Assembly (NCBI GenBank): GCA_949902595.1
Contig: CATLDC010000007.1
Coordinates: 29,496 to 93,495, forward strand
Source of the DNA: an uncultured Candidatus Melainabacteria bacterium
Lineage (GTDB): Bacteria > Cyanobacteriota > Vampirovibrionia > Gastranaerophilales > Gastranaerophilaceae
Direction of reading: 5' to 3'
Length of the DNA stretch: 64,000 nucleotides
Part shown: positions 1 to 64,000 of the stretch, in pieces
How the letters are laid out: the number at the start of each line of letters is the position of its first letter
Position numbering within the stretch: position 1 is the first letter of the stretch
Made by a program: the position numbers and the translations under genes
The notes under the pieces: generated by a model
Seen by the model: the letters and a program-made list of their open reading frames with translations, nothing else
What the model was told of the DNA's origin: nothing
Databases searched by the model: none

Positions 1-16
1 CGGTTCAGAAGCTCAA

Positions 17-931
17 ATGAGAATGGTTGAAAACTTCATCAAGGCTAACGATGTTAAGCAGCCTCAAGCATATTTGGAAGTATCAATCGTTGAGCTTAAC
101 GAACAAGGTAGCAAAGAGTTCTCTAACGATTGGTCTGTGCAGAGTACAGCATGGGGTGTAAGATTCCACGGTGGTAAAGTTAACGGCGGAAGAGAAGCTT
201 CTCCGGAAGCTCGTTGGTACGATTACACTTATAAACAATTTGTTGATGGAAAATGGAATGACGACGGAACATACACTCCGCCTCAATGGATTACTGTTGA
301 CGGACAAAAACAAAATGTTTACGGAAGCGGTTCTTATATCTCATGGCAGATGAACTACCTGATTGAAAACCAGAAGGCAAGAGTTCTTGCTAACCCGAAA
401 TTGTTGATTACAAACGGTCAGGAATCAGTTATCGACTTAACACAAGACTACGTTGAAAAGGTAACATCTGAATTCTTGTCATCATCAAGCAACGGTGTTG
501 GTGCAACAGGTACTGTTCAGAAAACATACACAATCGGTGAAGACCAGGGTATCAAGGTTACTTTGACTCCGTTCATTTCACCTGATGGTTATGTAACAAT
601 GAACGTTAAGCCTGAATACGCAACAGTAGCAGGTCAGGTTACATCAATGGGTCAAACCGGCGACAGAGATATTGCTGCAACATTGTTAAGCAGAAGAAAC
701 CTCGACTTGAAGAATGTAAGAATTAAAGATGGTGAAACATTGATTATCGCTGGTTTGATTCAGGAAACTGAAACAAAAACAGTTCAGAAGATACCTATGT
801 TAGGTGACTTGCCGGTAATCGGTTCTGTCTTTAGATCAACATCTACTTCTAAAGGTAAGTCAGAGCTCGTTATTATGCTCACACCAAAAATCATTAACGA
901 CGGCGAAGGTGCAGTAGCGGATAGTTTGTAA
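17..931 (+). CDS. pilQ: Secretin (PilQ/GspD family), C-terminal part; gene begins before the window
   Basis: Secretin C-terminal motifs: ARVLANPKLLITNGQES, LKVTLTP-like VTLTPFI, VRIKDGETLIIAGLI, KIPMLGDLPVIGSVFRS, ELVIMLTPKII. The frame is open back to base 2. Confidence 0.8.
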   Translation: MRMVENFIKANDVKQPQAYLEVSIVELNEQGSKEFSNDWSVQSTAWGVRFHGGKVNGGREASPEARWYDYTYKQFVDGKWNDDGTYTPPQWITVDGQKQNVYGSGSYISWQMNYLIENQKARVLANPKLLITNGQESVIDLTQDYVEKVTSEFLSSSSNGVGATGTVQKTYTIGEDQGIKVTLTPFISPDGYVTMNVKPEYATVAGQVTSMGQTGDRDIAATLLSRRNLDLKNVRIKDGETLIIAGLIQETETKTVQKIPMLGDLPVIGSVFRSTSTSKGKSELVIMLTPKIINDGEGAVADSL

Positions 932-934
932 TTT

Positions 935-2992
935 ATGTCTAAACAACTGGAAAAACTAAAGAATAGTATAAAACAAGAATACTTGAAAAACTTTGAATTA
1001 AACCTGATGAAATCATCAGGTTTTATTCCAGTTGACAAAAGACAGAACGACTTCTTTGTTATCCTGAATAAAGATAACGCGGGCGATAAGGGCAAAATCG
1101 AATCAATAGTTCGGGAAAAATTCAATAACCTGAACCCTAAATTCATCCCGATTACCGCAGGTGAGTTCAACGAGATTTTTGATTCAATAAATTCTGAACC
1201 AAAACAAGCACCACAACCACAGCAGCAACCGGAGGAAGCTAAACCTGAACAGCCGTTAGAACCAACAGCAGAAGAGATGCTCGTAAGCGTTGGCTGGATT
1301 ACTCAGGAGCAGCTAAAAGAGTGCAGCGAACTTGCGCAAAACAGAAATGTTCCTCTTGATGCAATATTCTTTGAAAAAGAGTATCTTTCTTCCGATAGAA
1401 TAGCATCTTATCTCAAGAAAAAATACGGGTTTGATGTTGTTACAAAATCGAATATTGTGGTTGATACAACTATTTTGAAGATGCTTCCTGATGATTTCGT
1501 GGAGAAAAAACGCACGGTTATTATGTCAATGGAAGGCAACAAACTCGCTGTTGCAATGGTCAATCCTAATGACAAATACACCGTGAGAGAAATTTCTCTC
1601 TCAACCGGACGCTCCTTGAATATCTATTGCATACCTTACTTTGAATACGAAATGTATTTGAAAGAATACATGCTCCAGAAGAAGAGCGAACAGGCTGCAA
1701 AAGAAACAGAACGTATTATTCAGAGCATTGAAGAAGAAGCAGCAGAGTTCAATAACGAAGAATCTCTCTGGGCTCAGGTTGAAAAAGAACTTCAAGACGC
1801 GAGCGGAAACGTAGCGAAATTTGTTTACAAAATCATTACCGACGCGATTGATGCAAAGGCTTCCGATATTCACATCGAACCTCGACTCGGCTACTATGTT
1901 GTAAGACTTCGTTCCGACGGTATCCTGAAAAAAGTGCTGGAAATTCCGGGCAGTATTGAACAGGCTGTTATTACACGTTTTAAGGTTCTTGCAAGAATGA
2001 ACATTGCAGAACACAGAAGACCACAGGACGGTACATTCTCTATTAAGTACAACGAAAGAATGTACGACTTCCGTATTAATACCTTGCCTGTATCAGGCAA
2101 AGAAAAGGTCGTAATCCGTATCCTTGCTCCAGCAGTGAGCTTGAAAACAGCTGGAGACAAGATGATTATTGCCGGAGCTTCTGAATCAGATATCGGCAAA
2201 ATCCATGACATGGTTCAGTCTCCAAACGGGATTATTCTAACCTCCGGCCCTACAGGTTCTGGTAAAACAACCACCCTGTACACAATTTTGAAGTCTTTGA
2301 ACAAAGAAGACGTAAATATTACAACAATTGAAGACCCGATAGAAATTAAACTTGAAGGTATTAACCAATCACAGGTTAATGCAAAGGCTGATATTACTTT
2401 TGCTTCCTGTATGAGAGCAATCTTAAGACAGGACCCTGATATTATTCTTATCGGTGAAATCCGTGACTTTGAAACGCTGGAAGTTGCTATCTCTGCTGCG
2501 CTTACCGGTCACCTTGTATTAAGTACCGTTCACACCAACTCAGCGGCCGCAACTGTAACGCGTTTGATTGAAATGGGTGCAAAGGATTATCTTGTGTCTT
2601 CTACGCTTACAGGGGTAATTGCACAACGTCTTGTAAGAAGACTTTGTGATAACTGTAAAGAAGGTTACTTCCCTACAGAAGAAGAGGTTAAACATATCAC
2701 GACTAATCCGGAAATGCAGCAACAGCTTATGAAGACAAAGCTGTACAGAAAGAAAGGCTGCAAGGATTGCGGATACCTCGGCTATACCGGCCGTCTTGGT
2801 ATTTATGAAGTAATGCCTATTACAAGAGAAATTAAGAAGTTGATTGCACAGGGTGCTCACGATATTGAAATTGAAGAAGCAGCTGTTGCAGCCGGAATGA
2901 ACACTCTTAAGTATTCTTGCTTGAACCACATTATTGAGGGTGCAACAACAACAAGCGAGTTTGTGAGAGTCCTAGGTTATGCTAACGAATAA
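935..2992 (+). CDS. pilB: Type IV pilus / T2SS assembly ATPase (PilB/GspE)
   Basis: ASDIHIEP, Walker A GPTGSGKTT, TIEDPIE, LRQDPDIILIGEIRD, GHLVLSTVHTN and a CxxC...CxxC zinc motif. Confidence 0.9.
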   Translation: MSKQLEKLKNSIKQEYLKNFELNLMKSSGFIPVDKRQNDFFVILNKDNAGDKGKIESIVREKFNNLNPKFIPITAGEFNEIFDSINSEPKQAPQPQQQPEEAKPEQPLEPTAEEMLVSVGWITQEQLKECSELAQNRNVPLDAIFFEKEYLSSDRIASYLKKKYGFDVVTKSNIVVDTTILKMLPDDFVEKKRTVIMSMEGNKLAVAMVNPNDKYTVREISLSTGRSLNIYCIPYFEYEMYLKEYMLQKKSEQAAKETERIIQSIEEEAAEFNNEESLWAQVEKELQDASGNVAKFVYKIITDAIDAKASDIHIEPRLGYYVVRLRSDGILKKVLEIPGSIEQAVITRFKVLARMNIAEHRRPQDGTFSIKYNERMYDFRINTLPVSGKEKVVIRILAPAVSLKTAGDKMIIAGASESDIGKIHDMVQSPNGIILTSGPTGSGKTTTLYTILKSLNKEDVNITTIEDPIEIKLEGINQSQVNAKADITFASCMRAILRQDPDIILIGEIRDFETLEVAISAALTGHLVLSTVHTNSAAATVTRLIEMGAKDYLVSSTLTGVIAQRLVRRLCDNCKEGYFPTEEEVKHITTNPEMQQQLMKTKLYRKKGCKDCGYLGYTGRLGIYEVMPITREIKKLIAQGAHDIEIEEAAVAAGMNTLKYSCLNHIIEGATTTSEFVRVLGYANE

Positions 2993-3012
2993 GTAATGAA
3001 GAAGAGGTTTTT

Positions 3013-4212
3013 ATGCCAATATACAGTTATACAGCACTTAAACAAGGTAAAGAAGTTGTAAGAGGAGAAATCACAGCTTCTGATTTGAAGGATGCTCGTG
3101 ACGTAATCCGTAAAATGGGCCTGGTTCCTACAAAGATTAGCGAGTATACAGATTCAAAACAGAAAAAGACTGCGCGTATATCAACACTTTCCTTGAGCGA
3201 AAAGATTGACTTCTTGTCGACTCTTCAAATCTTGTTGACATCAGGTATACCGGCCGTTGAGTCTTTAATGTTTATGGAACAGGAAGCTGCTAAGGCAAAA
3301 ATCAGGAATATGTCTAAAATTCTGAAAACCCAGATTATGGCAGGTTCAACTTTTGCAGATACTCTTGCAAGATATCCGCAGGTATTTGGGTATATATTTA
3401 TCGGTTTGATAAAAGCCGGTGAAGAATCCGGTGAATTGGAAAAAACTCTTGGTCGTATGAAAGACCTTCTTACAAAACAGGCAAATATTAAGGGGAAAGT
3501 TATTGGTACATTAATGTATCCGGCTTTCGTTGTTGTTTTGGCTTTTTGTATAACTCTTGTAATGTTGTTGTTTGTATTCCCAACGTTCAAGGAAATGTTT
3601 GAGTCACAGGAAAAAGCTTTGCCGCTTATTACTTCGTTAATGATTAATGCGGGAGATTTCTTGAAGACATATTGGTTTACAATTCCAATATTTATAGTAG
3701 CTGTAGTTGCATTCTGTTTTATGATGGTAAATTGGCAGCCGGCAAGAAATGTTTTAGATAGATTTGTGCTGAAAATACCTTTATTTAATAACCTTATTTT
3801 GTATTCAAATTATTCAAACTTTTTATCAGTAATGAGTGTGTCTTATGATGCAGGTATTCCGATTGTAGACTGTCTGCACCTTGGTGTAATCACTCTTACA
3901 AATTCAGTTTTGAGAAACAAGATGAGTAGCGCAATTGTAAAGGTTCAACAAGGTTTGCAAGTATCTCAGGCTCTTAAGGCAACAAAAGTTGTTCCGAGAA
4001 TGCTTCTGTTTATGATAGCAACAGGTGAGCAGTCAGGTCGTTTGGGTGACATGCTTGAAAAGGGTGTAAACTTCCTTGATAAGACACTGGATGGTATTAT
4101 TGATACAATGACCAAGATGATTGAGCCTTTAATGCTTTTGGTAATCGGTAGTATCGTATTGGTAATGGCACTTGCGCTGTACTTACCACTCTTCCAGTCT
4201 TATATGTCTTAA
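3013..4212 (+). CDS. pilC: Type IV pilus inner-membrane platform protein (PilC/GspF)
   Basis: AGEESGELEKTL, LMYPAFV, GEQSGRLGDML and IEPLMLLVIG...ALYLPLF; follows the ATPase. Confidence 0.9.
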   Translation: MPIYSYTALKQGKEVVRGEITASDLKDARDVIRKMGLVPTKISEYTDSKQKKTARISTLSLSEKIDFLSTLQILLTSGIPAVESLMFMEQEAAKAKIRNMSKILKTQIMAGSTFADTLARYPQVFGYIFIGLIKAGEESGELEKTLGRMKDLLTKQANIKGKVIGTLMYPAFVVVLAFCITLVMLLFVFPTFKEMFESQEKALPLITSLMINAGDFLKTYWFTIPIFIVAVVAFCFMMVNWQPARNVLDRFVLKIPLFNNLILYSNYSNFLSVMSVSYDAGIPIVDCLHLGVITLTNSVLRNKMSSAIVKVQQGLQVSQALKATKVVPRMLLFMIATGEQSGRLGDMLEKGVNFLDKTLDGIIDTMTKMIEPLMLLVIGSIVLVMALALYLPLFQSYMS

Positions 4213-4229
4213 TCGGAGAAAGAAGTGTA

Positions 4230-4511
4230 ATGGAAAACAACGAAATTTTAGAACTAACCACCTCTGCATGGAGAGAAAAGGTTTACATAGAAACAACCGA
4301 GCACGTTATTAAGGGCTATGTCTTCATGCCGAAAATCGGTAAGAGGAGCAGACTTCTTTCTGAAATCCTTAATACTAATAAGCAGTTTATAGCGGTCAAG
4401 AATTGTACTCTGGAATCAAAGTTGAACCCGCAAAAAGAAGTTGAAGAACACGAGTTTCTGCAACTCAATATCTCTACAATTCTTTTGATGAGACCTCTCT
4501 ATGAAGACTAA
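4230..4511 (+). CDS. Small hypothetical protein
   Basis: 93 aa ORF with GGAG RBS; overlaps the start of the next gene. Confidence 0.6.
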   Translation: MENNEILELTTSAWREKVYIETTEHVIKGYVFMPKIGKRSRLLSEILNTNKQFIAVKNCTLESKLNPQKEVEEHEFLQLNISTILLMRPLYED

Positions 4512-5322
4512 AACCTATGTAATAACAGGCGCAACATCAGGTATTGGTAAGGCACTGCTCTTAAAACTGGCAGAAGAAAATGTTGTTTTTGCCGGCTACA
4601 GAAACAAAGATCACGTATCTATGCTTCAGGAGATTTCTCCGAATATCTACCCTTTTTATGTGGATTACGCAAAACCCGAGACAATAAAACTTGCTGCTGA
4701 TTATTTGATTTCAAAGTGCACTAAAATCGACACACTTATAAATATTGCAGGCTGCGTTGTAGCAGGCCCTGTTGAGAAAATCGAGATGAGCGAAATCAGA
4801 CGCCAGTTTGACGTGAATGTGTTCGGACATCTTGAGTTCTCAAAACACCTGCTTGAAATCCTGACAGACGGCAAAATTATAAACGTAAGCTCAATGGCAA
4901 GCTTCGGAATCTTTCCTTTTATTTCACCGTACTGCGCGTCAAAACGCTGCCTCGACATGTTCTTTAATTCCCTGCTTGTTGAAAACAAAAAGAATATCAA
5001 GGTTGTTTCAATAAAACCCGGAGTAATTGCAACACCTTTGTGGGGCAAATCAGTTGATGAGAACTCAAAATACCTGAATAACTGCGCAGGCTACGAAAGA
5101 GAAATGGAATTTCTGATAAAAAATGCAGCTAAGAACCAGTCATCAGGACTCTCTATGGAAAAAGTTGTGAATACAATTCTTAAAGCAGACAGGGCAAAAC
5201 ACCCGAAACTTTCTTACACAGTGGGCTTGGATGCGTTTTGTGCAAGCTTTGTTGCTAAACTCCCTCAAAGTGTTGTAAATTGTATTATTAAGCAAGGTTT
5301 AAAGTGTAGAATCAAAAAATAA
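4501..5322 (+). CDS. Short-chain dehydrogenase/reductase (SDR)
   Basis: ITGATSGIG (TGxxxGIG), LINIAG, YCASK (YxxxK) and IKPGVIATP. Confidence 0.9.
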   Translation: MKTKTYVITGATSGIGKALLLKLAEENVVFAGYRNKDHVSMLQEISPNIYPFYVDYAKPETIKLAADYLISKCTKIDTLINIAGCVVAGPVEKIEMSEIRRQFDVNVFGHLEFSKHLLEILTDGKIINVSSMASFGIFPFISPYCASKRCLDMFFNSLLVENKKNIKVVSIKPGVIATPLWGKSVDENSKYLNNCAGYEREMEFLIKNAAKNQSSGLSMEKVVNTILKADRAKHPKLSYTVGLDAFCASFVAKLPQSVVNCIIKQGLKCRIKK

Positions 5323-5353
5323 TTGTAAACATTTGTAACAATTTCTCTCAAAT

Positions 5354-5384
5354 AGCGTTATTAAATTCCCGACATGTGGAATTA
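5354..5384 (+). promoter_or_regulatory. Promoter/operator-like motif shared with 14334-14363 and (reverse strand) 55181-55209
   Basis: AGCGTTATTAAATTCCCGACATGTGGAATTA versus AGCGTTATTAATTTCCAAAATGTGGAATTA; lies just upstream of the autotransporter start. Confidence 0.5.
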
Positions 5385-5407
5385 AAGTAATATACGGAAA
5401 TTTAATC

Positions 5408-8400
5408 ATGAGGATGTATGTTATGAATAAAGGCTGTAAATTAACATTAGTTGTCGCGTTTGCGGCTGTGATGATTTTTAGTGCGTCTGTTTATGCAGAT
5501 GATATTGTGGTGAATTTGAAGCCTCAGGATTCTCCGACTCTTGATTATTTCAAAGAAAATAATATCCTAATTCCTCATAAAGGTGCTTTTGATAAAACTT
5601 GGGTAGAAGCAGAACCTGTAATATCTCCAAGGAGCGCCTATACTCTAACAAAAGTAGAACAAAAATCTGATAATACAATAACCAGATATGAATGGGATAA
5701 AGCTGCACAATCACTCGTGCCTCAATATTATCGTGTTGATTTGAAGAAAACAGTGTATGGAGAAGGTGAGAATGTTAAATATTATGAGTGGTCAAAAGGT
5801 GCAGATGGCATATCTACCATGGTAGAAGTGTCTGCGCCTAGTGAAGGTAAAACAACAATTGAATATCGCTATAGTACTAATAAGTATGCTCAGGTGTATG
5901 ATAATAAAGCAGAGTTAGAAGATTTAGATAATACTAAATTTACACCAGCTCCTATAAAGATAAAAGAAGATGAAACAGTATCAATTGTTGATACTTTGTT
6001 TGTCAATAATAAATATTATGATGCTTCCCAAAGTGTCGATATATACGGAGGTGCATTGTATAATGCAGGTAATGTAGAAAATATTGTTGCGGATTTTATT
6101 GGTAACAATGTTTCAACTTCAGGTAGGTATAGCAATGCTTACGGTGCTGCGATTTACAATAGTGGTAAAATTGGTGATATAACAGGTGTTTTTATAGGAA
6201 ACAGTAGTATTTCGACTTCAGGAGGATATGCCAGAGCACGCGGTGGTGCGATTTATAACGCTGGTGGAACCATCGGTGATATTACAAGTGATTTTATAGG
6301 CAACAGTGTTTCTGCATTGAATCCTTCTCCAGATTTTGGTGGTGCTGGTGGTGCGATTTATAATGAAAACGGTAGTATCGGTAATATAACAGGAAACTTT
6401 ATTGGTAACATCTCTTCTTTAGATGGCGGCGGAATTTATAATAATGGTATCGTTGCTAATATTACTGGCGACTTTATTGGTAACCTCTCTTCTTCTAGTG
6501 GTGGTGCGATTCATAACGGTGGAACTATTGGTGATATTACAAGTGATTTTATAAAAAACAATACTGTATCTGGCTTCCATGGTTATGGCGGTGCGATTCA
6601 TAACCATGGAACTATTGGTGATATTACTGGCAATTTTACCAATAATAGTATCTCTTCTAATGGTTATCTTTCTTCTGTACACGGTGGTGCGATTCATAAC
6701 GCTGGAACTATTGGTGATATTACAAGTGATTTTATAAGCAATACTGTATCTGGCTCATATAAGGTTGCTGGTGGTGCGATTTCTAATGATAGTGCAACCC
6801 TTGGCAATATCACAGGTAATTTTATAGGCAACAGTTGTTCTTCTGAAGAGCGTGCTTTTGGGGGGGCCATTTATAACACTTATGATTCTAGGGAAAGCTT
6901 TATTGGTGATATCACTGGTAATTTTATAAACAACAGTACATCTGGCTCACGTATGGCTTATGGCGGTGCGATTAGCAATTTTGCTAATATAGGACAAAAA
7001 GACGACAATGGTAATATCGTGGGAGGTATTGTAAATTCTTCGTTTATAGGTAATCACGTTGATGTTAGTCGTATTGAAGACAATAGCCTTGATTATTTCC
7101 GTGGTGGCGCTATCTATACCTCCGAAGATTTGAATATCATATCTCGTGACAATTATACTTCTATCTTTAAAGATAATTATATTAATCAAGGTTCAAGCAT
7201 TGACGACAATGCTATATATATTGATGACTATAATCACACCCTTAACTTCCAACTTGAACATGGCGGAAAAGTGTACATGGCCGATAATATTCGAGGCGAT
7301 GTTTATAATGTCAATATTACAGGTGATAATATAAATGATACGGTTTTCTATATGCTAAACGACATGTACGGTGCAAACCTGACTACCTCAAACACCACCC
7401 TCAACACCATCAACAACGCTATTCACACCTACAACTTCAACACCTTCGCTCTCACCAGTAACACCAACCTGCATGTCGACGTCGACCTGGCCAATCAAAC
7501 CATGGACCGCCTCACCGCAAAAGAATACGGCGTCCACACCGGCACCCTCAACGTCTCAGCAATGCACCTCACCTCCGACGCTACCTCTGACCACACAGAA
7601 ATCCTCTTCGCTGACCCCGGCCTTAAAGACAATGTATCAACAACAGTTACTGAAGTCGCCTACACCCCGATACATAAATACAGTGTGAACTACTCCAACC
7701 AGGATGATGGTGGGTATTTTCACTTCGATCGCGCCGGTGCGTGCTCAAACAACCCCTCTGACTCCTTTAACCCGTCCGTGCTCTCCACCCCCGTCGCAGC
7801 GCAAGCCGGTGCCCAATCTGTTGTCAATGAAACTGTCCATTTCGCCTTCCAACACATGGACATGTTCTCCCAACTCCCGTTTGCACAACGAATCGCAATT
7901 ATTAATAACAACAAGTACGCAATAAACGACCCGACCCTTACCCCAAAATACGGCTCTGAGTTTGAAATGATAAACAAAGGCTTTTGGACCAAACCCTTCA
8001 CCAGCTTCGAGCGCATCAACCTTCACCACGGCCCTGACGTCGATGCCATTACCTACGGCACCCTAGTAGGCTTCGATAGCAATTTCCGTGAGCTTAAACG
8101 CGGGTGGTACAACGTCCAATCCATCTACGGCGGCTACAACGGCTCCCAATTAAGCTACTCCGGCGTAGACTCCACCCTCAACGGCGGTGTTGCAGGTATT
8201 ACTGAAACCTTCTACAAAAATAATTTCTTTACCGCAGTTACTGCCACTGCCGGTGCAAGCGTAGGCACCAACAATACTATGTATGGCAACGAAGATTTTA
8301 CAGTTCTCCTTGGCGGCATCGGTGCCAAAGGTGGCTACAACTTCGAGTTCAAGGATGGGAAATATATCCTCCAGCCAATCATGTTCGCGAACTACTCCTT

Positions 8401-8761
8401 CGTTAACACCTTTGATTACACCAACGCTGCCGGTGTGCGCATGAAAAGCGATCCTCTTCACACCTTCCAGATAAACCCTCAGCTTAAATTCGTCGCTAAC
8501 CTTTCTAACGGCTGGCAGCCTTACGCGAGCGTGGGTTTTGTTTGGAACGTGCTCAATTCGTCCAAAGTTAAGGCAGATGACGTGATACTGCCGAAAATGA
8601 CCGTTGATCCTTACGTGGAATACGGTCTAGGTCTCCAGCGCAACTGGAAAGAACGTTTCACGGGGTTTGCACAGGCGATGGTACGCAACGGCGGGAGGAA
8701 TGGTGTAGCTTTGACGTTTGGGTTCAGGTGGGCGATTGGGAAGGGGGGAGAGGATTTGTAA
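5408..8761 (+). CDS. Autotransporter-like outer-membrane protein with Pmp-type GGAI/FxxN repeats
   Basis: Signal peptide; about 10 GGAI(Y/H/S)N..G.IG.IT..FIGN repeats; aromatic alternating C-terminal ~300 aa consistent with a beta-barrel, ending ...GVALTFGFRWAI. Confidence 0.75.
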   Translation: MRMYVMNKGCKLTLVVAFAAVMIFSASVYADDIVVNLKPQDSPTLDYFKENNILIPHKGAFDKTWVEAEPVISPRSAYTLTKVEQKSDNTITRYEWDKAAQSLVPQYYRVDLKKTVYGEGENVKYYEWSKGADGISTMVEVSAPSEGKTTIEYRYSTNKYAQVYDNKAELEDLDNTKFTPAPIKIKEDETVSIVDTLFVNNKYYDASQSVDIYGGALYNAGNVENIVADFIGNNVSTSGRYSNAYGAAIYNSGKIGDITGVFIGNSSISTSGGYARARGGAIYNAGGTIGDITSDFIGNSVSALNPSPDFGGAGGAIYNENGSIGNITGNFIGNISSLDGGGIYNNGIVANITGDFIGNLSSSSGGAIHNGGTIGDITSDFIKNNTVSGFHGYGGAIHNHGTIGDITGNFTNNSISSNGYLSSVHGGAIHNAGTIGDITSDFISNTVSGSYKVAGGAISNDSATLGNITGNFIGNSCSSEERAFGGAIYNTYDSRESFIGDITGNFINNSTSGSRMAYGGAISNFANIGQKDDNGNIVGGIVNSSFIGNHVDVSRIEDNSLDYFRGGAIYTSEDLNIISRDNYTSIFKDNYINQGSSIDDNAIYIDDYNHTLNFQLEHGGKVYMADNIRGDVYNVNITGDNINDTVFYMLNDMYGANLTTSNTTLNTINNAIHTYNFNTFALTSNTNLHVDVDLANQTMDRLTAKEYGVHTGTLNVSAMHLTSDATSDHTEILFADPGLKDNVSTTVTEVAYTPIHKYSVNYSNQDDGGYFHFDRAGACSNNPSDSFNPSVLSTPVAAQAGAQSVVNETVHFAFQHMDMFSQLPFAQRIAIINNNKYAINDPTLTPKYGSEFEMINKGFWTKPFTSFERINLHHGPDVDAITYGTLVGFDSNFRELKRGWYNVQSIYGGYNGSQLSYSGVDSTLNGGVAGITETFYKNNFFTAVTATAGASVGTNNTMYGNEDFTVLLGGIGAKGGYNFEFKDGKYILQPIMFANYSFVNTFDYTNAAGVRMKSDPLHTFQINPQLKFVANLSNGWQPYASVGFVWNVLNSSKVKADDVILPKMTVDPYVEYGLGLQRNWKERFTGFAQAMVRNGGRNGVALTFGFRWAIGKGGEDL

Positions 8762-8766
8762 TAATA

Positions 8767-8795
8767 TAGTTGCAGCGCATATTGCGCTGCAACTA
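8767..8795. terminator. Perfect 13-bp hairpin terminator after the autotransporter
   Basis: TAGTTGCAGCGCA-TAT-TGCGCTGCAACTA followed by an A-run. Confidence 0.7.
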
Positions 8796-9009
8796 AAAAA
8801 AGCATAAAAAAAAGACCTTGTAGTAATGTAACCAAGGCCTGTCCGTTTAAATAAGAAGAGAGAGCTTTATATATCTATATAAAAAATCGTCAAGAATTTT
8901 TTTTGCTAGTCTGAATAAAAAACATTTACAATTTGTTACAATTTGCTTTGGGAAACAAAAATGAACTTTTTATTCTGGTTTTCGTTATACTTATATAGAG
9001 GTAAAAAAT

Positions 9010-9357
9010 ATGGATGATAAATGTTCAAAATACGAAGGTTTATTTGTTTTCTCTGATGAGGACACTCTAAAGCAGCACCTTGAGGAATGCGAGGAGTGCA
9101 GATTGGAGCAGCAAAAAATGGACAAAGTCTCTGAACTCATAGGCGAGGTAAAATTCCATTATTATGCTAAGAAGAGAAAATTGCCTAAACTAAGGGCGGT
9201 TTGCGCTTGCACGCTTTTGCTTTTTTCAAGTCTGACTTTCGGCTTTGTTGCGAGCAACGCTGATTTGATGGACACATTGAGGTACGGAGAAAGCTTGTCT
9301 GCTGAGGATTTGGGCTTCCCAGTTGATTCTTACGGACTTTTGATGGTGGATGAATGA
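9010..9357 (+). CDS. Putative zinc-binding anti-sigma factor
   Basis: HLEECEECR (HxxxCxxC) followed by one transmembrane segment; overlaps the ECF sigma start. Confidence 0.7.
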   Translation: MDDKCSKYEGLFVFSDEDTLKQHLEECEECRLEQQKMDKVSELIGEVKFHYYAKKRKLPKLRAVCACTLLLFSSLTFGFVASNADLMDTLRYGESLSAEDLGFPVDSYGLLMVDE

Positions 9358-9857
9358 ACTTTAACGAAATAATCAGAAACAATAAACATAACGTAAAAAA
9401 TATTATAAGACTTATAACAAAACAGGACAACGAAGATTTGGAGCAGGAAGTTTATATCAAGCTCTGGAAAAACGCCGATAAGTACGAAGAGCGCGGTACT
9501 TTCAAAAGCTGGGTAAACACGATTGCAAAGAATACTTCCAAGGACTACTTGAAATCTGCTGCGGTTCGAAACGAGCAGAACTCAACCTACGATGATTTTG
9601 TGCTAAGCAATATCAAGGACAAAAAATCGACTCCTGAATCAAGGGCGATAACAACCGAGCGCCAGAGGCGAATAATAAGGGCGATAGATTCGCTCAAGCC
9701 AAAGTTTCGGGAAGTTATCATGCTGTGCGAAATCTATGGCTGTACATACGATGATGCAGCAAAGAAACTCAATTGTCCAATTGGGACAATAAAATCAAGG
9801 ATTTATAATGCTAAAAAAGAATTGGCAGAAGTATTAAGTGATTTGATGAACGAATAG
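9354..9857 (+). CDS. ECF RNA polymerase sigma factor
   Basis: EDLEQEVYIKLW, FKSWVNTIAKN..KDYLK, region 4 YDDAAKKLNCPIGTIKSRIYNAKK. Confidence 0.9.
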   Translation: MNFNEIIRNNKHNVKNIIRLITKQDNEDLEQEVYIKLWKNADKYEERGTFKSWVNTIAKNTSKDYLKSAAVRNEQNSTYDDFVLSNIKDKKSTPESRAITTERQRRIIRAIDSLKPKFREVIMLCEIYGCTYDDAAKKLNCPIGTIKSRIYNAKKELAEVLSDLMNE

Positions 9858-9869
9858 AGAGGTAACAGA

Positions 9870-10406
9870 ATGAAAAAAATAGCAATTTTGATGTGCGCGC
9901 TTTGTGTTTTATCAACAGCAGCAAATGCGGCAGACACAACAGTCCAGAAAAGACACGAAGGTATAAAAAATCCGCCTTCTAAAGAAGAAATGGCAAAAAT
10001 AAGAAAAGCTCGCGAAGAAGCTTTCGAACAAAAACTCGGCTTGACAGAAGCACAGAAGATTAAGGCACGCGAACTTCGCCAGAATGCTCACAAGCAAATG
10101 AAGCCCGTAATTGATGAGTTGATTTCAAAGAAAAAAGAGGCACGCATGGTTAAGATGTCAAGAATAGCGGTTCAGGCACAGGAAGAAAAACTTGCGGTTC
10201 TTGATAAAGAAATACAGGAACTCGAAAAGAAGGCAAACGGAATAAGAAAGAAAAATATGAAGGAGTTTGAATCAATCCTGACAAGAGACCAGCGCAAGAT
10301 TCTTAAGCAAATGAAGGAAGAGGGGCGAAAACGCTTTGAAGAACACAGAGGGCAGCGCCCGATGCCATGTCCGGAAGGCGGTGCGCCGGCAGAAGCTTCT
10401 AAGTAG
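9870..10406 (+). CDS. Secreted Spy/CpxP-like helical periplasmic protein
   Basis: Signal peptide; two LTxxQ motifs (LGLTEAQK, ILTRDQRK); highly charged and helical. Confidence 0.65.
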   Translation: MKKIAILMCALCVLSTAANAADTTVQKRHEGIKNPPSKEEMAKIRKAREEAFEQKLGLTEAQKIKARELRQNAHKQMKPVIDELISKKKEARMVKMSRIAVQAQEEKLAVLDKEIQELEKKANGIRKKNMKEFESILTRDQRKILKQMKEEGRKRFEEHRGQRPMPCPEGGAPAEASK

Positions 10407-10414
10407 ATAAGTTT

Positions 10415-10446
10415 AAGCGGTTGTGATATTTATATCACAACCGCTT
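10415..10446. terminator. Bidirectional intrinsic terminator
   Basis: AAGCGGTTGTGATAT-TT-ATATCACAACCGCTT plus T-run, between convergent genes. Confidence 0.8.
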
Positions 10447-10474
10447 TTTGTATATTGTATGGAGTATGGTATAA

Positions 10475-11665
10475 CTAGTTGTTTATTCTGTTAAGCGCTC
10501 TAGCCGCTGTTTCTGCGACTTCGGGATTAGTGTCAGCCTGTGCAAGCGTAAACAGGGTTGAGAGCTCTTCCTTGTATTCAGGTCTCTGGATGTGTCTTAG
10601 AGCGTCGATTGCAGCTACTTTTACCCCTGAATTAGGGTTGTATCTGAGCGCGTCAACAATTGCTGATGTGCCTGGAAGATCCGTCATTGGAACGATGTTT
10701 CCGGTCTGTTTTTCGACTTCGTCAGTGTAAATCTTGGTTAGGATTGCGATGGTGTAAAGCGCGTATTCCTTGTTGCGCTCTGCCTGCTCCATCGGAGAAA
10801 TCTCGTTTGCGATAGCAACCTCACGCTCTGTCAATTGGTAAGGAAGCCTTACCTGCGCCTGCGGGTTCTTTGCCTTGGCTGCTTCTGCTACCATGAAGTT
10901 TGCTATTAGTTTTTTTCTTGCAGTAACTTGCTCATCTGTAGGTGCTGCAAGTGATGTTGTGTCCTTTTGTGTGATTTCAATCAGGCTTGAGAAAACTTCG
11001 CGAACAATGTATGGAACAGCGTTTTCAGGATTGTCTAAAGAAATCCTTGCGATTTCTTCCATCTGCTGTGCCTGTGTGTCAAAATCAGGCGAGTTCAGGT
11101 TGTCAACAACAACTGCTAAATCAATGTCCGGTTTGATTTCTTCACCAGGAATGATTTCAGGCTTCTGGATGTTTGCAGCCTTAACCTCTGCCTCCATGAT
11201 TTCTATATCCTGAGCGATGTTGTCATCCGGCTGTATTTCTTCAACCTCTGCTTTTTCAGCTTCTACTGTCGTGTAGTTTGGCTCCGGTACAGAAATTGGT
11301 TCAATTTCTTCCCCTTCTTCTTCAATTTCTTCCGGCTCATCATCAAATTCAAACTCGATTTCGTTGTTTATGTCAGTCTTTGGAATGATAACATTGGTTG
11401 TCTGGTAAGAAATCGGAAATGTAACCGGAATCTGATTAACGTTTGCCATGTCGTAAGTTATTATGGAATTAGACTCCGGATAGGAGTAAACCGGTTTTGT
11501 GTTAACCTCCGGCTGGTCGATTGTGATATCTACTGCGTTGTAGGTTCCGTTGTCGTCTGTTTTGCCTGTTTCGCCCTTTGGTGCATTAACAGCAGGGTTC
11601 TTAATATTAATCTTAACAGCGCTGTAAGTTGGCTGGTTTAACTTCAAGTCCGGTGATTGTACCAT
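10475..11665 (-). CDS. HEAT-repeat protein with acidic low-complexity N-terminal half
   Basis: C-terminal NSGVKVAAIDALRHI and PEVAETAARAL HEAT-like helices. Confidence 0.6.
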   Translation of the reverse strand: MVQSPDLKLNQPTYSAVKINIKNPAVNAPKGETGKTDDNGTYNAVDITIDQPEVNTKPVYSYPESNSIITYDMANVNQIPVTFPISYQTTNVIIPKTDINNEIEFEFDDEPEEIEEEGEEIEPISVPEPNYTTVEAEKAEVEEIQPDDNIAQDIEIMEAEVKAANIQKPEIIPGEEIKPDIDLAVVVDNLNSPDFDTQAQQMEEIARISLDNPENAVPYIVREVFSSLIEITQKDTTSLAAPTDEQVTARKKLIANFMVAEAAKAKNPQAQVRLPYQLTEREVAIANEISPMEQAERNKEYALYTIAILTKIYTDEVEKQTGNIVPMTDLPGTSAIVDALRYNPNSGVKVAAIDALRHIQRPEYKEELSTLFTLAQADTNPEVAETAARALNRINN

Positions 11666-11761
11666 AATTTTCTTCCTTTCGACACATACACTTATTTAAT
11701 TTAACACCGGTCAAGAAAAAAATTGTCCTATATTGAAAAATCTTTTACAAATGTTTACATT

Positions 11762-12367
11762 TTACTTGATATTAATCACATCCAGCCCGCGAAATTCGAA
11801 AATCTCCTGTGTGTTACCCTTTAGCTTTTCTTCTGCAAGCAAGGTGCCGATAATTGCTTCAAGCTGGGCTACAGGCATCATGTTAACAGGCATTTCGCGG
11901 AATCCGTATTCAAACTTTAGAGCGGATTGCAAAAACTTGCAGTCAGCAGATGAACGCTCTTTGTAGTTGGAGTAAAGGTTTAGCTTCTGCCTTGTGAGGT
12001 AAACCTCAAACCTAGAGATGTCAGCACCCTGACTTTTAAGGTTGGAAAGAAGCTCACACCCGCGGGTCGAAAACCTCTGGGTCCAATTATCCCTGTTCAG
12101 AAAATGCTGCTCGTTGGTCTGTATAAGCTGATACGGCTTTGAAAGCACGCGCCACTTGCCTTCCAACATTGTGTTATCCCACGGAATGGAAACGCAGATT
12201 ACTGATTCCTTCAAAGATGTGTAGTTCTCAAAAAACAACTGGATGTCGTTCATTGAAAAAAGCTTGTCAACATAGATAAGCTTCCCCGTTGAAATCTCTC
12301 TAACTGCAACACCGCTTTCTATGGCTGTTCCAGCGCCTAACGATAACCCGACTGCGTACGATATCAT
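11762..12367 (-). CDS. Hypothetical protein, possibly DUF429-like RNase H fold
   Basis: N-terminal beta strands YAVGLSLG...SGVAV; 4-bp overlap with the motB stop. Confidence 0.45.
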   Translation of the reverse strand: MISYAVGLSLGAGTAIESGVAVREISTGKLIYVDKLFSMNDIQLFFENYTSLKESVICVSIPWDNTMLEGKWRVLSKPYQLIQTNEQHFLNRDNWTQRFSTRGCELLSNLKSQGADISRFEVYLTRQKLNLYSNYKERSSADCKFLQSALKFEYGFREMPVNMMPVAQLEAIIGTLLAEEKLKGNTQEIFEFRGLDVINIK

Positions 12368-13434
12368 AACCCGAAGTCCTCATCTTCCGGAATGTTGGAA
12401 TCAAGCTTGATTACGCGCCTTTCAACAGGAGGCATGATGTCCTCTTTGTTCGGAGTCTCTTTGTCAATGTTAATGTATAATTCCATGTTCTTATCTGAAA
12501 GCTTTTCACTCTTCTGCTTAGCAGCCATGCGTGCCCTGTGCTCCTCAATAAGCTTTTTGGCAGCAGGAGAAAGCGAATCACCCTCAACAAGCCTTATTAC
12601 CTCAGCCCTCTGCTTCTGGATTGCTTCCTGCTGGGCCTTTGTAAGCTTCATTGTGTTGTCGTTTCTGGACTCAACCTCTCTTCTGTACTTGTTTTTCATG
12701 ATAAGGATTTCAACCCTCCTGTTTGCAGGGTCCTTAGGTGAAATCGCTGTCTCTAACGGACGCGTGTCTGCGTAGCCGATTGCAGAGAAAAGTGACGGCG
12801 AGAACTTGAAACGGTCGATTAAATACCTTACAACAGATGAGGCTCTCGCTGATGAAAGCTCCCAGTTTGAAGGATACATGCTGCTTCTTATCGGGTCAGA
12901 ATCTGTGTGACCCTCTATTCTCATTGCATGCAATACGAACTTCTTGCAAATTATTACCCCAACCTTGTCGAGGATTTTTCTTGCGTTTTTGTCTAAGTAA
13001 GCAGAAGCAGGAGCGAAAAGGTATTTGTCTTCAAAAGTCAATAAAAGCCCTTTGTCTGTAATTTTTGAGGTGATACCGTCAAGCTCGCCGGCTTCTGTCA
13101 GGTCTTTGATTGTTTCTTCAATCTCGTTGAAGGCTGTTTCTTCGTATTTTGGACTTATGTATTCCAGCATAAGACTCGGGATGAAAGAGTTTGCCTGCTG
13201 CTGGTCAAAAATCGAGTTGCTGCCGTCCATAACAGACTGCTGCCCGTCAAGCAGCGTGTTCTGACTGAAAGCTTGTTTCAGGGATTCTTCCAGCTTTGCA
13301 AAGTCAGAGGCGTCAACCTGCGCAAGCGCGTAGAGTACTACGAACGTAGCAAAAAGCAGGGTGATAAAATCACCGTATGATACGAGCCATCGCTCAAGGT
13401 TTTCCGGTTCTTCTTCTCTCTTTTTCTTAGCCAT
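12364..13434 (-). CDS. motB: Flagellar motor stator MotB (OmpA-like domain, extended C-terminus)
   Basis: ERWLVSYGDFITLLFATFVVLYA, IEGHTD, SNWELSSARA, GYADTRP, ANRRVEILI. Confidence 0.9.
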   Translation of the reverse strand: MAKKKREEEPENLERWLVSYGDFITLLFATFVVLYALAQVDASDFAKLEESLKQAFSQNTLLDGQQSVMDGSNSIFDQQQANSFIPSLMLEYISPKYEETAFNEIEETIKDLTEAGELDGITSKITDKGLLLTFEDKYLFAPASAYLDKNARKILDKVGVIICKKFVLHAMRIEGHTDSDPIRSSMYPSNWELSSARASSVVRYLIDRFKFSPSLFSAIGYADTRPLETAISPKDPANRRVEILIMKNKYRREVESRNDNTMKLTKAQQEAIQKQRAEVIRLVEGDSLSPAAKKLIEEHRARMAAKQKSEKLSDKNMELYINIDKETPNKEDIMPPVERRVIKLDSNIPEDEDFGL

Positions 13435-14200
13435 TTGCCTTTGCGTCCGTTGTTTCTTCTTCTAATATAAATGAGCGGAGCTTTCTTTCAATCAAAACAG
13501 GGCTCTCTCCTGCCTGAATTGATAAAACGCCTTCAAGTATCATGTTCTTGTACAAGAAAACTTTCTGGTAGATAAACTTGATTCTGGTGCCTAATGGAAT
13601 CATTACTAGGTTTGCAGCAAACAGACCGTAAATCGTTGCTACGAAAGCAACCGCAATACCAGCACCAAGCTTTGACGGGTCAGAAAGGTTCTGCATAACC
13701 TGAATCAAACCAAGTACCGCACCGATGATACCAAGGGTCGGTGAGTATCCGCCGAAAGACTCAAAAACTTTTGCACAGCTGTGAACATGCTCCTCAAGCT
13801 GTGAAATCTGGTTTTCCAACATCTCTCTAACAAGAGTCGGGTCAGTACCATCGGCAACCGCTCCGAGCCCGAGGGTCAGAAGCGAGTCTGATGCGTTGTT
13901 TGCTTCTTTTTCAAGCGAGATGATACCTTCTTTTCTTGCTTTTGTAGCAAACCCGCCGATTTCGGTTATAAGTGCATTAAAATCAGTCTTGGGCGGCATG
14001 AAAACATTCTTGAGCATCTTTATGGCAGCCATAAGTGTCTGCGGCGGAAAACTCAATACAATCGCACCTGTTGTACCGCCAAGTACGATGAACGCAGCCG
14101 TTACCTGTAACAACTGACCTATGTTTCCGCCTTCCATTGCTTGCCCTGTAAGGATGAAGCCTATACCAAGAAACACCCCTATTACTGCAAATATATCCAT
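13427..14200 (-). CDS. motA: Flagellar motor stator MotA
   Basis: IVLGGTTGAIVLSFP, ARKEGIISLE, GGYSPTLGIIGAVLGLI, AFVATIYG..ANL. Confidence 0.92.
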   Translation of the reverse strand: MDIFAVIGVFLGIGFILTGQAMEGGNIGQLLQVTAAFIVLGGTTGAIVLSFPPQTLMAAIKMLKNVFMPPKTDFNALITEIGGFATKARKEGIISLEKEANNASDSLLTLGLGAVADGTDPTLVREMLENQISQLEEHVHSCAKVFESFGGYSPTLGIIGAVLGLIQVMQNLSDPSKLGAGIAVAFVATIYGLFAANLVMIPLGTRIKFIYQKVFLYKNMILEGVLSIQAGESPVLIERKLRSFILEEETTDAKANG

Positions 14201-14333
14201 AACTATCTCCGATTGTATACTATTCTGACTATATTAAACTACACTTTTTACAGTTTGGAATCCTTTAAATATAGTAGTTTTAACCTGCATAAAACAAAAT
14301 GATTGTTAATTTTTGTAACGATTTTGTTACAAA

Positions 14334-14363
14334 AGCGTTATTAATTTCCAAAATGTGGAATTA
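14334..14363 (+). promoter_or_regulatory. Rightward promoter-like motif, probable native promoter of the flagellin-like gene before prophage insertion; preceded by palindrome TGTAACGATTTTGTTACA (14314-14331)
   Basis: Near-identical to the motif before the autotransporter; TGTGG-AATTAT is in the same register as TGTGG-TATAAT at 55181-55195 (minus strand). Confidence 0.5.
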
Positions 14364-14430
14364 TATAAATATGAGGTACGGAAGCTCAAATATATTACAT
14401 AATTATGTTAAAGGTGTGAATTATTTGATA

Positions 14431-14505
14431 GTTTGAGAAAGGAGCATGAATATCTGGAGTGCTGTTGGGGAGTGTGATTGAGGGGTAAAAAAGAGGTTTG
14501 AGAAA
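14431..14505 (+). repeat. Left-end transposase-binding repeats
   Basis: GTTTGAGAAA at 14431-14440 and 14496-14505, inverse of the right-end TTTCTCAAAC copies. Confidence 0.8.
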
Positions 14506-14627
14506 AAAGTTAAAAAGTATCAAATTAGTATCAATTAATTCCCCCAAAGTAAAAAGGCTGTATGTATGATTATGGTTGTAATACAGGTTTGCCAAGGCTT
14601 GAGGGTTTGGTACTTTTTTGATATTTT

Positions 14628-14785
14628 TTTCGCACCTTTTTAGTTTTCTATTAAAAATCTATTAATTCCTTATTAATACTGGAGTTTTAGCCTATTTTGC
14701 AAAGATAAAAATTTCGCACCTTTTTGCACAAGGTGCGAAATTTTTTAGGCAAAAGGTGCGAAAAAAGGTACGCAAAGGTGCGAAA
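14628..14785. repeat. Array of AAGGTGCGAAA 11-mers near the left prophage end
   Basis: Reverse copies at 14628 and 14712; forward copies at 14730, 14753 and 14775; degenerate copy at 14765; 15-bp inverted repeat spanning 14708-14744. Confidence 0.85.
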
Positions 14786-14915
14786 TTTTTAAGGGATTAA
14801 AACAGGGGTATTATGACTACTATTATTAAACTTGAGGTTATTTGAGCAGGGATAACAAAATGTCCGGAAAAAATGTTTTTCACGAACATTTTTAGGTAGA
14901 ATTTATATAAATATT

Positions 14916-15134
14916 CTAAGAATTATGGTTGGTTACTGCTGCATCGGAAGTATTTAACTCCGCAATTTCTTTCAATATTTTCGAGCATTCTTCAATAATA
15001 TCTGTAAAACTATCGTAAGCCATTGAGTAATTCAGACTTGCGCGCTGATAATTTTCAGCTTTCATCTCTTCAAATTGAGCTTGAGCAGCTAATAATCTAG
15101 TCTCAAGTTCTAGTAATACTATATTATCACTCAT
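14916..15134 (-). CDS. Phage hypothetical protein
   Basis: 72 aa, GGAG RBS, last gene of the early operon. Confidence 0.6.
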   Translation of the reverse strand: MSDNIVLLELETRLLAAQAQFEEMKAENYQRASLNYSMAYDSFTDIIEECSKILKEIAELNTSDAAVTNHNS

Positions 15135-15142
15135 GATAACTC

Positions 15143-15346
15143 CTAATTTAACTCATCAAATTTTTTATCAATAATCGGCTGTAAAACTTTATTAAACCAC
15201 TTTATGAACTCTTTCTGCTGTTCATCTGTTAGATTCTTACAAGATATCCAGCATGGATGATAATTATCAACATTGCCTTTTGCTTTATAACCGATATAAA
15301 ATAACGAACGTTGATGTTTTGTCATAAAATCATAATCCCGCATCAA
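15143..15346 (-). CDS. Phage hypothetical protein
   Basis: 67 aa, overlaps its upstream neighbour in the operon. Confidence 0.55.
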   Translation of the reverse strand: MMRDYDFMTKHQRSLFYIGYKAKGNVDNYHPCWISCKNLTDEQQKEFIKWFNKVLQPIIDKKFDELN

Positions 15347-15542
15347 TGATTAATCTTGATTTAATAACATTCCAATCGATTTCCATACAAGCATTGTATG
15401 CTTGTAGTGTTTCTGTTGAGTTAAGACATACAGTCTGTTGAATATTAGAATATTTATTTTGCATTAAAAATACAGAGAATATAATCAGTGTTGCTGCTAA
15501 TGCAACAATAAAATGGCGTAAATCTTTGTAGTATAGATACAT
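15330..15542 (-). CDS. Phage small membrane protein
   Basis: 70 aa, one hydrophobic segment, GGAGG RBS. Confidence 0.55.
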   Translation of the reverse strand: MYLYYKDLRHFIVALAATLIIFSVFLMQNKYSNIQQTVCLNSTETLQAYNACMEIDWNVIKSRLIIDAGL

Positions 15543-15543
15543 T

Positions 15544-15861
15544 TTAACCTCCTAAGTTAAATAATTTGAGTTGTACATTATTTGTGGTTTTATTCAAATT
15601 TTTCTGTAGTTGCCGTTCTTGCCAAGCTTTGCGAGCAATTTCTACTAACTCGTAATAATCAATATGGTCAGTTTCTGGTGGTAATTCCGGCTCATCAGCA
15701 AGAGAACCGCAACCCCAGGGACAAAAATTAGGATAAGTATGCCTAGAAGTAGTAACAATTCTTCCGCATTTTGGACACCATTTAGATACCATTAGCCTGT
15801 CCCTCTTCTGCAAGACGTTTGAACTCATCATCAAGTGTTCGCTGGCCTTCAACAGGTACAT
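15544..15861 (-). CDS. Phage zinc-ribbon protein (true start probably ~15792)
   Basis: WCPKCG...FCPWGCG cysteine motifs. Confidence 0.6.
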   Translation of the reverse strand: MYLLKASEHLMMSSNVLQKRDRLMVSKWCPKCGRIVTTSRHTYPNFCPWGCGSLADEPELPPETDHIDYYELVEIARKAWQERQLQKNLNKTTNNVQLKLFNLGG

Positions 15862-16189
15862 TTTTGGCTTTGATTTTTGTTTTTAAGACTTCTCTGACAA
15901 ATTTTTCACTTACACCTATAGTTCTTGCGATATCTTTAATTGAGCGCGCAGAATAGTCATATTTTTCTCTAATATATTGGATTTGTATATTCATCCAAGG
16001 ACGTGCCGGAACCTGAATAATATTACCCTGCATGTATACCAGCAGTTTGATGGCAGTTTCGCTTCCGCAAAGCTCAAATACATCCTTCATAGTCTGTGTA
16101 GGCATATCATCTACGGTCAAGTCTGCCGTTTTGATTTTAAGACGTCCTACCTGAATTTCTTCAATGTCTGTTTCTGTAAAATTAATCAT
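15782..16189 (-). CDS. Mor/C-like transcription activator
   Basis: ELCGSETAIKLLVYMQGNIIQVP followed by HTH SIKDIARTIGVSEKFVREVL. Confidence 0.8.
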   Translation of the reverse strand: MINFTETDIEEIQVGRLKIKTADLTVDDMPTQTMKDVFELCGSETAIKLLVYMQGNIIQVPARPWMNIQIQYIREKYDYSARSIKDIARTIGVSEKFVREVLKTKIKAKNVPVEGQRTLDDEFKRLAEEGQANGI

Positions 16190-16221
16190 TTTGACCTCAT
16201 CAGTTAACGCATAACGCTAAG

Positions 16222-16249
16222 ACAAGCTGCGGAGGGATTTGCAGCTTGT
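16222..16249. terminator. Hairpin between gam and mor
   Basis: ACAAGCTGC-N10-GCAGCTTGT. Confidence 0.45.
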
Positions 16250-16259
16250 TTCGGTCTTT

Positions 16260-16808
16260 TTAAGCTTCACCTACTCCTGCAGCAATACGCGCAACATCAG
16301 GTGTAATGGTTAGGCTGTCTTTTGTAACAATTTGTGCTCCGATTTTGGAGAGAGTTGCAGCATCCAACTCACGGAGCTTGTCTTTGTCGATTTTTTTATC
16401 AATCTTAAGGCAGAAATCAAGATTTGCAGCTTCAATTGATTTAATTACCACATCAACATTGTTTTCAAGTTTTACACTTGAAGACACTCTGTAAGCTACA
16501 GTGCCATAGTTAAGAGTTTTACTGCGTTTATTGAGGAAAGAATCCTTATTTTGTTCACAGAAGCGCGTTATTTCGCTAGAAATTCTTTTCTGTTCTGATA
16601 CAATTTCTTCTGATTCAGCGGTATACTTTTCCTTGATATTGTTAATTTCCAGGGTCTGTAAGCCTTCAATTCTGGATTTTTCAATCTCCAGATTGCCCAA
16701 TTTTCTGATAGCACAATCCACGTCGTGCCAGTTTTTGTAAATACTTTCTTTTTTTGTTCTACCCATATCTGTCAACCTTTGGTCGGAACACATTTTGTAA
16801 TACTGCAA
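16260..16808 (-). CDS. gam: Mu Gam-like host-nuclease inhibitor
   Basis: Coiled-coil N-half, RFCEQNKDSFL.KRSKTLNYGTVAYR, and C-terminal KIDKDKL...ITKDSLTITP typical of Gam. Confidence 0.85.
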   Translation of the reverse strand: MQYYKMCSDQRLTDMGRTKKESIYKNWHDVDCAIRKLGNLEIEKSRIEGLQTLEINNIKEKYTAESEEIVSEQKRISSEITRFCEQNKDSFLNKRSKTLNYGTVAYRVSSSVKLENNVDVVIKSIEAANLDFCLKIDKKIDKDKLRELDAATLSKIGAQIVTKDSLTITPDVARIAAGVGEA

Positions 16809-16860
16809 GCCGGTTTTGTATCTACAGGTGTTCCCTTGCTGTAGTACTACCGGCCGGATG

Positions 16861-17100
16861 TTATCCTACAAGTTGTAAAACGCAGTTTGATAAGTCTTTA
16901 ACAGCCTTTTGATACCCTATCTCTGCTGCAATATGGGTAGTAATCTGGCTTATCATTTCAGGATTGTAGAACAACGCTTTTGCGTAATAGTTTGTTAAAA
17001 AAGATTTTCTACTCACGGATTCTGAGAAGAGCTTTTCTATCCTGTTTTTTGTATCAACTTTGGTATTTTCAATCTTAAAAGATGGGGATTTGTCGTTCAT
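16861..17100 (-). CDS. Phage hypothetical protein
   Basis: 79 aa, in the early operon. Confidence 0.55.
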   Translation of the reverse strand: MNDKSPSFKIENTKVDTKNRIEKLFSESVSRKSFLTNYYAKALFYNPEMISQITTHIAAEIGYQKAVKDLSNCVLQLVG

Positions 17101-17103
17101 AGT

Positions 17104-17550
17104 TTATCTTCCTTTCTGCATTTCTGTAATAGCTTTAATTAACTTGCTTACATCGTTGTGTTTGATGAATTTAAGACTGTCTTTGCCTGTAATTTTTTTG
17201 CATATAATATCTAACCCTTGCGCTCTGGCTTCGTCCGTTTTTGCGTAGGAGACATCAAACCACATAGCCTCAATTTTTCTAAGCTGTGCAGGTGTTGCCA
17301 TTCCACTTCGCCATCCAAGATTATTGTATTTGTATTGCCTCATCTTTGTAGACGCTTTAGGCTTAAATACACCCGCTTCATTTGCTTTATCGCGCAAATT
17401 GTTGAGAAAAATATTTGCATCATATGTTGATAAATCTTTGCTGGATTCTGCCCCGTTATACTGCGATAACATTTCTCTGTATGTATCTTCATCAATTGCA
17501 AGAAGCTTGCGCATATATCCGATTTGTTGTCGTTGTGCTGATGTTGACAT
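17104..17550 (-). CDS. GemA/DUF1018-like regulatory protein
   Basis: RKLLAIDEDTYREMLSQYNGAESSKDLS and ATPAQLRKIEAMW. Confidence 0.8.
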   Translation of the reverse strand: MSTSAQRQQIGYMRKLLAIDEDTYREMLSQYNGAESSKDLSTYDANIFLNNLRDKANEAGVFKPKASTKMRQYKYNNLGWRSGMATPAQLRKIEAMWFDVSYAKTDEARAQGLDIICKKITGKDSLKFIKHNDVSKLIKAITEMQKGR

Positions 17551-17561
17551 TTTATCCCTTT

Positions 17562-18497
17562 CTATAATGCAATCTTTTTATACGCTGTCTTAACCATATT
17601 GATGTTTAAATTCTGTTTTGATGTAATAAGAATATCGTTAGTTCTTTTAATAAGGTTGAAAAGATGTCTGGTATTGCTTTTACAGAGTCTATAAAAAGTC
17701 TGCTGTATTTCTAAATTACTTTCTGGAAAAACTTGGACAACAAGTTTTTGAGAATCTTCCAAAGTGAGCGAATCAAGCTTTTCAATATATCCAAGCCTGT
17801 TGGTAACATACGAAAATTCTCCCTGCATCCGTACAAGATTGCCGGAAAGTCTTTCTGTTCCAACGAATAATAATCCACAAGTAAAATCACATCTGTCATG
17901 AATTTTTCTTAAAGTTCTAAAGCAAGAACTATTTATATTTTCAGCTTCATCAATAATAATTAAATATTCACTCCCCTTAAGTCTTTCTACAAGTATTTCA
18001 GTAAATTCTTGACAAGACATATTGTTATTCATTTTTAAACGCAGAGCTCTACCGATAAGCATTAAAAGAGTACGTGTTGAAATTTTTTCATCTGGGTCAA
18101 TAACTATAACTCCGGAATGTGTCTGCGCATAATTTTTAATGGCTGTTGTCTTACCTAATCCAGAAGAACCAACACAAAGACCTATTTCTGAATTTAACTG
18201 ACAGGCACGTGCAACATTAAAAAATTTATTAGCTACTGAAGTTTTAACAAAGTTGAAACGAATTTTCTTATGAGATTTGCGTTCTCTTGACATTTGAAGA
18301 AACTTTGATAAAACAGCTTCAAACTCGTCCAGATTGCCGTCATATTTTTCATTAAGGTAAGTATTTACTGCTGATTGTGAATAATCCAGCTTTTTGGCCA
18401 AATCTTTCTGCGAAATTTCTTGTTCTTGTATTAGTTCTTTTAACTCGTTTAATAGTTGTTGATTTTGTCGTCTTTCCTCTGTCATTTTTCCCTCCAT
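17562..18497 (-). CDS. MuB-like transposition AAA+ ATPase with N-terminal HTH
   Basis: ISQKDLAKKLDYSQSAVNTYLNEKY; Walker A GSSGLGKTT; Walker B IIIDEAE; directly follows the transposase. Confidence 0.9.
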   Translation of the reverse strand: MEGKMTEERRQNQQLLNELKELIQEQEISQKDLAKKLDYSQSAVNTYLNEKYDGNLDEFEAVLSKFLQMSRERKSHKKIRFNFVKTSVANKFFNVARACQLNSEIGLCVGSSGLGKTTAIKNYAQTHSGVIVIDPDEKISTRTLLMLIGRALRLKMNNNMSCQEFTEILVERLKGSEYLIIIDEAENINSSCFRTLRKIHDRCDFTCGLLFVGTERLSGNLVRMQGEFSYVTNRLGYIEKLDSLTLEDSQKLVVQVFPESNLEIQQTFYRLCKSNTRHLFNLIKRTNDILITSKQNLNINMVKTAYKKIAL

Positions 18498-18529
18498 TTA
18501 TTTTTGTAACAGGCGTACAAGCTTGTATT

Positions 18530-20635
18530 TTAACAATAAGCTTCATTTACTCCGTTTGCGATTAAGTAATCAAATTCTGAATAATCAATTTCATATTCTT
18601 CTTTCTTAATATTTATCAAGTTTTCATCTTCAATGTATGTAATTTCGTAATCTGTATCAGTAGTGACTACAGGTTTGAGCTTTTTATATGTATACTGGGG
18701 AGCTGTCGCGTACATCTGTTTTAAAAGCTTGTTCATCGGATTTATCGTGTTCTTTTCTAGCTTTGCAAGATTTCTTGCCTGGAACTTAAACTCTTCGTAA
18801 TCTTTTGGAACATCAGAGGCCTTAGCAAGAGCATTAACACTTGTTGTCCGCTCTGCACGGCAAATATAATCCCCCTGTAAGCTGTAAACTTTTACGTAAG
18901 ACAAATCAAAGTAACTGTATTTGATAACACAATTGTCATTAAGTCCAAAAAGTCTTTCATTCCAATAATAAGTGTCAAACAGTTTAACCCCATTGCGCTG
19001 GATTTTACGAACTTCTTCCGCCATCATTAAATCATCAAGTTCGTCAATATTTATGCCTTCACCGCGAGCCTGTTCAACATACTCTGCAATTGTAAAGTTT
19101 TTGTCTTTGCGACATCGGCATTGTCTGTAATAAGTGTTTAACCACCCATCAATGCTCATTTTTACTTCATCTATAGTAGGGACGTAATCCCCGGCAAGAA
19201 GTACATGCTTTTTTTCGTTCCTCTTTGTATGAGCAGGCTTGTTGCTAATACCATTACCAATGTATGTATTCCAGAGCTTTGCATAAGATTCAGTAAACTC
19301 TTTAAAAAATCTCTCAATAATTTTTGCACGCCCGTTGTATGCCTTTGAAAAATAGGTTTTTATCCCGAGCTTTTCATACAATCCGGCCGTAGAAGGTGTA
19401 AGCGAGGCCGTCACTCCTGACTGTATAGCAGCACTGCCGTTTGTAAAAAACTTGCTTTTGAAGGCTTTACCATTATCCAGCTGAACCCATTCTGGTTTTT
19501 TGCCCATATATATAATTGCGTTGCGAAGAGCTGAAGCTATACTTTGCGTATTTTCTGTAAGCATAATATCGTATCCGACTAAATCTTCAGTTGCGACATC
19601 AAGAAACGCAACTAAGCTAGCCCTGCAAGGCTTGCCATTGAACGGATTTTGCACCATAAAGTCAAGAGTATGACCATCACCAACAATCCATTGAGCAAAT
19701 TCTATTTTGCTATAATCTCTCTGAATATATGGTAAAGCTTTGTCTCTACAAGCTTTTAAGCCTTCTCTGGCATAAATAACATGCGCATAATAATTTCTAG
19801 TAACATACTGCCATACGTGGCGATAAGCGCTGTATGAGTGTTGAACTTCTCCCATGCTATTTAACTCAAGCCCGATAAGCTGATATGCCCGTCCAAGAGC
19901 ATAACAGTTCTGGTGGAGCATGTATTTCAAGAGCAAATATTTTTCAATCTGTGTAAGTGAAGATTGAAGCCGGCTTTCACTGCCAAATCCATAGTTAGGG
20001 ATTAGGGCGTAAAAGTCGCGATTACTTTCTTTATAAATCTTTTCATACCTATAAAGCGTACTAAGCCCAACTTTACCGATTTTATTTAAAATATCTTTAT
20101 GGATAAACCCGTTATTATATAATTCTATAAAATCTTTGTCAGATTTGGTTTTATTACCCTTGCTGCTATTTCTAAACTCCTGCAAAGCATATATCAAATC
20201 GACTTTTGCTAGAGCCTTTTTCTTTTCACTTTCAGGAGTGATTCTGGGAAGTTCTTCTATATTATTGAGACCAAAAAGAGAGAGAGCTTGTTCCTGCTCT
20301 GTCGTAAGTGCAACAGGTAAGCTCTCTTTAGACATGGTAGGAGATAAATCTTTTTCATCTGCCTTGGATAATAAAGAAAGACCGGCAGCAGGATTCAATG
20401 CTATAGAATGTGTGTGTTTATTATTGCTGCCGGGCGCACTATTAGAAGAAGAAATTAAATCTTGTAATTTTTTATTAAGAGAGCTGACAAGAATCTCGTA
20501 ACGTGCTCCGCCGTTACCGTCTACTATGCGGTATTCGACTTTGCCTTTAGAGCACCAAATTTGAAAAGTTCTTTCGCTCTTCCCGCTCAATTCCGTAAGC
20601 TGTTTTATTGATATGTATTTAACCGCTTTAGCCAC
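18530..20635 (-). CDS. MuA-like DDE transposase (GTG start)
   Basis: N-terminal Mu-type HTH; catalytic GDGHTLD, LDNGKAF, RAKIIERFF; C-terminal Mu transposase-like region; uninterrupted 701 aa. Confidence 0.93.
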   Translation of the reverse strand: MAKAVKYISIKQLTELSGKSERTFQIWCSKGKVEYRIVDGNGGARYEILVSSLNKKLQDLISSSNSAPGSNNKHTHSIALNPAAGLSLLSKADEKDLSPTMSKESLPVALTTEQEQALSLFGLNNIEELPRITPESEKKKALAKVDLIYALQEFRNSSKGNKTKSDKDFIELYNNGFIHKDILNKIGKVGLSTLYRYEKIYKESNRDFYALIPNYGFGSESRLQSSLTQIEKYLLLKYMLHQNCYALGRAYQLIGLELNSMGEVQHSYSAYRHVWQYVTRNYYAHVIYAREGLKACRDKALPYIQRDYSKIEFAQWIVGDGHTLDFMVQNPFNGKPCRASLVAFLDVATEDLVGYDIMLTENTQSIASALRNAIIYMGKKPEWVQLDNGKAFKSKFFTNGSAAIQSGVTASLTPSTAGLYEKLGIKTYFSKAYNGRAKIIERFFKEFTESYAKLWNTYIGNGISNKPAHTKRNEKKHVLLAGDYVPTIDEVKMSIDGWLNTYYRQCRCRKDKNFTIAEYVEQARGEGINIDELDDLMMAEEVRKIQRNGVKLFDTYYWNERLFGLNDNCVIKYSYFDLSYVKVYSLQGDYICRAERTTSVNALAKASDVPKDYEEFKFQARNLAKLEKNTINPMNKLLKQMYATAPQYTYKKLKPVVTTDTDYEITYIEDENLINIKKEEYEIDYSEFDYLIANGVNEAYC

Positions 20636-20649
20636 ACTCTACCTCTTAG

Positions 20650-20766
20650 TTAAAGAAATGTGTGCTGACAGCGCAGAGCACTGCCAACACACGGTGAAAA
20701 AATGTTAAATAAATTGAAACTCTCTAATCTTTTAACAATCTTGTTCAAAACTAAAATATTTAACAT
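20650..20766 (-). CDS. Putative 38-aa leader peptide MLNILVLNKIVKRLESFNLFNIFSPCVGSALRCQHTFL
   Basis: AGAGGTGA RBS 5 nt before ATG; stop 14 nt before the transposase GTG; below the ORF-track size cut-off. Confidence 0.45.
   Translation of the reverse strand: MLNILVLNKIVKRLESFNLFNIFSPCVGSALRCQHTFL
20660..20692 (-). terminator. 15-bp RNA hairpin followed by AUUUCUUU, upstream of the transposase
   Basis: Minus strand GTGTGTTGGCAGTGC-TCT-GCGCTGTCAGCACAC pairs fully with three G-U wobbles, which would be C-A mismatches on the plus strand. Confidence 0.6.
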
Positions 20767-20920
20767 TTGTTTCACCTCTCGATTTTAAATTCTGAGGCGA
20801 TTGTAACAATTTGCTTGTAAAAGCTTGAATATCATGCCATAATAGCCATGCAGAATTTTATTTTGTGACAAAGCGGTTGAGTACCGACCAAAGTTCAAAA
20901 CCGCTTTGTGTTTTCAATTT

Positions 20921-20957
20921 ATGTAATAATTATTACATATAAAAAGTAATAAGTCAA
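20921..20957 (-). promoter_or_regulatory. Early leftward promoter overlapping an 18-bp perfect palindrome (putative operator)
   Basis: Minus strand TTGACT-17-AATAAT with TG extension; ATGTAATAATTATTACAT palindrome at 20921-20938. Confidence 0.65.
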
Positions 20958-20971
20958 GCACAAATGTACCT

Positions 20972-21850
20972 ATGGATATAGCAAATCAATTAAAGAGAAT
21001 AAGACTGGAAAAGGGGCTTTCACAAACTGAATTAGCTTCCTTACTTAATTCTACGCAAAAAACTATATCATTTTGGGAAAAAGGAGTAAATATTCCAAGC
21101 AAGGAAAATCTAACATTGATTTGTGAAAAATTAAACATTAGTAAAAGTTACTTTCAAGACAATAATATTATTAAGATTGGCTCTAGGCTCAAACAATTAC
21201 GAGATTTTATGGGTGATAGTCAAGATTCATTTGCCAAAAAACTGGGTATTTCTCTCAAAGCATATTGGAACTATGAAAATGATGAGAGAAGCATGCCATC
21301 AGAAATGCTATACAACATTATAAGATTATATGGTATTAATACTAATTGGCTTCTAACCGGAGAAGGTGAGATGCTATTATCTAAGTATAATGTTTTAGAA
21401 AGCATAGCTTCTGGTGATGAAAAAAGTTTTTGTTATGACCTTCCTGTGCGTGGAGAAGTTGAAGCTTCATGCGGATATGGTGTAACGGTTTACAATGAGG
21501 AACAAACTGCGACATACAGCGTAAGTAAAAAATTTATTGATGATTTAAAAATTAATCCTAAAACATCAGAAATAATTTTTGCCCGCGGTGATTCAATGGA
21601 GAGCACTATATACGGTGGTGACAGCGTACTTGTGGACAAGTCCAAAACGGATATTCAGGACGGAGTAATATACTGCATAAATCTTGACGGTCAAATTATG
21701 ATTAAAAGGCTTCAAAAAATTGCCAGAGATATTGTAGGGCTTATTTCTGATAACCCGAAATACAAAACAAGAGAAATTGACCTTAAGCACGATTCAGACA
21801 TTTTTAAAATCATTGGCGAAGTGCGCTGGTGGGGAAGAATAGCTAAATAA
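20972..21850 (+). CDS. Phage repressor: two XRE HTH domains plus S24 autopeptidase
   Basis: LKRIRLEKGLSQTELA, IGSRLKQLR...SQDSFAKKLGIS; ARGDSMESTI (Ser) and IKRL (Lys); divergent from the transposase. Confidence 0.9.
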   Translation: MDIANQLKRIRLEKGLSQTELASLLNSTQKTISFWEKGVNIPSKENLTLICEKLNISKSYFQDNNIIKIGSRLKQLRDFMGDSQDSFAKKLGISLKAYWNYENDERSMPSEMLYNIIRLYGINTNWLLTGEGEMLLSKYNVLESIASGDEKSFCYDLPVRGEVEASCGYGVTVYNEEQTATYSVSKKFIDDLKINPKTSEIIFARGDSMESTIYGGDSVLVDKSKTDIQDGVIYCINLDGQIMIKRLQKIARDIVGLISDNPKYKTREIDLKHDSDIFKIIGEVRWWGRIAK

Positions 21851-21901
21851 TATAATGTACTATTAATTATCCTTTAGGCCTGCTCGCTATCCGAACTCGT
21901 T

Positions 21902-22366
21902 TCAATTCATCCGTGCGCAAATCCGCTTTGCAAGGTCGTATGCAATATCTCCAAGCATTTCATTTTTTGTTTCCTCGGAAATCCGCATGAACTCTCTTTG
22001 GTCGAGATTTCTTGGTGCGTAACCAAAGTTATGCGCTGCCGCGTATTCTTCAGCAGTACCAATAATCAGTTCTTCGCGAGTAATCTTACTTGACATACTT
22101 TTTCGCAAAAAACCATCCAATTGTAGAATCTTACTTTCTATCCGCCCCATCTTCTTGCGCCAGGCTTCGTATGGCTCTGACCAACTTTTAAATTTTTTTC
22201 CGCTAGATTCTCCCTCTGTCTCAAAATTTTGGTCGATTGCAAACAAAAGTTTTCTACGGGCAATCCTTAAAGCCGGGTTTAAATTGCCAATTTCCTTCGC
22301 ATAACGTGCAAGAGTGTCGGTGACTTCTTTGTTATTGAGTTTTGCTTCAAAATACTTGCTAGTCAT
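21902..22366 (-). CDS. Mu gpG / virion morphogenesis (tail completion) protein
   Basis: NFETEG, KILQLDGFLRKSM, IGTAEEYAAAHNFG...REFMRIS. Confidence 0.8.
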   Translation of the reverse strand: MTSKYFEAKLNNKEVTDTLARYAKEIGNLNPALRIARRKLLFAIDQNFETEGESSGKKFKSWSEPYEAWRKKMGRIESKILQLDGFLRKSMSSKITREELIIGTAEEYAAAHNFGYAPRNLDQREFMRISEETKNEMLGDIAYDLAKRICARMN

Positions 22367-22553
22367 AATAAACTCCTACAATACCAGTGTAATATTCTCC
22401 ATTTTGTGTGGATACATCTACATAACCTCCGTAGTTGCCAGTTGTGCCGTCTACTGCATCGATTAAATCCTTTGCCGTCCAGTCTCCAGCCCACTCAACA
22501 TAATATTTGTGAGTACCGAATCCAGATGAGAGTAATTTTTTTTTGATTTTCAT
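22359..22553 (-). CDS. Small Gly/Tyr-rich hypothetical protein
   Basis: 64 aa, GAGG RBS, overlaps the gpG start. Confidence 0.55.
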   Translation of the reverse strand: MKIKKKLLSSGFGTHKYYVEWAGDWTAKDLIDAVDGTTGNYGGYVDVSTQNGEYYTGIVGVYYD

Positions 22554-22595
22554 TTTTAACCTCTTGTCAAACTGGTAAAATATGTAATAATATAT

Positions 22596-22690
22596 ATAGA
22601 GTAAACGGGAATCCCATTAAGTCCGAGCGGGCTAGATATGTAAATACCTAGTGACAGTGGAAGGCACCACCCCGATTACTCTATTTTTTT
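22596..22690 (+). ncRNA. Candidate multi-stem small RNA convergent with and overlapping the 3' end of the gpF gene
   Basis: Closing stem ATAGAGTAA/TTACTCTAT plus CGGG/CCCG; internal hairpins GTCC-GAGC-GGGC, CTAGATAT-GTAA-ATACCTAG and GTGG-AAGGCA-CCAC; T7 run after the stem; TTGTCA-16-(TGT)AATAAT upstream. Confidence 0.55.
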
Positions 22691-23974
22691 GTATCGTTTA
22701 TCCTGCTTTATATTTAAACTAGAAATTCTTGCAGTTGTTCCGACATAATTGACTGGACGTCTTTTGTTTGTGGAGTTAATTATAACTGGGATTTTTATAC
22801 AATCTCTTTTATCCACAATTTCTCTTTTAGGTAGATATTTTATGTATACAACGGCGTTTTCCTGAGTATCAATATAAACTTCGTCATAATCAGAAACCAT
22901 ATCATATATGCGCAAAAATTGTTTTTTAGTCAGTCTTTGAGATTCAATTTTTCTTGAAGAAAGTGAGTGTTTTACCTGCCTGTCTTCAAATGCAGCAATA
23001 GGAGTTTGTAACCTAATATTTTCACTTTCCAGTGCTTGAATAATTTTAGGCGCAAACCAGGTTAAAGTTAGCTCCAGTCCTCTACTGTTCAAATTGTTAT
23101 TAATTGTCTTTTTAATGAGATTTTCAAGCGCTTCTTTTGAGTGAATATTCTGCGCCATTTGTGAGATAAAAGTATCTTTCAAGTCCTGTGGCAGTTTGTC
23201 AATCTTGCTATAAGCAAGCACATCAAGATTCCAAGCATGCGCGCCCATATTGGTTGACCAACCGGCATCAGCTTGTAGGGTATACTCTTTCCCTCCAAGT
23301 TTAAAGTCGTAACAAGCAACCGGTTTTATATCGCCAGTGTCGACAAAGCGTAAGTTGCCTGCTGATTTTTCAACAGTAAGCCCAAGTCTTCTAACTTCTT
23401 CAGCAGTAAGTGCACGAATAAAGCAACGACACCCCCATCCGTTTGGAGGTAACAAATACGCCCAAATTGGGTCGTCATATCGGAATATTTTGCCGTGCAT
23501 TGCACGATGTTCTGGACGTGTATTTTCATCTAATATACACATATACTGGAAATATGGTGCAATGTCAACATCTTCAAGCTGTTGCTTATATCTTCCAACT
23601 GAATAAGCACTGTTGATGTTGTTCTGAAAAATGTTCTTAATCCGGCGTGGGGTACCAAGTTCGACTGTTTCAATCTCGCCAGTTTTAGGATTTTTAACCT
23701 CCCGAATGCCATCCCAGCCTTTCTTTTTGAAGAGTTCGCCTGCCTCTTTCTGGAAATGTCCGGTGCTCCAGCCCTCTTTAATTGCTTTTGTGAGCATATC
23801 TTGAGTGTCTTTGAGTAAATCAGCATTAGTCATCTTAGCTATCGTAAAAGCTTTTGCGTGAGCTTCCTCATAGATTTCACGCCAATAGTAAGAAGTTTTG
23901 AGGCCTTTGGACTCAAAATACTTAACAATTTCCTCCGGCTCCATATAGAAAGCTTTTTTAATATCTACGGTCAT
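22676..23974 (-). CDS. MuF/gpF minor head protein with ~170-aa C-terminal extension (putative BECR-fold RNase)
   Basis: AHAKAFTIAK, PRRIKNIFQNN, FQYMCILDENTRPEHRAMHG, PPNGWGCRC; extension with HSLSSRK...DEVYIDTQENAVVYIK...VNYVGTT. Confidence 0.85.
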   Translation of the reverse strand: MTVDIKKAFYMEPEEIVKYFESKGLKTSYYWREIYEEAHAKAFTIAKMTNADLLKDTQDMLTKAIKEGWSTGHFQKEAGELFKKKGWDGIREVKNPKTGEIETVELGTPRRIKNIFQNNINSAYSVGRYKQQLEDVDIAPYFQYMCILDENTRPEHRAMHGKIFRYDDPIWAYLLPPNGWGCRCFIRALTAEEVRRLGLTVEKSAGNLRFVDTGDIKPVACYDFKLGGKEYTLQADAGWSTNMGAHAWNLDVLAYSKIDKLPQDLKDTFISQMAQNIHSKEALENLIKKTINNNLNSRGLELTLTWFAPKIIQALESENIRLQTPIAAFEDRQVKHSLSSRKIESQRLTKKQFLRIYDMVSDYDEVYIDTQENAVVYIKYLPKREIVDKRDCIKIPVIINSTNKRRPVNYVGTTARISSLNIKQDKRYKKIE

Positions 23975-25443
23975 TGTTGTGCCCTGCCTAGCATTTCGCT
24001 GATAAAAATAACCTTTGTGAGGGCTTTTTCCAGCTCTTCAGTGTTCATCTCAGGATAAACTTCAGCAAGTTTTTCCATGGCTTCTTCAGCGTCGCGTGAT
24101 TTATAAAAGAAGTCTATAATCGGTTTTAGTGCCGGAGTGATGAGATTTTGTAAATCTTCAGATGTAAAAACATCAAAAAGTTCTGTTGGGTCTACTGGCT
24201 CATTTGCAGCAGGCTCTGAAAACGAGTTATGTGATGCTTCCGATGAAAAATCACTGTCATCGGAATCACTAAGCATTACAATATCGTCCTTATCGTAGCC
24301 GTAGGTCTTCATCATATACTTTTTAGTGAATCTTACACCGGTGTTGTAAATCTTGTTATCACGCTCCGCAAGCTTCTGGTCAACTTCCTTTTCATCATAA
24401 ATAGAGCACTTTGGTACAGATGTATCATTGAAATTAATCTCATTGATGTACTGAATCAATGTGTTTACGGTTTTTTCGCACAATCTGGTATCAGAATTAA
24501 TAATATCACCGCGCACCTGATTATGAGTGTTGGCTGCTGCATAACTTCCGACACTGCCGACATCTGTGGTTAGAGTCTGCCCAAGTATAGATTTTGAGAT
24601 ATTGTTCTCGCATTTTGTGATAAGTTTTTCGTAAATATCAGCACTCGCGCCTTTTCCTCCGGGTTCCACAATCTCAACACTTCCATCTGCGGGTATTACG
24701 CCGACCGCGTCCTGTACCATATGGATAAGTGATTTTAGTAGATTTTCTTTTTCTTTCTGATTCATAGAGCGGTCGTACTTGCCAATCATAAAAGGCATCC
24801 CGTATTTTTCTGTAAACTTTACCCAGAACTCCATACCTCCGTTAATAAATGCAACATTCCAGAAGCACCGGCTTAAAATACATTGACCATAAGGATTTTT
24901 TCGAGTCGGTTTGTTTTTCGGAAGCAGAAATTTGCGGCATTCATCGGGTTTAATCAGAAGTCCGTCAGGCTGGTAGTTTTTGTGCTTGAAGAAGAAGTCA
25001 CCTTCTGAATTAAAATGAAACCATTCTTGCGGTTCTGCTTCAAACTTGACCGGTACAATATACTTGCCCTGCTTTTCCCAAACAATCTCTATCGGTGCAA
25101 ATCCATACAATGGCGCGTCAAGAATAATTTCAATAAGTCCATGAATATCAATATTATTGAAAATGTCTTTGTAGAACTCATAGTGCGTGTCCGGCGTATT
25201 TTCTTTCACTATGTCAAAGAGTTTTGAGGTAACGCCAGCTTTTCTTGAATCAATACAGGTACCGACCTGATAATGGTTTGTAAGGTTTCTTAAGGTGTCA
25301 AGCCCTTTGCCGGTCTTTCTTAAGACAATATCAGGGTTTGGAAGCCTTGATATTGCAGCACTCATCCCCTGTACGTCGCAGGTTTTAATCATTTTGTCGA
25401 ACAGCGACAATTCTTTGTCTTTAATTTTTTTTGCAAATAACAT
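23971..25443 (-). CDS. Portal protein (Mu gp29/DUF935); probable start at 25443
   Basis: DAPLYGFAPIEIVW, WVKFTEKYGMP, CENNISKSILGQTLTT, GSYAAANTHNQVR; the upstream in-frame extension is made of repeat DNA. Confidence 0.88.
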   Translation of the reverse strand: MLFAKKIKDKELSLFDKMIKTCDVQGMSAAISRLPNPDIVLRKTGKGLDTLRNLTNHYQVGTCIDSRKAGVTSKLFDIVKENTPDTHYEFYKDIFNNIDIHGLIEIILDAPLYGFAPIEIVWEKQGKYIVPVKFEAEPQEWFHFNSEGDFFFKHKNYQPDGLLIKPDECRKFLLPKNKPTRKNPYGQCILSRCFWNVAFINGGMEFWVKFTEKYGMPFMIGKYDRSMNQKEKENLLKSLIHMVQDAVGVIPADGSVEIVEPGGKGASADIYEKLITKCENNISKSILGQTLTTDVGSVGSYAAANTHNQVRGDIINSDTRLCEKTVNTLIQYINEINFNDTSVPKCSIYDEKEVDQKLAERDNKIYNTGVRFTKKYMMKTYGYDKDDIVMLSDSDDSDFSSEASHNSFSEPAANEPVDPTELFDVFTSEDLQNLITPALKPIIDFFYKSRDAEEAMEKLAEVYPEMNTEELEKALTKVIFISEMLGRAQQ

Positions 25444-25458
25444 TTTTTGTCGTCCTTT

Positions 25459-25570
25459 TTTTACATCATGCGGAGTAGTTCCACTGTCCAGCCCCCGAAC
25501 CTGATTCACCCCTTTTACACCAGGCGGAGTAGATGGACGGTCGGGCCTACAAACCTGATTTACCCCTTTT
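25459..25570 (-). repeat. Interspersed repeat locus 1: two tandem 54-bp A units
   Basis: Minus strand GGGGTAAATCAGGTTTGTAGGCCCGACCGTCCATCTACTCCGCCTGGTGTAAAA then GGGGTGAATCAGGTTCGGGGGCTGGACAGTGGAACTACTCCGCATGATGTAAAA. Confidence 0.9.
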
Positions 25571-25657
25571 GTAAATTTCACTTTGATGGTGACCTGTAAA
25601 TTTTATCCAAGTTAGTATGTTGATATTTTGTCACCCGACCATTTCTCTACGTACGTC

Positions 25658-25717
25658 TTACACTTCACTTTCAAACTTGTAGTCTTACCTACTAATTGGA
25701 AAGTCGGTTGTAAAACC
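25658..25717 (-). repeat. Interspersed repeat locus 2: B hairpin module
   Basis: Minus strand GGTTTTACAACCGACTTTCCAATTAGTAGGTAAGACTACAAGTTTGAAAGTGAAGTGTAA. Confidence 0.85.
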
Positions 25718-25765
25718 CTTATTAATTCCTTATTAATTCGTTTCAATTGCCCCCTTAAATTGTTT

Positions 25766-27316
25766 TCAGGAATAATCCATCCAGCTCGACCTTGCTCCTC
25801 GTAAATCGCCTGTAAACCGCCTTAGATTCAATCCTTGGCTAGAAAGTATATTATTACTGCTTTTTGCGGTGTATACCTCCGGTTTTTGAAAATCTTTTTT
25901 CCCAGAAGAGATATGATTAGCAAGCGCAAGTGCCATACATCGGTCAGCGTGGGCGTCCGAGGTGCCGTCGTCGTCAAATCTTATGTTTCCGGCTTTAGTT
26001 ACGAATTTTTTGACAGAATGATAGTCGTCAATATCAACCTGCGGAGTATCAATATCAATAATGATGTTTCTGTCTTCCACAGCGGAATAGAGCTGATAAA
26101 GTATTTCGCTTTTGCTTGCATTTGTGAACTCAAAAGTTTCAACCTTGCTCAACCCGAAATCAATCTGCGCATCCTCGCCGAGCTGCGCACCAATACCGGT
26201 TGAGTCAACGCAAGCGCGACGGAGGTTCGGGAGTTCTAAGAACTTGTAAAGTATTGCTTTCTGGTCGCGGAACCGCATTTTTTTGAGCTCAATCTTGTGA
26301 CGTAAGAACTTGATATTGTTGACTTTTTCCAGAATAGAAAGTACTGATAAGTGTTTTTTGCGCGCAATATCGTAGCCAAGATACAAGTCCTTGCAACCTT
26401 TAAGCGATTCAAAATCCATAAGAATATTAGGCTCTTTTATTGCATTAAGCATTTCATAAGTAAGAAAAGCGCTAGCCTCATCCACAGCTTCGCAGCAGTA
26501 TTCCTGCCTCCATGTGTAGTCGTCTGCGCAGTCATTGCGTTCGTTTCCCAGCCATTCTTCCCGTTCTTCTTTCGTGGTCGGACGTCCATAAATCTTGTCA
26601 ACAAGCCCCTCTTCAACCGCAAGATGAATTGGCGTAATATGGTGTCCCCAATTAAGTTTACCGTCCCTGCAACGCTTTACAAACTGATAATACAAACAGC
26701 TCTGCCCGTTGTGGGTAGATAAAATACGCAGCGGATAACCCCACGTAATACAAGGTTTTGCAGCTTTCCAAAGCGCGTTCTGGTCTGAATGAAACGCAAA
26801 TTCATCCAATACAACCTTACCGCCTTTTGAACGGAACTGGGTTGGATTGGATGACAAAGCGTTGATTCTGGCGCCGTTTTTGAACTCCAGAGAAAGCGCT
26901 TTGATATCCTTTTTCTCATCAATAACGACCTCTCCGAGGTTCTTGACAGCAGCGTTGAACATCTTTGCCCATTTTTCGCAATACTGGATGTATTCCTTTG
27001 CTGCTGTGATATCAGCAGATGAGAACCACACATCAACAGGCTGGTTGCGGACTTTTAATGTTAATGCATCACGTACATCCTCATAGGACTGGATGTAGGT
27101 TGCACCGATACGGCGGGATTTTTCCCAGATTTTGATACGGGAGTCGTCTTCCAGCCACCGGCACTGATAGGGAAGGAAAAAAGCGGGTGTTTTTTCAACA
27201 GGCGGAGTAGTTCCACTGTCCAGCCTTTTACACTTCACTTCCAAGCCTGTAGTTTTACCTACCGATTGGGAAGTCGGTTGTAAAACTTCATTTACCCCTT
27301 GTTGGACTGCTTCCAT
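25766..27316 (-). CDS. Terminase large subunit (Mu gp28-like)
   Basis: FLPYQCRW, EKSRRIGAT, VVLDEFAF, STHNG, LGYDIARKKH, HADRCMALALA. Confidence 0.92.
   Translation of the reverse strand: MEAVQQGVNEVLQPTSQSVGKTTGLEVKCKRLDSGTTPPVEKTPAFFLPYQCRWLEDDSRIKIWEKSRRIGATYIQSYEDVRDALTLKVRNQPVDVWFSSADITAAKEYIQYCEKWAKMFNAAVKNLGEVVIDEKKDIKALSLEFKNGARINALSSNPTQFRSKGGKVVLDEFAFHSDQNALWKAAKPCITWGYPLRILSTHNGQSCLYYQFVKRCRDGKLNWGHHITPIHLAVEEGLVDKIYGRPTTKEEREEWLGNERNDCADDYTWRQEYCCEAVDEASAFLTYEMLNAIKEPNILMDFESLKGCKDLYLGYDIARKKHLSVLSILEKVNNIKFLRHKIELKKMRFRDQKAILYKFLELPNLRRACVDSTGIGAQLGEDAQIDFGLSKVETFEFTNASKSEILYQLYSAVEDRNIIIDIDTPQVDIDDYHSVKKFVTKAGNIRFDDDGTSDAHADRCMALALANHISSGKKDFQKPEVYTAKSSNNILSSQGLNLRRFTGDLRGARSSWMDYS
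27191..27300 (-). repeat. Interspersed repeat locus 3: A unit with nested B module, in frame in TerL
   Basis: Encodes GVNEVLQPTSQSVGKTTGLEVKCKRLDSGTTPPVEK ahead of TPAFFLPYQ. Confidence 0.9.
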
Positions 27317-27756
27317 TACTCACCTCCGCGTAAAAATTTATCCACAGATAATAAGATATCTGTATCGACATTTTTGTTTTCCTGTAAATCTTCTTCCAGG
27401 TGTTCGGCAATTTCCCGTGCCTCAAAGTTTTTGAGTTTAGGGAGTTTGTCAATCATTTTGGAGATAAAGTTCATTGTTGAACGTTCCGGAATCTCACCGG
27501 TCTCATGGAACTCTTCAATAGCTTTTGCAGTAACTTTGTTCAAAAGTTCATATAAGCCTGTATAGCAGGCATATTGTGAGCCGAGAAACTTTCGGCGTTT
27601 CTCGTCCCAGTTACCTTCTTTTTTCCAGTCGCCGAGGGTTTTGTTGGTTATGTTGAGCGATTTTGCAATCGCAGATACAGGCTTTTGCTCCTCAACATAC
27701 ATCTTCTCGGCAAGGCAGTAGTATTGTTCCTTTTTGCCCATGCTAGCGTTCCCCAA
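27316..27756 (-). CDS. Putative terminase small subunit (DUF1804-like HTH)
   Basis: AEKMYVEEQKPVSAIAKSLNITNKTLGDWKKEGNWDEKR; stop abuts the TerL start. Confidence 0.75.
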   Translation of the reverse strand: MGNASMGKKEQYYCLAEKMYVEEQKPVSAIAKSLNITNKTLGDWKKEGNWDEKRRKFLGSQYACYTGLYELLNKVTAKAIEEFHETGEIPERSTMNFISKMIDKLPKLKNFEAREIAEHLEEDLQENKNVDTDILLSVDKFLRGGE

Positions 27757-28045
27757 GTTCTTTTTTTAGCGTATTAATACGCTTTTGAAGCTCAATTAAT
27801 TTTGTTTTAACGAGCAATAGCTCATCTCCACATTGTTCGATTTTTTCCGCTTCCAGCTCATCAGGGGAAGCAAAATACGGGGAAGCATAGCCTTGAAGTT
27901 CAGTGATAAGGCGCATTGCTTTGAGTTCGCACTCCCGATACTCCTTCTTTGCGCTCTGGAGGTCTATTTGCATTTGCATAATTAACGGATTCATCTTTTG
28001 CAACCTTTCTATATGTTCTCCTTGCCCTTTCTCATATACGGGCAC
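27743..28045 (-). CDS. Phage coiled-coil hypothetical protein
   Basis: 100 aa, overlaps neighbours on both sides. Confidence 0.6.
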   Translation of the reverse strand: MPVYEKGQGEHIERLQKMNPLIMQMQIDLQSAKKEYRECELKAMRLITELQGYASPYFASPDELEAEKIEQCGDELLLVKTKLIELQKRINTLKKELGER

Positions 28046-28254
28046 CAGAGGTTGTTAGTAATTTCTGTGTCGATTTTTTGCAGATAACTCATTTGGAGCG
28101 TATTTTGTTCAATCATTGTTGATAGTAGCTTGAAGGTTTGGCCAATAATCTCGTTCATCTGTTTTGTTGTGGACTGATGATACAGATAAAAAATCAGAAA
28201 TGTCACTCCACTTGAACCTGCAAGTTTTAAAAATTCAATAATTCCATCCGGCAT
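28009..28254 (-). CDS. Small membrane protein, holin-like (BhlA/XhlA type)
   Basis: One N-terminal TM segment (GVTFLIFYLYH) followed by a coiled segment; GAGG RBS. Confidence 0.5.
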   Translation of the reverse strand: MPDGIIEFLKLAGSSGVTFLIFYLYHQSTTKQMNEIIGQTFKLLSTMIEQNTLQMSYLQKIDTEITNNLWCPYMRKGKENI

Positions 28255-28272
28255 AGTTTAACCTCTTTTGTC

Positions 28273-28380
28273 TTTTACAATAGGCGGAGTAGTTGAGATT
28301 GGAGCCTCCAAGCTACATTTACCCACTTTTTCAACAGACGGAGCAGTTTTGACGAAGGTGCTCCCAACGGCATTTACTCC
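28273..28380 (-). repeat. Interspersed repeat locus 4: two divergent tandem A units
   Basis: Minus strand GGAGTAAATGCCGTTGGGAGCACC...ACTGCTCCGTCTGTTGAAAA then GGGTAAATGTAGCTTGGAGGCTCCAATCTCAACTACTCCGCCTATTGTAAAA. Confidence 0.85.
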
Positions 28381-28399
28381 ATCACCTTGTTTACAATCT

Positions 28400-28422
28400 G
28401 TCGGGAAGCTACGCTTCCCGAC
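28400..28422. terminator. Perfect 10-bp GC-rich hairpin in the divergent late intergenic region
   Basis: GTCGGGAAGC-TAC-GCTTCCCGAC. Confidence 0.45.
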
Positions 28423-28578
28423 ATTCTTATATTGATTCTCTTTGCTTGCGTTTTCCAATCACAAATAGTCGGAATTGCGCAGACAACAGGTGTTTTACGC
28501 AAAAATATACTCAAAAATTAGAACCCGTCCGGGAAGCTTGTTATAGTCAGAGTGTCAAGGCGGGATGAAGCAAGCCGG

Positions 28579-28687
28579 AAGGGGTAAATCAGGCTTTACC
28601 ACCGACTTCACAACCGGTATGTAAAACTACAGGCTTGGAAGTGAAGTGTAAAAGGTTTCAAGTCTATCTACTCCACCTATTGTAAAA
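28579..28687 (+). repeat. Interspersed repeat locus 5: A unit with nested B module, ending at the protease RBS
   Basis: AAGGGGTAAATCAGGCTTTACCACCGACTTCACAACCGGTATGTAAAACTACAGGCTTGGAAGTGAAGTGTAAAAGG...CTACTCCACCTATTGTAAAA followed by GGAGG. Confidence 0.9.
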
Positions 28688-28698
28688 GGAGGCAAAAA

Positions 28699-29781
28699 AT
28701 GAAGTGGTGCGAAATATTCAGGACCGGAAAACATACAGATTCTAAAGGCAATAGCCGAGAATGGACAGAGGCTGATTTGCAGCAAATCTGTAATAATTTT
28801 GAATCTAAAAACTCTGATGTACCTATCTGTGTCGGACACCCTAAAACAAACAGCCCTGCTTACGGCTGGATTGAGAGCTTGAAATCTGTTGGCGGAAAAT
28901 TATACGCATCGTTTAAGGATGTACAGCCGGAGTTTCAGGAAGCCGTAAATAAAGGATTGTTCAAGACCCGCTCTATCAGCCTTACTAGAGATTTAGTACC
29001 GCGCCATATTGCTTTTTTAGGCGCACAAGCACCGGCTATTAAAGGGATGGAGCAGTTTTGTTTTGCAGATTGCGAGCCGGATGCTAATGACATCATAATT
29101 AATTTTTCCGAAAGCAAAAATGATAATGATAATGCTGATGAGTCTGCTTTGGCAGACCCCGCAGGGGCAGCGGGAATTTCTGCCCCCCTCGAAAGAGGAG
29201 GAGTTAGCGTTGAGAAAAGTGATGAAATAGGAAGCAGCACCAATATGGGGGGGAAATCAGGTTCGGAGGCTGGAAGTCCATCTACTCCGCATGTTGTAAA
29301 ACTTTCCGCGGCTTCGCCTATAGAAAAAGAAGGAGACGAAATGGACGCAGAATTAAAAAGACAGCTCGCTGCAAAAGATGAAGAGCTTGCAGCAGCTAAG
29401 AAAGAGCTCGAAAAGGTAAGGCAGGAAGCCTTAAAGAAAGAGTTTGAGGAGTTTTGTGACAATGCTATTGAGTCTGGTAATATTTTACCTGCGCATCGTG
29501 ACAATGTTTTAAACCTTTTGTTTGCAAATACCGACACTAATATCAATTTTGATGACGGCAGCTCAAAAAGCTCTAATGAAGTGCTTAAGGAATTTGTCAA
29601 AAGCCTTAGGCAAATGGACTTTCAAAAAATTAGTAATGAAAAAGACGCTCTTTCAGATAAAGAAATTAATTTTTCTGATGCTGAAGAAGTCAAAGAAAGT
29701 ATTCAGGCTTTGCAGAAAGAGTATGAAGACAAAGGTATAGGGCTCAATCCTGCACAGGCGCTTGAAAAATTGAAGGGTTGA
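28699..29781 (+). CDS. Capsid maturation protease/scaffold (Mu gpI-like)
   Basis: EIFRTGKH, VPICVGHP, PAYGWI, KTRSISL, RHIAFLGAQAPAIKGM. Confidence 0.88.
   Translation: MKWCEIFRTGKHTDSKGNSREWTEADLQQICNNFESKNSDVPICVGHPKTNSPAYGWIESLKSVGGKLYASFKDVQPEFQEAVNKGLFKTRSISLTRDLVPRHIAFLGAQAPAIKGMEQFCFADCEPDANDIIINFSESKNDNDNADESALADPAGAAGISAPLERGGVSVEKSDEIGSSTNMGGKSGSEAGSPSTPHVVKLSAASPIEKEGDEMDAELKRQLAAKDEELAAAKKELEKVRQEALKKEFEEFCDNAIESGNILPAHRDNVLNLLFANTDTNINFDDGSSKSSNEVLKEFVKSLRQMDFQKISNEKDALSDKEINFSDAEEVKESIQALQKEYEDKGIGLNPAQALEKLKG
29247..29301 (+). repeat. Interspersed repeat locus 6: A unit in frame in the protease linker
   Basis: GGGGGGGAAATCAGGTTCGGAGGCTGGAAGTCCATCTACTCCGCATGTTGTAAAA, encoding GGKSGSEAGSPSTPHVVK. 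Confidence 0.88.
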
Positions 29782-29816
29782 AAATGTTTAATACTAAAAA
29801 CAGAAAGGTATAAATA

Positions 29817-30197
29817 ATGATTAAAAGTTATCAAGCAGCAGCGGATATAGCCGCTTACAGATTTGTAAAGTTCACAGACGGCGGAATTGCGCCGGCTTCC
29901 GCGGGTACAGATAATATTATCGGCGTATCCGAAGAGGTTAAGAATACAGCCGGATATACGACAGACGTATATATTGCAGGTTCTTTTGCAGAAGTCGAAG
30001 CCGGTGGCGCTTTTTCTGCCGGTGATGCGTTGACCTCTGATGCAGACGGCAAGGCAGTTAAAGCAACTAATACGGACAATGTCGGTGCAATTGCAATGAT
30101 GGCCGCAAACGCCACAGGCGATATCGTGCAGGTTGTAGTTCAGTTGCAGAGAGTAATCGCAACTACAACACCGGCTAAAAATCCGGAAGAGGAGTAA
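29817..30197 (+). CDS. Capsid cement/decoration protein (DUF2190-like)
   Basis: AAADIAAYRFVK, VEAGGAFSAGDALTSDADGKAV, ANATGDIVQV. Confidence 0.8.
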   Translation: MIKSYQAAADIAAYRFVKFTDGGIAPASAGTDNIIGVSEEVKNTAGYTTDVYIAGSFAEVEAGGAFSAGDALTSDADGKAVKATNTDNVGAIAMMAANATGDIVQVVVQLQRVIATTTPAKNPEEE

Positions 30198-30271
30198 ATG
30201 AGGCTTGTAGTTGGAATACAGTAGTTGAATAGTGAATAAATTGAACTTTTCAACTATTCAACTACTCAACT
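30191..30271 (+). repeat. Interspersed repeat locus 7: degenerate A unit with a different inserted hairpin
   Basis: GGAGTAAATGAGGCTTGTAG...TAGTTGAATAG/CTATTCAACTA...CAACTACTC; supplies the stop of the cement gene. Confidence 0.6.
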
Positions 30272-30291
30272 AAATAAAGAAAGGACAAAAA

Positions 30292-31218
30292 ATGCCAAGA
30301 GAAGAACAATTTGAGTTGCAGCCGGAGTTAACCGGAGTTGCACTCGCTTATAGGAACAAAAATTTGATAGCAGACGAAATTTTCCCGACAGTTCCGGTTG
30401 ACCAGAAATCATTCCAGTACAATTTTTATAACAAAGAATCATTCCTGACCGTACCGGAAACCGAAATCGGCGAAAAAGGCTCAGCTAATGAAGCACAGCT
30501 AAAATGCAAGTTATTAACAGAAACCTGCAAAGACTATGCTTTGAAAGAGCGCATTCCAGTACAAAGACAGCAAGAAGCACAGGCAAAAGGAAAAAATATT
30601 GCAGCTGATACAATTATGCATCTCACCGACCTTATGAAATTATCAAGAGAAGTCAGAATTGCAAAAGCGCTGTCTAATAAGACTGTTTACGGCTCCAACT
30701 GCAAAGAGCTTACAGCTTCTGAAAAATTCTTAAATGATGATTACAATGCGTTTAAGGCTATAACTTCTGCAATGGATAAGGTGTTGTTCAGACCTAACGT
30801 TCTTATTACAAGCCGCGCAGGGTTTTCTGCATTAAGCCAGAATCCGTATGTAGTAAGTGCTGTAAACTCTGTTGATGTAAAAGCCGGTGTTGCTTCTGCC
30901 GAAGGTATAAAAAGAACTCTGGGGCTGGACAAGATTCTGGTCGGCGAGGGTATTGTTAATACTGCTGCAAAAGGACAAGCAGCTTCATTCAATTCTTGCT
31001 GGGGCAATGATGTAATCCTTATGCACATCAACCCGATTGCGACAACAGATTACGGTGTAACATTCGGCTACAGGGCAACTCTTGACGATTATACAGTCGG
31101 AAGCTACTTTGACCCTGATGCAGGCACAAAGGGCTGTGATGTTTACAGAATCTTTACAACATATCTTGACCTTATGACCTGCCCTGAATGCGGGTATTTG
31201 TTGAAGGGTGTTGCTTAA
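30292..31218 (+). CDS. Major capsid protein
   Basis: PELTGVALAYRNKNLIADEIFPTVPV, WGNDVILMH, TFGY; follows the protease and cement genes. Confidence 0.85.
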   Translation: MPREEQFELQPELTGVALAYRNKNLIADEIFPTVPVDQKSFQYNFYNKESFLTVPETEIGEKGSANEAQLKCKLLTETCKDYALKERIPVQRQQEAQAKGKNIAADTIMHLTDLMKLSREVRIAKALSNKTVYGSNCKELTASEKFLNDDYNAFKAITSAMDKVLFRPNVLITSRAGFSALSQNPYVVSAVNSVDVKAGVASAEGIKRTLGLDKILVGEGIVNTAAKGQAASFNSCWGNDVILMHINPIATTDYGVTFGYRATLDDYTVGSYFDPDAGTKGCDVYRIFTTYLDLMTCPECGYLLKGVA

Positions 31219-31236
31219 ACAGCATAAGCTCGTGTG

Positions 31237-31296
31237 TTTTACAACCAACTTCCCAACTGGGAGGTAAAACTACAGACCTGGAAGTGAAGTGTAAAA
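31237..31296 (+). repeat. Interspersed repeat locus 8: B module after the capsid stop
   Basis: TTTTACAACCAACTTCCCAACTGGGAGGTAAAACTACAGACCTGGAAGTGAAGTGTAAAA. Confidence 0.88.
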
Positions 31297-31409
31297 CAGC
31301 AGTCACTAAGAAAAGTTTGATTGTGTTGGATTTTCAGTGGGGGGCGTTCTTAATTCCCTTAAGTTCTAAAGCTCTAAGCCCCCCCATTTTTTTAAACAGA
31401 AAGGTAAAT

Positions 31410-31862
31410 ATGTATTGTAAGTTAGCAGATTTAGTCTCAATAATCCCGGAAAGAGAGCTTATCAATCTTACAAACGATAAGCCAGCGGATACTATTAATC
31501 AAGAAACCATAAACACCTGTATGAGTTTTGCTGATGAGCTTATAAACGCGTCATTGAGAAACAAATACAGACTTCCGCTTTCTTTTGCTCCAGATTTAGT
31601 ACGACAGCTTTCTGCTGATATTACGGCTTATAGAGTGTATTCCAGACGTCCTAAGGATGTCCCGGAACACATCAAACAGAATTACGAGTTTGCGCTCAAG
31701 ATTCTTGCAAATATCCAAAAAGGTACAACTGTGCTTGACCTGCCGTCTGAACATCCGGATGAAGAGGGTGTTCAGAGCTCTTCCAGTATGTATATAACAA
31801 ACAAACGTCCGGAAGATAGAAGATTTACAGATGAAATGTTCAGGAGCCACTATGCTGGATAA
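31410..31862 (+). CDS. Head-tail adaptor (Mu gp36/DUF1320)
   Basis: MYCKLADL, ADELINASLRNKYRLPL, IKQNYEFALKILANIQKG; AAGGT RBS. Confidence 0.85.
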   Translation: MYCKLADLVSIIPERELINLTNDKPADTINQETINTCMSFADELINASLRNKYRLPLSFAPDLVRQLSADITAYRVYSRRPKDVPEHIKQNYEFALKILANIQKGTTVLDLPSEHPDEEGVQSSSSMYITNKRPEDRRFTDEMFRSHYAG

Positions 31863-32292
31863 TATCGAAAAAGAATTAATAAAAAATATTGAAGCTATCT
31901 ACCCGAACTTTGATGTAACGAGTTTCCCTCTTGATTTTGAGAGATACGATTTTACGAGTCACGACGGATGTGCGCTTGTAAAATATCAGGGCAGTACATT
32001 CTCTGAACAGAATACAGTCTGGGAAGTTTCCCAAGATGAGACTTATGAATATAAAATTCTTCTTGGGTTGAGATATTTGCGTTCGTTCAAGGATGCAAAC
32101 CCTGTAATCAGTAATCTCAAAAAAATTCTCCAGGGACTTTTAATTGTGAATCACAAGGTAACGCTTAAGATGATTAAGTTTGAAGGGGTTGATAACGGTG
32201 ATTTGTGGTTTTCAATAACAATAAATTTGAAGTTAGTAATGCGCAGCACAGCGCAAAGTTATGAAGGGAGTGCCAATGCAATACCAGTATAA
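31852..32292 (+). CDS. Mu gp37-like neck/tail terminator protein
   Basis: Position after gp36; ALVKYQGSTFS; GGAG RBS. Confidence 0.65.
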   Translation: MLDNIEKELIKNIEAIYPNFDVTSFPLDFERYDFTSHDGCALVKYQGSTFSEQNTVWEVSQDETYEYKILLGLRYLRSFKDANPVISNLKKILQGLLIVNHKVTLKMIKFEGVDNGDLWFSITINLKLVMRSTAQSYEGSANAIPV

Positions 32293-32476
32293 AGGTCCGT
32301 TCTCTATCGAGGATGGCGAGAAGCCAGATACCTATCAACAATGGTTTAACGCAAAAATCTATGATGAAAAAGAAATTGTTGTTTCTTCAAAAAGGTTGAA
32401 AACATTGATTAATCTGGGGTATTTGAAGCCGATTGAGAATAAAAATACTATAGTGAAAGGCAGGGTGCAAAAATGA
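32276..32476 (+). CDS. Small phage protein preceding the sheath
   Basis: GGGAG RBS; ends LINLGYLKP-like, as seen in small pre-sheath proteins; overlaps the sheath start. Confidence 0.5.
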   Translation: MQYQYKGPFSIEDGEKPDTYQQWFNAKIYDEKEIVVSSKRLKTLINLGYLKPIENKNTIVKGRVQK

Positions 32477-33906
32477 CAGATTATTTACACGGTGTAGAGA
32501 CAAAACGCGAGGAGCAGCCAGCTTCCATACAGGACGCCACAACTTCTATTAACGCAATGGTTGTCTCTGTACCAACATTTTTACTTAAAGAAGAGTATCA
32601 GACTCTTAATAAACCCGTTCCAATCCGTGGTTATAGCGATATTACAAAATATGCCGGCAAAAATGTGGCAGGATTCACCGGGTATGATTCTTTGTATACA
32701 GCTATGACAGAATCAGAAGGCGCAATCATTTATATGATAAATGTCTTTGACAAAGATAAGCATAAAACATCCAAAACCATCGATACTGCTCATCTTACGG
32801 CTGGTAAATACACTATTGAAGAGCTAGGCGTTACAAATCTTGTTGTAGGAGACGGGGTTTTGGATACAGACTATACCTTTGAAGACGGTGTTATCACCGT
32901 CATCAAAGATGGCAAATTTAAAGATGCTGCGTCGGTAACAATAACCTACGATTACGCAGATATCACAAAATTGACTACAGCCGACTTTATTGGTACAATA
33001 GACGAAGATAATATAAAAACAGGGTTGCAAGCAGTATATGATATTCAGGCGCTTTATGGCGATGAAATATCTATACTTACAGTTCCGACTTATTCAGCAC
33101 TTAAGGCTGTACGCTCAGCTATGGAATCAATTGAGAGTAAGCTTAAGCTCCAGTCATATTATGACTGTCCGGTCGGAACATCTATCAATGCAGCAATTCA
33201 AGGTAGGCAGGGGGGAAATGGGACTGTTGACGCTTCAGTTGATTTGACTTCATCATCTGAAAACGGTATGTTCTGTTTTCCGTATGTTTACAGATATAAC
33301 GCAGAAACGGATAAAGACGAACTCAGACCGCCTTCTCCTGCCGTAGCAGGTATGAGGGTTCGGCTTGACAGAGAAAGAAATGTTGCAAAATCTATTGATA
33401 ACACGAAATCTCTGACAACAAACGGCACCGAGTTCCCGATAGGGTTCAGGCTTAATGACCCGACTTCTGAAAGCAATGCGCTCAATGCCAAAGGTATTTC
33501 AACTTTTATTAATTATAAGGGAAGCTACTATTTCTGGGGAGGACGCAACGCTAAATTCCCGACTGTGGATAATATTGAGACTTTTGAAAATGTTCAACGA
33601 ACTGCTTCATATATTGAACGTTCTATTCAAAATTCTTCATTCCAATGTGTGGGTGAAACTATCACTCAGGGGTTTATTGATGATGTTTTAAATATGATTG
33701 AAAGCTTCTTTAATAGACTAAAAAATCCACAGAATCAGATTATTATAGATGGGAATGTAATATATGACCCGTCACAGAATCCGGCAGAAGAACTTGCAAA
33801 GGGACATATAAGGTTTTCTTATAAATTCTGTCCTCCGCCTCCGGTTGAAAGGCTGACGTACTACTCGTTTATTGATATTCAGTTGTTGAATAGTCTCGGG
33901 GGGTAA
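32473..33906 (+). CDS. Contractile tail sheath protein
   Basis: YLHGVET, TGLQA, PPSPAVAG, LNAKGISTFI, YFWGGRN, YKFCPPPPVERLT. Confidence 0.9.
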   Translation: MTDYLHGVETKREEQPASIQDATTSINAMVVSVPTFLLKEEYQTLNKPVPIRGYSDITKYAGKNVAGFTGYDSLYTAMTESEGAIIYMINVFDKDKHKTSKTIDTAHLTAGKYTIEELGVTNLVVGDGVLDTDYTFEDGVITVIKDGKFKDAASVTITYDYADITKLTTADFIGTIDEDNIKTGLQAVYDIQALYGDEISILTVPTYSALKAVRSAMESIESKLKLQSYYDCPVGTSINAAIQGRQGGNGTVDASVDLTSSSENGMFCFPYVYRYNAETDKDELRPPSPAVAGMRVRLDRERNVAKSIDNTKSLTTNGTEFPIGFRLNDPTSESNALNAKGISTFINYKGSYYFWGGRNAKFPTVDNIETFENVQRTASYIERSIQNSSFQCVGETITQGFIDDVLNMIESFFNRLKNPQNQIIIDGNVIYDPSQNPAEELAKGHIRFSYKFCPPPPVERLTYYSFIDIQLLNSLGG

Positions 33907-34027
33907 ATCAGGTTTGGAGGCTGGATGTCCAACTACTCCGCCTGTTGTAAAAGTGGGGTAAATCAGGTTTTACAACCGACTTCCTAACTAATAGGTAAAC
34001 CTATAAATTTGGAAGTGAAATGTAAAA
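33898..34027 (+). repeat. Interspersed repeat locus 9: A unit followed by A-start plus B module; supplies the sheath stop
   Basis: GGGGGGTAAATCAGGTTTGGAGGCTGGATGTCCAACTACTCCGCCTGTTGTAAAAGTGGGGTAAATCAGGTTTTACAACCGACTTCC...TTGGAAGTGAAATGTAAAA. Confidence 0.92.
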
Positions 34028-34044
34028 AAAGAAAGGTTATAACA

Positions 34045-34560
34045 ATGACTACAGTAATTACAGATGGAACACTATACTTAGGCAGAAACTTATTCGGTAC
34101 TGTTACAAACATCAAAGCGCCGGAGATTGAGCCTAACACATTAGAAATAAAGACCCTCGGGTCTGTCGGGACTTACTCGCTCTCTATGACTTCAGTTAAG
34201 GAGCTTAAGAGTTCAGCAACTCTTACAGGGTATGATATGAAGGTTTTTAAGCAGATTGCAGACCCGACAAAAGAACTCACTATGACTATTTATGCGGAAA
34301 TCAAGGAATATGACGGCGCGGCTTTGACCTCTCAAAAATCTCTGAAGATAAAAATGCGTGGCACATGTTCAAAATTTCAACTTCTCGGGGAGATGAAGGC
34401 GCAAGAAAATATAGAATTCCCGATGGAGTTCAATAATACTGCGGTAAAGAAAACTGTTGACGGCAAAGATATCTATGAAATTGATATTCCGAACTATATC
34501 TATAAAGTCAATGGAGTAGATTTGCTCGCAAAGACCAAGAAAAATTTAGGGTTAGCATAA
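34045..34560 (+). CDS. Tail tube protein (P2 FII-like)
   Basis: Follows the sheath; C-terminal IYEIDIPNYIYKVNGVDLLAKTKKNLGL. Confidence 0.85.
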   Translation: MTTVITDGTLYLGRNLFGTVTNIKAPEIEPNTLEIKTLGSVGTYSLSMTSVKELKSSATLTGYDMKVFKQIADPTKELTMTIYAEIKEYDGAALTSQKSLKIKMRGTCSKFQLLGEMKAQENIEFPMEFNNTAVKKTVDGKDIYEIDIPNYIYKVNGVDLLAKTKKNLGLA

Positions 34561-34581
34561 GGTAATGGAAAGGAATTAAAA

Positions 34582-34992
34582 ATGGAAAATACAAACAATT
34601 TAACATCTTTTACATCAGGCGGAGACGGATTGCCATCAAGTTTAACTCCACCTTTTGCTCCGTTATTTGATACGGATAACGCAATTACAAAGCTTGACGA
34701 ATACAAAGAAGTAAGACTCGAAAAGAAATCTGATATCGTTGAATTTACACTTCCATCCGGCAAAAAAGTTGAGATGGATTTGTCTAGGTTCAAAATCAGA
34801 ACGATTATGAACGCAAGAGCCTGTGCTCAAGGCGGATTCAAGACCACTCTTTACATACTTGCAGATATCTGTAAATTTAACGGACAGACTGTTACAGTAC
34901 CGGAAATGGACGAATGGGACGGTTACGACCTTTTGGCTCTTGAAGAGGAATGGGATAAAGCTCGTAATAATATCCCAAAGCACCAAGTATAG
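34582..34992 (+). CDS. Tail assembly chaperone (short form); -1 frameshift extends it to 35123
   Basis: Between tube and tape measure; C CCA AAG slippery site at 34974-34980; -1 frame reads SIADVVFFAHFTGWSKAEIYDMSFDEY. Confidence 0.8.
   Translation: MENTNNLTSFTSGGDGLPSSLTPPFAPLFDTDNAITKLDEYKEVRLEKKSDIVEFTLPSGKKVEMDLSRFKIRTIMNARACAQGGFKTTLYILADICKFNGQTVTVPEMDEWDGYDLLALEEEWDKARNNIPKHQV
34608..34656 (-). repeat. Interspersed repeat locus 10: variant A unit, antisense and in frame in the chaperone
   Basis: Minus strand GGTGGAG...AATCCGTCTCCGCCTGATGTAAAA; shares AATCCGTCTCCGC with locus 12. Confidence 0.7.
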
Positions 34993-35112
34993 CTGATGTT
35001 GTATTCTTTGCCCATTTCACCGGCTGGAGCAAGGCAGAAATCTACGATATGAGCTTTGATGAGTATAACGCCCTCCAGGACGGAATGTTGGAAATTATAA
35101 GAGAACTCAAAG

Positions 35113-37173
35113 ATGGCAGATAATCTTACTTTAAAACTTGTATTGAAAGCCAATGACGGCATGAGCGGAGTAGTCCGCCAAGCCGTCCGTGCTTCTGATG
35201 CAGATTTTGAAAAGCTCCAACGCAGCCTGAAGGATACCGCAGCCGGGTTTGAAGATTTCGGGAAAAAAGCAGGTATTGCAGGAGGTGCACTTACTGCGGC
35301 CTCTGGACTTAATGCTAAGCTTGCCGGAGACTTTGAAGAAGGGATGAATAATGTTTCAACGCTCATTGACACAAATGTTGAGTCTCTTGGTGATATGTCA
35401 AAAGCTATTCTTAGTATTGGAAAGGATTCTCCGAAAGCAATCAGCGATTTAACAGAAGGCCTATATTCTATACGTTCAGCAGGGATTGACGCTTCTGAAC
35501 AGTTCAATGTTTTACGCGGTTCTGAAAAACTTGCAGTCGCAGGACTTGCAACGACTGCCGAGGCCGTTGACATTTCAACATCTGCAATCAACGCTTTTCG
35601 GCTCAAGGGCGAAAAATCAGCCAAAATGTACGATATGCTTTTCAAAGTCGTAAAATACGGTAAAACCAATATTTCAGAATTTGCGCAGGGTTTTGGCTCT
35701 GTTGCCGGAGTTGTGGCATCCGCTGATATCAAGCTTGATGAGTACTCTGCTGCTGTCGCTGCAATGACCACAACCGGCGTAAAAGCCAACATTGCTCATA
35801 CCCAGATGAAAGCTGTTATTGCAGGCTTGTCCCGTGCTACCGATGACCAGGTAAAAATCTTCAACAAACTCGGCGCAAAATCTTTCAAAGACCTGATTCA
35901 GAAATCTGGAGGTTTGGTCAACGCTCTAGACAAAATTAAGACAGCTGTAGGCGGAGATGAGGCTAAAATCATTTCGCTTGTAGGTTCTGTTGAGGCCTAT
36001 AACGCAGTTATGTCACTTACTGGTGCAACAAACAAAGTCTATCTTCAGACTCTTGATGATATGAGAAATGGCGCAGACTCATTGAGCGAAGCTTATCAAA
36101 AGCAGGTATCAGGATTTAATAATCAGATGAAAATTTTAGGCAACCAATTCCAGGTACTTGGAATCAAGTTTGGTACAGGTTTGCTCCCTGTCTTAAAAAG
36201 TGCAGGAAATGTACTTAAAGGTGTTCTTGCTTTTCTCGACAGAATGCCTGAAGGGCTTACAAATGTTTTATCTATTACAGTTGCTGGTACTGGTGCTGCA
36301 TTGCTTGGTTTAAGCGGGATGTCATTTGCTATATCAGGTGCAATAAACGGATTTAACAACATGCTCTGGTTAATAAGGCAAGCAGACATTTTGATGTGGG
36401 GGTTTTCAGGGAGAATAAGTGTCGGTTTAGCAGGCATGCAAGCCGGGCTCCTTAAATTAATTCCAGCTATCCAGAAAATGGGTATTGTTATGAAAGGATT
36501 TAATCTTATATGTGCTGCAAATCCTCTTGGGCTTGTTATTGCACTCATTGGAGCTGCGGCCTTTACCGTTATGAAGTTCTGGAAACCTATAACCGGATTC
36601 TTTCGCGGGTTCTTTACGGGTTTACGAGAAGGTCTGGCTCCTATCACTCCAGCTTTTAAGCAAATTGCAGCTGCTGTTAAGCCTGTATTTGATTGGGTTA
36701 AAAAGCTTCTAAGCCCTATTAATAGTGCAGGGAAAGCTAGCGAAGATTTCGGGCATAAACTAGGAAAAGCAATTGGTGATGGAATTACTTGGTGCACTAA
36801 ATTAATCGGAAAGCTATGGGAGGTTGTTACTCTTGGCGGGCGTATTAAATTTGGCAATAAGAACGATGTATCAGGTTTTGTCAATGGCTCGCATGCTCAA
36901 GGTTTGGCGCGGGTTCCGTTTGATGGGTATATTGCAGAGACACATAAGGATGAATCAATTTTAAGTGCTCCGGAGGCGCGGGAATGGCGGAATTACAAGG
37001 CTGGTGGAAACGGCTCCCAGCCGATTGTGCTTAATTACAGCCCTAAGATTGAGGGCGGTGCGGGGCTTGACGAAGCTAAAATGCTTGCGATTCTCAAATC
37101 CAATGCACAAGAATTGGTACGGATACTTGAGGGTGTCTTAAGACGAAGAGAGGCCAGGTCTTATGGCTATTAA
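35113..37173 (+). CDS. Tail tape measure protein (TP901-like core)
   Basis: FEEGMNNVSTL, ISDLTEGLYSIRSAG, VVKYGKTNISEF, ANPLGLVIA; ends GSHAQGLARVPFDGYIAETHKDE. Confidence 0.9.
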   Translation: MADNLTLKLVLKANDGMSGVVRQAVRASDADFEKLQRSLKDTAAGFEDFGKKAGIAGGALTAASGLNAKLAGDFEEGMNNVSTLIDTNVESLGDMSKAILSIGKDSPKAISDLTEGLYSIRSAGIDASEQFNVLRGSEKLAVAGLATTAEAVDISTSAINAFRLKGEKSAKMYDMLFKVVKYGKTNISEFAQGFGSVAGVVASADIKLDEYSAAVAAMTTTGVKANIAHTQMKAVIAGLSRATDDQVKIFNKLGAKSFKDLIQKSGGLVNALDKIKTAVGGDEAKIISLVGSVEAYNAVMSLTGATNKVYLQTLDDMRNGADSLSEAYQKQVSGFNNQMKILGNQFQVLGIKFGTGLLPVLKSAGNVLKGVLAFLDRMPEGLTNVLSITVAGTGAALLGLSGMSFAISGAINGFNNMLWLIRQADILMWGFSGRISVGLAGMQAGLLKLIPAIQKMGIVMKGFNLICAANPLGLVIALIGAAAFTVMKFWKPITGFFRGFFTGLREGLAPITPAFKQIAAAVKPVFDWVKKLLSPINSAGKASEDFGHKLGKAIGDGITWCTKLIGKLWEVVTLGGRIKFGNKNDVSGFVNGSHAQGLARVPFDGYIAETHKDESILSAPEAREWRNYKAGGNGSQPIVLNYSPKIEGGAGLDEAKMLAILKSNAQELVRILEGVLRRREARSYGY

Positions 37174-37933
37174 TTTACAAACAATTTTTGATAGAACCGA
37201 AAGTTTGGATTTTTTTAAAGAAGTCAATTATACTCATCAGCAGGGTATAATAGGCAAAGCTTCTCTTGCAGCAGGGGCGGAAAACCTTAAAACTTATCCG
37301 CTTACAGTTAAACTTCATCATTCTTTCTGCAACCCGCAGGAAGTTATTGATGAAATCGAGTCAAGAATTGCTGGAAAAGAGATTCTTGACTACTTTCAGG
37401 GCTCGGTTTATATCGGAAAATATGTTCTTCAGCACCTTAACGTTGAAGTTTTAGAACAGATTGACGGGCATATAACAGCCTGTATCATCAATCTTGAGCT
37501 TCTGGAATCCGGCGAAAAAGAAGAAAGCTTTGTACAGCAGGTTGCTGATACCACGGCAGAAGGGCTCGAAAGTGTTAATAACACTATCTCCGGCAGGGCA
37601 AAAACTTTTCTTGCTTCATCCAATCCTGTTGTAAATTTTGTCAAAAAACAGGCAGAGAATATCAAAAACCAGATGTTTGACGCGGCGCTTGATATTCTTG
37701 AAAACGGCGATATTGAAGCGTTGCCGGAAATTGGAAAATTGACAGTCCGTGATATTGCTCGGAGCATTGTTTCTGATATCGAGAACCAGGGAATAACAAG
37801 TGTAGTAAGTATTACAGAAAAATATACATTAGAGGTGAATGTTCCTGGCTTAAGCCCGGAAGAATCTGAGCGGTTGGTCGATGCGCTCAAAGAGATTCCG
37901 AGGAAGATAATGGATAGTGCTCTGAGGGGGTAA
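37163..37933 (+). CDS. Phage tail protein (P2 gpU-like N-terminus with extension)
   Basis: Follows the tape measure; LTVKLHHSFCNP, YIGKYVL, INLELLE. Confidence 0.65.
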   Translation: MAINLQTIFDRTESLDFFKEVNYTHQQGIIGKASLAAGAENLKTYPLTVKLHHSFCNPQEVIDEIESRIAGKEILDYFQGSVYIGKYVLQHLNVEVLEQIDGHITACIINLELLESGEKEESFVQQVADTTAEGLESVNNTISGRAKTFLASSNPVVNFVKKQAENIKNQMFDAALDILENGDIEALPEIGKLTVRDIARSIVSDIENQGITSVVSITEKYTLEVNVPGLSPEESERLVDALKEIPRKIMDSALRG

Positions 37934-38042
37934 ATAAGGCTTGTAGGTTAGACAGTGGAACGACTCCGTCTATTGTGAAAGGGGTAAATTAGGTTTGGAG
38001 GCTTCAAGTCCGACTACTCCGCCTGATGTGAAAGGGGGTAAT
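37926..38042 (+). repeat. Interspersed repeat locus 11: two tandem A units flanked by GGGGGTAA
   Basis: GGGGGTAAATAAGGCTTGTAGGTTAGACAGTGGAACGACTCCGTCTATTGTGAAA GGGGTAAATTAGGTTTGGAGGCTTCAAGTCCGACTACTCCGCCTGATGTGAAA GGGGGTAAT then ATG. Confidence 0.92.
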
Positions 38043-38258
38043 ATGGCAGGCAGTTATAAATTCTACAAAACCCAGACCGGCGACCGGTGGGACAAGATTG
38101 CTTATAAGTTCTATGGTGATGTGTTCAAGCAGCAGCCGATTATTGAAGCTAATTCAGATGTAGCAATAACACCAATATTACCTGCCGGTATTACGCTTAT
38201 GATTCCTATACTGGAAAATGGTGCAGATAAAGGAGGTTTACCTGTATGGAAGCAGTAA
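38043..38258 (+). CDS. Tail protein X (LysM-like)
   Basis: YKTQTGDRWDKIAYKFYG...IIEANS...LPAGITLMIP...LPVWKQ. Confidence 0.85.
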   Translation: MAGSYKFYKTQTGDRWDKIAYKFYGDVFKQQPIIEANSDVAITPILPAGITLMIPILENGADKGGLPVWKQ

Positions 38259-39235
38259 TCTACAAACCAAACGTATTTCTTACTTATAACGGTCATGATG
38301 TCACAGAAGATTTTAGTCCGTATCTATTGGATGTTACTTATACTGATTTCGAAAAAGACCAGTCTGATGAACTCGACATCCGGCTAAAAGACAATGATGG
38401 CAAATTCAGAGATACATGGTCTCCGCGTAAAGGGGATAAGCTTGCCTGTACTTTATTTCCACAAAACGGTGGAACTTTAGAATGCGGAGCATTTACTATT
38501 GACGAAGTTGAGTATTCTGGCGACGAATCCGGTGACATCTGCACGATGCGTGCTCTGGCTGCAACAATAAACAAATCCGTAAGAACCCGCTTCACTCGCG
38601 GATATTCCGGTAAAACCCTTGTTGATATCGCCCGCGAAATCGGTGCACGTCACGGATTTGAAGTCATTGGAAATGCGGGATTTGTATATGTCGACACCAT
38701 TACTCAAGCAGGTGAAACCGACCTTTCTTTTCTGAACAGGGTTGCTTCAATGTACGGCTATACATTCAAGATAACTGATAACAAGCTTACTTTTATGCCG
38801 GTGGAAAATCTAGAAAACTCCGATATACTATTAACTTTTAATAAATCGAATATTAAAAGCTATTCTTTTACAGATACATCAACAAAAATGTACGGAGCCT
38901 GCACAGCTTCTTATTATGACCCAAAGACAAAGAAGCTCAAGAACTATACGGCAAGAAATACGAATAGTCTTTCAAAAGACACATTAAAGCTTTCTAATAA
39001 GTATATTTCATTAGACGCTGCAAAACGTGCGGCCAATATCGGACTCAAAAACGGCTCAACAGAGGTCACAGGCGCAATAACACTGAAAGAAAGTAATAGT
39101 AATTTTATTGCTGGGGTAAATGTGGAGTTTGTTGACGATTTTGGTGTTTATAACGGCAGATATCATATCACTCAAACTACGCACATAGTGTCTTGCGGGG
39201 TGTATGAAGTATCAGGAGAAATAAAGAAATGTTAG
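38246..39235 (+). CDS. Baseplate hub / late control gpD-like protein
   Basis: DQSDELDIRL, GAFTIDEVEYSG, TQAGETDLSFLNRVA, YHITQTTH. Confidence 0.85.
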   Translation: MEAVIYKPNVFLTYNGHDVTEDFSPYLLDVTYTDFEKDQSDELDIRLKDNDGKFRDTWSPRKGDKLACTLFPQNGGTLECGAFTIDEVEYSGDESGDICTMRALAATINKSVRTRFTRGYSGKTLVDIAREIGARHGFEVIGNAGFVYVDTITQAGETDLSFLNRVASMYGYTFKITDNKLTFMPVENLENSDILLTFNKSNIKSYSFTDTSTKMYGACTASYYDPKTKKLKNYTARNTNSLSKDTLKLSNKYISLDAAKRAANIGLKNGSTEVTGAITLKESNSNFIAGVNVEFVDDFGVYNGRYHITQTTHIVSCGVYEVSGEIKKC

Positions 39236-39747
39236 TATTTGGTAATGTTATAGCTATTGATGAAGCAAAAGCCAGAGTTCGGCTTAAACTTCCGGACATG
39301 GATGATTACGAGACTCCGGGTTGGATTTTTGTTCCGCAGGCTTGCACTGTCGGGGATAAATCTTATAACCTTCCGGCAATTAATACGCTTGTCGCAGCAG
39401 TTATGGACAGTGAAATGCAGGACGGATGCCTTCTCGGAGCCCTCTATAACGACGAAGATGTCTGTATCCTGGGCGATAAAAATGTTAAGTACATCAAATT
39501 TGAGGACGGGGCTTATTTTAAATACGACAAAACAACCGGATTCTTTGAAGGCAAAGCACCTAATAAAATCTATATGGAAGCACCTGTAATTGAGCTTAAA
39601 GGTGATGTTGTAAATACCGGGAACTTTTCTTCAACAGGTCAGGTTTCTGACAACAAATCTTCAATGCAGGCTATGAGAGATGTTTATAACTCTCATACTC
39701 ATACTTGTCCGGATGGAACGACAAGCACAGCAATGGGGCAAATGTAG
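39229..39747 (+). CDS. Baseplate spike (gpV)
   Basis: ARVRLKLPD, YNLPAIN, GCLLGALYN; C-terminal iron-binding HTH residues YNSHTHT. Confidence 0.88.
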   Translation: MLVFGNVIAIDEAKARVRLKLPDMDDYETPGWIFVPQACTVGDKSYNLPAINTLVAAVMDSEMQDGCLLGALYNDEDVCILGDKNVKYIKFEDGAYFKYDKTTGFFEGKAPNKIYMEAPVIELKGDVVNTGNFSSTGQVSDNKSSMQAMRDVYNSHTHTCPDGTTSTAMGQM

Positions 39748-39800
39748 CTGGTAGGATTGACGTTAATCCGTCTCCGCTTATTGTGAAAGGGCAAATGTAG
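39735..39800 (+). repeat. Interspersed repeat locus 12: variant A unit flanked by a 12-bp direct repeat
   Basis: GGGCAAATGTAG at 39736-39747 and 39789-39800; core GTAG followed by palindrome GGATTGACGTTAATCC. Confidence 0.85.
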
Positions 39801-40175
39801 ATGAATACTGTAGATATAACAACATTAAATACAAACTACTGGCAGCACAAAGCCGGCACAATCGGCGGGATTGCGACAGACCTTGAGGATGTCGGGCAGT
39901 GCTACGAGACAATAATCGGGCTCACAAAGGGTGATGTCCCGCATCAGCCTAACTTAGGCGCCAATATCATTCAGGCAATTGGTGAAAACCCCGCAGATGC
40001 AGACAGGATTGTAAGGGCGCTTTTGTTAACAGAGCTTTTGAAGCAGGAGCCCAGAGGAAAAATTAAGAATCTGGGCACTGATTACAACGAAAAAGGACAG
40101 TTTTTTGTAAAAATTACATACAGTCTTGTGGCAGATGAGACACAGATAGCAACGAGAGAGGTTATTATAAAATGA
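39801..40175 (+). CDS. Baseplate wedge gpW/gp25-like protein
   Basis: DVGQCYETIIGLTKGDVPHQPNLG, LLKQEPR. Confidence 0.75.
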   Translation: MNTVDITTLNTNYWQHKAGTIGGIATDLEDVGQCYETIIGLTKGDVPHQPNLGANIIQAIGENPADADRIVRALLLTELLKQEPRGKIKNLGTDYNEKGQFFVKITYSLVADETQIATREVIIK

Positions 40176-41383
40176 ATACCAAGCCAAACTTTATAGAAAT
40201 AGACCCCAAGGCGGATGAAGCGCTTTTGGTTAACAAATATCTGGAACTTACCAAAAAGACCGAACTATTTCCTGCGCAGAGCGAACGGATTTTAATAAGT
40301 CTTATTGCTTATTATGCCAATCTCGTTAAGAATCAGTTCAATGACGCAGCAGCTCTTAATCTGGTAAGGTTCAGCCGGGCACCTGTTCTTGATTTTATCG
40401 GAGAACTTTTTGGATGCACCAGGCTCAACGCAGAATGCGGACAAGATATACTTCAAATTACTCTCTTTGAAGAGTTTTCAACTGACTTAACTATCGAGAA
40501 AGGCTTGGAGATACAGACTAAGGACGGTAAATATATATTTAAGACATCTGAAGATGTTATTGTACCTGCCGGTGAAACGATTGTAACAGTACCACTTAAA
40601 TGTGAAATCGCAACAGCAGCCGTAAATTCTTATGGCGTTGGCGATATCAATATTTTGATTAAGCCACTTAGTTATATCAAAAATGTTACTAATATCAAAG
40701 GTGTATATGGTGGGCTTGATGAGGAATCTGACGAATCGTATATAGAAAGAATCCTTCTTTCTCCTGAAAGCTACACCTGTGCAGGTTCTTATGGCTCGTA
40801 TATTTATCATACAAAATCTGCTCATCAGGACATTGTGGATGTCGAGGCAGAAAGCCCGCAGCTTCCGGCCAAGGTAAGCATTGATTCAGAAGAGTTGCAG
40901 GAGTTTAGCGTTGATTATAAGTCGGGAGTTGTAACATTCACACATAATGAGCAGGTGTTTGAAATCACCATTCCACCCGCAGCTTCCGTATTTGTATATC
41001 CGCTTGTTAAAGATGGAGGGGCACAGTTTGACATTGTTAAGAGTGCAATTGAATCCAAGCTAAATGACCGCAATTGTATGCCAATGACTGACTATATTAG
41101 TGTCTTAGAACCGGTTGCTATTGAAAAAGAACTCAGTATTACTGTTATTATTAGCGAAAACGCTGATAAAGAGAAAGTAAAATCACTTGTAAATATTGCT
41201 ATAAACCAGCTTTGCGCAGATTATCGAAAAACACTTAATACTTCACTTGTTCCTTTGAGGTTTATAACGCCATTAGGTAATATTGATGGTGTACACAATG
41301 TCATTATAAACAATCTAAAAGCTGAAGAGCAATGTAAGCTTAACGAGTATTTTGTACTAACTGCGAAGGTGGAGTTTGAATGA
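40172..41383 (+). CDS. Baseplate J-like protein
   Basis: LFPAQSERIL, SRAPVLDFIG, GGLDEESDESYIERI, AGSYGSYIYH. Confidence 0.88.
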   Translation: MNTKPNFIEIDPKADEALLVNKYLELTKKTELFPAQSERILISLIAYYANLVKNQFNDAAALNLVRFSRAPVLDFIGELFGCTRLNAECGQDILQITLFEEFSTDLTIEKGLEIQTKDGKYIFKTSEDVIVPAGETIVTVPLKCEIATAAVNSYGVGDINILIKPLSYIKNVTNIKGVYGGLDEESDESYIERILLSPESYTCAGSYGSYIYHTKSAHQDIVDVEAESPQLPAKVSIDSEELQEFSVDYKSGVVTFTHNEQVFEITIPPAASVFVYPLVKDGGAQFDIVKSAIESKLNDRNCMPMTDYISVLEPVAIEKELSITVIISENADKEKVKSLVNIAINQLCADYRKTLNTSLVPLRFITPLGNIDGVHNVIINNLKAEEQCKLNEYFVLTAKVEFE

Positions 41384-41910
41384 GTCAAAGTTTGCTTCCA
41401 AAAAATTTACAGGATAAATCTTTTTTAGCACTAGAAGAGTGTGTTAAAGAGAGTATAAATATTGACTTAAAAACATTCATGACTTCAATCTGCGATTTTC
41501 TTCCTGATAATATTCTTTCATTTCTTGCTGAACAGTTTCATATTCTTGAAGAGGGGTGGAATGATTGTCAGAGCAGAACAGAACGAGTTGCATTAATCAA
41601 AAAAGCCGTCACTCTTCATAAAAGGAAAGGTACAAGAGGCTGCATTGAGGATTTCTTTGAGGCAATGGGAGCAAAATGCCGATTCTGGAGAGATTATGAC
41701 GGAATCCCTCATCATTTTATGATTGACCTCGACTATTTTGATAAAGGAGCTGATGTTTATGAGGTCTGTACAAATATTCAAAAAAATATAGATAAATACA
41801 AACAATTGCGTGCAAAGCTGGATGAGATTAATTTTTCAGTTGGTGTACAAAAAGATATAAATATCGCAAACGCCGTGCTCGCGGGGGAAATTATAACAGT
41901 GAGGATGTAA
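41380..41910 (+). CDS. Tail protein I (P2 gpI-like)
   Basis: LSFLAEQFHI, ALIKKAVTLHKRKGT. Confidence 0.85.
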   Translation: MSQSLLPKNLQDKSFLALEECVKESINIDLKTFMTSICDFLPDNILSFLAEQFHILEEGWNDCQSRTERVALIKKAVTLHKRKGTRGCIEDFFEAMGAKCRFWRDYDGIPHHFMIDLDYFDKGADVYEVCTNIQKNIDKYKQLRAKLDEINFSVGVQKDINIANAVLAGEIITVRM

Positions 41911-41913
41911 AAT

Positions 41914-44535
41914 ATGACTCTTACAAAAATCGGTCTTGAAAAACAGATTAATTGCTTATTAAACGGAGCTCAATACGGTATTAAATATATCGCAGTAGGT
42001 GATGGCAACGGGTCTGTTCCAACTCCGACGAACGAGGACACAAAGCTTGTGAATGAAGTCTGGCGCGGCGAAGTTACGGAGATTATAAACGAATCACCAA
42101 AATTTACTGCGGTTGCGTATATTCCGGCAGATGTCGGAGACTTTATAATACGCGAAATCGGGCTTTTTGATGAAAACAATAATCTCCTTTTTGTCTCCCA
42201 GATGGATGAAACGCCCAAAAAGTCGACAAACAGCGGGCTTGTGAAACAAATCGGACTCAAACTTGTATTTGAACTACAAAACGGGTTAAGTGCAATCATT
42301 ATTGACCCTTCAACCGTTACAGCTTCAACTAATTATGTATCTGAAAACTTTCAAAAACTTAGCGAAAAATCGAAACCAAACGGCTATGCATCCCTGGACG
42401 ATTCTGGTAAAGTGCCCACATCGCAGCTTCCTTTATACGTACGCGGAGATAAGCTTTATTACATAGACCCGGAAGGTAATGAACAGGAATTTAAAAAAGG
42501 TGGCAGTGGTCTCCCGCTTGGCACTCTCTTCTACTCTGACCACATCCTTGAAGGTGATGATGCTAAGGGCAACGCGCTTCTCGGTTCATACATTTATAAG
42601 AATGCTGCTCCGGGGCGTTACGGGCATCCGGAATTTTACAACAGGTGGGTAGCAGAGTATCAAAACAGCACACGCTATGCATTTGAGCAGCCGGTGCTTT
42701 CTGCAAACGGCACATTGGGCGGGGATAGTTTTGCGGTAGCTGCGAGTAGTCAGCACGCAAACATACCGGGCGGCGCTTGGAATGCTTTTAATGGTACAAA
42801 CACTGGTGTGAATGATTGTTGGCATTCTTCTGGTGTTAACAATGAATGGCTTACATTCTATAACCCATTACCTATAAATGTTACAAAGCTGACTATCACC
42901 AACCGTAACACTACGACCAGTGGTGATTGGCACTTGGTTGGAAGTGGTACGGTATATGGTTCCAACGATAACAGCAATTGGGAGGAGTTGGTTGAGTTTA
43001 CCAATCCAAACACAACAACGGATTGCGGGAATGCTAGTTGGGAGATTGATTTAAGCAGTAATAATAAAAGTTATAAATATTACAAGTTGCAGGTTAATCC
43101 TGTTGAAGGTGACGGATATGTTATCATTGGCAAGCTTGAAATCACTGCGGGAAGTTTTCTCCTTAAGCACTCTAAAGGTCATATATTCTATGACATTACG
43201 GACAAGTCTGTTGTTGATGATATTTTTGATTTTACGGGTGTTGCGTATTTTTACGGAGTAGATGAGGAGAATGAACGTATATTCTTGCCTCGTTCTGTGA
43301 GGTACTTCAAGAATGGTAGTCTGGACACTGTTGGGGAGTTTGGCCGAGGCCAGTTGCCAAATATTAAATTTAGTTTAGGTTTTAACGCAACAAACGTTTC
43401 TAGCGCCAGCGGAGCTGCGAAAGGTGTCAATTATTCAAATGGATGGTCTACAGGAAACAATAAAAACAACGGTTTTACCTGGGTAGATGTAGCAGCTTCT
43501 AATTATTCTGACGCTTATACCGATAACAACATTATTGACACAGACCACACCAACCTCCTTGTCTACATGGTAGTCGGTACGACAGAAGGCACATCAGCAC
43601 CTATTGACGCGATTGACATTACTACAAGTGAAAACGACACGATTCCTCTCGGATTCAGTACTTATCAGGGGGCTGCGCAGCCGTCTTTGGCTTGGCTTGC
43701 TGCTGTCGATGGCTGGGAGAACGGTAAAGAGCATCTTTCGTTCTTTAACAAGTTCAAGGACAAGATTGGCCAGCCTTTCTGTAATGGGTTTGTAAGGAAT
43801 TATACAGACGAGTACACTAAGTATGACCTTGTTATCAATCAGGATGATATGAAGTTCAGGTTGCCGTTGTTGAATGGGACAGAGCGGAAGATTGATTATA
43901 CCGATGGCACTCCTTTAACAAATGAGGAGGAATATGTTGTTCTTCAAAACGGGCTTATTGCAGGTAATATAAAAAATCCGCAAGCTTGGCAGGATTCGAA
44001 ATTAATGATAAACGGGGTTATGCTTGGTTCGAATAAGAATCCGACTTCATCAGCATTAAATGGTGCTTACTACGCTTTTAGTGCGTCAGTGTCCAAGGGT
44101 GATGTTGCTAAACCAATAGGTTTGACTGATGTTAAGTTTTATCCTGCTAAAGGTGACGGCACTCTCTACTTCAAGGTCAGCAATGCTGTTCAGAATCTTG
44201 AGGTTCTTAACGCAGCGGAGACTAAGGCCAATATGCTTACCAGAGCTAATAAAGCCGAGATTGTTGGCTGGGGGATGCCTGATTACAGCGCTGGTGTTGT
44301 TTTGCCAAGCGGGTCGGCAGCACCTAGTGCGGGAGTTGTAATGTTGAACTCCGGAACAATTGGGACTGCTTGGTTATATATAAATGGAGAAGCTGTTTTG
44401 CGCTCACAAATTACTAATACTACTGGTCATTTCTTTACTCTTGCCCCTATTGATAAAGACGAAATAGTAACAGCAACAGGTATCGGCGTGGGAGGCGCAA
44501 TACAATTTTATCCATTGAAAGGAGTTAGTAACTAA
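41914..44535 (+). CDS. Tail fibre protein with F5/8-type-C (discoidin-like) carbohydrate-binding module
   Basis: N-terminal anchor (IAVGDGNG...VGDFIIREIGLFD); collar-like GLPLGTLF and IPLGF segments; AWNAFNG...WHS...EWLTF...VYGSND...YKYYKL. Confidence 0.85.
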   Translation: MTLTKIGLEKQINCLLNGAQYGIKYIAVGDGNGSVPTPTNEDTKLVNEVWRGEVTEIINESPKFTAVAYIPADVGDFIIREIGLFDENNNLLFVSQMDETPKKSTNSGLVKQIGLKLVFELQNGLSAIIIDPSTVTASTNYVSENFQKLSEKSKPNGYASLDDSGKVPTSQLPLYVRGDKLYYIDPEGNEQEFKKGGSGLPLGTLFYSDHILEGDDAKGNALLGSYIYKNAAPGRYGHPEFYNRWVAEYQNSTRYAFEQPVLSANGTLGGDSFAVAASSQHANIPGGAWNAFNGTNTGVNDCWHSSGVNNEWLTFYNPLPINVTKLTITNRNTTTSGDWHLVGSGTVYGSNDNSNWEELVEFTNPNTTTDCGNASWEIDLSSNNKSYKYYKLQVNPVEGDGYVIIGKLEITAGSFLLKHSKGHIFYDITDKSVVDDIFDFTGVAYFYGVDEENERIFLPRSVRYFKNGSLDTVGEFGRGQLPNIKFSLGFNATNVSSASGAAKGVNYSNGWSTGNNKNNGFTWVDVAASNYSDAYTDNNIIDTDHTNLLVYMVVGTTEGTSAPIDAIDITTSENDTIPLGFSTYQGAAQPSLAWLAAVDGWENGKEHLSFFNKFKDKIGQPFCNGFVRNYTDEYTKYDLVINQDDMKFRLPLLNGTERKIDYTDGTPLTNEEEYVVLQNGLIAGNIKNPQAWQDSKLMINGVMLGSNKNPTSSALNGAYYAFSASVSKGDVAKPIGLTDVKFYPAKGDGTLYFKVSNAVQNLEVLNAAETKANMLTRANKAEIVGWGMPDYSAGVVLPSGSAAPSAGVVMLNSGTIGTAWLYINGEAVLRSQITNTTGHFFTLAPIDKDEIVTATGIGVGGAIQFYPLKGVSN

Positions 44536-45173
44536 TGAAAATGTACGCAAAGATTATTAACAACGATACAGGGCTATGCATGGTTGGGTCAGGTAACAAC
44601 ACCGCTCAATATCGTTCAATGGCTATGACGCCTCTTGATGTCCAGCAATCGGATGTTGACGGGCAGTGGTATCTGAAGAGCAAATGCCCGATGAAGAGCG
44701 CCGAAGAGAAGGAGCAGGAGGAGCGCGAGCGTCTTGATGGGTTAATGATGACGCGCGGGGATGTGTTTGAGGCCTTGATTCTTGCGAAGGGTTTAGGCAA
44801 GGCACAGCTTAGGGGGATGATTGATGCGTATGAAGTTGATGAAGTAACCAAAGCGTTGTATCTTAACAGGTTTGACGAGGCGTTGAATTTTTACCGCGGG
44901 TATCCGATTTTTGATTTGTTGGGCGAGGTTGTCGGGATTACGAGCGAGATGTGGGACAGGTTTTTTGAGAGCAAGGATTACAGGTATCTGACAACTTGTA
45001 AGTTAACAATTAACCCGACTCCTGAGGATTCTACGGTTACTATTACACCGAATCCGGTGCCTTATGGCGAGATTGCACACTACAGGGTTGAATGCGAGGG
45101 ATATCAGGCCGTTGAGGGTGATGTTGTAGTGGTAGAGGATGAGGTTTTTGATGTAGTTCTGGAGGAGGCTTAG
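44535..45173 (+). CDS. Tail fibre-associated/assembly protein with C-terminal Ig/PEGA-like segment
   Basis: DVQQSDVDGQWYLK; LTINPTPEDSTVTI...YRVECEGY. Confidence 0.55.
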   Translation: MKMYAKIINNDTGLCMVGSGNNTAQYRSMAMTPLDVQQSDVDGQWYLKSKCPMKSAEEKEQEERERLDGLMMTRGDVFEALILAKGLGKAQLRGMIDAYEVDEVTKALYLNRFDEALNFYRGYPIFDLLGEVVGITSEMWDRFFESKDYRYLTTCKLTINPTPEDSTVTITPNPVPYGEIAHYRVECEGYQAVEGDVVVVEDEVFDVVLEEA

Positions 45174-45176
45174 ATT

Positions 45177-45437
45177 ATGAAAAAGTATATTGCTCTAGGT
45201 TTGTTTTTTTGTTCTCCAATTGTGTTTGCGGGTGATATGGAGAATGAGATTTCTGATAGGTCAATACAGGTTATTGAGATGGAAGAGAACAAGATTAATG
45301 TAATTGTTATGAAGCAGCCATTGAATGAAAAGTCTAATCAAAAGATTATACTTAAGCGGAATTGGCTTGGGGTGTATGTGCAGATTAATGGCAAGGTTAA
45401 GGTTAATCCGTTAACCAGCACGTATGAGGTGCAGTAA
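45177..45437 (+). CDS. Small exported hypothetical protein
   Basis: Signal-peptide-like MKKYIALGLFFCSPIVFA; GGAGG RBS. Confidence 0.55.
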   Translation: MKKYIALGLFFCSPIVFAGDMENEISDRSIQVIEMEENKINVIVMKQPLNEKSNQKIILKRNWLGVYVQINGKVKVNPLTSTYEVQ

Positions 45438-45439
45438 TT

Positions 45440-45970
45440 ATGGCAATAATTTTAACAGGAAAAGCAAGAATAGAACAGATTAAAGCCCGTTTATGGAAAA
45501 CTTTGGACAATCAGCTTGTACAGCTTGATAATGGGGAGTTGCTCATAGCTCCTAGATATTTGGTTACAGATAATAATACAAACCCTTTTGGCGATAACGA
45601 TTTATCGGATGTCCGGGCAAGTCATTTTCATGATATTGGATGTGCTTATCATCAGTTGATTTATGTTACCAAATCTTTGGATTTTCTTATTGATAACGGA
45701 TTTTTACATCCTTACACAAAAGAAAACGGTGAATTGATTAATGTTCTGGATGATTTACCGCTGGCTTGGATAGAAATCAGACCGTGCAAATATCGAGAAG
45801 TGAATAAGATTTTTAAACAAATCCTACGAGCTTCCGGCGAAAGCAAAGCCAAATCAAGCCTTATGTACTGGGCGGTTTGCCATAACTTTAAATATTGGTT
45901 TGACAGACCGGAAGGGCTTAAAAAAAGATTATTGTTTACGCAAGAGTACGGGAATGTTAGAAAATTATAG
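45440..45970 (+). CDS. Phage hypothetical protein (DUF1353-like)
   Basis: APRYLVTD...ASHFHDIGC...VNKIFKQIL...MYWAV pattern. Confidence 0.5.
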   Translation: MAIILTGKARIEQIKARLWKTLDNQLVQLDNGELLIAPRYLVTDNNTNPFGDNDLSDVRASHFHDIGCAYHQLIYVTKSLDFLIDNGFLHPYTKENGELINVLDDLPLAWIEIRPCKYREVNKIFKQILRASGESKAKSSLMYWAVCHNFKYWFDRPEGLKKRLLFTQEYGNVRKL

Positions 45971-45987
45971 CGAATGAGGATTTTACT

Positions 45988-46422
45988 ATGCAAATGTCGA
46001 AAAACGGAAAGAATATATTAAAGAAGCTTGAAGGACTTAAATTATGCGCATATAGATGTTCTTCTGGAGTTTGGACGATTGGTTATGGGCATACTGGAAT
46101 TACAGTAAAATCCGGTGATATTATTACAGAAGCAACAGCCAATAAGCTTTTTGAACAAGATATCAAGTTCTTTGAAAATGCTATAAATACTTTGGTTACA
46201 GTTAAATTAAATCAAAATCAATTTGATGCGCTGGTTTCCTTTTGTTTCAACATAGGAATTGGAAAAGACGGATTTGCCGGTAGTACAATGAGAAAGTTAC
46301 TGAATTGTGGAGAATACGCAGCAGCTTCAGAGCAATTTTTGCGTTGGGTTTATTCTAATGGCAAAGTTTCGGATGGTCTAAGACGTAGAAGAATGAAGGA
46401 GCGTGAGTTATTTTTATCTTGA
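45988..46422 (+). CDS. Endolysin, GH24 phage lysozyme
   Basis: LKKLEGLKLCAYRCSSGVWTIGYGHT, LNQNQFDALVSFCFNIG, GLRRRRMKERELF. Confidence 0.93.
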   Translation: MQMSKNGKNILKKLEGLKLCAYRCSSGVWTIGYGHTGITVKSGDIITEATANKLFEQDIKFFENAINTLVTVKLNQNQFDALVSFCFNIGIGKDGFAGSTMRKLLNCGEYAAASEQFLRWVYSNGKVSDGLRRRRMKERELFLS

Positions 46423-46439
46423 ATTAAAACTGTTTTAGA

Positions 46440-46466
46440 GGGTTATTAATATATTATTAATAACCC
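46440..46466. terminator. Hairpin after the lysin
   Basis: GGGTTATTAAT-ATATT-ATTAATAACCC. Confidence 0.5.
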
Positions 46467-46646
46467 CGATTTTGCTTAGTTCAGTTCACAAGAAGGGGGT
46501 AAATGAGCCTTATGGAGCTTACAGGGTGCTTAGACGAAGGGTATAATTCAAGAGGTGTAGTTGAATGATATCTAAGATTATAAAAACAATCTTCTACTTT
46601 TAGGACTATCATTTAGATGTAGAAGGGTTTTGAGTCCAAAAATTTT

Positions 46647-46777
46647 TTTCTCAAACCTCGTAACAAATTTTCTCAAACTCCTAGCAAAGTCGGTAAAAAT
46701 AGGGTTAAGTCCTTGCAGGATAAAGGATTGAGTTAAAATTTAAAATTTCTCAAACTCCTAGCAAACTTTTCTCAAAC
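46647..46777 (-). repeat. Right-end transposase-binding repeats
   Basis: TTTCTCAAAC at 46647, 46669, 46746 and 46768 (two pairs, each 22 bp apart). Confidence 0.88.
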
Positions 46778-46826
46778 CTCGAGGCACGTTACAAAAGGCT
46801 CAAACCCTTTGATAGCTATGCTTTTC

Positions 46827-46841
46827 GGGGGGGGGGGGGGG
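46827..46841 (+). repeat. G15 homopolymer upstream of the flagellin-like gene
   Basis: 15 consecutive G ending 39 bp before the ATG. Confidence 0.9.
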
Positions 46842-46880
46842 CAGCTCTAGAGGCTAGTCATTATGCTTTGAGGAGGTTGT

Positions 46881-48716
46881 ATGAATATTAATACAAATCT
46901 CTCCTCACTGATTACACAATCTTCGCTTAAAACTTCCACTCTTAAACTCAATCAAGCTATTGAGCGGATGACAACTGGCTGCAAGATTAATCACGCTAAA
47001 GACAATGCAGCCAATTATTCAATCAGCAATAATTTTTCTACAAAGATTGGTGCTTATCAGGTTGCGGAAGACAACGCCATGATGGGGTTGGATTTGATAA
47101 ACACGGCAAGCGGAGCGTTGGAGCAGATGTCTGACAGGCTGGCGCGGGTACGGGCTTTGCAGGAACAGGCAATGAATAATACTTACGGAAGCCGGTCTAT
47201 AGATGCAATTCAAAGCGAAGTAGACGCGATTGTTGACGAAGTTCAGAGGCTTTATGATACAGCCGAGTACAATGGTGTAAAGCTTTTTATGGGGACTGAT
47301 AAAGCTGAATGCACTGCTGATTTGATGATAAAAATTACTCCACGAGATGTTTCTTCAATGGAAAGTGTTGAGAGTCTTGATGAGAACGTGAAAATAACTT
47401 CTGGTTCGTATTCAGTATCAACAGCAGAAGAGCTTCAAAAGATTTCGACTATGACAAAGAAAAATTTGGTTGGGGAAGATGTAGAATTTGTGCTTGCAAA
47501 CGATATTGACCTTTCTGCTTACTCTTCCGGTACGGGCTGGGAGCCTGTTTCACTAGGTTGTACTTTCGATGGTAACGGGCATAAGATTTCTAATTTGTAT
47601 ATCAATGATTCCACTATAACGGGTGCGTTGTTTATAAAGTATAACAATCGGCCAAAGATTAGTAATTTGGGGGTGGAGGATGCGCATGTTACTGCAATGT
47701 ATGCGTCAGGGCTGGTCGATTCTGCCGAAAGCTTGTATAATTGCTATATTACAGGTGAAGTTAAGGCGGTTGGGAATAATATAAATGTAAATGTCGGACT
47801 TATGGCAAGGGCTGTGCATTCTGCTTCTTATTGTTATTCCAAAGGTGCTGTAAGTTATAAAGGTAATGTCGCCGGTCTCTTTGGGGACGTATTAGAGGAG
47901 ATGAGAAATTGTTATTCTATTTCTGATGTAACATGTACCGGCTCTAGGAGGAGTTCTGGCGGGGCTGGAGGTCTTGTTTCAGATTTATCATCTGCTGCTG
48001 TTTCTGATTGCTTTTTCTCAGGAAATGTCGACGGAGGCATCAGCTCTTGTGTCGGAGGATTAATACGGGCTTCTTATGGCCCCTCTAGCATAACAAATTG
48101 TTACTTTGCAGGTAGTTTAACCAAAGGTTATAACTTCACAGGAACTCTGGTCGGATTTTCTTCAGACACAACACTTACAAACTGTTGCTCATTAACGAAG
48201 AATACATCTATTACAGAGCTGATTACTGATTACGGCGGTAATACATTAAACGAATGTTATAACAAGGCCTATGACGGCACAGTGCCATTTACGGCAGAAG
48301 ACCTTGTACCCGAAGGTGCTGAGCCTGAAAAAGACTATACAAGCCTGGATTTTCAAGTCGGGATAAATAGCGGCAAAAATTCTACTATGAGTTGCAGCAT
48401 AGCTTTTTCAATGAGCGAGTTAAACATGCTCCGGAAGATTACAGAGGAAGGCAATCTGGAAAGGATTGACAAGATGATTTCAAAGGTGTCTGCCAAGCAG
48501 ACCGAGTTCGGGGCGGCTCAAAATCGTCTTGAATCAGCGCTGGAAGAAATTAGCATTCAATACGAAAATCTTGTCTCTTCTCGCTCAACGCTTCAGGATG
48601 CTGACATAGCAGAAGTGTCGAGTGAATACATACGTCAGCAGATATTGCAGCAAGCCTCTGCAACGCTTATGGCTACTGCTAATCAGGCTCCCGCTATCGC
48701 GCTTCAATTATTATAA
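46881..48716 (+). CDS. Flagellin-family protein with a central GLUG-like beta-helix domain
   Basis: N-terminal NINTN...IERMTTGCKINHAKDNAA; C-terminal FGAAQNRLES...DADIAEVSSEYIRQQILQQASATLMATANQAPAIALQLL; centre LANDIDL...FDGNGHKISNL...GGLV. Confidence 0.85.
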   Translation: MNINTNLSSLITQSSLKTSTLKLNQAIERMTTGCKINHAKDNAANYSISNNFSTKIGAYQVAEDNAMMGLDLINTASGALEQMSDRLARVRALQEQAMNNTYGSRSIDAIQSEVDAIVDEVQRLYDTAEYNGVKLFMGTDKAECTADLMIKITPRDVSSMESVESLDENVKITSGSYSVSTAEELQKISTMTKKNLVGEDVEFVLANDIDLSAYSSGTGWEPVSLGCTFDGNGHKISNLYINDSTITGALFIKYNNRPKISNLGVEDAHVTAMYASGLVDSAESLYNCYITGEVKAVGNNINVNVGLMARAVHSASYCYSKGAVSYKGNVAGLFGDVLEEMRNCYSISDVTCTGSRRSSGGAGGLVSDLSSAAVSDCFFSGNVDGGISSCVGGLIRASYGPSSITNCYFAGSLTKGYNFTGTLVGFSSDTTLTNCCSLTKNTSITELITDYGGNTLNECYNKAYDGTVPFTAEDLVPEGAEPEKDYTSLDFQVGINSGKNSTMSCSIAFSMSELNMLRKITEEGNLERIDKMISKVSAKQTEFGAAQNRLESALEEISIQYENLVSSRSTLQDADIAEVSSEYIRQQILQQASATLMATANQAPAIALQLL

Positions 48717-48797
48717 ATATTTTATCAAAAGGCACTTTACATTAGTTATCACATGCGTTAAAATAATAATAGAGATATAAAGAAAGTGTGTGTGATT

Positions 48798-49223
48798 ATG
48801 ATTCATCCTGTGAATGCCTTGACCCCTAAGGTATTATTCAAGGGGCAACTTAATGGTTCTGAAAATCCTGTAAACAGAAGGACGGAAAGTCGGCTTGCGG
48901 TTCTGAACGCCGGAGGGATTTCTGCGGTAACAGGCGCTGTTACAACCGCTATTGCAAGAAGCTATACCTCAACCTGGAAACATGCGGCTATGTTCGGGCT
49001 TGGCGCGGCGGCTGTTACCATGATGTTTGTCTGTCCGAGATTCCTGTACAAATCAGGGATAACCTCTTTTGCCAAAGAAAAAGAAATGGACGTTTTCTCC
49101 AAAGAAAAAGAGGTGCAGAAAAAACTCCTTACTGACGTAAACGAGGCGATTGACGAACACAGCGAAGACCTGCCGGACAAGCTTGAAAACTACTCAAAGA
49201 CTGTGTGTAAAAAAGAAGCCTAG
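48798..49223 (+). CDS. Hypothetical membrane protein
   Basis: Two hydrophobic segments; ~141 aa. Confidence 0.55.
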   Translation: MIHPVNALTPKVLFKGQLNGSENPVNRRTESRLAVLNAGGISAVTGAVTTAIARSYTSTWKHAAMFGLGAAAVTMMFVCPRFLYKSGITSFAKEKEMDVFSKEKEVQKKLLTDVNEAIDEHSEDLPDKLENYSKTVCKKEA

Positions 49224-49657
49224 TCCATCGGGGTTTGTTTGCCCAGACCAAAACCTTCTTTCAGGACTGTGAGCAGACCGCAGGCTGCAAGCCCTGCTGC
49301 ACCGAGTTTGGAGAAGAAGCCTTTTGTTGTGAGCGCCAGTGCTGCGAAGGAAACTGGCAGAAGGTTGTTGCCTAAAGAGTTTAGCGCGCCTTTGCAAAAT
49401 CCTTTCACCTTGCCGTAGACAGGAATTATCGGGTTGTTTTCGCGCATATCTGCAACTTTTCCCTGAATGGCGCCACTTACAGGGCTTTCTGTGCTAAGGG
49501 TTCTGCGTGATGTGTGGACTCGCTCAAAATGGTCAGCAGTGACCTGCTGGGAGATTCTTGAAGAACTTGCCCTGCCAACAGAGAACGCGTCGTAAACCAC
49601 GGCGCTCATTCCTGCTATACCTGCTGTTTTGCATACTATTGTTGAGACTATTCCCAT
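49220..49657 (-). CDS. Hypothetical membrane protein
   Basis: 145 aa; hydrophobic N- and C-terminal segments. Confidence 0.55.
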   Translation of the reverse strand: MGIVSTIVCKTAGIAGMSAVVYDAFSVGRASSSRISQQVTADHFERVHTSRRTLSTESPVSGAIQGKVADMRENNPIIPVYGKVKGFCKGALNSLGNNLLPVSFAALALTTKGFFSKLGAAGLAACGLLTVLKEGFGLGKQTPMD

Positions 49658-49663
49658 ACTTTT

Positions 49664-50581
49664 CTAACCTTTGTTTTCAGTATCTTCTTTTACTGCCGGA
49701 TTCGGAATATGCTTTACTTCTGTTCCTGCTGACATCTTGAGGAGTATGTCTGCTGCCTGAAGCACATCTTCTTTGTCTGCGCTCGGGTTCTGCTGGATGT
49801 TCTTTAAAAGATAGAGCGTGTATTCGTTTCCGCTTGCAAGCTGTGAGTTAAACGCGCTTAGAGACGCGATTCTTATTAGTTTTGAAGGGTCTTGAAGCAT
49901 CTTGTTTAAAAGTGCGTTCAAAGCCGCGTCGTCAAATCTGTCCTTGTCTTCATCAAGCCTTGTCAGGATTTCTTTTGATGCCATGAGCCTTATTTCCTGA
50001 TTCGGGTTGTTTAAATAGTTTTCCAGAGACTTTATGTATTCGTCAGTGAGCGCAACAACGCGTTTTTTCTTGCTGTTGTTTTCTTCTGCTTTCTGAGCGT
50101 CCTGCTTTGTGTTTAGCTCGTCAATAATGTTTTGTGACTTGCTTAAGTCTTCTTCTTTTTCTTTTTCTTTTTCCATGTTGTTGGAATCTGCTAATCCTGT
50201 ATTTGCAGCAGCCATATCATCTGCAACCGCCTGCGGGTTTGCAGGGATTTGCGGCTGCACCTGCGGCTGCGGTCGTTGCTGCATTTGTTTTTCATTCGGA
50301 TTATTGTACTGGTAATTGTAGTTATTCAAATAGTATTGAGGCGGGTAAGCGCCGTACTGATTCGGGTTGGTGGCATAAGCCTGTTCCTGCGGAAGGCTTT
50401 GCTGCGGCTGCTGCGGATAGTTATAATATCCGTATCCGTTATTTATTCCGTACGCCATGTTCTGTTGATTGGCTCCCAAAGGGCAGCTGTTGGCGCCGGA
50501 GCCGACGTTTACCGCGGGATTTGATATCTGGATTGTTACGCCTGAATAATTAGGCTGTGGATTAATCATCGGGTTTGTCAT
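49664..50581 (-). CDS. HEAT-repeat protein with Gln/Asn/Pro-rich N-terminus
   Basis: NQEIRLMASKEIL, DPSKLIRIASLSAF; N-terminal motif shared with 10475-11665. Confidence 0.6.
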   Translation of the reverse strand: MTNPMINPQPNYSGVTIQISNPAVNVGSGANSCPLGANQQNMAYGINNGYGYYNYPQQPQQSLPQEQAYATNPNQYGAYPPQYYLNNYNYQYNNPNEKQMQQRPQPQVQPQIPANPQAVADDMAAANTGLADSNNMEKEKEKEEDLSKSQNIIDELNTKQDAQKAEENNSKKKRVVALTDEYIKSLENYLNNPNQEIRLMASKEILTRLDEDKDRFDDAALNALLNKMLQDPSKLIRIASLSAFNSQLASGNEYTLYLLKNIQQNPSADKEDVLQAADILLKMSAGTEVKHIPNPAVKEDTENKG

Positions 50582-50697
50582 ACAATTTACCTTTTTTGCA
50601 CACTTATATACTTATATAAAGTCTATAATAAAACAGAAATTGCTAGTTGGGAGTATTTTTGTTACGATATGTAAATGAATGTATAAAAGGGGCTCAA

Positions 50698-51549
50698 ATG
50701 GGAATCAAGGTTCTGGATTGTACTTTAAGGGACGGCGCCTATGTCGTAAACTCATTCTTCGGGGATGAGAGGATTAAGAATATCATCAAAAACCTGTGCC
50801 TAAGCGGGGTTGATATTGTTGAATGCGGATGGCTGAGAGATTTTAAGCACCGGGATGATTCTGTGTTTTATTCCCAGCCGGAGGACTGTAAAAAGTATTT
50901 ATCCGACGGCGCAAAGTATGCCCTGATGTTTGATTTGGGAAGATATGACATTGATAATCTTCCTCAAAACAGCGGTGTTGTTGATATTATAAGAATCGCG
51001 TTTTACAAAAAAAGCCTGCGTGAGGTTGAAGAGGCAGTAAAAAAGGTTCAGAAAAAGGGGTACGAAGTCTTTTTGCAGCCTTCAAATGTGCTTGAATATG
51101 AAGAAAGTGATTTAATGCGACTTTTTGAGATTGCAAACTCCTGTTCAGTGAATGCTATCTACATAGTTGATTCTTTCGGCTCAATGTTTCCGGAGGATTT
51201 GGAGCGGCTCATCGCATTATTTGACAGGAATGTGAATCCGGGGATAGAAATCGGGTTCCATTCGCACAACAGCATTCAGTTATCTTTTGCGCTCTCGATT
51301 GATTTTATAAACAAAATGAACCGTGACATTATTGTGGACTCTTCGCTTTTAGGAATCGGGCGCGGTGCCGGAAACACAAAGACAGAGCTTTTGATTTCTT
51401 ATCTTAACCGGCATGGAAAGGATTACAACACTGATTCTGTCTGGCCGGTGATTTCAGAAGAGATTGAGCCGTTGGCCAAAGAGTCCGGATGGGAATATTC
51501 AGCAGAAAAAGCCCTTAAGGGACTTAAGGGCTTGCATCCTAATTCTTAG
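50698..51549 (+). CDS. HMGL-like / 4-hydroxy-2-oxovalerate aldolase family TIM-barrel protein
   Basis: LDCTLRDG, YIVDSFGSM, GFHSHNSIQL, GIGRGAGNTKTE. Confidence 0.8.
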   Translation: MGIKVLDCTLRDGAYVVNSFFGDERIKNIIKNLCLSGVDIVECGWLRDFKHRDDSVFYSQPEDCKKYLSDGAKYALMFDLGRYDIDNLPQNSGVVDIIRIAFYKKSLREVEEAVKKVQKKGYEVFLQPSNVLEYEESDLMRLFEIANSCSVNAIYIVDSFGSMFPEDLERLIALFDRNVNPGIEIGFHSHNSIQLSFALSIDFINKMNRDIIVDSSLLGIGRGAGNTKTELLISYLNRHGKDYNTDSVWPVISEEIEPLAKESGWEYSAEKALKGLKGLHPNS

Positions 51550-51557
51550 TCTCAAGT

Positions 51558-51938
51558 TTATTCCTGAGGTTGTTTAAAACTGTGTTTAATCTCAAACAAG
51601 CCGGGAGCATTAATAATTGATTCCCCGTTTTTGTGGGAAAAAGCTGCCGCATAATTTTTTGTATCCGGAAGCTCCAGTGCCATAAGAGTTCTATCTTTTA
51701 AAACATCAGAATACAAATTGATACATCCCTTTAGTCTTGCGAGGTGCTGTTCTGCTGTCGGGTGAAAATCAAACATGCGGTTGTTTGCAACGCTCATGAA
51801 CTTGTCATAAAGCTTGTTGTCCATACTTTCGTTTGTAAGATATTTTTGCACAGTATTTGTCTTGAGATTCTTTACTGTGACACAGCCTCTGAAAGTGTTT
51901 GGCTTTGGCTCATTGCAATTGATACGGGAAATGTTCAT
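51558..51938 (-). CDS. Hypothetical protein
   Basis: AGGAG RBS before MNISRIN; 126 aa. Confidence 0.5.
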   Translation of the reverse strand: MNISRINCNEPKPNTFRGCVTVKNLKTNTVQKYLTNESMDNKLYDKFMSVANNRMFDFHPTAEQHLARLKGCINLYSDVLKDRTLMALELPDTKNYAAAFSHKNGESIINAPGLFEIKHSFKQPQE

Positions 51939-52020
51939 TTCGAAACTCCTTATTAAATACACTACACATCTTTTCAGACTCATAGTAGCACCAGTAAGAA
52001 ATAATATCAATATGTAAAGT

Positions 52021-55000
52021 TTATATATTAGAGTTTATGATTCTATCAATACAAGCTTTTGCTGAATACTGCCATTCTCTTGCCGAAATCCTTGAGACTT
52101 TTAATCCTGAGCGCTCAATGATAGCCTGCTTTTTCATGTTTGAGACCTTGGAAGGAGTCTTGTCTTCAACCCCGTCGCATTCCACAACAAACTTGCCGTC
52201 AACAAGCAAATCAACGCTCAAGCCCGCAATGTCAGTTCCGCAAACAACTTCGTGACCGAGGGTGCGGAAAGCTTCTGCAACCTCTTTTTCAAACCCGTTT
52301 TTGTAAATATTCTCATCAAAGTCGTCAGAGGTTCTAAGCGCGTACCTGTCTTCGTATTCCTGAACAAATCCGAGGTAGCTTCTCAAAATTCCTTCCGGAA
52401 GCTCGCGCGGGTCTTTTGAGATGAAGTTAATCATCTGGTACCTTGCACGGGTAATCGCAACGTTGAACAGGTTCGGCTTTTGCAGAAAAATCAGGCTCTG
52501 CGGGAAGCTGTTGTTTGCATAAGCCCATGAAATAAGGATTATGTCTCTTTCATCACCCTGGAATGTATGCGCTGTACCGATTTCAATCTGGTGCTTTTGC
52601 ATCATGTGTTCTGATAATACCCGTGAGACAGAAATCTTTAGCTGCTCAACCTGCGCGCGGAACGGGGAAATAATCCCGATACTTACAGGGTTTTCCGGAT
52701 TCTTGCGCTCGTCTTCCACAACGATTTCGTGCAGGCGTTTAACCAGCGCCTCGATTTCAGGAAGGTTTCTTGTTGCGTCAAAATCGACTTTTCCGTCAGG
52801 CACGACAACTGTTTCGAGAACTTTTTTTGAGTCGTCGTTTCTGCGCATAACTTTTATTCTTCCGCCGTAAAACTCTTTGTTTGAATAATTAATAATCGGC
52901 GGCAGGCTCCGGAAATGCTCGTCCAAAAGCACCGGATGCATTGAATAGTAGTTTGCCAAATCAAACATTGAATTTGTTCTAAATCGCCACATAAGCTGGT
53001 ATCTGTCGTTGATTCCGTACTGTGACATAAAAGACTGTTCTTTTGCTTTTTCCAAAAACGAAAGATGCGGAAGCTGCTTGTCGTCACCAACCACGACAGC
53101 TTTTTTCGCTCTGTATAAAATAGGGAAGCAGCTTGCAATGTCGCACTGGGAAGCCTCGTCGATGATTACAACATCAAACAAGCCCGGTTTCATAGGTAGA
53201 GAGCCGGATACAGCGTAAGTTGTAACGCACCAGCAAGGGAAAGCTTCAAGAAGCGGTTTAAAGTCTTCTGTTTCAAGAAGTCTGTTTTGCAGATTTTTCT
53301 TGCGTTCAACCAGTGATTTTGAATGAACAAAAAGTCTCTGGCGCTTAATCGGGTCTTGCATCAAGCTTTTTAGCGCATCTCTGCGCTTGCATTTCAGAAT
53401 ATCGATTGCCAGACGTTTTTGCTGACGTTTCATGTTTCTGATTTGTTCGGAGAGCACATGAATATTGCCTGTTGTCTGGATTTCAGTCTCGATTTTTCTT
53501 GCCTTGCAGATGAGTTTTGCAAACTCAAGCTCAACCTGAAGCAAGCCCAAGTTCTCGTTATTCACATCAAAATTGTTTACTCTAAGCACTTTTTTCAGGT
53601 TACCTATAGCAGACATGTTTTTGAGCCCTGTAAAGAACCCGCTTTTTTCAAGGTTCTCGCTAAGTGACTTGATAGAGTTTTCAACCGTGTTGATTTCGTC
53701 CTCTTTTAAAACATGTTTTATGAACTGCGGTTTTGCGTGAGTGTGTTCTTCAAGTTTTATTTGACCTTGAACTTGTGTCCACTCTTCTTCCAGCTTGATG
53801 ATTTTTTCTGATTTTTTTTCTAAATTAGATATCGCTTTCAGAAGGTTTTCCATGTCAGAAACATCGCAGAGTATTGAGTTTTCTGCTCCCTCGTCAAGGT
53901 CAACCTTGTTTGCAAGAAGGTCTTGAAGTTGCATGCTCAATTCTTTCTGGTAATTCAAACGCCCTGCTCTTAGTGCTAAAAACGGTGCGCCAAGTTCGTT
54001 CAAGCGTTCTGCAACAACGTCAACTGCTTTGTCCATGCGTGATGCAACCAGAACAGTTTTTCCGTTTGCAATCAGGTGCGCGCAAAGGTTAACAATTGTC
54101 TGTGATTTACCCGTGCCCGGAGGTCCGAAAACCGATACAAGTTTTGCGTTTTCAACATTTTTAACAACATTAAGTTGTGCGTCAGAAAGCGACAACGGTG
54201 TTACAGGAAAGAAGTCTGCAAGCGTCTTCTGCTGTGTGTCAGTCGGTTTTGACTGCGTGTACTCTTCGTTGATAAGATTGAGCACGGTCTCTCTGTAGAT
54301 TCCGCTCGGTTTTTCAGCAATCTGGGTTAACTCGTGCAGCACACCTGCTGTTACAGAAGGGCGCTTTGTCAGGATTATTGCGCACTGTTTTGTGAGGCTT
54401 ATTTTGTCGAGTTTGATTGTTGATTTCTTCGCGCTTTCTTCTTCCTCGATGATTTCGTCGACGTTTTCAGCGTTGACTTTTTCGTTGTAAAAATCTTTTG
54501 TGATGTTGTCTTCATCCACTTTTAATGCCGGATTCAAAGAAACATCAATATCAGGAACAATGGATTTAAGGGTGGTTAAGAAGATATCCATTTTTTCCTG
54601 CGTAATTGGAACGGATGGCACAACATCTAGCAGGCCTTCAAGCAGCTGCTCTGTTTCGTCCTCGTCGTCGCTTTTTTTCATGAGCGCAGTAAGTGCGCCG
54701 GTGTTGAGTGAGAGAAATTCATCAGTCAACATGCAATTGATATTCACGCCGTTTCTTTCGAGTTTGCAAGGTGCATAAAGAAGCGGGGTCAAAAATTCGT
54801 TTTTCTTGCCGCTTTTTGTTTTGCCGACCAGAAACAGGTAGCCGTAAATTAGGTATTTATCTTTCTGGCTTGTTTCAGACTGAATCATGAGTTCAGTAAG
54901 TTTCGGGTCAGAGCCTTCGAGTCTTAAGTATTCCAACCCTTGTGTGAAGAGGGTGTCTTCTTCGTCCAGAAAAATCCATTTGTTGTCTTTATCGGCTTTC

Positions 55001-55122
55001 AGGTTTCTGAAAGTCGAGCTTTTGACTTCTTCTCTCACGCAGTCGTGAAGATACTGGCTCAATTTTTTTATAAAACTGTTGTTGAATGCGGAATTAATCG
55101 CCCGTGTTGCTTCTTGTAACAT
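52021..55122 (-). CDS. Superfamily 1 (DNA2/NAM7-like) helicase with C-terminal Vsr/REase-like domain
   Basis: GPPGTGKSQT, VVIIDEASQ, VVGDDKQL, LDEHFRS, GIISPFRAQ, TAHTFQGDERD, NVAITRAR; C-terminal VDLLVDGKFVVECDG. Confidence 0.88.
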   Translation of the reverse strand: MLQEATRAINSAFNNSFIKKLSQYLHDCVREEVKSSTFRNLKADKDNKWIFLDEEDTLFTQGLEYLRLEGSDPKLTELMIQSETSQKDKYLIYGYLFLVGKTKSGKKNEFLTPLLYAPCKLERNGVNINCMLTDEFLSLNTGALTALMKKSDDEDETEQLLEGLLDVVPSVPITQEKMDIFLTTLKSIVPDIDVSLNPALKVDEDNITKDFYNEKVNAENVDEIIEEEESAKKSTIKLDKISLTKQCAIILTKRPSVTAGVLHELTQIAEKPSGIYRETVLNLINEEYTQSKPTDTQQKTLADFFPVTPLSLSDAQLNVVKNVENAKLVSVFGPPGTGKSQTIVNLCAHLIANGKTVLVASRMDKAVDVVAERLNELGAPFLALRAGRLNYQKELSMQLQDLLANKVDLDEGAENSILCDVSDMENLLKAISNLEKKSEKIIKLEEEWTQVQGQIKLEEHTHAKPQFIKHVLKEDEINTVENSIKSLSENLEKSGFFTGLKNMSAIGNLKKVLRVNNFDVNNENLGLLQVELEFAKLICKARKIETEIQTTGNIHVLSEQIRNMKRQQKRLAIDILKCKRRDALKSLMQDPIKRQRLFVHSKSLVERKKNLQNRLLETEDFKPLLEAFPCWCVTTYAVSGSLPMKPGLFDVVIIDEASQCDIASCFPILYRAKKAVVVGDDKQLPHLSFLEKAKEQSFMSQYGINDRYQLMWRFRTNSMFDLANYYSMHPVLLDEHFRSLPPIINYSNKEFYGGRIKVMRRNDDSKKVLETVVVPDGKVDFDATRNLPEIEALVKRLHEIVVEDERKNPENPVSIGIISPFRAQVEQLKISVSRVLSEHMMQKHQIEIGTAHTFQGDERDIILISWAYANNSFPQSLIFLQKPNLFNVAITRARYQMINFISKDPRELPEGILRSYLGFVQEYEDRYALRTSDDFDENIYKNGFEKEVAEAFRTLGHEVVCGTDIAGLSVDLLVDGKFVVECDGVEDKTPSKVSNMKKQAIIERSGLKVSRISAREWQYSAKACIDRIINSNI

Positions 55123-55272
55123 GTACTCTCCGTTTGTTGTTTAAAATATATAAATGTTTTTTATAACTTCCCCTTAGGGTAATTATACCACATTTTGTCG
55201 GGAATTAATACTATTAATAAATGAGTTAACGCGTTTTGAAATGTGCTAAAATCAAAATGCATAGGAGATTTT

Positions 55273-55656
55273 ATGAAAAGAATTTTACTGATAGCAGCTT
55301 TCTTGATGTGTTCATTTGTTTTTGCAAACGAAACACCGCCAATAACTGCGCCGCAGAATATTATGTTTGAGAACTGCACAAAACTCTTCGGGGTTAATAA
55401 GGATAAACTTTACAGCCTTACTCTTGCTTCGCTTTCTGCAAACAGATTCCAGATAGAAGAAGTCCAGACCGCAAACGGGTATATTATTTTTACGGCAAAC
55501 AGGAACAAATACCTTGCAACAGTTGCGGGGGTTGACAGCGCAAATTCGATTCTGAAAATCACACCGTGCAACAATGTTTACAATTTTCCGCCTGGGATTT
55601 TGATAAATACATTTAAGTATATTGATTTGAATTTGAATCTGGAAATGAAGAGTTAA
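55273..55656 (+). CDS. Exported hypothetical protein
   Basis: AGGAG RBS; signal peptide MKRILLIAAFLMCSFVFA. Confidence 0.6.
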   Translation: MKRILLIAAFLMCSFVFANETPPITAPQNIMFENCTKLFGVNKDKLYSLTLASLSANRFQIEEVQTANGYIIFTANRNKYLATVAGVDSANSILKITPCNNVYNFPPGILINTFKYIDLNLNLEMKS

Positions 55657-55671
55657 CAAGTTGTGGTTATT

Positions 55672-55704
55672 CCCTCTCCTTAGGGAGAGGGCTAGGGTGA
55701 GGGG
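55672..55704 (+). repeat. Host REP-like palindrome
   Basis: CCCTCTCCTTAGGGAGAGGG followed by CTAGGGTGAGGGG, a widespread REP-type pattern. Confidence 0.6.
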
Positions 55705-55710
55705 TCAACA

Positions 55711-56922
55711 ATGAAAAAACTTATCTTATTTTTTTTAATAATTTTCTCAATACTTGGGCTCACAGCCTGCTCAATCCATAAAGATGCAGAGCAAAAAGAA
55801 ATCACCTTCTGGACTTTGCAGATGGGCGATTTTTCTGACTATATGTACAAAGTCATCCGCACCTACGAAAAAGAACACCCGAATACCCATATAAAATGGG
55901 TTGATGTCCCGTTTTCCGAAGGCGAAAAACGCACCCTCGCCGCGGTTATGACCGATAGCCCGCCGGATTTGATAAACCTTAATCCAGATTTCTCAGCACT
56001 GCTTGCCCAGAAAGGCACCTTGGAAGAAATTCCGGAAACAGCAGTCTCAGAGTTTAATCCGGAAATCATTAAGGCTCTCAAATATAACGATAAACTTTAT
56101 TCAATCCCTTGGTATGCAACAAGCGCGATTACGATTTATAACAAAGACTTGTTTTCCAAATCCGGGATTTTGAGACTCCCGAAAACTTACAAAGAACTCG
56201 GCGCAATCTCTGAAAAGGTGAAAACTAATACGGGTGCTTACGCGTACCTACCTACAATAACAGAAAACGACACAATGGTGAAAATTCTGAACAAGTACGG
56301 AATTTCCGAGCCGGAAGATTTTTTACGGGCAAAACTGGTTTTTGAGATGTTCAAAACACTTTATCAAAAAGACCTGATACCGCCTGAGAGCATAACCTTC
56401 ACCCATCGTGAAGCCCTTGAACAGTACATGGCAGGCAAGATTGTTTTCTTTCAGGGCGGTGCAAATTTTCTTACTATGATAAAAGAAAACGCGCCTTCTG
56501 TTTATGCGCAGACCGATGTGACGGAGCAGATTAAAGGGCCTGTGGGGCAGAACGATTTTTCTGTAATGAATTTTGTTATCCCGTCAAGAGCGAAGCACAA
56601 GAAAGAAGCGCTCGATTTTTGTCTTTATCTCACAAACGAGCAAAACCAGCTTGAGCTTGCAAAGATGACGAATGTTATTGCAACAAATTCGAATGCCTTG
56701 AGCGACAGTTTTTATAACGATTATTCTTCGCTTGAAGCCAAGGCGCGCTCAATCAGTGCAAAGCAGATTAATAAGATTACGCCGCAATTGAGGCAGCGCC
56801 GCAGCCAGAAAGAAATCAACACGCTTGTAAACACGGCCGTGCAGTCTGCGCTGTTGAACAAAGATTCTGTAGAGAATGTTTTGGTCAAGCTCGCGAAGAG
56901 TTTGGCGGGGTTTGAGGATTAG
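55711..56922 (+). CDS. ABC transporter sugar-binding lipoprotein
   Basis: Lipobox LTAC; ITFWT, PPDLINL, YSIPWY...TIYNKDLF, FLTNEQNQ. Confidence 0.85.
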   Translation: MKKLILFFLIIFSILGLTACSIHKDAEQKEITFWTLQMGDFSDYMYKVIRTYEKEHPNTHIKWVDVPFSEGEKRTLAAVMTDSPPDLINLNPDFSALLAQKGTLEEIPETAVSEFNPEIIKALKYNDKLYSIPWYATSAITIYNKDLFSKSGILRLPKTYKELGAISEKVKTNTGAYAYLPTITENDTMVKILNKYGISEPEDFLRAKLVFEMFKTLYQKDLIPPESITFTHREALEQYMAGKIVFFQGGANFLTMIKENAPSVYAQTDVTEQIKGPVGQNDFSVMNFVIPSRAKHKKEALDFCLYLTNEQNQLELAKMTNVIATNSNALSDSFYNDYSSLEAKARSISAKQINKITPQLRQRRSQKEINTLVNTAVQSALLNKDSVENVLVKLAKSLAGFED

Positions 56923-57119
56923 TTTGTTTCGTCAATATCTTCTAAGTCGCCGACATGATTAACGCAAAAGATTAATAGTTTGGTCAGTAAGTATTCATTT
57001 TGACTGCATACCGCTTCGTAGTAACCTTTTCCACCTTGCTCGAGCCATTTTAGGGCATAAAGTGATACTTTGAACATATTCAAAATATTGTAGTATTCTT
57101 TTATAGCTTCTTTATTCAT
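56919..57119 (-). CDS. Small hypothetical protein
   Basis: GGAGG RBS; 66 aa. Confidence 0.45.
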   Translation of the reverse strand: MNKEAIKEYYNILNMFKVSLYALKWLEQGGKGYYEAVCSQNEYLLTKLLIFCVNHVGDLEDIDETN

Positions 57120-57220
57120 GTTTAACCTCCGTTCTTCTATGATAGTAATAGAAAATTTTCGAGATAAACACTGCTACAAAAGCACTATTGTTAAGCGCGT
57201 ATTCCCTCTCCTAGAAGTAA

Positions 57221-57523
57221 TCATTTACAATTCTTTTTATCTATTTTATATTGGGTTTCAATATTCGTCTTTTGTTGATATAAATCTAACAGTTCGTTTT
57301 GTTCTTTTTTGTAAATTTCCTGTTTTTCAGATTCATTTAAAGAGGCATTTCCCATAGTCTCTTCAATAATGTTTTTATGATGTTTTATTCTGTTATTGAT
57401 TACACTAACTTTAGCATTTTTTACTGCGCGCAAAGCTTTAATTTCATCTGAAGGATTCCAAGGTGATGCTTGAACACAGTTTGTAAGAATTAATATACAA
57501 ATACATACAAATATTTTCTTCAT
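57221..57523 (-). CDS. Small exported hypothetical protein
   Basis: AGGAG RBS; signal peptide MKKIFVCICILILTNCVQA. Confidence 0.55.
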   Translation of the reverse strand: MKKIFVCICILILTNCVQASPWNPSDEIKALRAVKNAKVSVINNRIKHHKNIIEETMGNASLNESEKQEIYKKEQNELLDLYQQKTNIETQYKIDKKNCK

Positions 57524-57533
57524 ACAGTTCTCC

Positions 57534-59243
57534 TTACATCTTTTCCGGTGCAGACACAGCCAAAATATCAAGCGCATTCTTCAAAGTCGTCTTAATCGCA
57601 ACCATCAACGCAAGCCTTGATTTCATCAACTCCTTATCGTCGCAAATAACGCGGTTTGAGTTGTAGAACGAATGAAATTCAGCCGCAAGCTCCTGAACAT
57701 AACGGCAAATCGTGTAAACAGTCCTGTTCTGCGCAGAAAGCACGATTACGGACTTGAACTCCTCTAACTTGAGAATCAAAGATTTTGCACTCTCAGCAGT
57801 TCTAAGAATCATATCCTTGTCAAAATTATTCACTAAATCAGCCAACTCAGCCTCACTCATAGGTGCAGCAGACTTCTCGCCTGTTTCAGGATTGAGCTTT
57901 TCAGAAATCGCGTTTCTCAAAATTGAACAAACCCTCGCATAAGCATACTGAACGTAGAATACCGGATTCTCGTCTGTTGAACGCTTTGCAAGCTCGATGT
58001 CAAAATCAAGCGTCATGTCAATGTTCCGCATCTCCATCCAGTAACGCGTTGCATCGATTCCAACCTCTTCAATCAAATCGTCAAGCGTTACCATGTTCTT
58101 ACGCTTGCCCATACGAACCTCTTCGCCGTTTATAACAAGGTTTACAAGCTGCCCGAGAAGCACTTCCAATTTGTCAGGGTCATACCCCAGCGCCTCAATT
58201 GAAGCCTTAACACGTGCAACATAGCCGTGGTGGTCTGCACCCCAGATGTTGATTAAACGGTCGTAACCGCGTCTTAACTTGTCTATGTGGTAAGCTATGT
58301 CAGCCGTAAGATAAGTGTTTGACCCGTCAGCCTTCTTGATAACCCTGTCCTGATCATCGCCGAACTCGGAAGACTTGAACCACATTGCGCCCTCTTTTTC
58401 GTAGAGCATTCCTTTTGCCATAAGCTCTTTGTAGCTTTCTTCAACCTTACCGGAATTGTGCAAGTCAAGCTCTGAATAGAATTTGTCAAAATGCACTCTG
58501 AAATCTTCTAATAAAGCCTTCTGGCAAGCTTCCATCTCTTTTTTTGCATAATCAGAAAGCACTTTTACATCTTCTGTCGGCTCGTGCTCTGACAGGAATT
58601 TTTTTGCAACCGGAATCAGATAATCGCCCGGATAGTAATTCTTTCTTTCAACTTCATCAGTCGGAAAATCAATATCCTCGCCTAATTCCTGCTTGATTCT
58701 AATTTTTAAAGAATTTCCAAGCTTCTGGATTTGCGAACCCGCGTCGTTGATGTAAAACTCCTGATACACTTCGTGCCCGTAAAATTTCAAAAGATTTGCA
58801 AGCGCGCTTCCCATCGCAGCCCAACGTCCGTGCCCTATGTGGAAAGGCCCTGTCGGGTTAGCAGAAACATATTCAAGCAGGATCTTTTCGGTCTTAACCC
58901 CTTCCGGTTTACCGTAGTTTTCTTTCTTGGCTAGGATTTCTGCAACTGCGTCTGCAAGAAGCGAATTTTCTATCTTGAAGTTGATAAATCCGCCAACAAC
59001 TGACACTGTGTAGTTTTGGCAGGATAGATTTTCAACAATCGCGTTTGCAATCATCGGCGGAGCAATTTTTGCAGAGCGCGCAAGTGAAGAAACATTCACC
59101 GCAAAGTCGCCAAAATCAGCGTTCTTTGGTTTTTCCATAATCAAGGAACCTGAAGTGTATTCGCTCATCTGTCCGAGCTTGCCAGCCTCGATTGCTTTGT
59201 TTATTCCGTTTTCAACTTCTTTTAGAAAAAAATCTTTTAACAT
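57534..59243 (-). CDS. argS: Arginine--tRNA ligase
   Basis: EYVSANPTGPFHIGHGR, INIWGADHHGYVAR, MGKRK, NPVFYVQYAYARVCSIL. Confidence 0.95.
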   Translation of the reverse strand: MLKDFFLKEVENGINKAIEAGKLGQMSEYTSGSLIMEKPKNADFGDFAVNVSSLARSAKIAPPMIANAIVENLSCQNYTVSVVGGFINFKIENSLLADAVAEILAKKENYGKPEGVKTEKILLEYVSANPTGPFHIGHGRWAAMGSALANLLKFYGHEVYQEFYINDAGSQIQKLGNSLKIRIKQELGEDIDFPTDEVERKNYYPGDYLIPVAKKFLSEHEPTEDVKVLSDYAKKEMEACQKALLEDFRVHFDKFYSELDLHNSGKVEESYKELMAKGMLYEKEGAMWFKSSEFGDDQDRVIKKADGSNTYLTADIAYHIDKLRRGYDRLINIWGADHHGYVARVKASIEALGYDPDKLEVLLGQLVNLVINGEEVRMGKRKNMVTLDDLIEEVGIDATRYWMEMRNIDMTLDFDIELAKRSTDENPVFYVQYAYARVCSILRNAISEKLNPETGEKSAAPMSEAELADLVNNFDKDMILRTAESAKSLILKLEEFKSVIVLSAQNRTVYTICRYVQELAAEFHSFYNSNRVICDDKELMKSRLALMVAIKTTLKNALDILAVSAPEKM

Positions 59244-59382
59244 CTTTATCCTCGCTTAATCTTTTTTTGTTTGATTCAAGTATAGGATAAACAGGGGTAA
59301 ATGTATAGGGCATAGAATCTGTGATTGATAAAATGCGCTAAGAAGTGTATGATTGAGGATGTAAAAAATAAAGGAAAATCAC

Positions 59383-59790
59383 GTGATAGAAATTTCAAAT
59401 CTTGAAAATGCATACGAAACGCTTCTTGTTTGTCACAAAGACTATAAGGAAAATCAGGATTCCCAATTCTTAGTCTATATTGCAGATTCTTGTGTAAAGC
59501 GCTTTGAATACACTCTGGAAGTTGCCTGGAAACTCGCGAAAAAGATTTTTATTCAAAAATTCGGCAAGGCTGAACAAGAACTTTCCATGAATAATATCTT
59601 TAGACTTATGCAAGGCTATGGCTACGCCGAAGATTGGGAAAGATGGCGCGATTACTACCAGAGGCGCAATAACACCGCGCACGAGTACAGCATTGAAAAA
59701 TCAAGAAAGCTGCTGGAAATTATTCCGGATTTTATCCGCGATGTGGAATTTTTTATCAAAAAATTAAAAGAGGAATCAAATGCCGATTAA
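59383..59790 (+). CDS. HEPN toxin (HI0074/HepT-like)
   Basis: VKRFEYTLEVAWK and RNNTAHEY (RX4HXY). Confidence 0.85.
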   Translation: MIEISNLENAYETLLVCHKDYKENQDSQFLVYIADSCVKRFEYTLEVAWKLAKKIFIQKFGKAEQELSMNNIFRLMQGYGYAEDWERWRDYYQRRNNTAHEYSIEKSRKLLEIIPDFIRDVEFFIKKLKEESNAD

Positions 59791-60070
59791 GGGTGTTACA
59801 GAGTTAGAAGAAAGTATTGTCAAATCAATTCTAACCCCGTATCTTGACAGATACGAGTTCTATTTCTACGGCTCCAGAGTTAAAGGCAATTTCCGCGAGC
59901 TTTCGGATTTGGATATTCTGGTAAAGTACACATCCAATCTAGATTTGAACGATATTGAAGACTTAAAACAGGCTTTTGACGAGAGTAAACTGCCTTATGT
60001 TGTAAACCTTTCTTATGATGTAGACGAAAAGTTTTATAAGCTGATTGAAAAGGATCTGGTAAAAATATGA
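59780..60070 (+). CDS. Minimal nucleotidyltransferase antitoxin (MNT/HI0073-like)
   Basis: YGSRVKGNFRELSDLDIL (GSX10DXD); overlaps the HEPN gene. Confidence 0.88.
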   Translation: MPIKGVTELEESIVKSILTPYLDRYEFYFYGSRVKGNFRELSDLDILVKYTSNLDLNDIEDLKQAFDESKLPYVVNLSYDVDEKFYKLIEKDLVKI

Positions 60071-60690
60071 TAGACGAAATTGTCCAAAAACTCAAAGACG
60101 CAAACCAGCCAAAAAGCGATTTTGTACACCTGATGGACGGGTTCAAAGACCCTTATCTTGTCCTGATTGCGTGTATCTTGAGCCTGAGGACAAACGACAG
60201 AACGACTTATCCGGCAACGCTCAGGATGCTTGAACTTGCCAAAACTCCGCACGAGATGAAAAATGTAAAGGTCGAAGACCTTGCAAAGGCGATTTATCCG
60301 GTCGGGTTCTATGAAAACAAAGCAAGGCAGATTATTGAACTCTCAAGACAGATTGACGAAGAACTCGGAGGAATCTGTCCGGATGAGATAGAAGAGCTGG
60401 TTAAGTTCAAAGGCGTTGGCAGAAAAACCGCTAACCTCGTGCTTTCTTTAGGTTTTAACAAACCCGCAATCTGCGTGGATGTGCATGTACACCGGATTTT
60501 TAACCGGCTTGGGTATATCAAGACAAAAAATCCGGAGGAAACAGAGTTTGCTTTGAGAGAAAAACTTCCGCTCAAACACTGGATTGATATTAACACCCTT
60601 CTTGTAACGCACGGTCAAAATGTCTGCAAGCCAATAAAACCAATGTGCGACAGGTGTCCAATTGTAGAGTATTGCGCTAAGATTATATAG
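60067..60690 (+). CDS. nth: Endonuclease III
   Basis: HhH motif LVKFKGVGRKTANLVL, VDVHVHRI, 4Fe-4S CKPIKPMCDRCPIVEYC. Confidence 0.93.
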   Translation: MIDEIVQKLKDANQPKSDFVHLMDGFKDPYLVLIACILSLRTNDRTTYPATLRMLELAKTPHEMKNVKVEDLAKAIYPVGFYENKARQIIELSRQIDEELGGICPDEIEELVKFKGVGRKTANLVLSLGFNKPAICVDVHVHRIFNRLGYIKTKNPEETEFALREKLPLKHWIDINTLLVTHGQNVCKPIKPMCDRCPIVEYCAKII

Positions 60691-60722
60691 TATGATAAGA
60701 TAGATTTGAAAAGAGGGTCGTA

Positions 60723-61337
60723 ATGTCAGAATCTGTTAATTGTCCGTTTTGCGGGAATATCATTCCAAAAGATGCTTTGAAGTGCGAAGAATGCGGCGCT
60801 CTGTTCAAAGAACCGGAGCTTCCGGGAGTTAAGTTCAAAGAACTCGGCCCGTTTATTGCGATTGATGTTTTGACTTTCGGGTTTTTCTCAACTATCTGGT
60901 TTTTTATTAACGCAAATGCGATTAATAACCTCGTGTCTAAACCAAAAGACTGCTTGAAACTAAACTGGCTTGTGACTCTTCTTGCGGTTAACGGCGGGTT
61001 TTACCTGTTTTTCTTCTACAAAAATCCGGTCTGGCTCCTCGTGTTTTCGATTGTCCAGATTGCGCTTTACATAGCCTTGACTTACAGGGTGCTGAGGATT
61101 ATCCAAAAATACACCTATCGGACATACGGTGTTGATGTTGAAACTAACCCTGCTTATATAATTTTGTTCAATATTCTTTATCTTGTGCACTTTGTGGACA
61201 CATACACAGCAAGGGTGCAAAACAGGCATGAGTACTTTGATTGGAAATCACCTCAAGCCATAATGTTGATTCTGCTTCTTTTGATTATATTATTTATTCT
61301 GCGTTTCTATTACGAAGCAGCCCAGATTATCGGTTAA
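60723..61337 (+). CDS. Zinc-ribbon membrane protein
   Basis: CPFCG...CEECG followed by several TM helices. Confidence 0.65.
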   Translation: MSESVNCPFCGNIIPKDALKCEECGALFKEPELPGVKFKELGPFIAIDVLTFGFFSTIWFFINANAINNLVSKPKDCLKLNWLVTLLAVNGGFYLFFFYKNPVWLLVFSIVQIALYIALTYRVLRIIQKYTYRTYGVDVETNPAYIILFNILYLVHFVDTYTARVQNRHEYFDWKSPQAIMLILLLLIILFILRFYYEAAQIIG

Positions 61338-61702
61338 ATCGACAACTCAAAAGTTGACATCTCGTTTGCAGCCTTAAACACAGCACAATTTGCCTTGTAA
61401 GCTGCCTGTGCCAGCTTGATGTTGCAAACATCGTTTACGCCCATGCCGTTTTCAAGCGCAGAGACCATTGCGTTGTCCAAATCCTGTGCGGATTTGGTAA
61501 CGTTTTCACCAGCCTGCGCAAGCAAATCTTCCGGGCGGATGTTTGAGTAATAATTACTCAAATCAACTTTGGAATTATCAACATCCGAACTTGAAAAAGT
61601 AGGCGTCTTGGCCACTTCCGGTGCATTTTTGCCCGAAGTCGCCTGCATACTTTCTATCAAGCCGGAGTAAACGGATGTATCAATGGATGAAATTGAACTC
61701 AT
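61334..61702 (-). CDS. Hypothetical protein
   Basis: 122 aa, Ser-rich N-terminus. Confidence 0.5.
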   Translation of the reverse strand: MSSISSIDTSVYSGLIESMQATSGKNAPEVAKTPTFSSSDVDNSKVDLSNYYSNIRPEDLLAQAGENVTKSAQDLDNAMVSALENGMGVNDVCNIKLAQAAYKANCAVFKAANEMSTFELSI

Positions 61703-61774
61703 AATTAAACCTTATATTATTAGTTTAACTCTTTTTCACGTTTCCACAAACGTAAAAGTAACAATTTTTTACAA

Positions 61775-62758
61775 TTAAGCAACCCCGTTGTTGAGCAAAT
61801 CATGGATGTGGATAACACCAACCGGCTTTTTGTTCTCAAGCACAAAAAGGTTGGTAATCTTCTTGTCATGCATTATTTTAAGCGCCTCTGCACTCATCGC
61901 GTCCGGCGTGATTGTCTTTGGATTGCGAGTCATCAAATCAATGGCTTTCTCTTCAAGTATTTTGGCAGAAAGACACCTTCTCAAATCCCCGTCTGTCAGA
62001 ATACCGGTAAGCTCTCCTGACTGGTTAATGAACCCGACACAGCCGAGACGCTTTGATGTCATTTCTAATAAAACAGCCTGCATATTTGAATTTTCGTCCA
62101 GAACCGGCATGTCCTGACCTGTGTGCATCAAATCGGAAACCCGCTTAAGAATAGAACCAAGCTTTCCGCCCGGATGCCTGTCATTGAAGTCTGATTTTGA
62201 GAAACCTTTGCGCTCAATAAGCCCGACTGTTAAAATGTCCCCGAGCACAAGGGTTGCGGTTGTTGAACTCGTTGGAGCTAAGCCAAGAGGACAAGCTTCG
62301 CCGTTGTTCGGAAGCTCAAGCACAATGTCTGCAGCTCTTCCGAGCGAACTTTCAGGATTCTTGGTTATTGCAATAAGCTTGATACCAAAACGCTTGCAGT
62401 AGCTTAAAATATCTATTAATTCTCTTGATTCACCGCTGTTTGAGATTGCAACCACAATGTCATCCTCGGTTATCATACCCAAATCCCCGTGACTGGCCTC
62501 TGCAGGGTGCACGAAAAACGAAGGTGTGCCGGTGGAAGCGAGCGATGCCGCGATTTTCTTGCCAATATGACCGGATTTACCCATCCCGGAGATTATGATT
62601 CTCCCTTTTGCGTTCTGCATAAAATCGAGCGCCTTTGTAAGCGATTCGAGCTTAAGCGAATCTCTTAGAGCCTTGAGCGCAGTAATTTCGGACTCAATAG
62701 TTCTTATTGCCGAAGCCCTGTCTAAATCCATTTGTGATTGTTGAGCGGTTGCAGTCAT
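61775..62758 (-). CDS. kdsD: Arabinose-5-phosphate isomerase (KpsF/GutQ; SIS plus CBS domains)
   Basis: SGMGKSGHIG, HPAEASHGDLG, SNSGES, LAPTSST, HPGGKLG, two CBS domains. Confidence 0.92.
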   Translation of the reverse strand: MTATAQQSQMDLDRASAIRTIESEITALKALRDSLKLESLTKALDFMQNAKGRIIISGMGKSGHIGKKIAASLASTGTPSFFVHPAEASHGDLGMITEDDIVVAISNSGESRELIDILSYCKRFGIKLIAITKNPESSLGRAADIVLELPNNGEACPLGLAPTSSTTATLVLGDILTVGLIERKGFSKSDFNDRHPGGKLGSILKRVSDLMHTGQDMPVLDENSNMQAVLLEMTSKRLGCVGFINQSGELTGILTDGDLRRCLSAKILEEKAIDLMTRNPKTITPDAMSAEALKIMHDKKITNLFVLENKKPVGVIHIHDLLNNGVA

Positions 62759-62818
62759 ATTCCATACTCCTTATGATTATATTTTACTACAAAAATTATT
62801 TGCCTTAATATAGTTATT

Positions 62819-63886
62819 ATGGAACAGTTGGTTGAATGCAAAGACAAAATCCATTCGTGCTCGAAATGCGGGCTCTGCCAGTCTGTCTGCCCTGTCTATC
62901 AGGTGACAGGAAACGACTGCACAGTCTCACGCGGGCAATTTATTATGCTGAGAGGGCTCATTAAGGGCGATTTGAAAATGTCTTCCAAAATCAACCGGTA
63001 TCTGGATTTGTGCCTCAAATGCGGCGCCTGCACAAGATTCTGCCCTAGCGGGATTGATGTTGTGGATATTATTGTTAAGGCAAAAAGCGCTTATTTTAAA
63101 CTCCATCCGGAGGAGAGGTTCGTTTCATTCTTGCTCAGGACTTTTGTGTTTGGTCTTGGCGTAAAACTTACTGGCGTGTTTTCAAAAAATATCAAGAGCA
63201 AAAAATTCGACAAAAAAGTCGTGTATTTTGGCGGGTGTGGCGCAGAACTCAAGGGAAACAGCTCTGTTGTTTCTATCCTTAACTCCTGCGGGATAGAAGT
63301 CGTGACCCCGGAGTTTGAATGCTGCGGAATCCCGTTTCTTATGCGCGGTGATTTTGAAAGCTTCAATAAATACCTGAGAAACTTTGTTGAAAAACTTAAA
63401 CAAACAGGCATAAGCGAGATTGTAACAACCTGCGCAAGCTGCGAAAAAACGCTTAAGGACTACTCAAAATGGTCTGATGACGGATTCTTGAAAGAAATAA
63501 AGGTCAGGAATATTTTTGAATACATAAGAGAAAACAACCTGCAGCCAGAGCTTGACAAGCATAGAAAAGTCACATTCCACAAACCCTGCAACATCAACAA
63601 TTTCGAGGACATTGAATGGGTTTTGAACAACACAAAAAATCTTGAATATATTCAAATGAACGGCTTTGACAAATGCTGCGGTCTGAATGGAATCTCGAAG
63701 GTTTCTGAATACAAGATTATGTCAAAAATCTTCAAAAACAAGCGCAATGACATTCTATCAAGCGGGGCAAAAACTGTCCTGACTTCCTGTCTTGGCTGTG
63801 AAATCGCGCTCAATCTCTATTCTTTTGGCAAATATCGCGTGTATGATTTTGCCGATTTTCTTGGCAAATACGCGAAAAAAAACTGA
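62819..63886 (+). CDS. Fe-S oxidoreductase (GlcF-like, CCG domains)
   Basis: CSKCGLCQSVCP, CLKCGACTRFCP, ECCGIP, TTCASC, HKPC, KCCG, TSCLGC. Confidence 0.85.
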   Translation: MEQLVECKDKIHSCSKCGLCQSVCPVYQVTGNDCTVSRGQFIMLRGLIKGDLKMSSKINRYLDLCLKCGACTRFCPSGIDVVDIIVKAKSAYFKLHPEERFVSFLLRTFVFGLGVKLTGVFSKNIKSKKFDKKVVYFGGCGAELKGNSSVVSILNSCGIEVVTPEFECCGIPFLMRGDFESFNKYLRNFVEKLKQTGISEIVTTCASCEKTLKDYSKWSDDGFLKEIKVRNIFEYIRENNLQPELDKHRKVTFHKPCNINNFEDIEWVLNNTKNLEYIQMNGFDKCCGLNGISKVSEYKIMSKIFKNKRNDILSSGAKTVLTSCLGCEIALNLYSFGKYRVYDFADFLGKYAKKN

Positions 63887-64000
63887 TTGCTTTTATACAA
63901 TCAGTCAAAGTAGTTTGCTCGTCTAGTCTAAATTACTGTCACTATGCACAAGTCTTCCGTAACCTGTTTACAGCAATAGCATTCTATTAGAGTGCAATGC

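Follow-up and report, generated by a model that had tools for sequence, protein, structure and literature searches.

A Mu-type prophage lies between a flagellin gene and its putative promoter in an uncultured Gastranaerophilales bacterium

Can a flagellin gene still be expressed when a complete prophage lies between its coding sequence and the region that should drive its transcription? The window analysed here, a stretch of 64,000 nt (CATLDC010000007.1:29,496-93,495, forward strand; assembly GCA_949902595.1) from an uncultured Candidatus Melainabacteria bacterium (Gastranaerophilales), contains such an arrangement. The host is an uncultured gut bacterium. A Mu-like prophage of 32,379 bp (14415..46793) was found inside the 5' leader of a gene encoding a 611-aa flagellin (46881..48716, + strand, ATG at 46881), with its insertion point 53 nt downstream of a promoter module and 82 nt upstream of the ATG. 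To its left lie a pre-module spacer, the module and the first 53 nt of the leader (14283..14414, +), which form the left part of a flagellin cassette whose divergent neighbour is motA (13427..14200, -; Pfam MotA_ExbB and MotA_N), with motB next (12364-13434; MotB_plug and OmpA). To its right, the remaining 82 nt of the leader (46799..46880, +) carry CTCAAACCC (46799-46807), a run of 15 G residues (46827-46841), the CTAGAGGCTAG hairpin and the Shine-Dalgarno sequence GAGGAGG (46870-46876). The ORF is intact and has a GLUG-type central domain (PF07581 is present in relatives of this flagellin); its matches to Flagellin_N (PF00669, residues 3-139, 97.6 bits) and Flagellin_C (PF00700, residues 527-611, 65.3 bits) identify the gene, originally described as flagellin-like, as a true flagellin gene.

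The insertion, its exact ends and the corresponding empty site could all be observed directly. The prophage starts with TGTGAATT (5' TGTGAA) and ends with GTTACA (3'), giving TG...CA termini, and the 5-bp target duplication AAAGG is found on both sides (14410..14414 and 46794..46798), while a contig from a conspecific metagenome (SRR29841302; L270) represents the empty site, carrying motA, the module, one AAAGG, CTCAAACCC and the poly-G tract. Rejoining the flanks of the prophage gives a sequence that aligns without gaps, over the junction, with the upstream regions of four intact paralogues, and at least 9 further assemblies contain one or both of the lysogen junctions; the original prediction that a prophage separates the flagellin gene from its probable promoter was thus borne out. 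An exact 24-mer of the empty site had no match among JGI metagenome contigs. Hardly any probability can be given to an assembly artefact or to the entry of the whole 34.4-kb block on one virion-length DNA that brought in a foreign flagellin. The paralogues do have repeated upstream regions, promoter, phage and flagellin are jointly missing in a further conspecific, L023 (where window position 14282 is joined to 48735 via 55 unrelated bp), and 132 bp plus phage plus 1,936 bp amounts to 106% of the phage length, comparable to a Mu headful, with flank sizes that resemble those of Mu virion DNA. However, the longest exact repeat common to the locus and its paralogues is 32 nt, which, together with the recurring junctions, rules out misassembly, and the cassette without phage next to motA in L270 rules out integration of a headful-sized block. 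Because L270 has this cassette, the cassette predates the phage.

The gene content of the element supports its assignment as a complete Mu-type transposable prophage, in agreement with the original prediction. A 701-aa transposase ORF (18530-20635, -) matches PF09299 (Mu-transpos_C, 46.1 bits), PF02914, rve and DDE_2 in Pfam; this MuA-like DDE transposase adjoins a MuB-like AAA+ protein (17562-18497, -; AAA_22 and an HTH domain; both genes together 17562..20635), and the early operon is transcribed toward the left end of the phage and motA. Also found were Gam (16260-16808; phrog_491), a repressor-like protein with two HTH domains and an S24 peptidase (20972..21850, +), Mu-like head genes (portal phrog_113, MuF-like phrog_220, protease phrog_976 and major head phrog_1005) and genes for sheath, tape measure, baseplate, fibre and late activator. 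The window contains 6 copies of the repeat GTTTGAGAAA against 0.25 expected, always within about 150 bp of the phage ends and in inverted orientation, with two copies at the left end (14431-14440 and 14496-14505, +) and four at the right end (46647-56, 46669-78, 46746-55 and 46768-77, -); these terminal repeats are read as putative transposase-binding sites. MuA homologues are present in 57 of 98 genomes of the genus. None of the catalogued transposases found is close to this one, identity being ~40-44% even for those from its own genus, and a MuA search of a viral contig set returned no relatives. In a contig from SRR34956994 (L278), the same phage right end (GTTACA) abuts DNA unrelated to this locus, which reveals a second insertion site.

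With bacteriophage Mu and its polar mutations this element shares the MuA DDE transposase, the MuB ATPase, TG...CA ends, several terminal repeats, the 5-bp duplication, near-random target choice (here, the same phage at two sites), the absence of a site-specific integrase among the ORFs scanned and an insertion that parts a gene from its promoter. It differs from Mu in its host, an uncultured member of the Gastranaerophilales (Melainabacteria), in a gene order that places the early operon toward the near end, in having terminase, portal and MuF on the strand opposite to the remaining late genes, and in its target, since AAAGG does not match the N-Y-(G/C)-R-N preference of Mu. Prophages that interrupt a host gene or control region are also known from active lysogeny, as in the Listeria comK prophage and the B. 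subtilis skin and SPbeta elements, but those rely on site-specific recombinases and on precise excision that restores the gene. Here a transposase was found instead, and no integrase or recombinase match was obtained among the subset of phage ORFs scanned; with transposon ends, a 5-bp duplication and no att core, an active-lysogeny regulatory switch was rejected. Mu-type phages replicate by transposition, and precise excision is not known for them. Therefore, the insertion is not regarded as a reversible switch, and the split would in practice be permanent.

The region left behind on the motA side is a three-part module (14313..14361, +) composed of TTGTAAC (14313-14319), CGTTATTAA (14336-14344) and ATGTGGAAT (14353-14361); the motif quoted in the original prediction, ATGTGGAATTATATAAATATGAGG, covers 14353-14376. 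In its general form, TTGTAAC - ~18 nt - (C/G)CGTTA - ~13 nt - ATGTGGAAT, the module is reused throughout the genome, with 16 copies located upstream of flagellins, flgK, Pmp-like surface proteins and an sRNA-like unit, and it was found in 21 of 24 genus genomes as compared to none in the reversed control. These findings support the assignment of the promoter to this module and, along with the empty site, agree with the proposal that the phage entered the leader downstream of it. The motif does lie upstream of the ATG as predicted, but the proposed distance of ~130 bp was too short: in the rejoined site TGTGGAAT is 143 nt upstream of the ATG, and in the intact paralogues, which have G11, it is 139 nt upstream.

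A FliA orthologue is encoded in the genome, and a FliA-type sigma factor most likely reads the module. Like the sigma-28 (FliA/SigD) class-3 promoters, TAAA-N15-GCCGATAA, the module stands upstream of flagellins and flgK, and its geometry, TAAC-N14-(C/G)CGTTAT, is compatible. In contrast to those promoters, the putative -10 element is CGTTA in 16/16 copies rather than the sigma-28 consensus CGATA, with T where the consensus A is near-invariant; an additional ATGTGGAAT box, which is invariant, follows 13 nt downstream; and Pmp-like surface proteins are also under the module. Since CGTTA departs from CGATA, the sigma assignment is uncertain, and the transcription start position of the module is likewise a predicted one. 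Three other readings were rejected. A sigma-54 reading of TGGAAT-N5 lacks a conserved GC at -12 across copies, an NtcA-type palindrome is confined to this one copy, and ATGTGGAAT as a CsrA site was dropped as unsupported, tblastn with B. subtilis and E. coli CsrA having given no hit.

If the true flagellin promoter lay within the 82 bp kept with the gene (46799-46880), the insertion would be harmless. The remnant shows conservation both between paralogues and between species, and homopolymer tracts are found inside the promoters of some phase-variable genes, such as Neisseria opc and Bordetella fim. However, no promoter comparable to the module is left in the remnant, where neither a sigma-70-like nor a module-like site was found, and the TGTGGAAT module has no copy inside either the phage or these 82 bp. 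The upstream module alone also serves other units: at four genes the distance from module to ATG is 33-45 nt, leaving no room for a second promoter (leaders this short were seen at surface-protein genes), one module copy precedes only ~90 nt followed by an intrinsic terminator (the sRNA-like unit), and several flagellins, among them those at C2:72219 and C4:96477, have the module without the G-tract leader type. A promoter within the remnant is therefore considered very improbable.

The leader itself, with CTCAAACCC, hairpin, conserved G9-G15 tract and Shine-Dalgarno sequence, is of a type that recurs in 8 other species. The tract is 11 nt long in the empty site and in the intact paralogues; at the same junction in near-identical lysogen assemblies, lengths of 11, 12, 13, 14, 14 and 15 were found, though homopolymer lengths from short reads are unreliable. 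When five leaders are folded to a consensus, the G tract pairs with CCUC...CCC and the Shine-Dalgarno sequence with CUCU; as there is no covariation, this fold is only a lead, and an Rfam search of the left junction and the intact leaders gave nothing near gathering score. A G9-G15 tract tied to flagellar genes and differing in length from 11 to 15 resembles the homopolymer phase variation of Campylobacter flgR/flgS and Helicobacter fliP, but here the tract is located in an untranslated leader and not in an ORF.

Taken together, the explanation that we favour, with a probability of roughly 0.7, is that a Mu-type insertion separated the module from the flagellin gene and most likely silenced one variable subunit. 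A Mu-type phage transposed into the 5' leader, presumably transcribed, that belongs to one of the flagellin paralogues, and duplicated AAAGG. The promoter module is now directed into the left end of the phage; beyond its right end, 32.4 kb away, lie the rest of the leader with its G tract, the Shine-Dalgarno sequence and the undamaged ORF. From this layout we infer either silencing or dependence on phage read-through: in a repressed lysogen the flagellin is most likely not expressed, or only very weakly, and residual transcription would be possible only through late-operon read-through on induction or from a weak promoter that faces outward.

That the gene is still expressed, under phage control, is a rather doubtful alternative, even though several features of the right end are consistent with it. 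The late genes have the same orientation as the flagellin, the last of them encoding an endolysin (45988..46422, +; phrog_7, Phage_lysozyme) that points toward it; the AT-rich 12-bp hairpin that follows (46440..46466, +; z-score -1.8) has a weak U tail and may be a leaky terminator; and an outward-facing sigma-70-like match, CTTACA-18-TATAAT (46518..46547, +; 10/12), is the only candidate promoter for phage-driven flagellin transcription. ORF, Shine-Dalgarno sequence and leader remnant are, moreover, all intact. However, the sigma-70-like site may have arisen by chance, because 4 such sites were found in the scanned stretch against 2.7 expected from shuffles. In lysogens, Mu-type phages keep their late operons switched off (Mor/C control in Mu), and classical Mu insertions have strong polar effects. 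The counts of changes inside the lysogen lineage are tiny, with 3 nonsynonymous substitutions, 2 in the leader and no synonymous one, as compared to 24 codon changes that are nonsynonymous and 47 that are synonymous between lineages; along with the drifting G tract, these substitutions hint at relaxed constraint. An intact ORF and a lysogen lineage that turns up in many samples are what would be expected if the gene is still useful or the insertion simply recent.

Under the favoured reading, in which the split silences this gene, the filament as a whole would be kept and one variable subunit would leave the repertoire. The genome has 19 Flagellin_N matches and about 17 other flagellin genes, only this one being split by a phage, and several of its flagellins have a near-identical promoter, leader and N-terminus. 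With these genes remaining, and with a conspecific that lacks the cassette altogether, the suggestion that the insertion causes loss of a surface filament was not supported; at most one variable subunit is lost. The variable domains of flagellins are hypervariable in the genus: that of this flagellin had no orthologue above 46% identity, the best match, in 98 genus genomes, and only relatives at <=39% identity in metagenome contigs. No conserved cassette-boundary sequences or terminators were found at the flagellin 3' ends.

Positive selection for silencing, such as escape from a flagellotropic phage or from host antibody to this flagellin variant, is improbable. Hypervariable domains, the absence of the cassette in another conspecific and the presence of the lysogen lineage in many samples would all fit this idea. 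However, the ERR31995xx-31996xx samples seem to come from a single cohort whose lineage is near-clonal (0-2 nt differences), so the prevalence of the lysogen may represent hitch-hiking. Furthermore, Mu-type insertion is near random, MuA homologues are widespread in the genus and the same phage occupies a different site elsewhere; because insertion is near random, selection for loss is not needed to account for this one.

The event is an ordinary insertion mutation, a new case of textbook Mu biology in an uncultured lineage, and for that reason it matters little on its own; a literature search on Gastranaerophilales flagellin and on Mu-like prophages associated with a flagellin promoter found nothing relevant. 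More interesting are its by-products, namely the genus-wide module, the G9-G15 leader tract of varying length and the large, variable flagellin set. It is tentatively possible that the phage hit one unit of an undescribed genus-wide system, in which the three-part promoter (TTGTAAC...CGTTA...ATGTGGAAT) and the conserved leader (CTCAAACCC, hairpin, G9-G15, Shine-Dalgarno sequence) would control a flagellin set that is large, varies from strain to strain and has giant members, the hypermutable G tract might act as a per-gene expression switch, and Mu-like phages (57/98 genomes) may be one force editing the set. In public data, the locus is now represented within a single species by three natural alleles (cassette absent, intact and prophage-split), so that metatranscriptomics could test, without culture, both the promoter assignment and what the insertion does. 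The analysis also yielded a reusable promoter module and a G-tract leader for the numerous flagellins of gut Melainabacteria, which are visible to the host immune system.

A complete Mu-type transposable phage was found to separate a flagellin gene from its promoter. Its left flank carries minus-strand motB and motA, and its right flank encodes a protein of 611 aa in which the Flagellin_N and Flagellin_C domains are both complete; therefore, the phage sits in the divergent motA/flagellin intergenic region. The relatives of this MotA all belong to Gastranaerophilales or Melainabacteria metagenome-assembled genomes from rumen and gut. Both junctions were re-read, giving an element length of 32,379 bp and bearing out the junction letters and the G15 count of the original prediction. 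The left target copy, AAAGG (14410-14414), is preceded by ATGTT, the phage left end, TGTGAATTATTTG..., starts at 14415 and the right end, ...CACGTTACA, ends at 46793. The right AAAGG copy (46794-46798) is followed by CTCAAACCC (46799-46807), G15 (46827-46841), GAGGAGG (46870-46876) and the flagellin ATG (46881); the allele-specific variable region of this gene is at 47300-48440. Moreover, the decamer GTTTGAGAAA occurs 6 times in the 64-kb window, compared to 0.25 copies expected by chance; the 91 bp next to the left end hold 2 plus-strand copies and the 147 bp next to the right end hold 4 minus-strand copies.

Every feature of Mu-like phages that could be checked was present in the element. 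The transposase ORF (18530-20635, minus strand) shows Mu-transpos_C, DDE_2 and rve domain matches, and further domain matches identified a MuB-like HTH and AAA+ protein (17562-18497, minus strand) and a double-HTH/S24 repressor (20972-21850, plus strand). PHROGs matches include Gam, the late activator, large terminase, portal, MuF-like minor head protein, head protease, major head, sheath, tape measure, baseplate and tail fibre, with an endolysin as the final gene before the right end. Reversible phage switches of the comK/sigK type are not matched by this element, since it has transposon ends and a 5-bp duplication, no att core, and no integrase match among the prophage ORFs scanned, which are a subset of all its ORFs; the insertion acts as a classical Mu insertion mutation does. 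Repeat families of approximately 54 to 77 nt, direct and inverted, were also seen at virion-gene junctions (window 25459-38042; e.g., 27224-27300 and 28579-28655, which are 91% complementary). The early operon (transposase, MuB, Gam and others; window 14415-20635, minus strand) is directed to the left end and reads on into motA (13427-14200) and motB, and phage induction could therefore drive or disturb these stator genes. A second MuA-like transposase, 37% identical to that of the prophage, is encoded elsewhere in the host genome (C3:24351-26033).

The empty site is found in L270, a conspecific contig (Logan SRR29841302; 96.6% nucleotide identity over 6 kb) that was retrieved by exact-protein look-up of MotA; SRR29841323 is a further sample with the empty-site strain. 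Its order is motA, the promoter module, ...TTGTTAAAGG-CTCAAACCC, G11 and CAGCTCTAGAAGCTAGTC, with a single AAAGG and no phage. In addition, the upstream regions of four intact paralogues align gaplessly across the junction with the two fused flanks (window 14300-14414 plus 46799-46883), with a mean column identity of 87%. The same left or right junction was found in at least nine other assemblies (ERR3199550, ERR3199628, ERR3199638, ERR3199645, ERR3199696, GCA_948543355.1, GCA_948714845.1, GCA_948848305.1 and GCA_948931655.1). Misassembly was ruled out; the flagellin 5' region shares no exact match longer than 32 nt with any paralogue. In L278, a contig from another study's sample (Logan SRR34956994), the same phage end ...GTTACA is joined to unrelated DNA, with endolysin and right end identical, which pins down the position of the phage end and shows that the phage is mobile.

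A further allele is represented by L023, a locus in a conspecific genome (G114; 95-96% nucleotide identity) where window position 14282 is joined to 48735 via 55 unrelated bases, so that promoter, phage and flagellin are all missing and the upstream region of motA meets the gene that follows the flagellin. Since no close copy of the flagellin was found elsewhere in that genome either, the flagellin cassette (window 14283-48734) is a strain-variable, presence/absence polymorphism. Integration of a headful-sized virion DNA as a whole was considered for this 34.4-kb block, which comprises 132 bp, the phage and 1,936 bp (106% of the phage), and was rejected because L270 has the cassette without the phage. 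No terminator was found between the flagellin stop codon and the next gene.

The left flank carries a three-part, promoter-like module, consisting of TTGTAAC (14313-14319), a spacer of about 18 nt, (C/G)CGTTATTAA (14336-14344), a spacer of about 10 nt and ATGTGGAAT (14353-14361), the last being the motif originally noticed. The full module has 16 copies in the host genome (2.1 Mb in 41 contigs, 99.8% complete), which precede at least nine flagellins, flgK, a 101-aa ORF, a small membrane ORF and three large secreted repeat proteins, one with a borderline Chlam_PMP match. Copies are located at window 5313-5393 and, on the contigs of this genome, at C1:34782, C2:72132, C2:105014, C3:43456, C4:96432, C5:30936, C11:1954, C13:2290, C14:374, C14:24546, C16:29479, C20:9355, C10:95 and C3:179779; the copy at 5313-5393 precedes a 1117-aa ORF (5408-8761) of the Pmp-like secreted repeat protein group. 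In front of four genes, TGTGGAAT and the start codon are separated by just 33-45 nt, leaving no space for a further promoter. The module pattern was found in 21 of 24 genus genomes, with up to 12 copies per genome, and a reversed control pattern had zero occurrences in them. The TGTGGAAT module was found neither inside the phage nor in 46799-46880, the 82 nt of leader left beside the gene, and this remnant also has no sigma-70-like site. The promoter lies left of the insertion, as predicted, and this placement is independent of the sigma factor assignment. The host genome encodes a FliA orthologue (C18:12956-13618; 234 bits, exceeding the family threshold) and the geometry TAAC-N14-(C/G)CGTTAT resembles sigma-28 promoters; however, these have a consensus A in the -10 where the module has T, and nothing comparable to the invariant downstream box is known, so that recognition by sigma-28 is our best guess. 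The copy at C5:30936 precedes a unit of about 90 nt (C5:30885-31030) without an ORF, which holds UUCUCCUCCACUCC, including a CUCCUCC stretch, and ends in an intrinsic terminator (GCCGCAACTGATTGCGGC-TTTTT). This unit is a candidate small RNA of the module regulon, and its anti-Shine-Dalgarno stretch could base-pair with GAGGAGG of the flagellin.

The 82-nt remnant corresponds to the distal portion of a leader common to a subset of flagellins and contains CTCAAACCC, a short hairpin, the G tract, CTAGAAGCTAG and the Shine-Dalgarno sequence (SD). Leaders with conserved CTCAAACCC and a G9-G15 tract were found at window 46827-46841, at C3:179868, C14:266, C14:24438 and C20:9440 of the host genome, and at loci L124-L131; eight further species of the genus share this layout with G9-G13, whereas the reversed control never gave it. 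The consensus fold places CCUC..CCC opposite the G tract and CUCU opposite the SD as pairing partners; covariation is absent, and the leader has no Rfam family match. The G tract of the empty site, like that of three intact paralogues, is 11 nt long, and at the junction in lysogen assemblies it reads 11, 12, 13, 14, 14 and 15 nt, although homopolymer lengths are unreliable in short reads. These differences between otherwise identical assemblies could reflect phase variation or homopolymer assembly noise. The tract is similar to the flagellar phase-variation tracts of Campylobacter and Helicobacter but sits in a leader. At C2:186780-186898, a contig end, 65 consecutive C occupy the G-tract position ahead of a 620-aa flagellin; this run is probably a homopolymer artefact of the assembler or sequencer.

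In the lysogen, the promoter would fire into the phage left end, which has a terminator-like hairpin at 14722-14740. Upstream of the flagellin come, in order, the late operon with the endolysin, an AT-rich hairpin whose U tail is weak, and the repeats of the right end. CTTACA-18-TATAAT (46518-46547) is the sole outward-facing promoter candidate, and shuffled sequence gives a similar match frequency. In Mu lysogens the late genes stay switched off, an insertion has polar effects, and the prophage excises precisely only with extreme rarity. Judging from this biology, the flagellin is most likely silent or expressed at a very low level in the lysogen. Near-identical lysogen assemblies show 3 nonsynonymous and 0 synonymous changes in this gene and 2 leader changes, compared to 47 synonymous and 24 nonsynonymous codon changes between this flagellin and the phage-free-type allele L261; these small numbers, together with the G-tract spread, are weak hints that agree with silencing.

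The original observation is confirmed and its interpretation holds in part. The proposed loss of a surface filament was not borne out, as about 17 other flagellin genes stay and the conspecific genome with L023 lives without the cassette. Flagellin_N has 19 matches in the host genome, and several other flagellins resemble it closely in promoter, leader and N-terminus. Giant flagellin-like ORFs that begin with Flagellin_N (C1:162442, 2617 aa; C4:96477, 1480 aa; C20:9712 and C14:23997, each about 1056 aa) were also observed in this genome, and other species of the genus (G091, G086 and G089) have flagellin-like open frames of 4,000-6,148 aa. Selection for flagellin loss is not needed as an explanation, since MuA homologues are found in 57 of 98 genus genomes (up to 11 per genome), the same phage is also inserted elsewhere, and the lysogen assemblies, with 0-2 nt differences in the flagellin gene, look like one clone in one cohort (ERR3199550-ERR3199696). 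The finding is of modest interest, its main value being a natural three-allele set and the promoter and leader architecture that the insertion exposes.

Follow-up and report, generated by a model that had tools for sequence, protein, structure and literature searches.

We found that, within the 64,000-nucleotide stretch of DNA analysed here (the window), a Gastranaerophilales (Melainabacteria) chromosome very probably carries a Mu-like myovirus: a transposable, temperate phage that is intact and laid out like BcepMu. The ArgRS neighbours of the host, a Gastranaerophilales MAG, are Gastranaerophilales/Melainabacteria MAGs at 76-99% identity, in agreement with the host suggested in an earlier note on this DNA. 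Read directly from the sequence, the element proper occupies 14415-46793 (32,379 bp). The earlier note had given 14410-46798; its ends are right to the base, and that span takes in both copies of the target duplication. Its length of 32.4 kb likewise stands; the note had called the phage compact, and the size is ordinary for the phage group. The features are collected in the table below.

Table. Features of the prophage and its flanks (positions in the window; a dot marks features given without a strand)
Feature	Position	Strand	Basis
Host motB	12364-13434	-	MotB_plug, OmpA
Host motA, left chromosomal flank	13427-14200	-	Pfam MotA_ExbB, MotA_N
Flagellin-type promoter/upstream block (TTGTAACGATTTT..GTTATTAATTTCCAAAATGTGGAATTATATAA..)	14300-14409	+	Aligns with upstream of four same-genome flagellin paralogues
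Left target-site duplication copy, AAAGG	14410-14414	.	Direct reading and paralogue alignment
Left end: TGTG terminus, two GTTTGAGAAA sites (14431, 14496)	14415-14505	+	Direct reading; presumed MuA sites L1, L2
Array of five (A)AGGTGCGAAA sites, left end only	14628-14785	.	Two in one orientation, three in the other
Four small ORFs and Mor-like late activator (15782-16189), distal early/middle	14916-16189	-	phrog_836, late transcriptional activator, E 1e-6
Gam (16260-16808), 79-aa ORF, GemA (17104-17550)	16260-17550	-	phrog_491, Mu Gam-like, E 6.5e-30
MuB-type AAA+ transposition protein	17562-18497	-	phrog_296, E 2.6e-57; AAA_22 and N-terminal HTH
MuA-type DDE transposase, 701 aa	18530-20635	-	Pfam Mu-transpos_C, DDE_2; phrog_310, E 5.9e-84
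Divergent regulatory region, repressor gene to early operon	20636-20971	.	Only ORFs <=41 aa, no family match
Repressor: two HTH and S24 self-cleaving peptidase domain (GDSM ... K)	20972-21850	+	Pfam HTH_3 (twice), Peptidase_S24, E 8e-20
Packaging module, inverted relative to BcepMu	21902-28458	-	Pfam Phage_Mu_F, Portal_Mu, Terminase_6N, DUF1804
G/tail_S-like	21902-22366	-	Phage_tail_S on identical copies
MuF	22676-23974	-	Phage_Mu_F, E 1e-21
Mu portal	23971-25581	-	Portal_Mu, E 8e-88
TerL	25766-27316	-	Terminase_6N
TerS/DUF1804	27316-27756	-	DUF1804
Head and neck genes	28699-34992	+	phrog_976, 673, 1005, 195, 55; Pfam Phage_sheath_1C
Mu I-type protease	28699-29781	+	phrog_976, E 5e-67; Mu-like_Pro weak
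Scaffold/decoration	29817-30197	+	PHROGs match
Major capsid	30292-31218	+	PHROGs match
Sheath; tube	32473-33906; 34009-34560	+	Within head/neck block; Phage_sheath_1C
Tape measure, baseplate, tail fibre and accessory block	35113-45970	+	Pfam PhageMin_Tail; phrog_788, 46, 52, 43, 6, 48, 1780
Tape measure	35113-37173	+	In tail block
Tail fibre	41914-44535	+	In tail block
Endolysin (lysozyme)	45988-46422	+	phrog_7, E 6e-60; Pfam Phage_lysozyme on identical copies
Right end: four TTTCTCAAAC sites, ...TTACA terminus	46647-46793	-	Direct reading; copy identity stops at 46793
Right target-site duplication copy, AAAGG	46794-46798	.	Direct reading
Flagellin 5' leader and flagellin gene	46799-48716	+	Pfam Flagellin_N, Flagellin_C
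Poly-G tract, 15 G, in flagellin leader	46827-46841	+	11-15 G in other assemblies of the locus
Flagellin gene, 611 aa	46881-48716	+	Pfam Flagellin_N, Flagellin_C

The element opens with TGTGAATT... from 14415, directly after the left AAAGG, and closes with ...CACGTTACA at 46793, followed by the right AAAGG; the termini are TGT at the start and ACA at the finish (TGTG... / ...TTACA). The motif GTTTGAGAAA occupies 14431-14440, and 46768-46777 reads as its reverse complement; each is exactly 16 nt from the terminus at its end, and further exact copies are found at 14496 (+) and at 46647, 46669 and 46746 (-). Six exact copies in inverted orientation are therefore within ~150 bp of the two ends, compared with 18 in the rest of the 2.1-Mb genome, a clustering far beyond chance. 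At the right end the sites form two pairs, each 22 bp apart (46647/46669 and 46746/46768). At the left end they are kept at the same offsets in variant phages despite differing neighbouring bases. We presume that these are MuA binding sites, with L1 and L2 at the left end. All five sites of the left-end array differ in concert in the variant-B phage, where each is GGTGTAACA; such joint change is typical of a protein-binding specificity site, which the array may be. As the earlier note had argued, the hallmarks of Mu-type transposition chemistry (TG..CA ends, 5-bp duplication and subterminal repeats) are all present, and so is the end feature of saltoviruses, TG...CA termini with repeated inverted subterminal sites that are putatively transposase-binding. 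The phage integrated by DDE transposition, a MuA-type transposase acting on GTTTGAGAAA-bearing TG..CA ends with a MuB-type AAA+ partner and duplicating AAAGG.

Every one of the 42 delimited frames is open, including the transposase, MuB, head, tail and lysin frames that had been called unbroken. The early operon is directed outward, towards the left end, as in BcepMu. Its transposase is 24% identical to Mu A, with Mu-transpos_C (46 bits) and DDE_2 both above the cut-off, and GDG, LDN and IER fall at Mu A D269, D336 and E392, which indicates an intact catalytic triad. The adjoining gene encodes a MuB homologue (26% identity to Mu B) in which both Walker motifs are present and aligned (Walker A GLGKT, Walker B IIIDEAE). 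Precomputed Pfam matches to Phage_Mu_Gam and GemA were found on identical copies of those proteins. The repressor is of the LexA/CI type with an S24 domain, which would imply SOS control. We found no Ner-like ORF in the divergent region upstream of A, where all ORFs are short and without a family match, and no match to ner, gin, mom, com or a c-type repressor on any prophage ORF in Pfam or PHROGs; the first three had already been reported as not recognisable.

The virion genes include the Mu-type morphogenesis set (portal gp29, F gp30, protease I and G), and Gam, GemA and Mor are present as well. The gene set is as the earlier note had described it: homologues of MuA and MuB, in which we find the catalytic and Walker motifs conserved, and an unbroken set of head, tail and lysin genes. 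Three small ORFs also lie in the packaging module, and an adaptor, between capsid and sheath, and a chaperone are also found in the head and neck block. The baseplate genes are P2-type (U-, D-, V-, W-, J- and I-like), and we predict a contractile tail of the P2/BcepMu type. Three accessory ORFs follow the tail genes, one of which encodes a lipoprotein (45177-45437; lipobox LFFC); this candidate apart, no holin or spanin was identified. Pfam gave nothing for the C-terminal half of MuF nor for most small ORFs, and Rfam and tRNA scans of the element gave no match. The order and inversion of the packaging genes also occur in variant phages from other assemblies. Inverted repeats were considered as the cause of the inversion and rejected: the only long inverted pairs belong to a 54-77-nt repeat family that follows gene orientation, and they are not a flanking pair.

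From this gene map we infer the following cycle. Lysogeny would be kept by the divergently transcribed HTH-HTH-S24 repressor, and its RecA-stimulated self-cleavage would open the outward early operon of A, B, GemA, Gam and Mor. Replicative transposition would come next, followed by Mor-type activation of two divergent late units from ~28.5 kb, packaging leftward and head, tail and lysis rightward. The headfuls of DNA packaged would end in host sequence, and the lysozyme would bring about lysis of the cell.

The prophage recurs in independent assemblies. Nine of the ten large proteins checked are found letter for letter on 5-7 other contigs, and the tenth, MuB, lacks an exact match only because gene callers picked another start. 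Independently assembled stretches covering 11916-18134 and 42988-49425 of the window are 99.9-100% identical, as is the same prophage at the same site in other assemblies. The frames therefore hold up against the resequencing-type check that had been proposed, with no frameshift in the parts so covered; where no other assembly covers the MAG sequence, consensus errors are a formal possibility. In other samples, copies 99-100% identical occupy other sites, with identity ending exactly after ...TTACA. One such site of the same or a 99%-identical phage, TAAAA, matches G000:C3:171570-171623 at 100%, uninterrupted in the present genome; at another, GCCGG, both junctions lie on one 52.8-kb contig; GCAAG is a further one. 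In single records of more distant relatives, a duplication (CTCAG or AAAGC) can be read at both junctions, and these relatives occupy many further sites besides. Altogether four insertions were read at both junctions (5-bp duplications AAAGG, GCCGG, CTCAG and AAAGC), and the phage and its 99% twin together have four distinct insertion sites, the lineage as a whole 23. Since near-identical copies lie at other sites in other samples, the prophage has been moving recently. The intact S24 repressor, together with these copies, suggests that it may be inducible.

These copies bear on whether the element is a cryptic or domesticated remnant, complete-looking but immobile or particle-less, such as a tailocin or a transfer-agent-like unit. 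It has been seen only as a prophage, and IMG/VR holds no close relative by an exact left-end search or a search for transposase relatives; moreover, a single site is common to one cohort and three MAGs, as vertical inheritance predicts. However, 42 of 42 frames are open, among them transposase, MuB, repressor, terminase and lysin, and the 99-100% identical copies at three other sites have clean termini and a 5-bp duplication. Of 401 species-representative genomes of the order, the present one alone contains the left-end sequence, as expected of a sporadic, strain-variable element, and absence from the other 400 does not fit a fixed domesticated element. We consider a remnant very improbable and return to an intact temperate phage.

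The phage inserted into the leader of a flagellin paralogue, between the promoter block and the poly-G tract, so that it separates the promoter block from the poly-G leader and gene. The tract is 11-15 G long in other assemblies of the locus, and promoter blocks of the same type also lie beside relatives' insertions. The joined flanks align gap-free with the leaders of four flagellin paralogues in this genome, giving the empty-site model GTTAAAGG|CTCAAAC. The empty site in the earlier note is borne out by this paralogous model, and none was found at the orthologous locus. In the nearest relative (G061, 96% nt) the motA side is joined directly to window position ~48753, and flagellin cassette and prophage are both absent; 16 other motA-flank loci, in other species of the group, showed only a motA match. 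An exact look-up of the flagellin gave, besides copies with the prophage in place, only contigs that break off at the poly-G tract.

Flagellin leaders number about ten in this genome, and several contigs end in leaders or poly-G runs, which might have let a foreign-host phage be joined to a Melainabacterial contig in assembly or binning. Against this, both junctions recur in independent ENA, NCBI and Logan assemblies, the two flanks rebuild one leader exactly with a single AAAGG, and alternative insertion sites match the host genome at 100% (C3:171570) or 94% (C3:151602). The GC content also fits the host (39.4% in the prophage, 40.6% in the genome). Such an artefact is thus hardly credible, and we take the insertion as genuine.

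The layout is nearer to BcepMu than to Mu, with the packaging module inverted besides. As in BcepMu (Bcepmuvirus) and phiE255, the early operon lies on the opposite strand and is read outward to the left end, B and A being proximal and Mor and GemA distal, with a divergent repressor; the head genes are Mu-type TerS, TerL, portal, F, G and I, and the tail follows the P2-type order (sheath, tube, tape measure, U, hub, D, V, W, J, I, H). The tail block is collinear with BcepMu gp39-gp52, and 13 of 42 proteins match BcepMu, all of them virion proteins (28-48% amino-acid identity). In contrast to BcepMu, the TerS-to-G block is inverted, which leaves the late genes as two divergent units, and the endolysin lies far right rather than after the repressor. 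The transposase is MuA-type (Mu-transpos_C), whereas that of BcepMu is annotated as Tn552/IS1604-like and gave no BLAST match; an S24 domain is part of the repressor, none of the early-region proteins has a match, and the host is of another phylum. The packaging genes are not collinear with head and tail as in the genus Bcepmuvirus, and sequence relatedness is below genus level. With Escherichia phage Mu (Muvirus) the prophage shares the MuA-type DDE transposase (24%), MuB (26%), Gam, GemA, a Mor-like activator, the Mu portal, F and I families, TG..CA ends, multiple asymmetric end sites (here putative binding sites) and the 5-bp duplication. Unlike Mu, it lacks the c-type repressor, ner, gin and the G segment, mom and com, so that the c/ner regulation, invertible G segment with gin, and mom/com of the genus Muvirus are absent, and the two gene orders are not collinear. 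Compared with BcepMu alone, the baseplate genes are collinear with its P2-annotated set.

Among deposited phages the best transposase matches were Faecalibacterium phage Mushu, Bacillus BalMu-1 and Fusobacterium phiRTG5; Mushu and unnamed fecal-sample records among these matches are gut-associated. However, these matches cover part of the protein at no more than 24-29% identity, and the phages have other structural modules and other hosts. Related genomes abound in MuA homologues at 35-44% identity; we rejected these as relatives of the prophage, as the four contexts with listed ORFs or further phage genes do not support it: G033, G044 (first locus) and G034 hold repressor-A-B-type gene sets without virion genes (~6-7 kb in G033 and G044), and G050 an early region that is Mu-like but more distant. 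In three further contexts no virion gene was matched, and a naive scan for TG..CA ends plus duplication did not delimit these elements. A second MuA homologue in the host genome (C3:24345-26255) is solitary; a search at E 1e-5 gave no further phage genes around it.

The kind of phage is known and the host group is new. Full-text literature searches found no description of transposable or other temperate phages of gut Melainabacteria, consistent with the earlier remark that phages of this host group are poorly characterised. Gut Melainabacteria are uncultured, and the element supplies base-exact ends, a full gene map and evidence of ongoing mobility for a transposable phage of the group. It might serve as a strain-tracking marker, a natural insertion mutagen and possibly a genetic tool once the host is grown.

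We found that 12 of the 23 distinct insertions of the lineage lie in flagellin-type leaders, which make up <0.1% of the genome; the lineage lands there far above chance. This might be read as site-specific integration by a dedicated recombinase rather than transposition. However, no integrase or recombinase was found in the element by Pfam or PHROGs, the junction position differs at each event with its own 5-bp duplication, 11 sites lie outside flagellin leaders, and the TG..CA ends carry MuA-type sites. We regard a dedicated recombinase as extremely unlikely and retain transposition. Eleven of the 12 leader insertions share a common orientation, two pairs of independent insertions are each 1 bp apart, and one insertion splits codons 1-3; no insertion lies further inside the flagellin coding regions, which are much larger. 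An alternative to targeting is selection for, or tolerance of, flagellin-gene silencing, which predicts insertions inside the coding sequence as well. Tentatively, and with a probability that we place just short of even, we propose instead a regionally targeted Mu, in which the machinery, a host factor or DNA structure steers integration to a ~50-bp leader stretch by a hypervariable poly-G, mostly in one orientation, so that prophage state and paralogue expression would then be coupled.

Regional clustering has a precedent in the Pseudomonas saltoviruses Ab30 and 2P1 (B3/D3112 group), which have integration hotspots with REP/BIME hairpins 55-61 bp away (PMC5977238); here the clusters lie beside G-tract flagellin leaders and REP-like repeats. 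Ab30 hotspots take ~5% of replicative events without orientation bias (PMC5977238), whereas here about half of the surviving lysogenic insertions fall in one leader class, 11 of 12 in the same orientation. The tail type is also different, and there is no close sequence relationship to Ab30 or 2P1. If mechanistic, the bias would be an unusually strong regional target choice for a Mu-type system. It links phage integration to flagellin, a surface protein, as relatives repeatedly enter leaders beside a length-variable poly-G, and in the present genome one flagellin paralogue is predicted to be silenced or rewired by the prophage.

The prophage is bounded by a 5-bp AAAGG duplication, and GTTTGAGAAA begins 16 nt inward of both termini. 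These features, proposed in an earlier note on this DNA, were all seen in the sequence, and identity with copies of the phage at other sites stops exactly at these termini in every case. Exact copies of the GTTTGAGAAA 10-mer number 24 in the 2.1-Mb genome, and six of them lie within ~150 bp of the prophage ends in inverted orientation. The ends of phage Mu carry the sites L1-L3 and R1-R3. The predicted sites here are likewise asymmetric, spaced on the left and packed on the right, an arrangement reminiscent of Mu.

All 42 open reading frames of the prophage are uninterrupted. Of ten large proteins, nine have exact matches on 5-7 other contigs of NCBI, ENA and Logan origin, and the four right-end proteins were found on 7-8 contigs. 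Independently assembled stretches of the prophage are 99.9-100% identical where compared, which bears out the earlier claim that the frames are unbroken. Genes were assigned by profile searches and by precomputed Pfam matches on identical copies. Judged by these assignments, the prophage carries a full Mu-type gene set. Alignment to Mu A shows that the catalytic D, D and E are conserved in the transposase (GDG, LDN, IER), and the MuB-type protein retains both Walker motifs when aligned to Mu B. ORF, profile, tRNA and Rfam scans of the prophage revealed neither ner, gin or mom nor an integrase, a tRNA or an Rfam family; ner, gin and mom had also gone unrecognised in the earlier note.

Features of the prophage and its insertion site (window positions)
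Feature	Position	Strand	Remarks
Prophage proper	14415-46793		32,379 bp
Left duplication AAAGG	14410-14414		then TGTGAATTATTTGATAGTTTGAGAAA from 14415
Right duplication AAAGG	46794-46798		preceded by ...TTTCTCAAACCTCGAGGCACGTTACA terminating at 46793
Further GTTTGAGAAA copy, left	14496
Further GTTTGAGAAA copies, right	46647, 46669, 46746		right sites form two pairs 22 bp apart
Left-end array	14628-14785		five AAGGTGCGAAA sites
Small ORFs	14916-15861	minus
Mor-like activator	15782-16189	minus
Gam	16260-16808	minus
GemA	17104-17550	minus
MuB	17562-18497	minus
MuA-type transposase	18530-20635	minus	with the minus-strand genes above, runs outward to left end
Repressor	20972-21850	plus	divergent; two HTH domains and S24 peptidase domain; GDSM serine motif, lysine downstream
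G/tail_S-like	21902-22366	minus
MuF	22676-23974	minus	246-aa C-terminal extension without Pfam match
Mu portal	23971-25581	minus
TerL	25766-27316	minus
DUF1804-type TerS	27316-27756	minus
Mu I-type protease, scaffold or decoration protein, major capsid, adaptor	starting 28699	plus
Sheath, tube, tape measure, P2-type baseplate, tail fibre	after adaptor	plus
Three accessory ORFs	after tail fibre	plus	one with lipoprotein signal
Lysozyme	45988-46422	plus
54-77-nt repeat family	25458-39800		at or in late genes; examples at 25458, 25512, 25658, 27190, 27228, 28272, 28581, 29249, 31224, 33900, 33955, 37925, 37981, 39768
Poly-G tract	46827-46841		15 G

Copies of the 54-77-nt repeat within the inverted packaging block are on the minus strand and those within the head-tail block on the plus strand, and thus track the direction of transcription. 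In the MuF of relatives belonging to variant B, a more distant phage of the same lineage, the C-terminus has a precomputed Pfam match to PBECR3, a toxin-type nuclease fold (L174:12623-13942, L175, L177, L178). The left-end array also differs between the two phages: in the variant-B phage L174 all five sites read AAGGTGTAACA at matching positions, ~215-370 nt in from the left end of that phage, whereas the GTTTGAGAAA end sites are identical in both. The transposases are 701 aa in the window phage and 734 aa in variant B, the TerS proteins differ, and the repressors are at least 90% identical. This coordinated switch from AAGGTGCGAAA to AAGGTGTAACA suggests that the sites determine specificity for a protein in which the two phages differ; an enhancer-like or pac-like role for the array is possible.

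The prophage is flanked by motA and motB on the left and by a gene for a 611-aa flagellin, at 46881, on the right. When the flanks are joined with one AAAGG they align without gaps across the junction to sequence upstream of four further flagellin genes in this genome, giving GTTAAAGGCTCAAAC as the predicted empty leader. These upstream regions share a promoter-like block, ~60 nt, a poly-G tract, a ribosome-binding site and the ATG; the alignment therefore places the phage downstream of the promoter block and upstream of the poly-G tract in one flagellin paralogue. An orthologous empty site was not found, as the nearest genome (G061, 96% nucleotide identity) lacks window ~14283-48752 and has ~47 unrelated bases in its place (G061:C110; L106 1289-1335). 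Since promoter, leader and flagellin gene are all absent there, the flagellin cassette itself is variable, and close strains differ in their flagellin paralogues. The poly-G tract lies ~45 nt ahead of the flagellin ATG in leaders of the source genome, G000 (also at C3:179868, C14:275, C14:24447 and C20:9444). At the window locus, four other assemblies have tracts of 11, 12, 13 and 14 G, and three paralogues have 11 G each. The pattern resembles slipped-strand variation of the phase-variation type; homopolymer assembly error is another possible source.

The same insertion site occurs in one cohort (ERR3199xxx) and in three NCBI MAGs. The DRR8656xx runs are further carriers of the phage. In Logan run SRR34956994 the right end is 99.96% identical over 2.6 kb and after ...TTACA reads TAAAACCCTTACAC..., a 100% match to G000:C3:171570-171623, which is intergenic between ClpB-like and pilin-like genes and uninterrupted in G000. 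A 99%-identical twin lies beside rnpA on the 52.8-kb contig SRR32497467_3866, which holds both junctions, GCCGG/TGTGAA... and ...TTACA/GCCGG. The fourth flank for the window phage and its twin is GCAAG (SRR24792220), and for more distant variants the duplications CTCAG and AAAGC were confirmed at both junctions of single records. We infer that the prophage would be capable of induction, replicative transposition and packaging.

The more distant variants fall with the window phage in the same clusters (at least 90% identity) for capsid, TerL, repressor and lysin, and their ends have an identical layout. Their genes are arranged as in the window phage, with the packaging block likewise inverted. 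We compiled a census of distinct junctions, drawn from the matches listed in exact-protein look-ups. An insertion was called a leader event when its left flank was a flagellin start, with the ATG at most 36 nt from the junction or codons 1-3 split (five events), or when its right flank shared both the promoter block and the poly-G tract (the remaining events). Among the matches listed, 12 of 23 distinct insertions were in flagellin-type leaders: 10 of 11 for variant B, 1 of 8 for variant C/D and 1 of 4 for the window phage and its twin. All 11 events of the relatives (10 variant B, 1 C/D) lie between poly-G and ATG, one of them splitting codons 1-3, and in each the phage left end adjoins the flagellin coding sequence. 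Two pairs of insertions are 1 bp apart, each pair in one leader. The window phage is the exception, being upstream of the poly-G and in the opposite orientation.

G000 has only 14 G/C runs of at least 9 and ~5-10 such leaders, amounting to <0.1% of genome length; 12 of the 23 listed insertions is thus an enrichment of several hundred-fold. This bias could reflect structural targeting or selection for silencing of flagellin genes. Selection predicts insertions also in the ~20-fold larger flagellin coding regions, but none lies beyond codon 3 among the matches listed. Transposable phages of Pseudomonas have hotspots beside REP/BIME hairpins, which take ~5% of events with no orientation bias (PMC5977238), and these are a precedent for structural preference in target choice. 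We give structural targeting and selection roughly equal weight. The non-flagellin sites (G000 C3:171480-171640; flanks of the records L120, L154 and L196) adjoin dispersed REP-like G/C-tract repeats of the GGGGTGAGGGGT and CCCCTCACCC types, present on many contigs of G000. No description of a flagellin-leader insertion bias, nor of transposable phages of Melainabacteria, was found in the open-access literature, where absence is not proof of novelty.

By every criterion that sequence can test, the element is a Mu-like transposable phage. The best portal matches were BcepMu, phiE255 and Mu-like phages of Ralstonia and Pseudomonas (32-36% identity), and the best transposase matches were Fusobacterium phiRTG5, BalMu-1 and Mushu (24-29%). 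The outward-facing early arm and P2-type tail order are also found in the annotation of BcepMu, a Burkholderia phage. However, BcepMu has its packaging genes in line with its head genes and its lysis cassette after the repressor, and matches are limited to 13 virion proteins at 28-48% identity. On these comparisons the element belongs to neither Muvirus nor Bcepmuvirus. It represents a lineage of its own in Gastranaerophilales hosts; variant-B insertion flanks are 70-86% identical to G000. Among 401 genomes representing species of the order, the left-end sequence was found in G000 alone.

The window is part of contig 7 of a 2.10-Mb MAG that is 99.8% complete. The arginyl-tRNA synthetase shares 76-99% identity with its counterparts in MAGs titled Candidatus Gastranaerophilales, Melainabacteria or Vampirovibrio, in agreement with the Melainabacterial host first proposed. 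GC content is comparable between prophage (39.4%) and genome (40.6%). G000 also has a second MuA homologue, solitary and full length (C3:24345-26255, 34% identity), and tail-fibre-like genes akin to window 41914-45173 (C8:82167-83821). Full-length MuA homologues of 35-44% identity are abundant in related genomes (41 of 61 genomes, up to 18 matches per genome). Some lie in short gene sets without virion genes (G033:C3:~14200-20800, G044:C1:~97700-102700 and G034:C1:~185200-189400; L133-L136, L143-L144), the first two spanning ~6-7 kb. A search for the ends of these sets did not find them. In each set an HTH repressor is followed by A, then by a Walker-A protein of 240 aa and two or three small genes, and the sets resemble mini-Mu-type transposons or satellites.

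Follow-up and report, generated by a model that had tools for sequence, protein, structure and literature searches.

Short modular repeats at gene junctions in the late operons of a Mu-like prophage from Gastranaerophilales

Two repeat units among the late genes

The 64,000-nucleotide stretch analyzed here (the window), from an uncultured Candidatus Melainabacteria bacterium, carries a Mu-like prophage whose late genes are interspersed with two short repeats, unit A (~54 nt) and unit B (a ~65-nt hairpin). A sequence-only covariance model (35 copies, filters off) recovered nine full copies of unit A, two split copies, two head-only pieces and one fragment, and the window has five copies of unit B. 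Together they form 12 loci, all between 25.4 and 39.8 kb, which bears out the ~14 A and five B units at 12 loci counted in the earlier note. Matches to both consensus halves of unit A fall only within 25.4-38.1 kb, with zero expected from shuffles. Repeats and genes are co-oriented at 11 of the 12 loci, and the strand switches where transcription diverges (binomial p = 0.006), as had been claimed. It also holds that the early region has no full copy, but a degenerate A-like unit (GGAGTAAATGAAGCTT...CGCCTGTTACAAAAATAA) was found there on the minus strand at 18502-18553, at the junction of the MuA transposase and MuB genes of the early operon, with a weak match to the unit A model R1 (11.1 bits, E = 0.027).

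Unit A opens with (A)GGGGGTAAAT(G), which looks like a coupled junction with an SD, a stop and often a start (ATG follows the TAA in 17 of the 35 copies), and closes with CTACTCCGCCTGTTGWAAAAGG(GG), a new SD. It is arranged singly or in head-to-tail arrays (1-5 units), and a single open reading frame runs through it (…GKSG.EAGSP.TPP.VK…), as used in the TerL N-terminus, the protease linker and the gpD of the related phage L078. Unit B is an imperfect palindrome of ~65 nt with a GTAG-loop-CTAC core (CTAC also lies within the A tail); it stands solo or in a fixed slot of unit A, and a hairpin module at 30191-30290 and a 39-nt module likewise each take a fixed slot.

On the minus strand, two tandem A units (25459-25510 and 25511-25568; R1 35.8 and 54.8 bits) abut the portal RBS and start (ATG 25443) on the upstream side, where L078 has one unit, not two. 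Sequence comparison delimits an ~82-nt spacer module that has a hairpin of its own, GGGTGAC...GTCACC (25569-25650), between this array and a unit B that forms a three-segment hairpin 3' of the TerL stop (25651-25719; model R2 89.7 bits, RNA MFE z = -4.2); the spacer is retained in L045 with a compensatory change (GGCTGAC/GTCAGCC) and is missing from L043. Within the TerL N-terminus an in-frame composite of A-head (13 nt), B and A-tail (GVNEVLQPTSQSVGKTTGLEVKCKRLDSGTTPPVEK, 27191-27300) consists of a unit A (27191-27228 with 27283-27300) split by a nested B (27221-27289), and the TerL alignment identifies it as an insertion relative to L045. L078 has a plain unit A at this site, and the window has B (60 nt) in place of TTTGGA, a net difference of +54 nt. 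A second tandem pair (28272-28325 and 28326-28380; R1 50.9 and 37.7 bits) precedes the 81-aa gene (ATG 28254) on the minus-strand flank of the divergent region, with one unit in L078 and zero in L045 and L047.

On the plus strand, a composite at 28579-28689, again a unit A (28579-28596 with 28652-28689) split by a nested B (28590-28658), closes with AAAGGAGG, which serves the protease/scaffold gene (ATG 28699) as its RBS, and is not present at the corresponding position in L043, L045 or L047. The full unit at 29248-29301 (R1 48.5 bits) is in-frame in the protease-scaffold linker, where its TAA reads GAA and it encodes GKSGSEAGSPSTPHVVK; the protein alignment places here an 18-aa insertion against L043 and L045, and the L078 copy has an extra 39-nt module. 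Between the cement and major capsid genes (30191-30290, MFE z = -4.1), an A-head with the cement-gene stop (GGAGTAAATGAGGCTTGTAG, 30191-30213, a partial R1 match) is followed by a different 14-bp hairpin module and then the capsid RBS; in L043, L045 and L047 this stretch is different or missing. A solo unit B (31233-31301; R2 80.8 bits) comes after the capsid-gene stop (31218), 5' of a terminator-like hairpin (about 31345-31400). The sheath-tube locus (33899-34032) comprises a full unit A (33899-33953) holding the sheath stop (TAA 33904-33906), an A-head (33955-33970) and a unit B (33964-34032) that leads into the tube RBS, and the corresponding junction is empty, coupled and tight in L043 and L045 ('GGAGGAGGTAACTAAAATATG') and in L047 ('GGAGGTAACGAATAATG'). 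Another tandem array (37925-37982 and 37983-38035), bounded by the direct repeat AGGGGGTAA, extends from the gpU-like gene (stop TAA 37931-37933) to tail X (ATG 38043); L078 has one unit, and L045 and L047 have a coupled junction without a unit. The last locus (39734-39800), between the 172-aa baseplate and gpW-like genes, has a full unit at 39734-39790 (R1 23.7 bits) on an insert of 53 nt (39748-39800), the final 12 nt of which (39789-39800) duplicate GGGCAAATGTAG at 39736-39747; L078 retains the exact empty site, GGGGCAAATGTAG followed directly by ATG. An 18-nt antisense A-tail fragment in the tail-chaperone-like ORF (34607-34624, minus strand; R1 13.9 bits, E = 0.0035) may be a relic or a chance match.

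The unit head GGGG(T/C)AAAT(GTAG) thus holds the stop codon for the cement, sheath, gpU-like and 172-aa baseplate genes, and the portal, 81-aa, protease, capsid, tube, tail X and gpW-like genes each have an RBS that the 3' end of a unit merges into, which confirms in the sequence that units supply stops and reach the next RBS. The description of the loci as lying at virion-gene junctions fits most of them but not the two that lie within genes, one at the TerL N-terminus and one in the linker of the protease.

Empty and filled sites in related phages

The gene order of the window is unchanged in L047 (sheath 67% identical), which has zero units; units are fewer in L043 (87%) and L045 (81%), and their sites differ in part. 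L078 is ~98% identical in nucleotide sequence, and at least nine repeat-linked indels separate it from the window, among them exact 54-nt copy-number steps at three arrays, the unit in-frame in gpD, the presence or absence of B in the TerL unit, a 39-nt module that is the same in two separate A copies and an additional element after TerS. In the spacer between capsid and gp36, the window, L043 and L045 differ both in the unit and in where it sits with respect to the terminator, with a partial B past it in L043 and an A past it in L045; L047 has neither. Filled sites with empty counterparts, and copy-number polymorphism among related phages, show the units to be insertions that are gained and lost fast in the present Mu-like phage clade. 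Filled sites start at (A)AGGGG(G)TAA-like sequence (the protease end in L043 and the gpU-like, sheath and gpV-like ends), which shows the insertion targets to be SD and stop motifs like the unit A head.

These polymorphisms bear on the proposal that the units act, or were domesticated, as a phage-wide RNA signal, providing processing sites, mRNA stability or translational coupling that would set virion stoichiometry. Such a role would account for the sense orientation that flips at the divergent region and for units that span from a stop codon to the following RBS, and the TerL-portal and capsid-gp36 junctions are occupied in several relatives, which could reflect permissive sites or some benefit. 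We nevertheless judge it improbable, given that L047 has the same genes in the same order with zero units, that ~98%-identical phages differ at no fewer than nine repeat loci, that one spacer holds different units at different positions among relatives, and that units lie in-frame in TerL, the protease and gpD.

The structure of the units is likewise divided on this point. Unit B and the 30191-30290 module form stable hairpins (z -2.7 to -4.2; 89% of cells paired, three compensatory pairs), as an RNA signal would have it, and unit B is a genuine hairpin; single B hairpins may affect mRNA stability incidentally. In unit A, RNA MFE is no better than in shuffles (z -1.2 to +0.9), the cores have a weak hairpin tendency (mean z -0.65) with phage copies at about 0 (z -0.5 to +1.0), and the consensus fold has zero compensatory pairs, so neither folding energy nor covariation, which the earlier note proposed to test, supports an RNA structure for unit A. 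The label of hairpin repeats is therefore sound for B and not convincing for A, and the occurrence of unit A in host housekeeping operons tells further against the RNA signal.

Distribution in the genus and possible carriers

In its own genome (2.10 Mb), 11 of 14 unit A model matches lie within 14.3 kb (0.7% of the DNA, P ~ 5e-22), the others being two copies in a second phage-like element (C8:47625-47737) and one in the host (C13:40457-40513). Run across 98 genomes of the genus, the model detects unit A in 56 (0-67 copies per genome, on many contigs), and the exact 20-mer CTACTCCGCCTGTTGWAAAA occurs at 15 loci in Gastranaerophilales MAGs. The repeats can be called prophage-restricted only inside their own genome; by the same token, the equal genome-wide density of an ordinary REP is not seen there, whereas unit A is dispersed elsewhere in the genus. 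Chromosomal copies are intercistronic, often tandem and mainly in sense orientation, with sites in the rplS/GTPase gene gap, upstream of gltX and after pdxJ, coaBC and coaX, and in host arrays a terminal partial unit (GGGGGTAAATG) provides the start of the next gene. The strand bias in this larger sample amounts to 11 co-oriented and 4 opposite arrays between same-direction genes (11/15, p = 0.12; small counts and heuristic ORF calls), and to 8 versus 1 in the richest genome. The suggestion of a REP-like element that had colonized the late operons gains support in substance from the chromosomal dispersal and the insertion polymorphism.

Unit A reaches a density of ~0.84 per kb in the late operons; the richest host genome has 0.037 per kb, so the ratio is about 20x, and against its own host chromosome it is about 1700x. 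This gap exceeds the obvious prediction of passive colonization, and phage-linked amplification or selection may contribute to it. It is consistent with the phage being the main habitat and amplifier of the units, which a phage-linked process would copy and the phage would seed into chromosomes when moving between species; candidate processes are replicative transposition (about 100 copies per cell), phage recombination functions and host DNA packaging. The phage has both A and B, whereas A-rich host genomes lack B-like matches and the converse is also true; the host B-like hairpin is part of a larger ~300-bp TIR element, and short stand-alone B (80-90 bits) has been seen so far only in the phage clade and a related prophage in G107. 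Rapid turnover among near-identical phages and the placement of the only other non-host copies of the own genome in a phage-like element point the same way. We nonetheless think this account unlikely: four A-rich genomes (G065, G088, G042 and G087) have no sheath homologue of the present phage, which excludes this phage type as the carrier of their chromosomal copies, the MuA-binding end repeats (GTTTGAGAAA) resemble A or B no more than shuffles do, no candidate phage enzyme was identified, and a published survey rates phages as poor vectors of host MITEs (PMC11602168).

The GTAG/CTAC motifs had hinted at classical REPs mobilized by a RAYT (HUH/Y1 transposase), with GTAG-loop-CTAC at the B core and CTAC in the A tail. 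Genes for ~180-aa Y1_Tnp proteins occur in 58 of the 98 genus genomes and in seven of nine B-like-rich ones, but none was found in the own genome, which is 99.8% complete, or in G065 with its 67 A copies. Y1 presence has no association with copy number (Fisher p = 0.43 for A, 0.30 for B), A and B units were not found flanking Y1 genes at the four loci fetched, unit A is not a stable palindrome, and head-to-tail arrays growing by 54-nt steps differ from REP/REPIN doublets. The RAYT link thus finds no support in presence or in correlation, and we consider it very improbable.

Likeness to MIRUs and a proposed mode of spread

Units A and B are best read as two modular families that are short, non-coding, unstable and native to the Gastranaerophilales (Melainabacteria/Vampirovibrionia) of the gut. 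It is probable, in our judgment, that they make up a MIRU-like mosaic repeat family, selfish or near-neutral, rather than a conserved phage RNA signal. MIRUs are 40-100 bp direct repeats, single or tandem, intercistronic in operons and oriented with transcription, whose ends overlap flanking stop and start signals and which have empty and filled sites between relatives and vary by whole units (PMC12548453, PMC3184786). They insert at start codons with a coupled ORF, with an expression effect thought to be minimal (PMC12548453); their ORFs overlap adjacent genes, and in-frame repeat insertions are known (PMC3184786). The family described here resembles them in its 54-nt unit, arrays of 1-5, stop in the head, SD in the tail, ATG after TAA (17/35 copies) and 54-nt steps between near-identical phages. 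It differs in that the sequences are unrelated (an AT-rich Melainabacteria family against GC-rich mycobacteria), the internal mini-ORF is not conserved, phage copies carrying ATC, ATA or ATT there, and unit A is abundant in phage and combines with other modules.

The units would spread when homology or microhomology guides copying, through template switching or gene conversion from one copy to another, and arrays would change by slippage, with no dedicated transposase involved; we infer this copying from the end structures, as no mobilizing enzyme or mechanism was found. As the target is duplicated, the upstream gene retains its stop and the downstream gene its SD, and since one frame of unit A is open, copies also persist in-frame within tolerant protein linkers. 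The sense bias may have arisen from the polarity of the target motif, with polar insertions also selected against. The high density in the late operons would reflect many permissive coupled junctions and a 'stealth' design rather than a phage-required function, with units probably piling up in the Mu-like prophage because they rebuild the stop codon and ribosome-binding site of the junction.

Other systems share parts of this organization. NIMEs of Neisseria (RS units with flanking dRS3 repeats; PMC1797815), BIMEs of E. coli and BOX elements of pneumococcus are likewise short intergenic modules in variable order and number, but they have other modules and sequences, unit A carries translation signals, and no binding proteins or integrase targets are known for the unit A family. 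In the vMITEs of Nadal-Molero et al. (2024), repeats specific to a host genus turn up again in its phages, more densely per kb than in cells, with up to 30 in one Neisseria phage sequence (PMC11602168). The present repeats are similarly host-shared and denser in phage; however, unit A lacks terminal inverted repeats, its duplications are 9-12 nt of a motif like its own head, and about 1.2 units per kb extend over 14 kb in a phage whose own host chromosome is almost copy-free. Rickettsia palindromic elements also persist in coding sequence as in-frame peptides (PMC3184786), but they are longer palindromes (~105-146 bp; PMC3184786), and here the copies are mainly intergenic, with coding copies in the minority.

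Repeat families in the late genes and their folding

Two repeat families, A and B, had been described at 12 loci among the late genes of the prophage in an earlier note on this DNA, and this observation was confirmed both by covariance models of the two units and by a repeat finder, which recovered the families on both strands of the window. Matches to the halves of the unit A consensus were confined to 25.4-38.1 kb of the window, with 0 expected in shuffles. A sequence-only covariance model, built from 35 copies of unit A and run without filters, returned 9 full units, 2 units split by a nested B, 2 isolated heads (the 5' end of the unit) and 1 antisense 18-nt fragment, and a structured model returned 5 copies of unit B scoring about 80-91 bits. 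The repeats at 11 of the 12 loci are co-oriented with the genes (p = 0.006) and change strand near 28.4 kb, in the divergent region, bearing out the orientation and the switch at a divergent promoter originally claimed. The same is true of the proposal that copies supply stop codons and abut the next ribosome-binding site: the cement, sheath, gpU-like and 172-aa baseplate genes have their stop codons inside unit A heads (4 window loci), and unit tails, at the 3' end, reach the ribosome-binding sites of seven genes.

The genes around these repeats belong to a Mu-like transposable phage whose tail is of the P2 type. Its early genes encode MuA, a MuB-like ATPase, Gam, GemA and an S24 repressor, its head genes Mu F, a Mu-type portal, TerL, protease/scaffold, cement and capsid proteins, and its tail genes sheath, tube, tape measure, gpU/X/D-like and baseplate proteins. 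Several copies of (A/G)GTTTGAGAAA, plausibly MuA-binding repeats, are found at the prophage ends (14400-14560 and 46650-46800), and the host flagellin gene begins at 46881, directly beyond the right end. After the capsid gene, a G/C-rich hairpin followed by T7 (31340-31400) looks like a terminator; its position is kept in the related phage loci L043, L045 and L047.

The idea that the repeats are hairpins held for unit B and failed for unit A. Unit B is a hairpin of three stacked helices, TTTTACA/TGTAAAA, ACTTCC/GGAAGT and an inner GTAG/CTAC (z of -2.7 to -4.2). The paired fraction over eight copies is 89% of cells, compared with 27-50% when the partners are slid, and three pairs carry compensatory changes. 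Unit A is not convincingly a hairpin, as its minimum free energy is no better than that of shuffled sequences (z of -1.2 to +0.9) and the RNAalifold consensus of 11 copies contains a single invariant GGGGUA/UACUCC helix with zero compensatory pairs. The variable 24-25-nt cores have a weak family-wide hairpin tendency (mean z of -0.65), with phage copies near zero. The GGAG/CTCC or GTAG/CTAC pairing said to be retained in the middles of unit A is not covariation, because the invariant CTACTCC pairs with either. A search of the window against Rfam at gathering thresholds gave no match, the repeat family included.

Occupancy of the junctions in related phages

Relatives of the phage were recovered through sheath homologues, using a protein search and contigs. 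A search of IMG/VR with the sheath protein found no relative, a 20-mer scan of it gave one unrelated partial match, and megablast of 25.4-40 kb of the window against GenBank phages gave no match. In L047 (67% sheath identity) the gene order is unchanged and units are absent altogether, and L043 (87%) and L045 (81%) have fewer units than the window, at partly different positions. Between sheath and tube, the window has an A unit, an A head and a B unit, whereas L043, L045 and L047 have a tight coupled junction (…GGAGGTAAC…ATG). Between capsid and gp36, a B unit precedes the terminator-like hairpin in the window, a partial B follows it in L043, an A follows it in L045 and L047 has the hairpin only. 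Between TerL and portal, the window carries B, a spacer module and two A units, L043 carries B and one A, L045 a remnant and L047 nothing. At L043:12384-13701 the tape-measure and tail X genes are missing and a B unit with an A-tail fragment stands in their stead, which may reflect a repeat-mediated deletion that left a defective prophage.

A much closer relative, L078, shares ~98% identity with the window over 21 kb, but at least 9 repeat loci differ. Three arrays are apart by exactly one 54-nt unit, and at the junction between the 172-aa gene and gpW L078 has an exact empty site (GGGGCAAATGTAG|ATG), filled in the window by a 53-nt insert with a flanking 12-nt duplication. Differences also lie within genes: the TerL N-terminus contains a plain A in L078, and in the window B (60 nt) replaces TTTGGA, for a net gain of 54 nt in frame; gpD has an in-frame A unit in L078 and none in the window. 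That copies lie in frame within TerL and the protease linker was confirmed by protein alignments. Downstream of TerS, L078 has an additional A-like element. An identical 39-nt GC-rich hairpin module (TTCGGCAGACCGTGTTGCGGAAGCAACACCCGCTGCCGCG) follows CTACTCC in two different A copies of L078, at 6778-6820 (protease gene, +13 aa) and 11468-11505 (sheath to tube), and is missing from the orthologous window units; this module points to gene conversion between copies.

These comparisons bear on the suggestion that the units are a phage-wide RNA signal. A conserved cis-regulatory phage RNA would be expected at constant positions and with covariation in support of a structure, and we found L047 without units, occupancy that differs among L043, L045, L078 and the window, no covariation for unit A and no Rfam match. 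The finding gives no indication of a new regulatory mechanism.

Distribution in the host genome and the genus

Within the genome that carries the window, 11 of 14 model hits for unit A fall within 14.3 kb of 2.10 Mb (P ~5e-22), and all five unit B copies are also inside those 14.3 kb. The description of the repeats as prophage-restricted thus nearly holds within this genome but not outside it, since unit A is present in 56 of 98 genomes of the genus, at 0-67 copies per genome and over many contigs. Even within this genome there are copies elsewhere: one A unit lies in host DNA on contig C13, adjoining an ABC-F gene, and a degenerate A-like unit (18502-18553, minus strand) occupies the MuA to MuB junction of the early operon, with the MuA stop in its hairpin loop. 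Two tandem A units on contig C8 (47560-47780; L009:9604-10977), between a DnaB-like helicase gene and rusA, belong to a second phage-like element bearing an integrase, the DnaB-like helicase and RusA. On contig C6 (112307-112397, relic at 112340) a decayed A-like GGGGTAAATAGGGTTTGGACAGTCAAACCTCACTATTAAAAAG stands at a junction orthologous to one with a full unit in G065, the genome richest in unit A; this suggests that the A family was once chromosomal in this lineage and has since eroded.

The exact 20-mer CTACTCCGCCTGTTGWAAAA occurs at 15 loci in public genomes, 14 of them in Gastranaerophilales or Cyanobacteria bacterium MAGs or rumen MAGs and one, a partial match only, in a Balneolales MAG; these hits also identify the lineage of the host. 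A units in those genomes occur in the gap from rplS to a GTPase gene, upstream of gltX, and behind pdxJ, coaBC and coaX, and they frequently form arrays of 2-5 that repeat every 54-55 nt. The A-rich genomes contain no homologue of the sheath of this phage, and their A copies are therefore chromosomal.

Unit B has a different distribution, in that A-rich host genomes lack B-like hits and vice versa. The B-like hairpin of hosts (52-69 bits) lies at the center of a larger element of ~300 bp (L050-L057, from genomes G076, G010, G014, G009, G013, G075, G057 and G078; alignment A7). The element has terminal inverted repeats of ~20 bp (CACTACTGTCCGAGATAA.../...TTATCTCGGACAGTAGTG) and also contains inner inverted repeats (GTTATTAAAAGGCTGGATT/AATCCAGCTTTTTATTAAC) as well as a second hairpin (AATGACGCC...CGTCATT). 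It is a classical MITE-like element having a module common to phage repeat B.

Phages might themselves be the main amplifier and vehicle of the repeats, a view to which we assign perhaps a small chance. In its favor, the density of unit A in the window (~0.84 units per kb) is ~20 times that of the richest host genome and ~1700 times that of the chromosome of this host, the phage has both A and B, and the short stand-alone B (80-90 bits) is so far known solely from this phage clade and a related prophage of genome G107. Repeats that are common to phages and hosts, at higher density than in cells, have been documented (PMC11602168).

Class of the repeats and their probable mode of spread

We considered the established classes of small repeats. 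The GTAG motif had prompted a link to RAYT-associated REPs, a search for a linked HUH/Y1 transposase being proposed. Unit A lacks the short, stable palindrome with a conserved GTAG head that marks REPs; unit B does form a stable palindrome, one with GTAG/CTAC in its interior, and on this feature alone might be placed either way. In a REP/RAYT system the genome also carries a Y1 (HUH) transposase gene, as a rule with its REPs on either side. No match to Y1_Tnp (PF01797) was found in the 99.8% complete genome of this host or in G065 with its 67 A copies. Genes of ~180 aa for Y1_Tnp proteins (RAYT-like or IS200-like) are present in 58 of the 98 genus genomes, with at most 9 in any one, and their presence does not track A or B copy number; no A or B unit lies close to the four Y1 loci taken from the genus. 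RAYT linkage was rejected on these Y1 results. As to transposase-mobilized MITEs, which have terminal inverted repeats and a short target-site duplication of fixed length, unit A does not fit: its ends are direct, not inverted (GGGGGTAAA... / ...GTAAAAGGGG), and its duplications are of 9 and 12 nt and match the unit head. The ends of unit B are inverted (TTTTACA/TGTAAAA), with no definable target duplication. We also rejected a mini-Mu-like element mobilized by MuA, as local alignment scores of A and B against GTTTGAGAAA are within the shuffle range, a CRISPR-like reading (a 30-nt junction-spanning repeat with 24-nt 'spacers'), as the middles are near identical within one array, and a protein-coding repeat, as substitutions are not codon-like and two of three frames contain stops.

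The class that fits unit A is that of MIRUs, MIRU-like being used here for a functional class and not a sequence family. The units are direct repeats in the 40-100 bp range, intergenic in operons and oriented with transcription, in arrays of 1-5 with a period of 54-55 nt, and they show empty and filled sites and whole-unit copy variation (three one-unit steps and one empty site between L078 and the window). The MIRU pattern is one of tandem units placed between cistrons in sense orientation and overlapping the stops and starts on either side, with a small ORF in the unit. On the overlap and the ORF the match may be partial: the upstream stop lies in the A head at 4 window loci and in host arrays, and a mini-ORF is present in some of the copies. 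The A/B mosaics recall the module combinations of NIMEs, BIMEs and BOX elements (PMC1797815), and repeats inserted in frame are likewise known, from RPE among others (PMC3184786). No sequence relationship of the A/B family to MIRU, NIME, BIME, BOX, RPE and similar repeats was found. [quoted passage not shown]

Insertions start at (A)AGGGG(G)TAA-like sequences, a Shine-Dalgarno sequence overlapping a stop codon that the unit head imitates, with a target duplication of 9-12 nt. Arrays close with a partial head used by the following gene; in host arrays it reads GGGGGTAAATG, together with the ATG of the gene downstream. Given this duplication and partial head, the upstream gene retains its stop and the downstream gene its Shine-Dalgarno sequence. 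Of the 35 copies, 17 have an ATG after the TAA, giving a mini-ORF of 18 or 13 codons, the 18-codon form, in 54-nt units, ending at the TAA of the next unit. This relay of coupled cistrons resembles that described for MIRUs (PMC12548453; PMC3184786), but it is not a conserved requirement, because phage copies mostly have ATC, ATA or ATT at the start position. Host copies of A also favor the sense strand, with 11 co-oriented against 4 (11/15) and 8 against 1 in G065; the polarity of the target motif would on its own predict such a bias.

Spread by slippage, template switching and gene conversion would account better than transposase-mediated cut-and-paste for the structure of the unit ends, the steps of whole units and the 39-nt module common to two copies. 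A bolder, and in our estimation improbable, proposal is that unit A is an active, self-propagating 'junction cassette', copied by a transposase-independent, microhomology-guided mechanism, with Mu-like phages as its main amplifier and inter-species vehicle among Gastranaerophilales. Such a cassette would be copied into junctions of Shine-Dalgarno sequence and stop codon, regenerating the junction it hits, and the A- and B-type load of a phage would then record the host lineages it had passed through.

The dispersed family is previously undescribed and comes from the Gastranaerophilales, a poorly studied, uncultured gut lineage. It is an unusually clean example of small repeats saturating tightly packed phage operons without breaking them, in that each copy either duplicates the stop and Shine-Dalgarno sequence of its junction or is translated through, one of its frames being open. 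As near-identical phages differ by many whole-unit insertions and deletions, the units could serve as VNTR-like markers of phage strains, and also, as proposed for MITEs, as markers linking uncultured phages to hosts. In annotation, the units lead to misplaced start calls and overlong ORFs, as in the portal, adaptor, tail X and DnaB-like genes. The helicase ORF on contig C8 runs on through the two A units after the helicase domain, making the called product ~45 aa longer, and the long ORF call of the gp36-like gene (31188-31862), which starts at 31188, overlaps unit B, the likely start being an ATG near 31413, after AAAGG.
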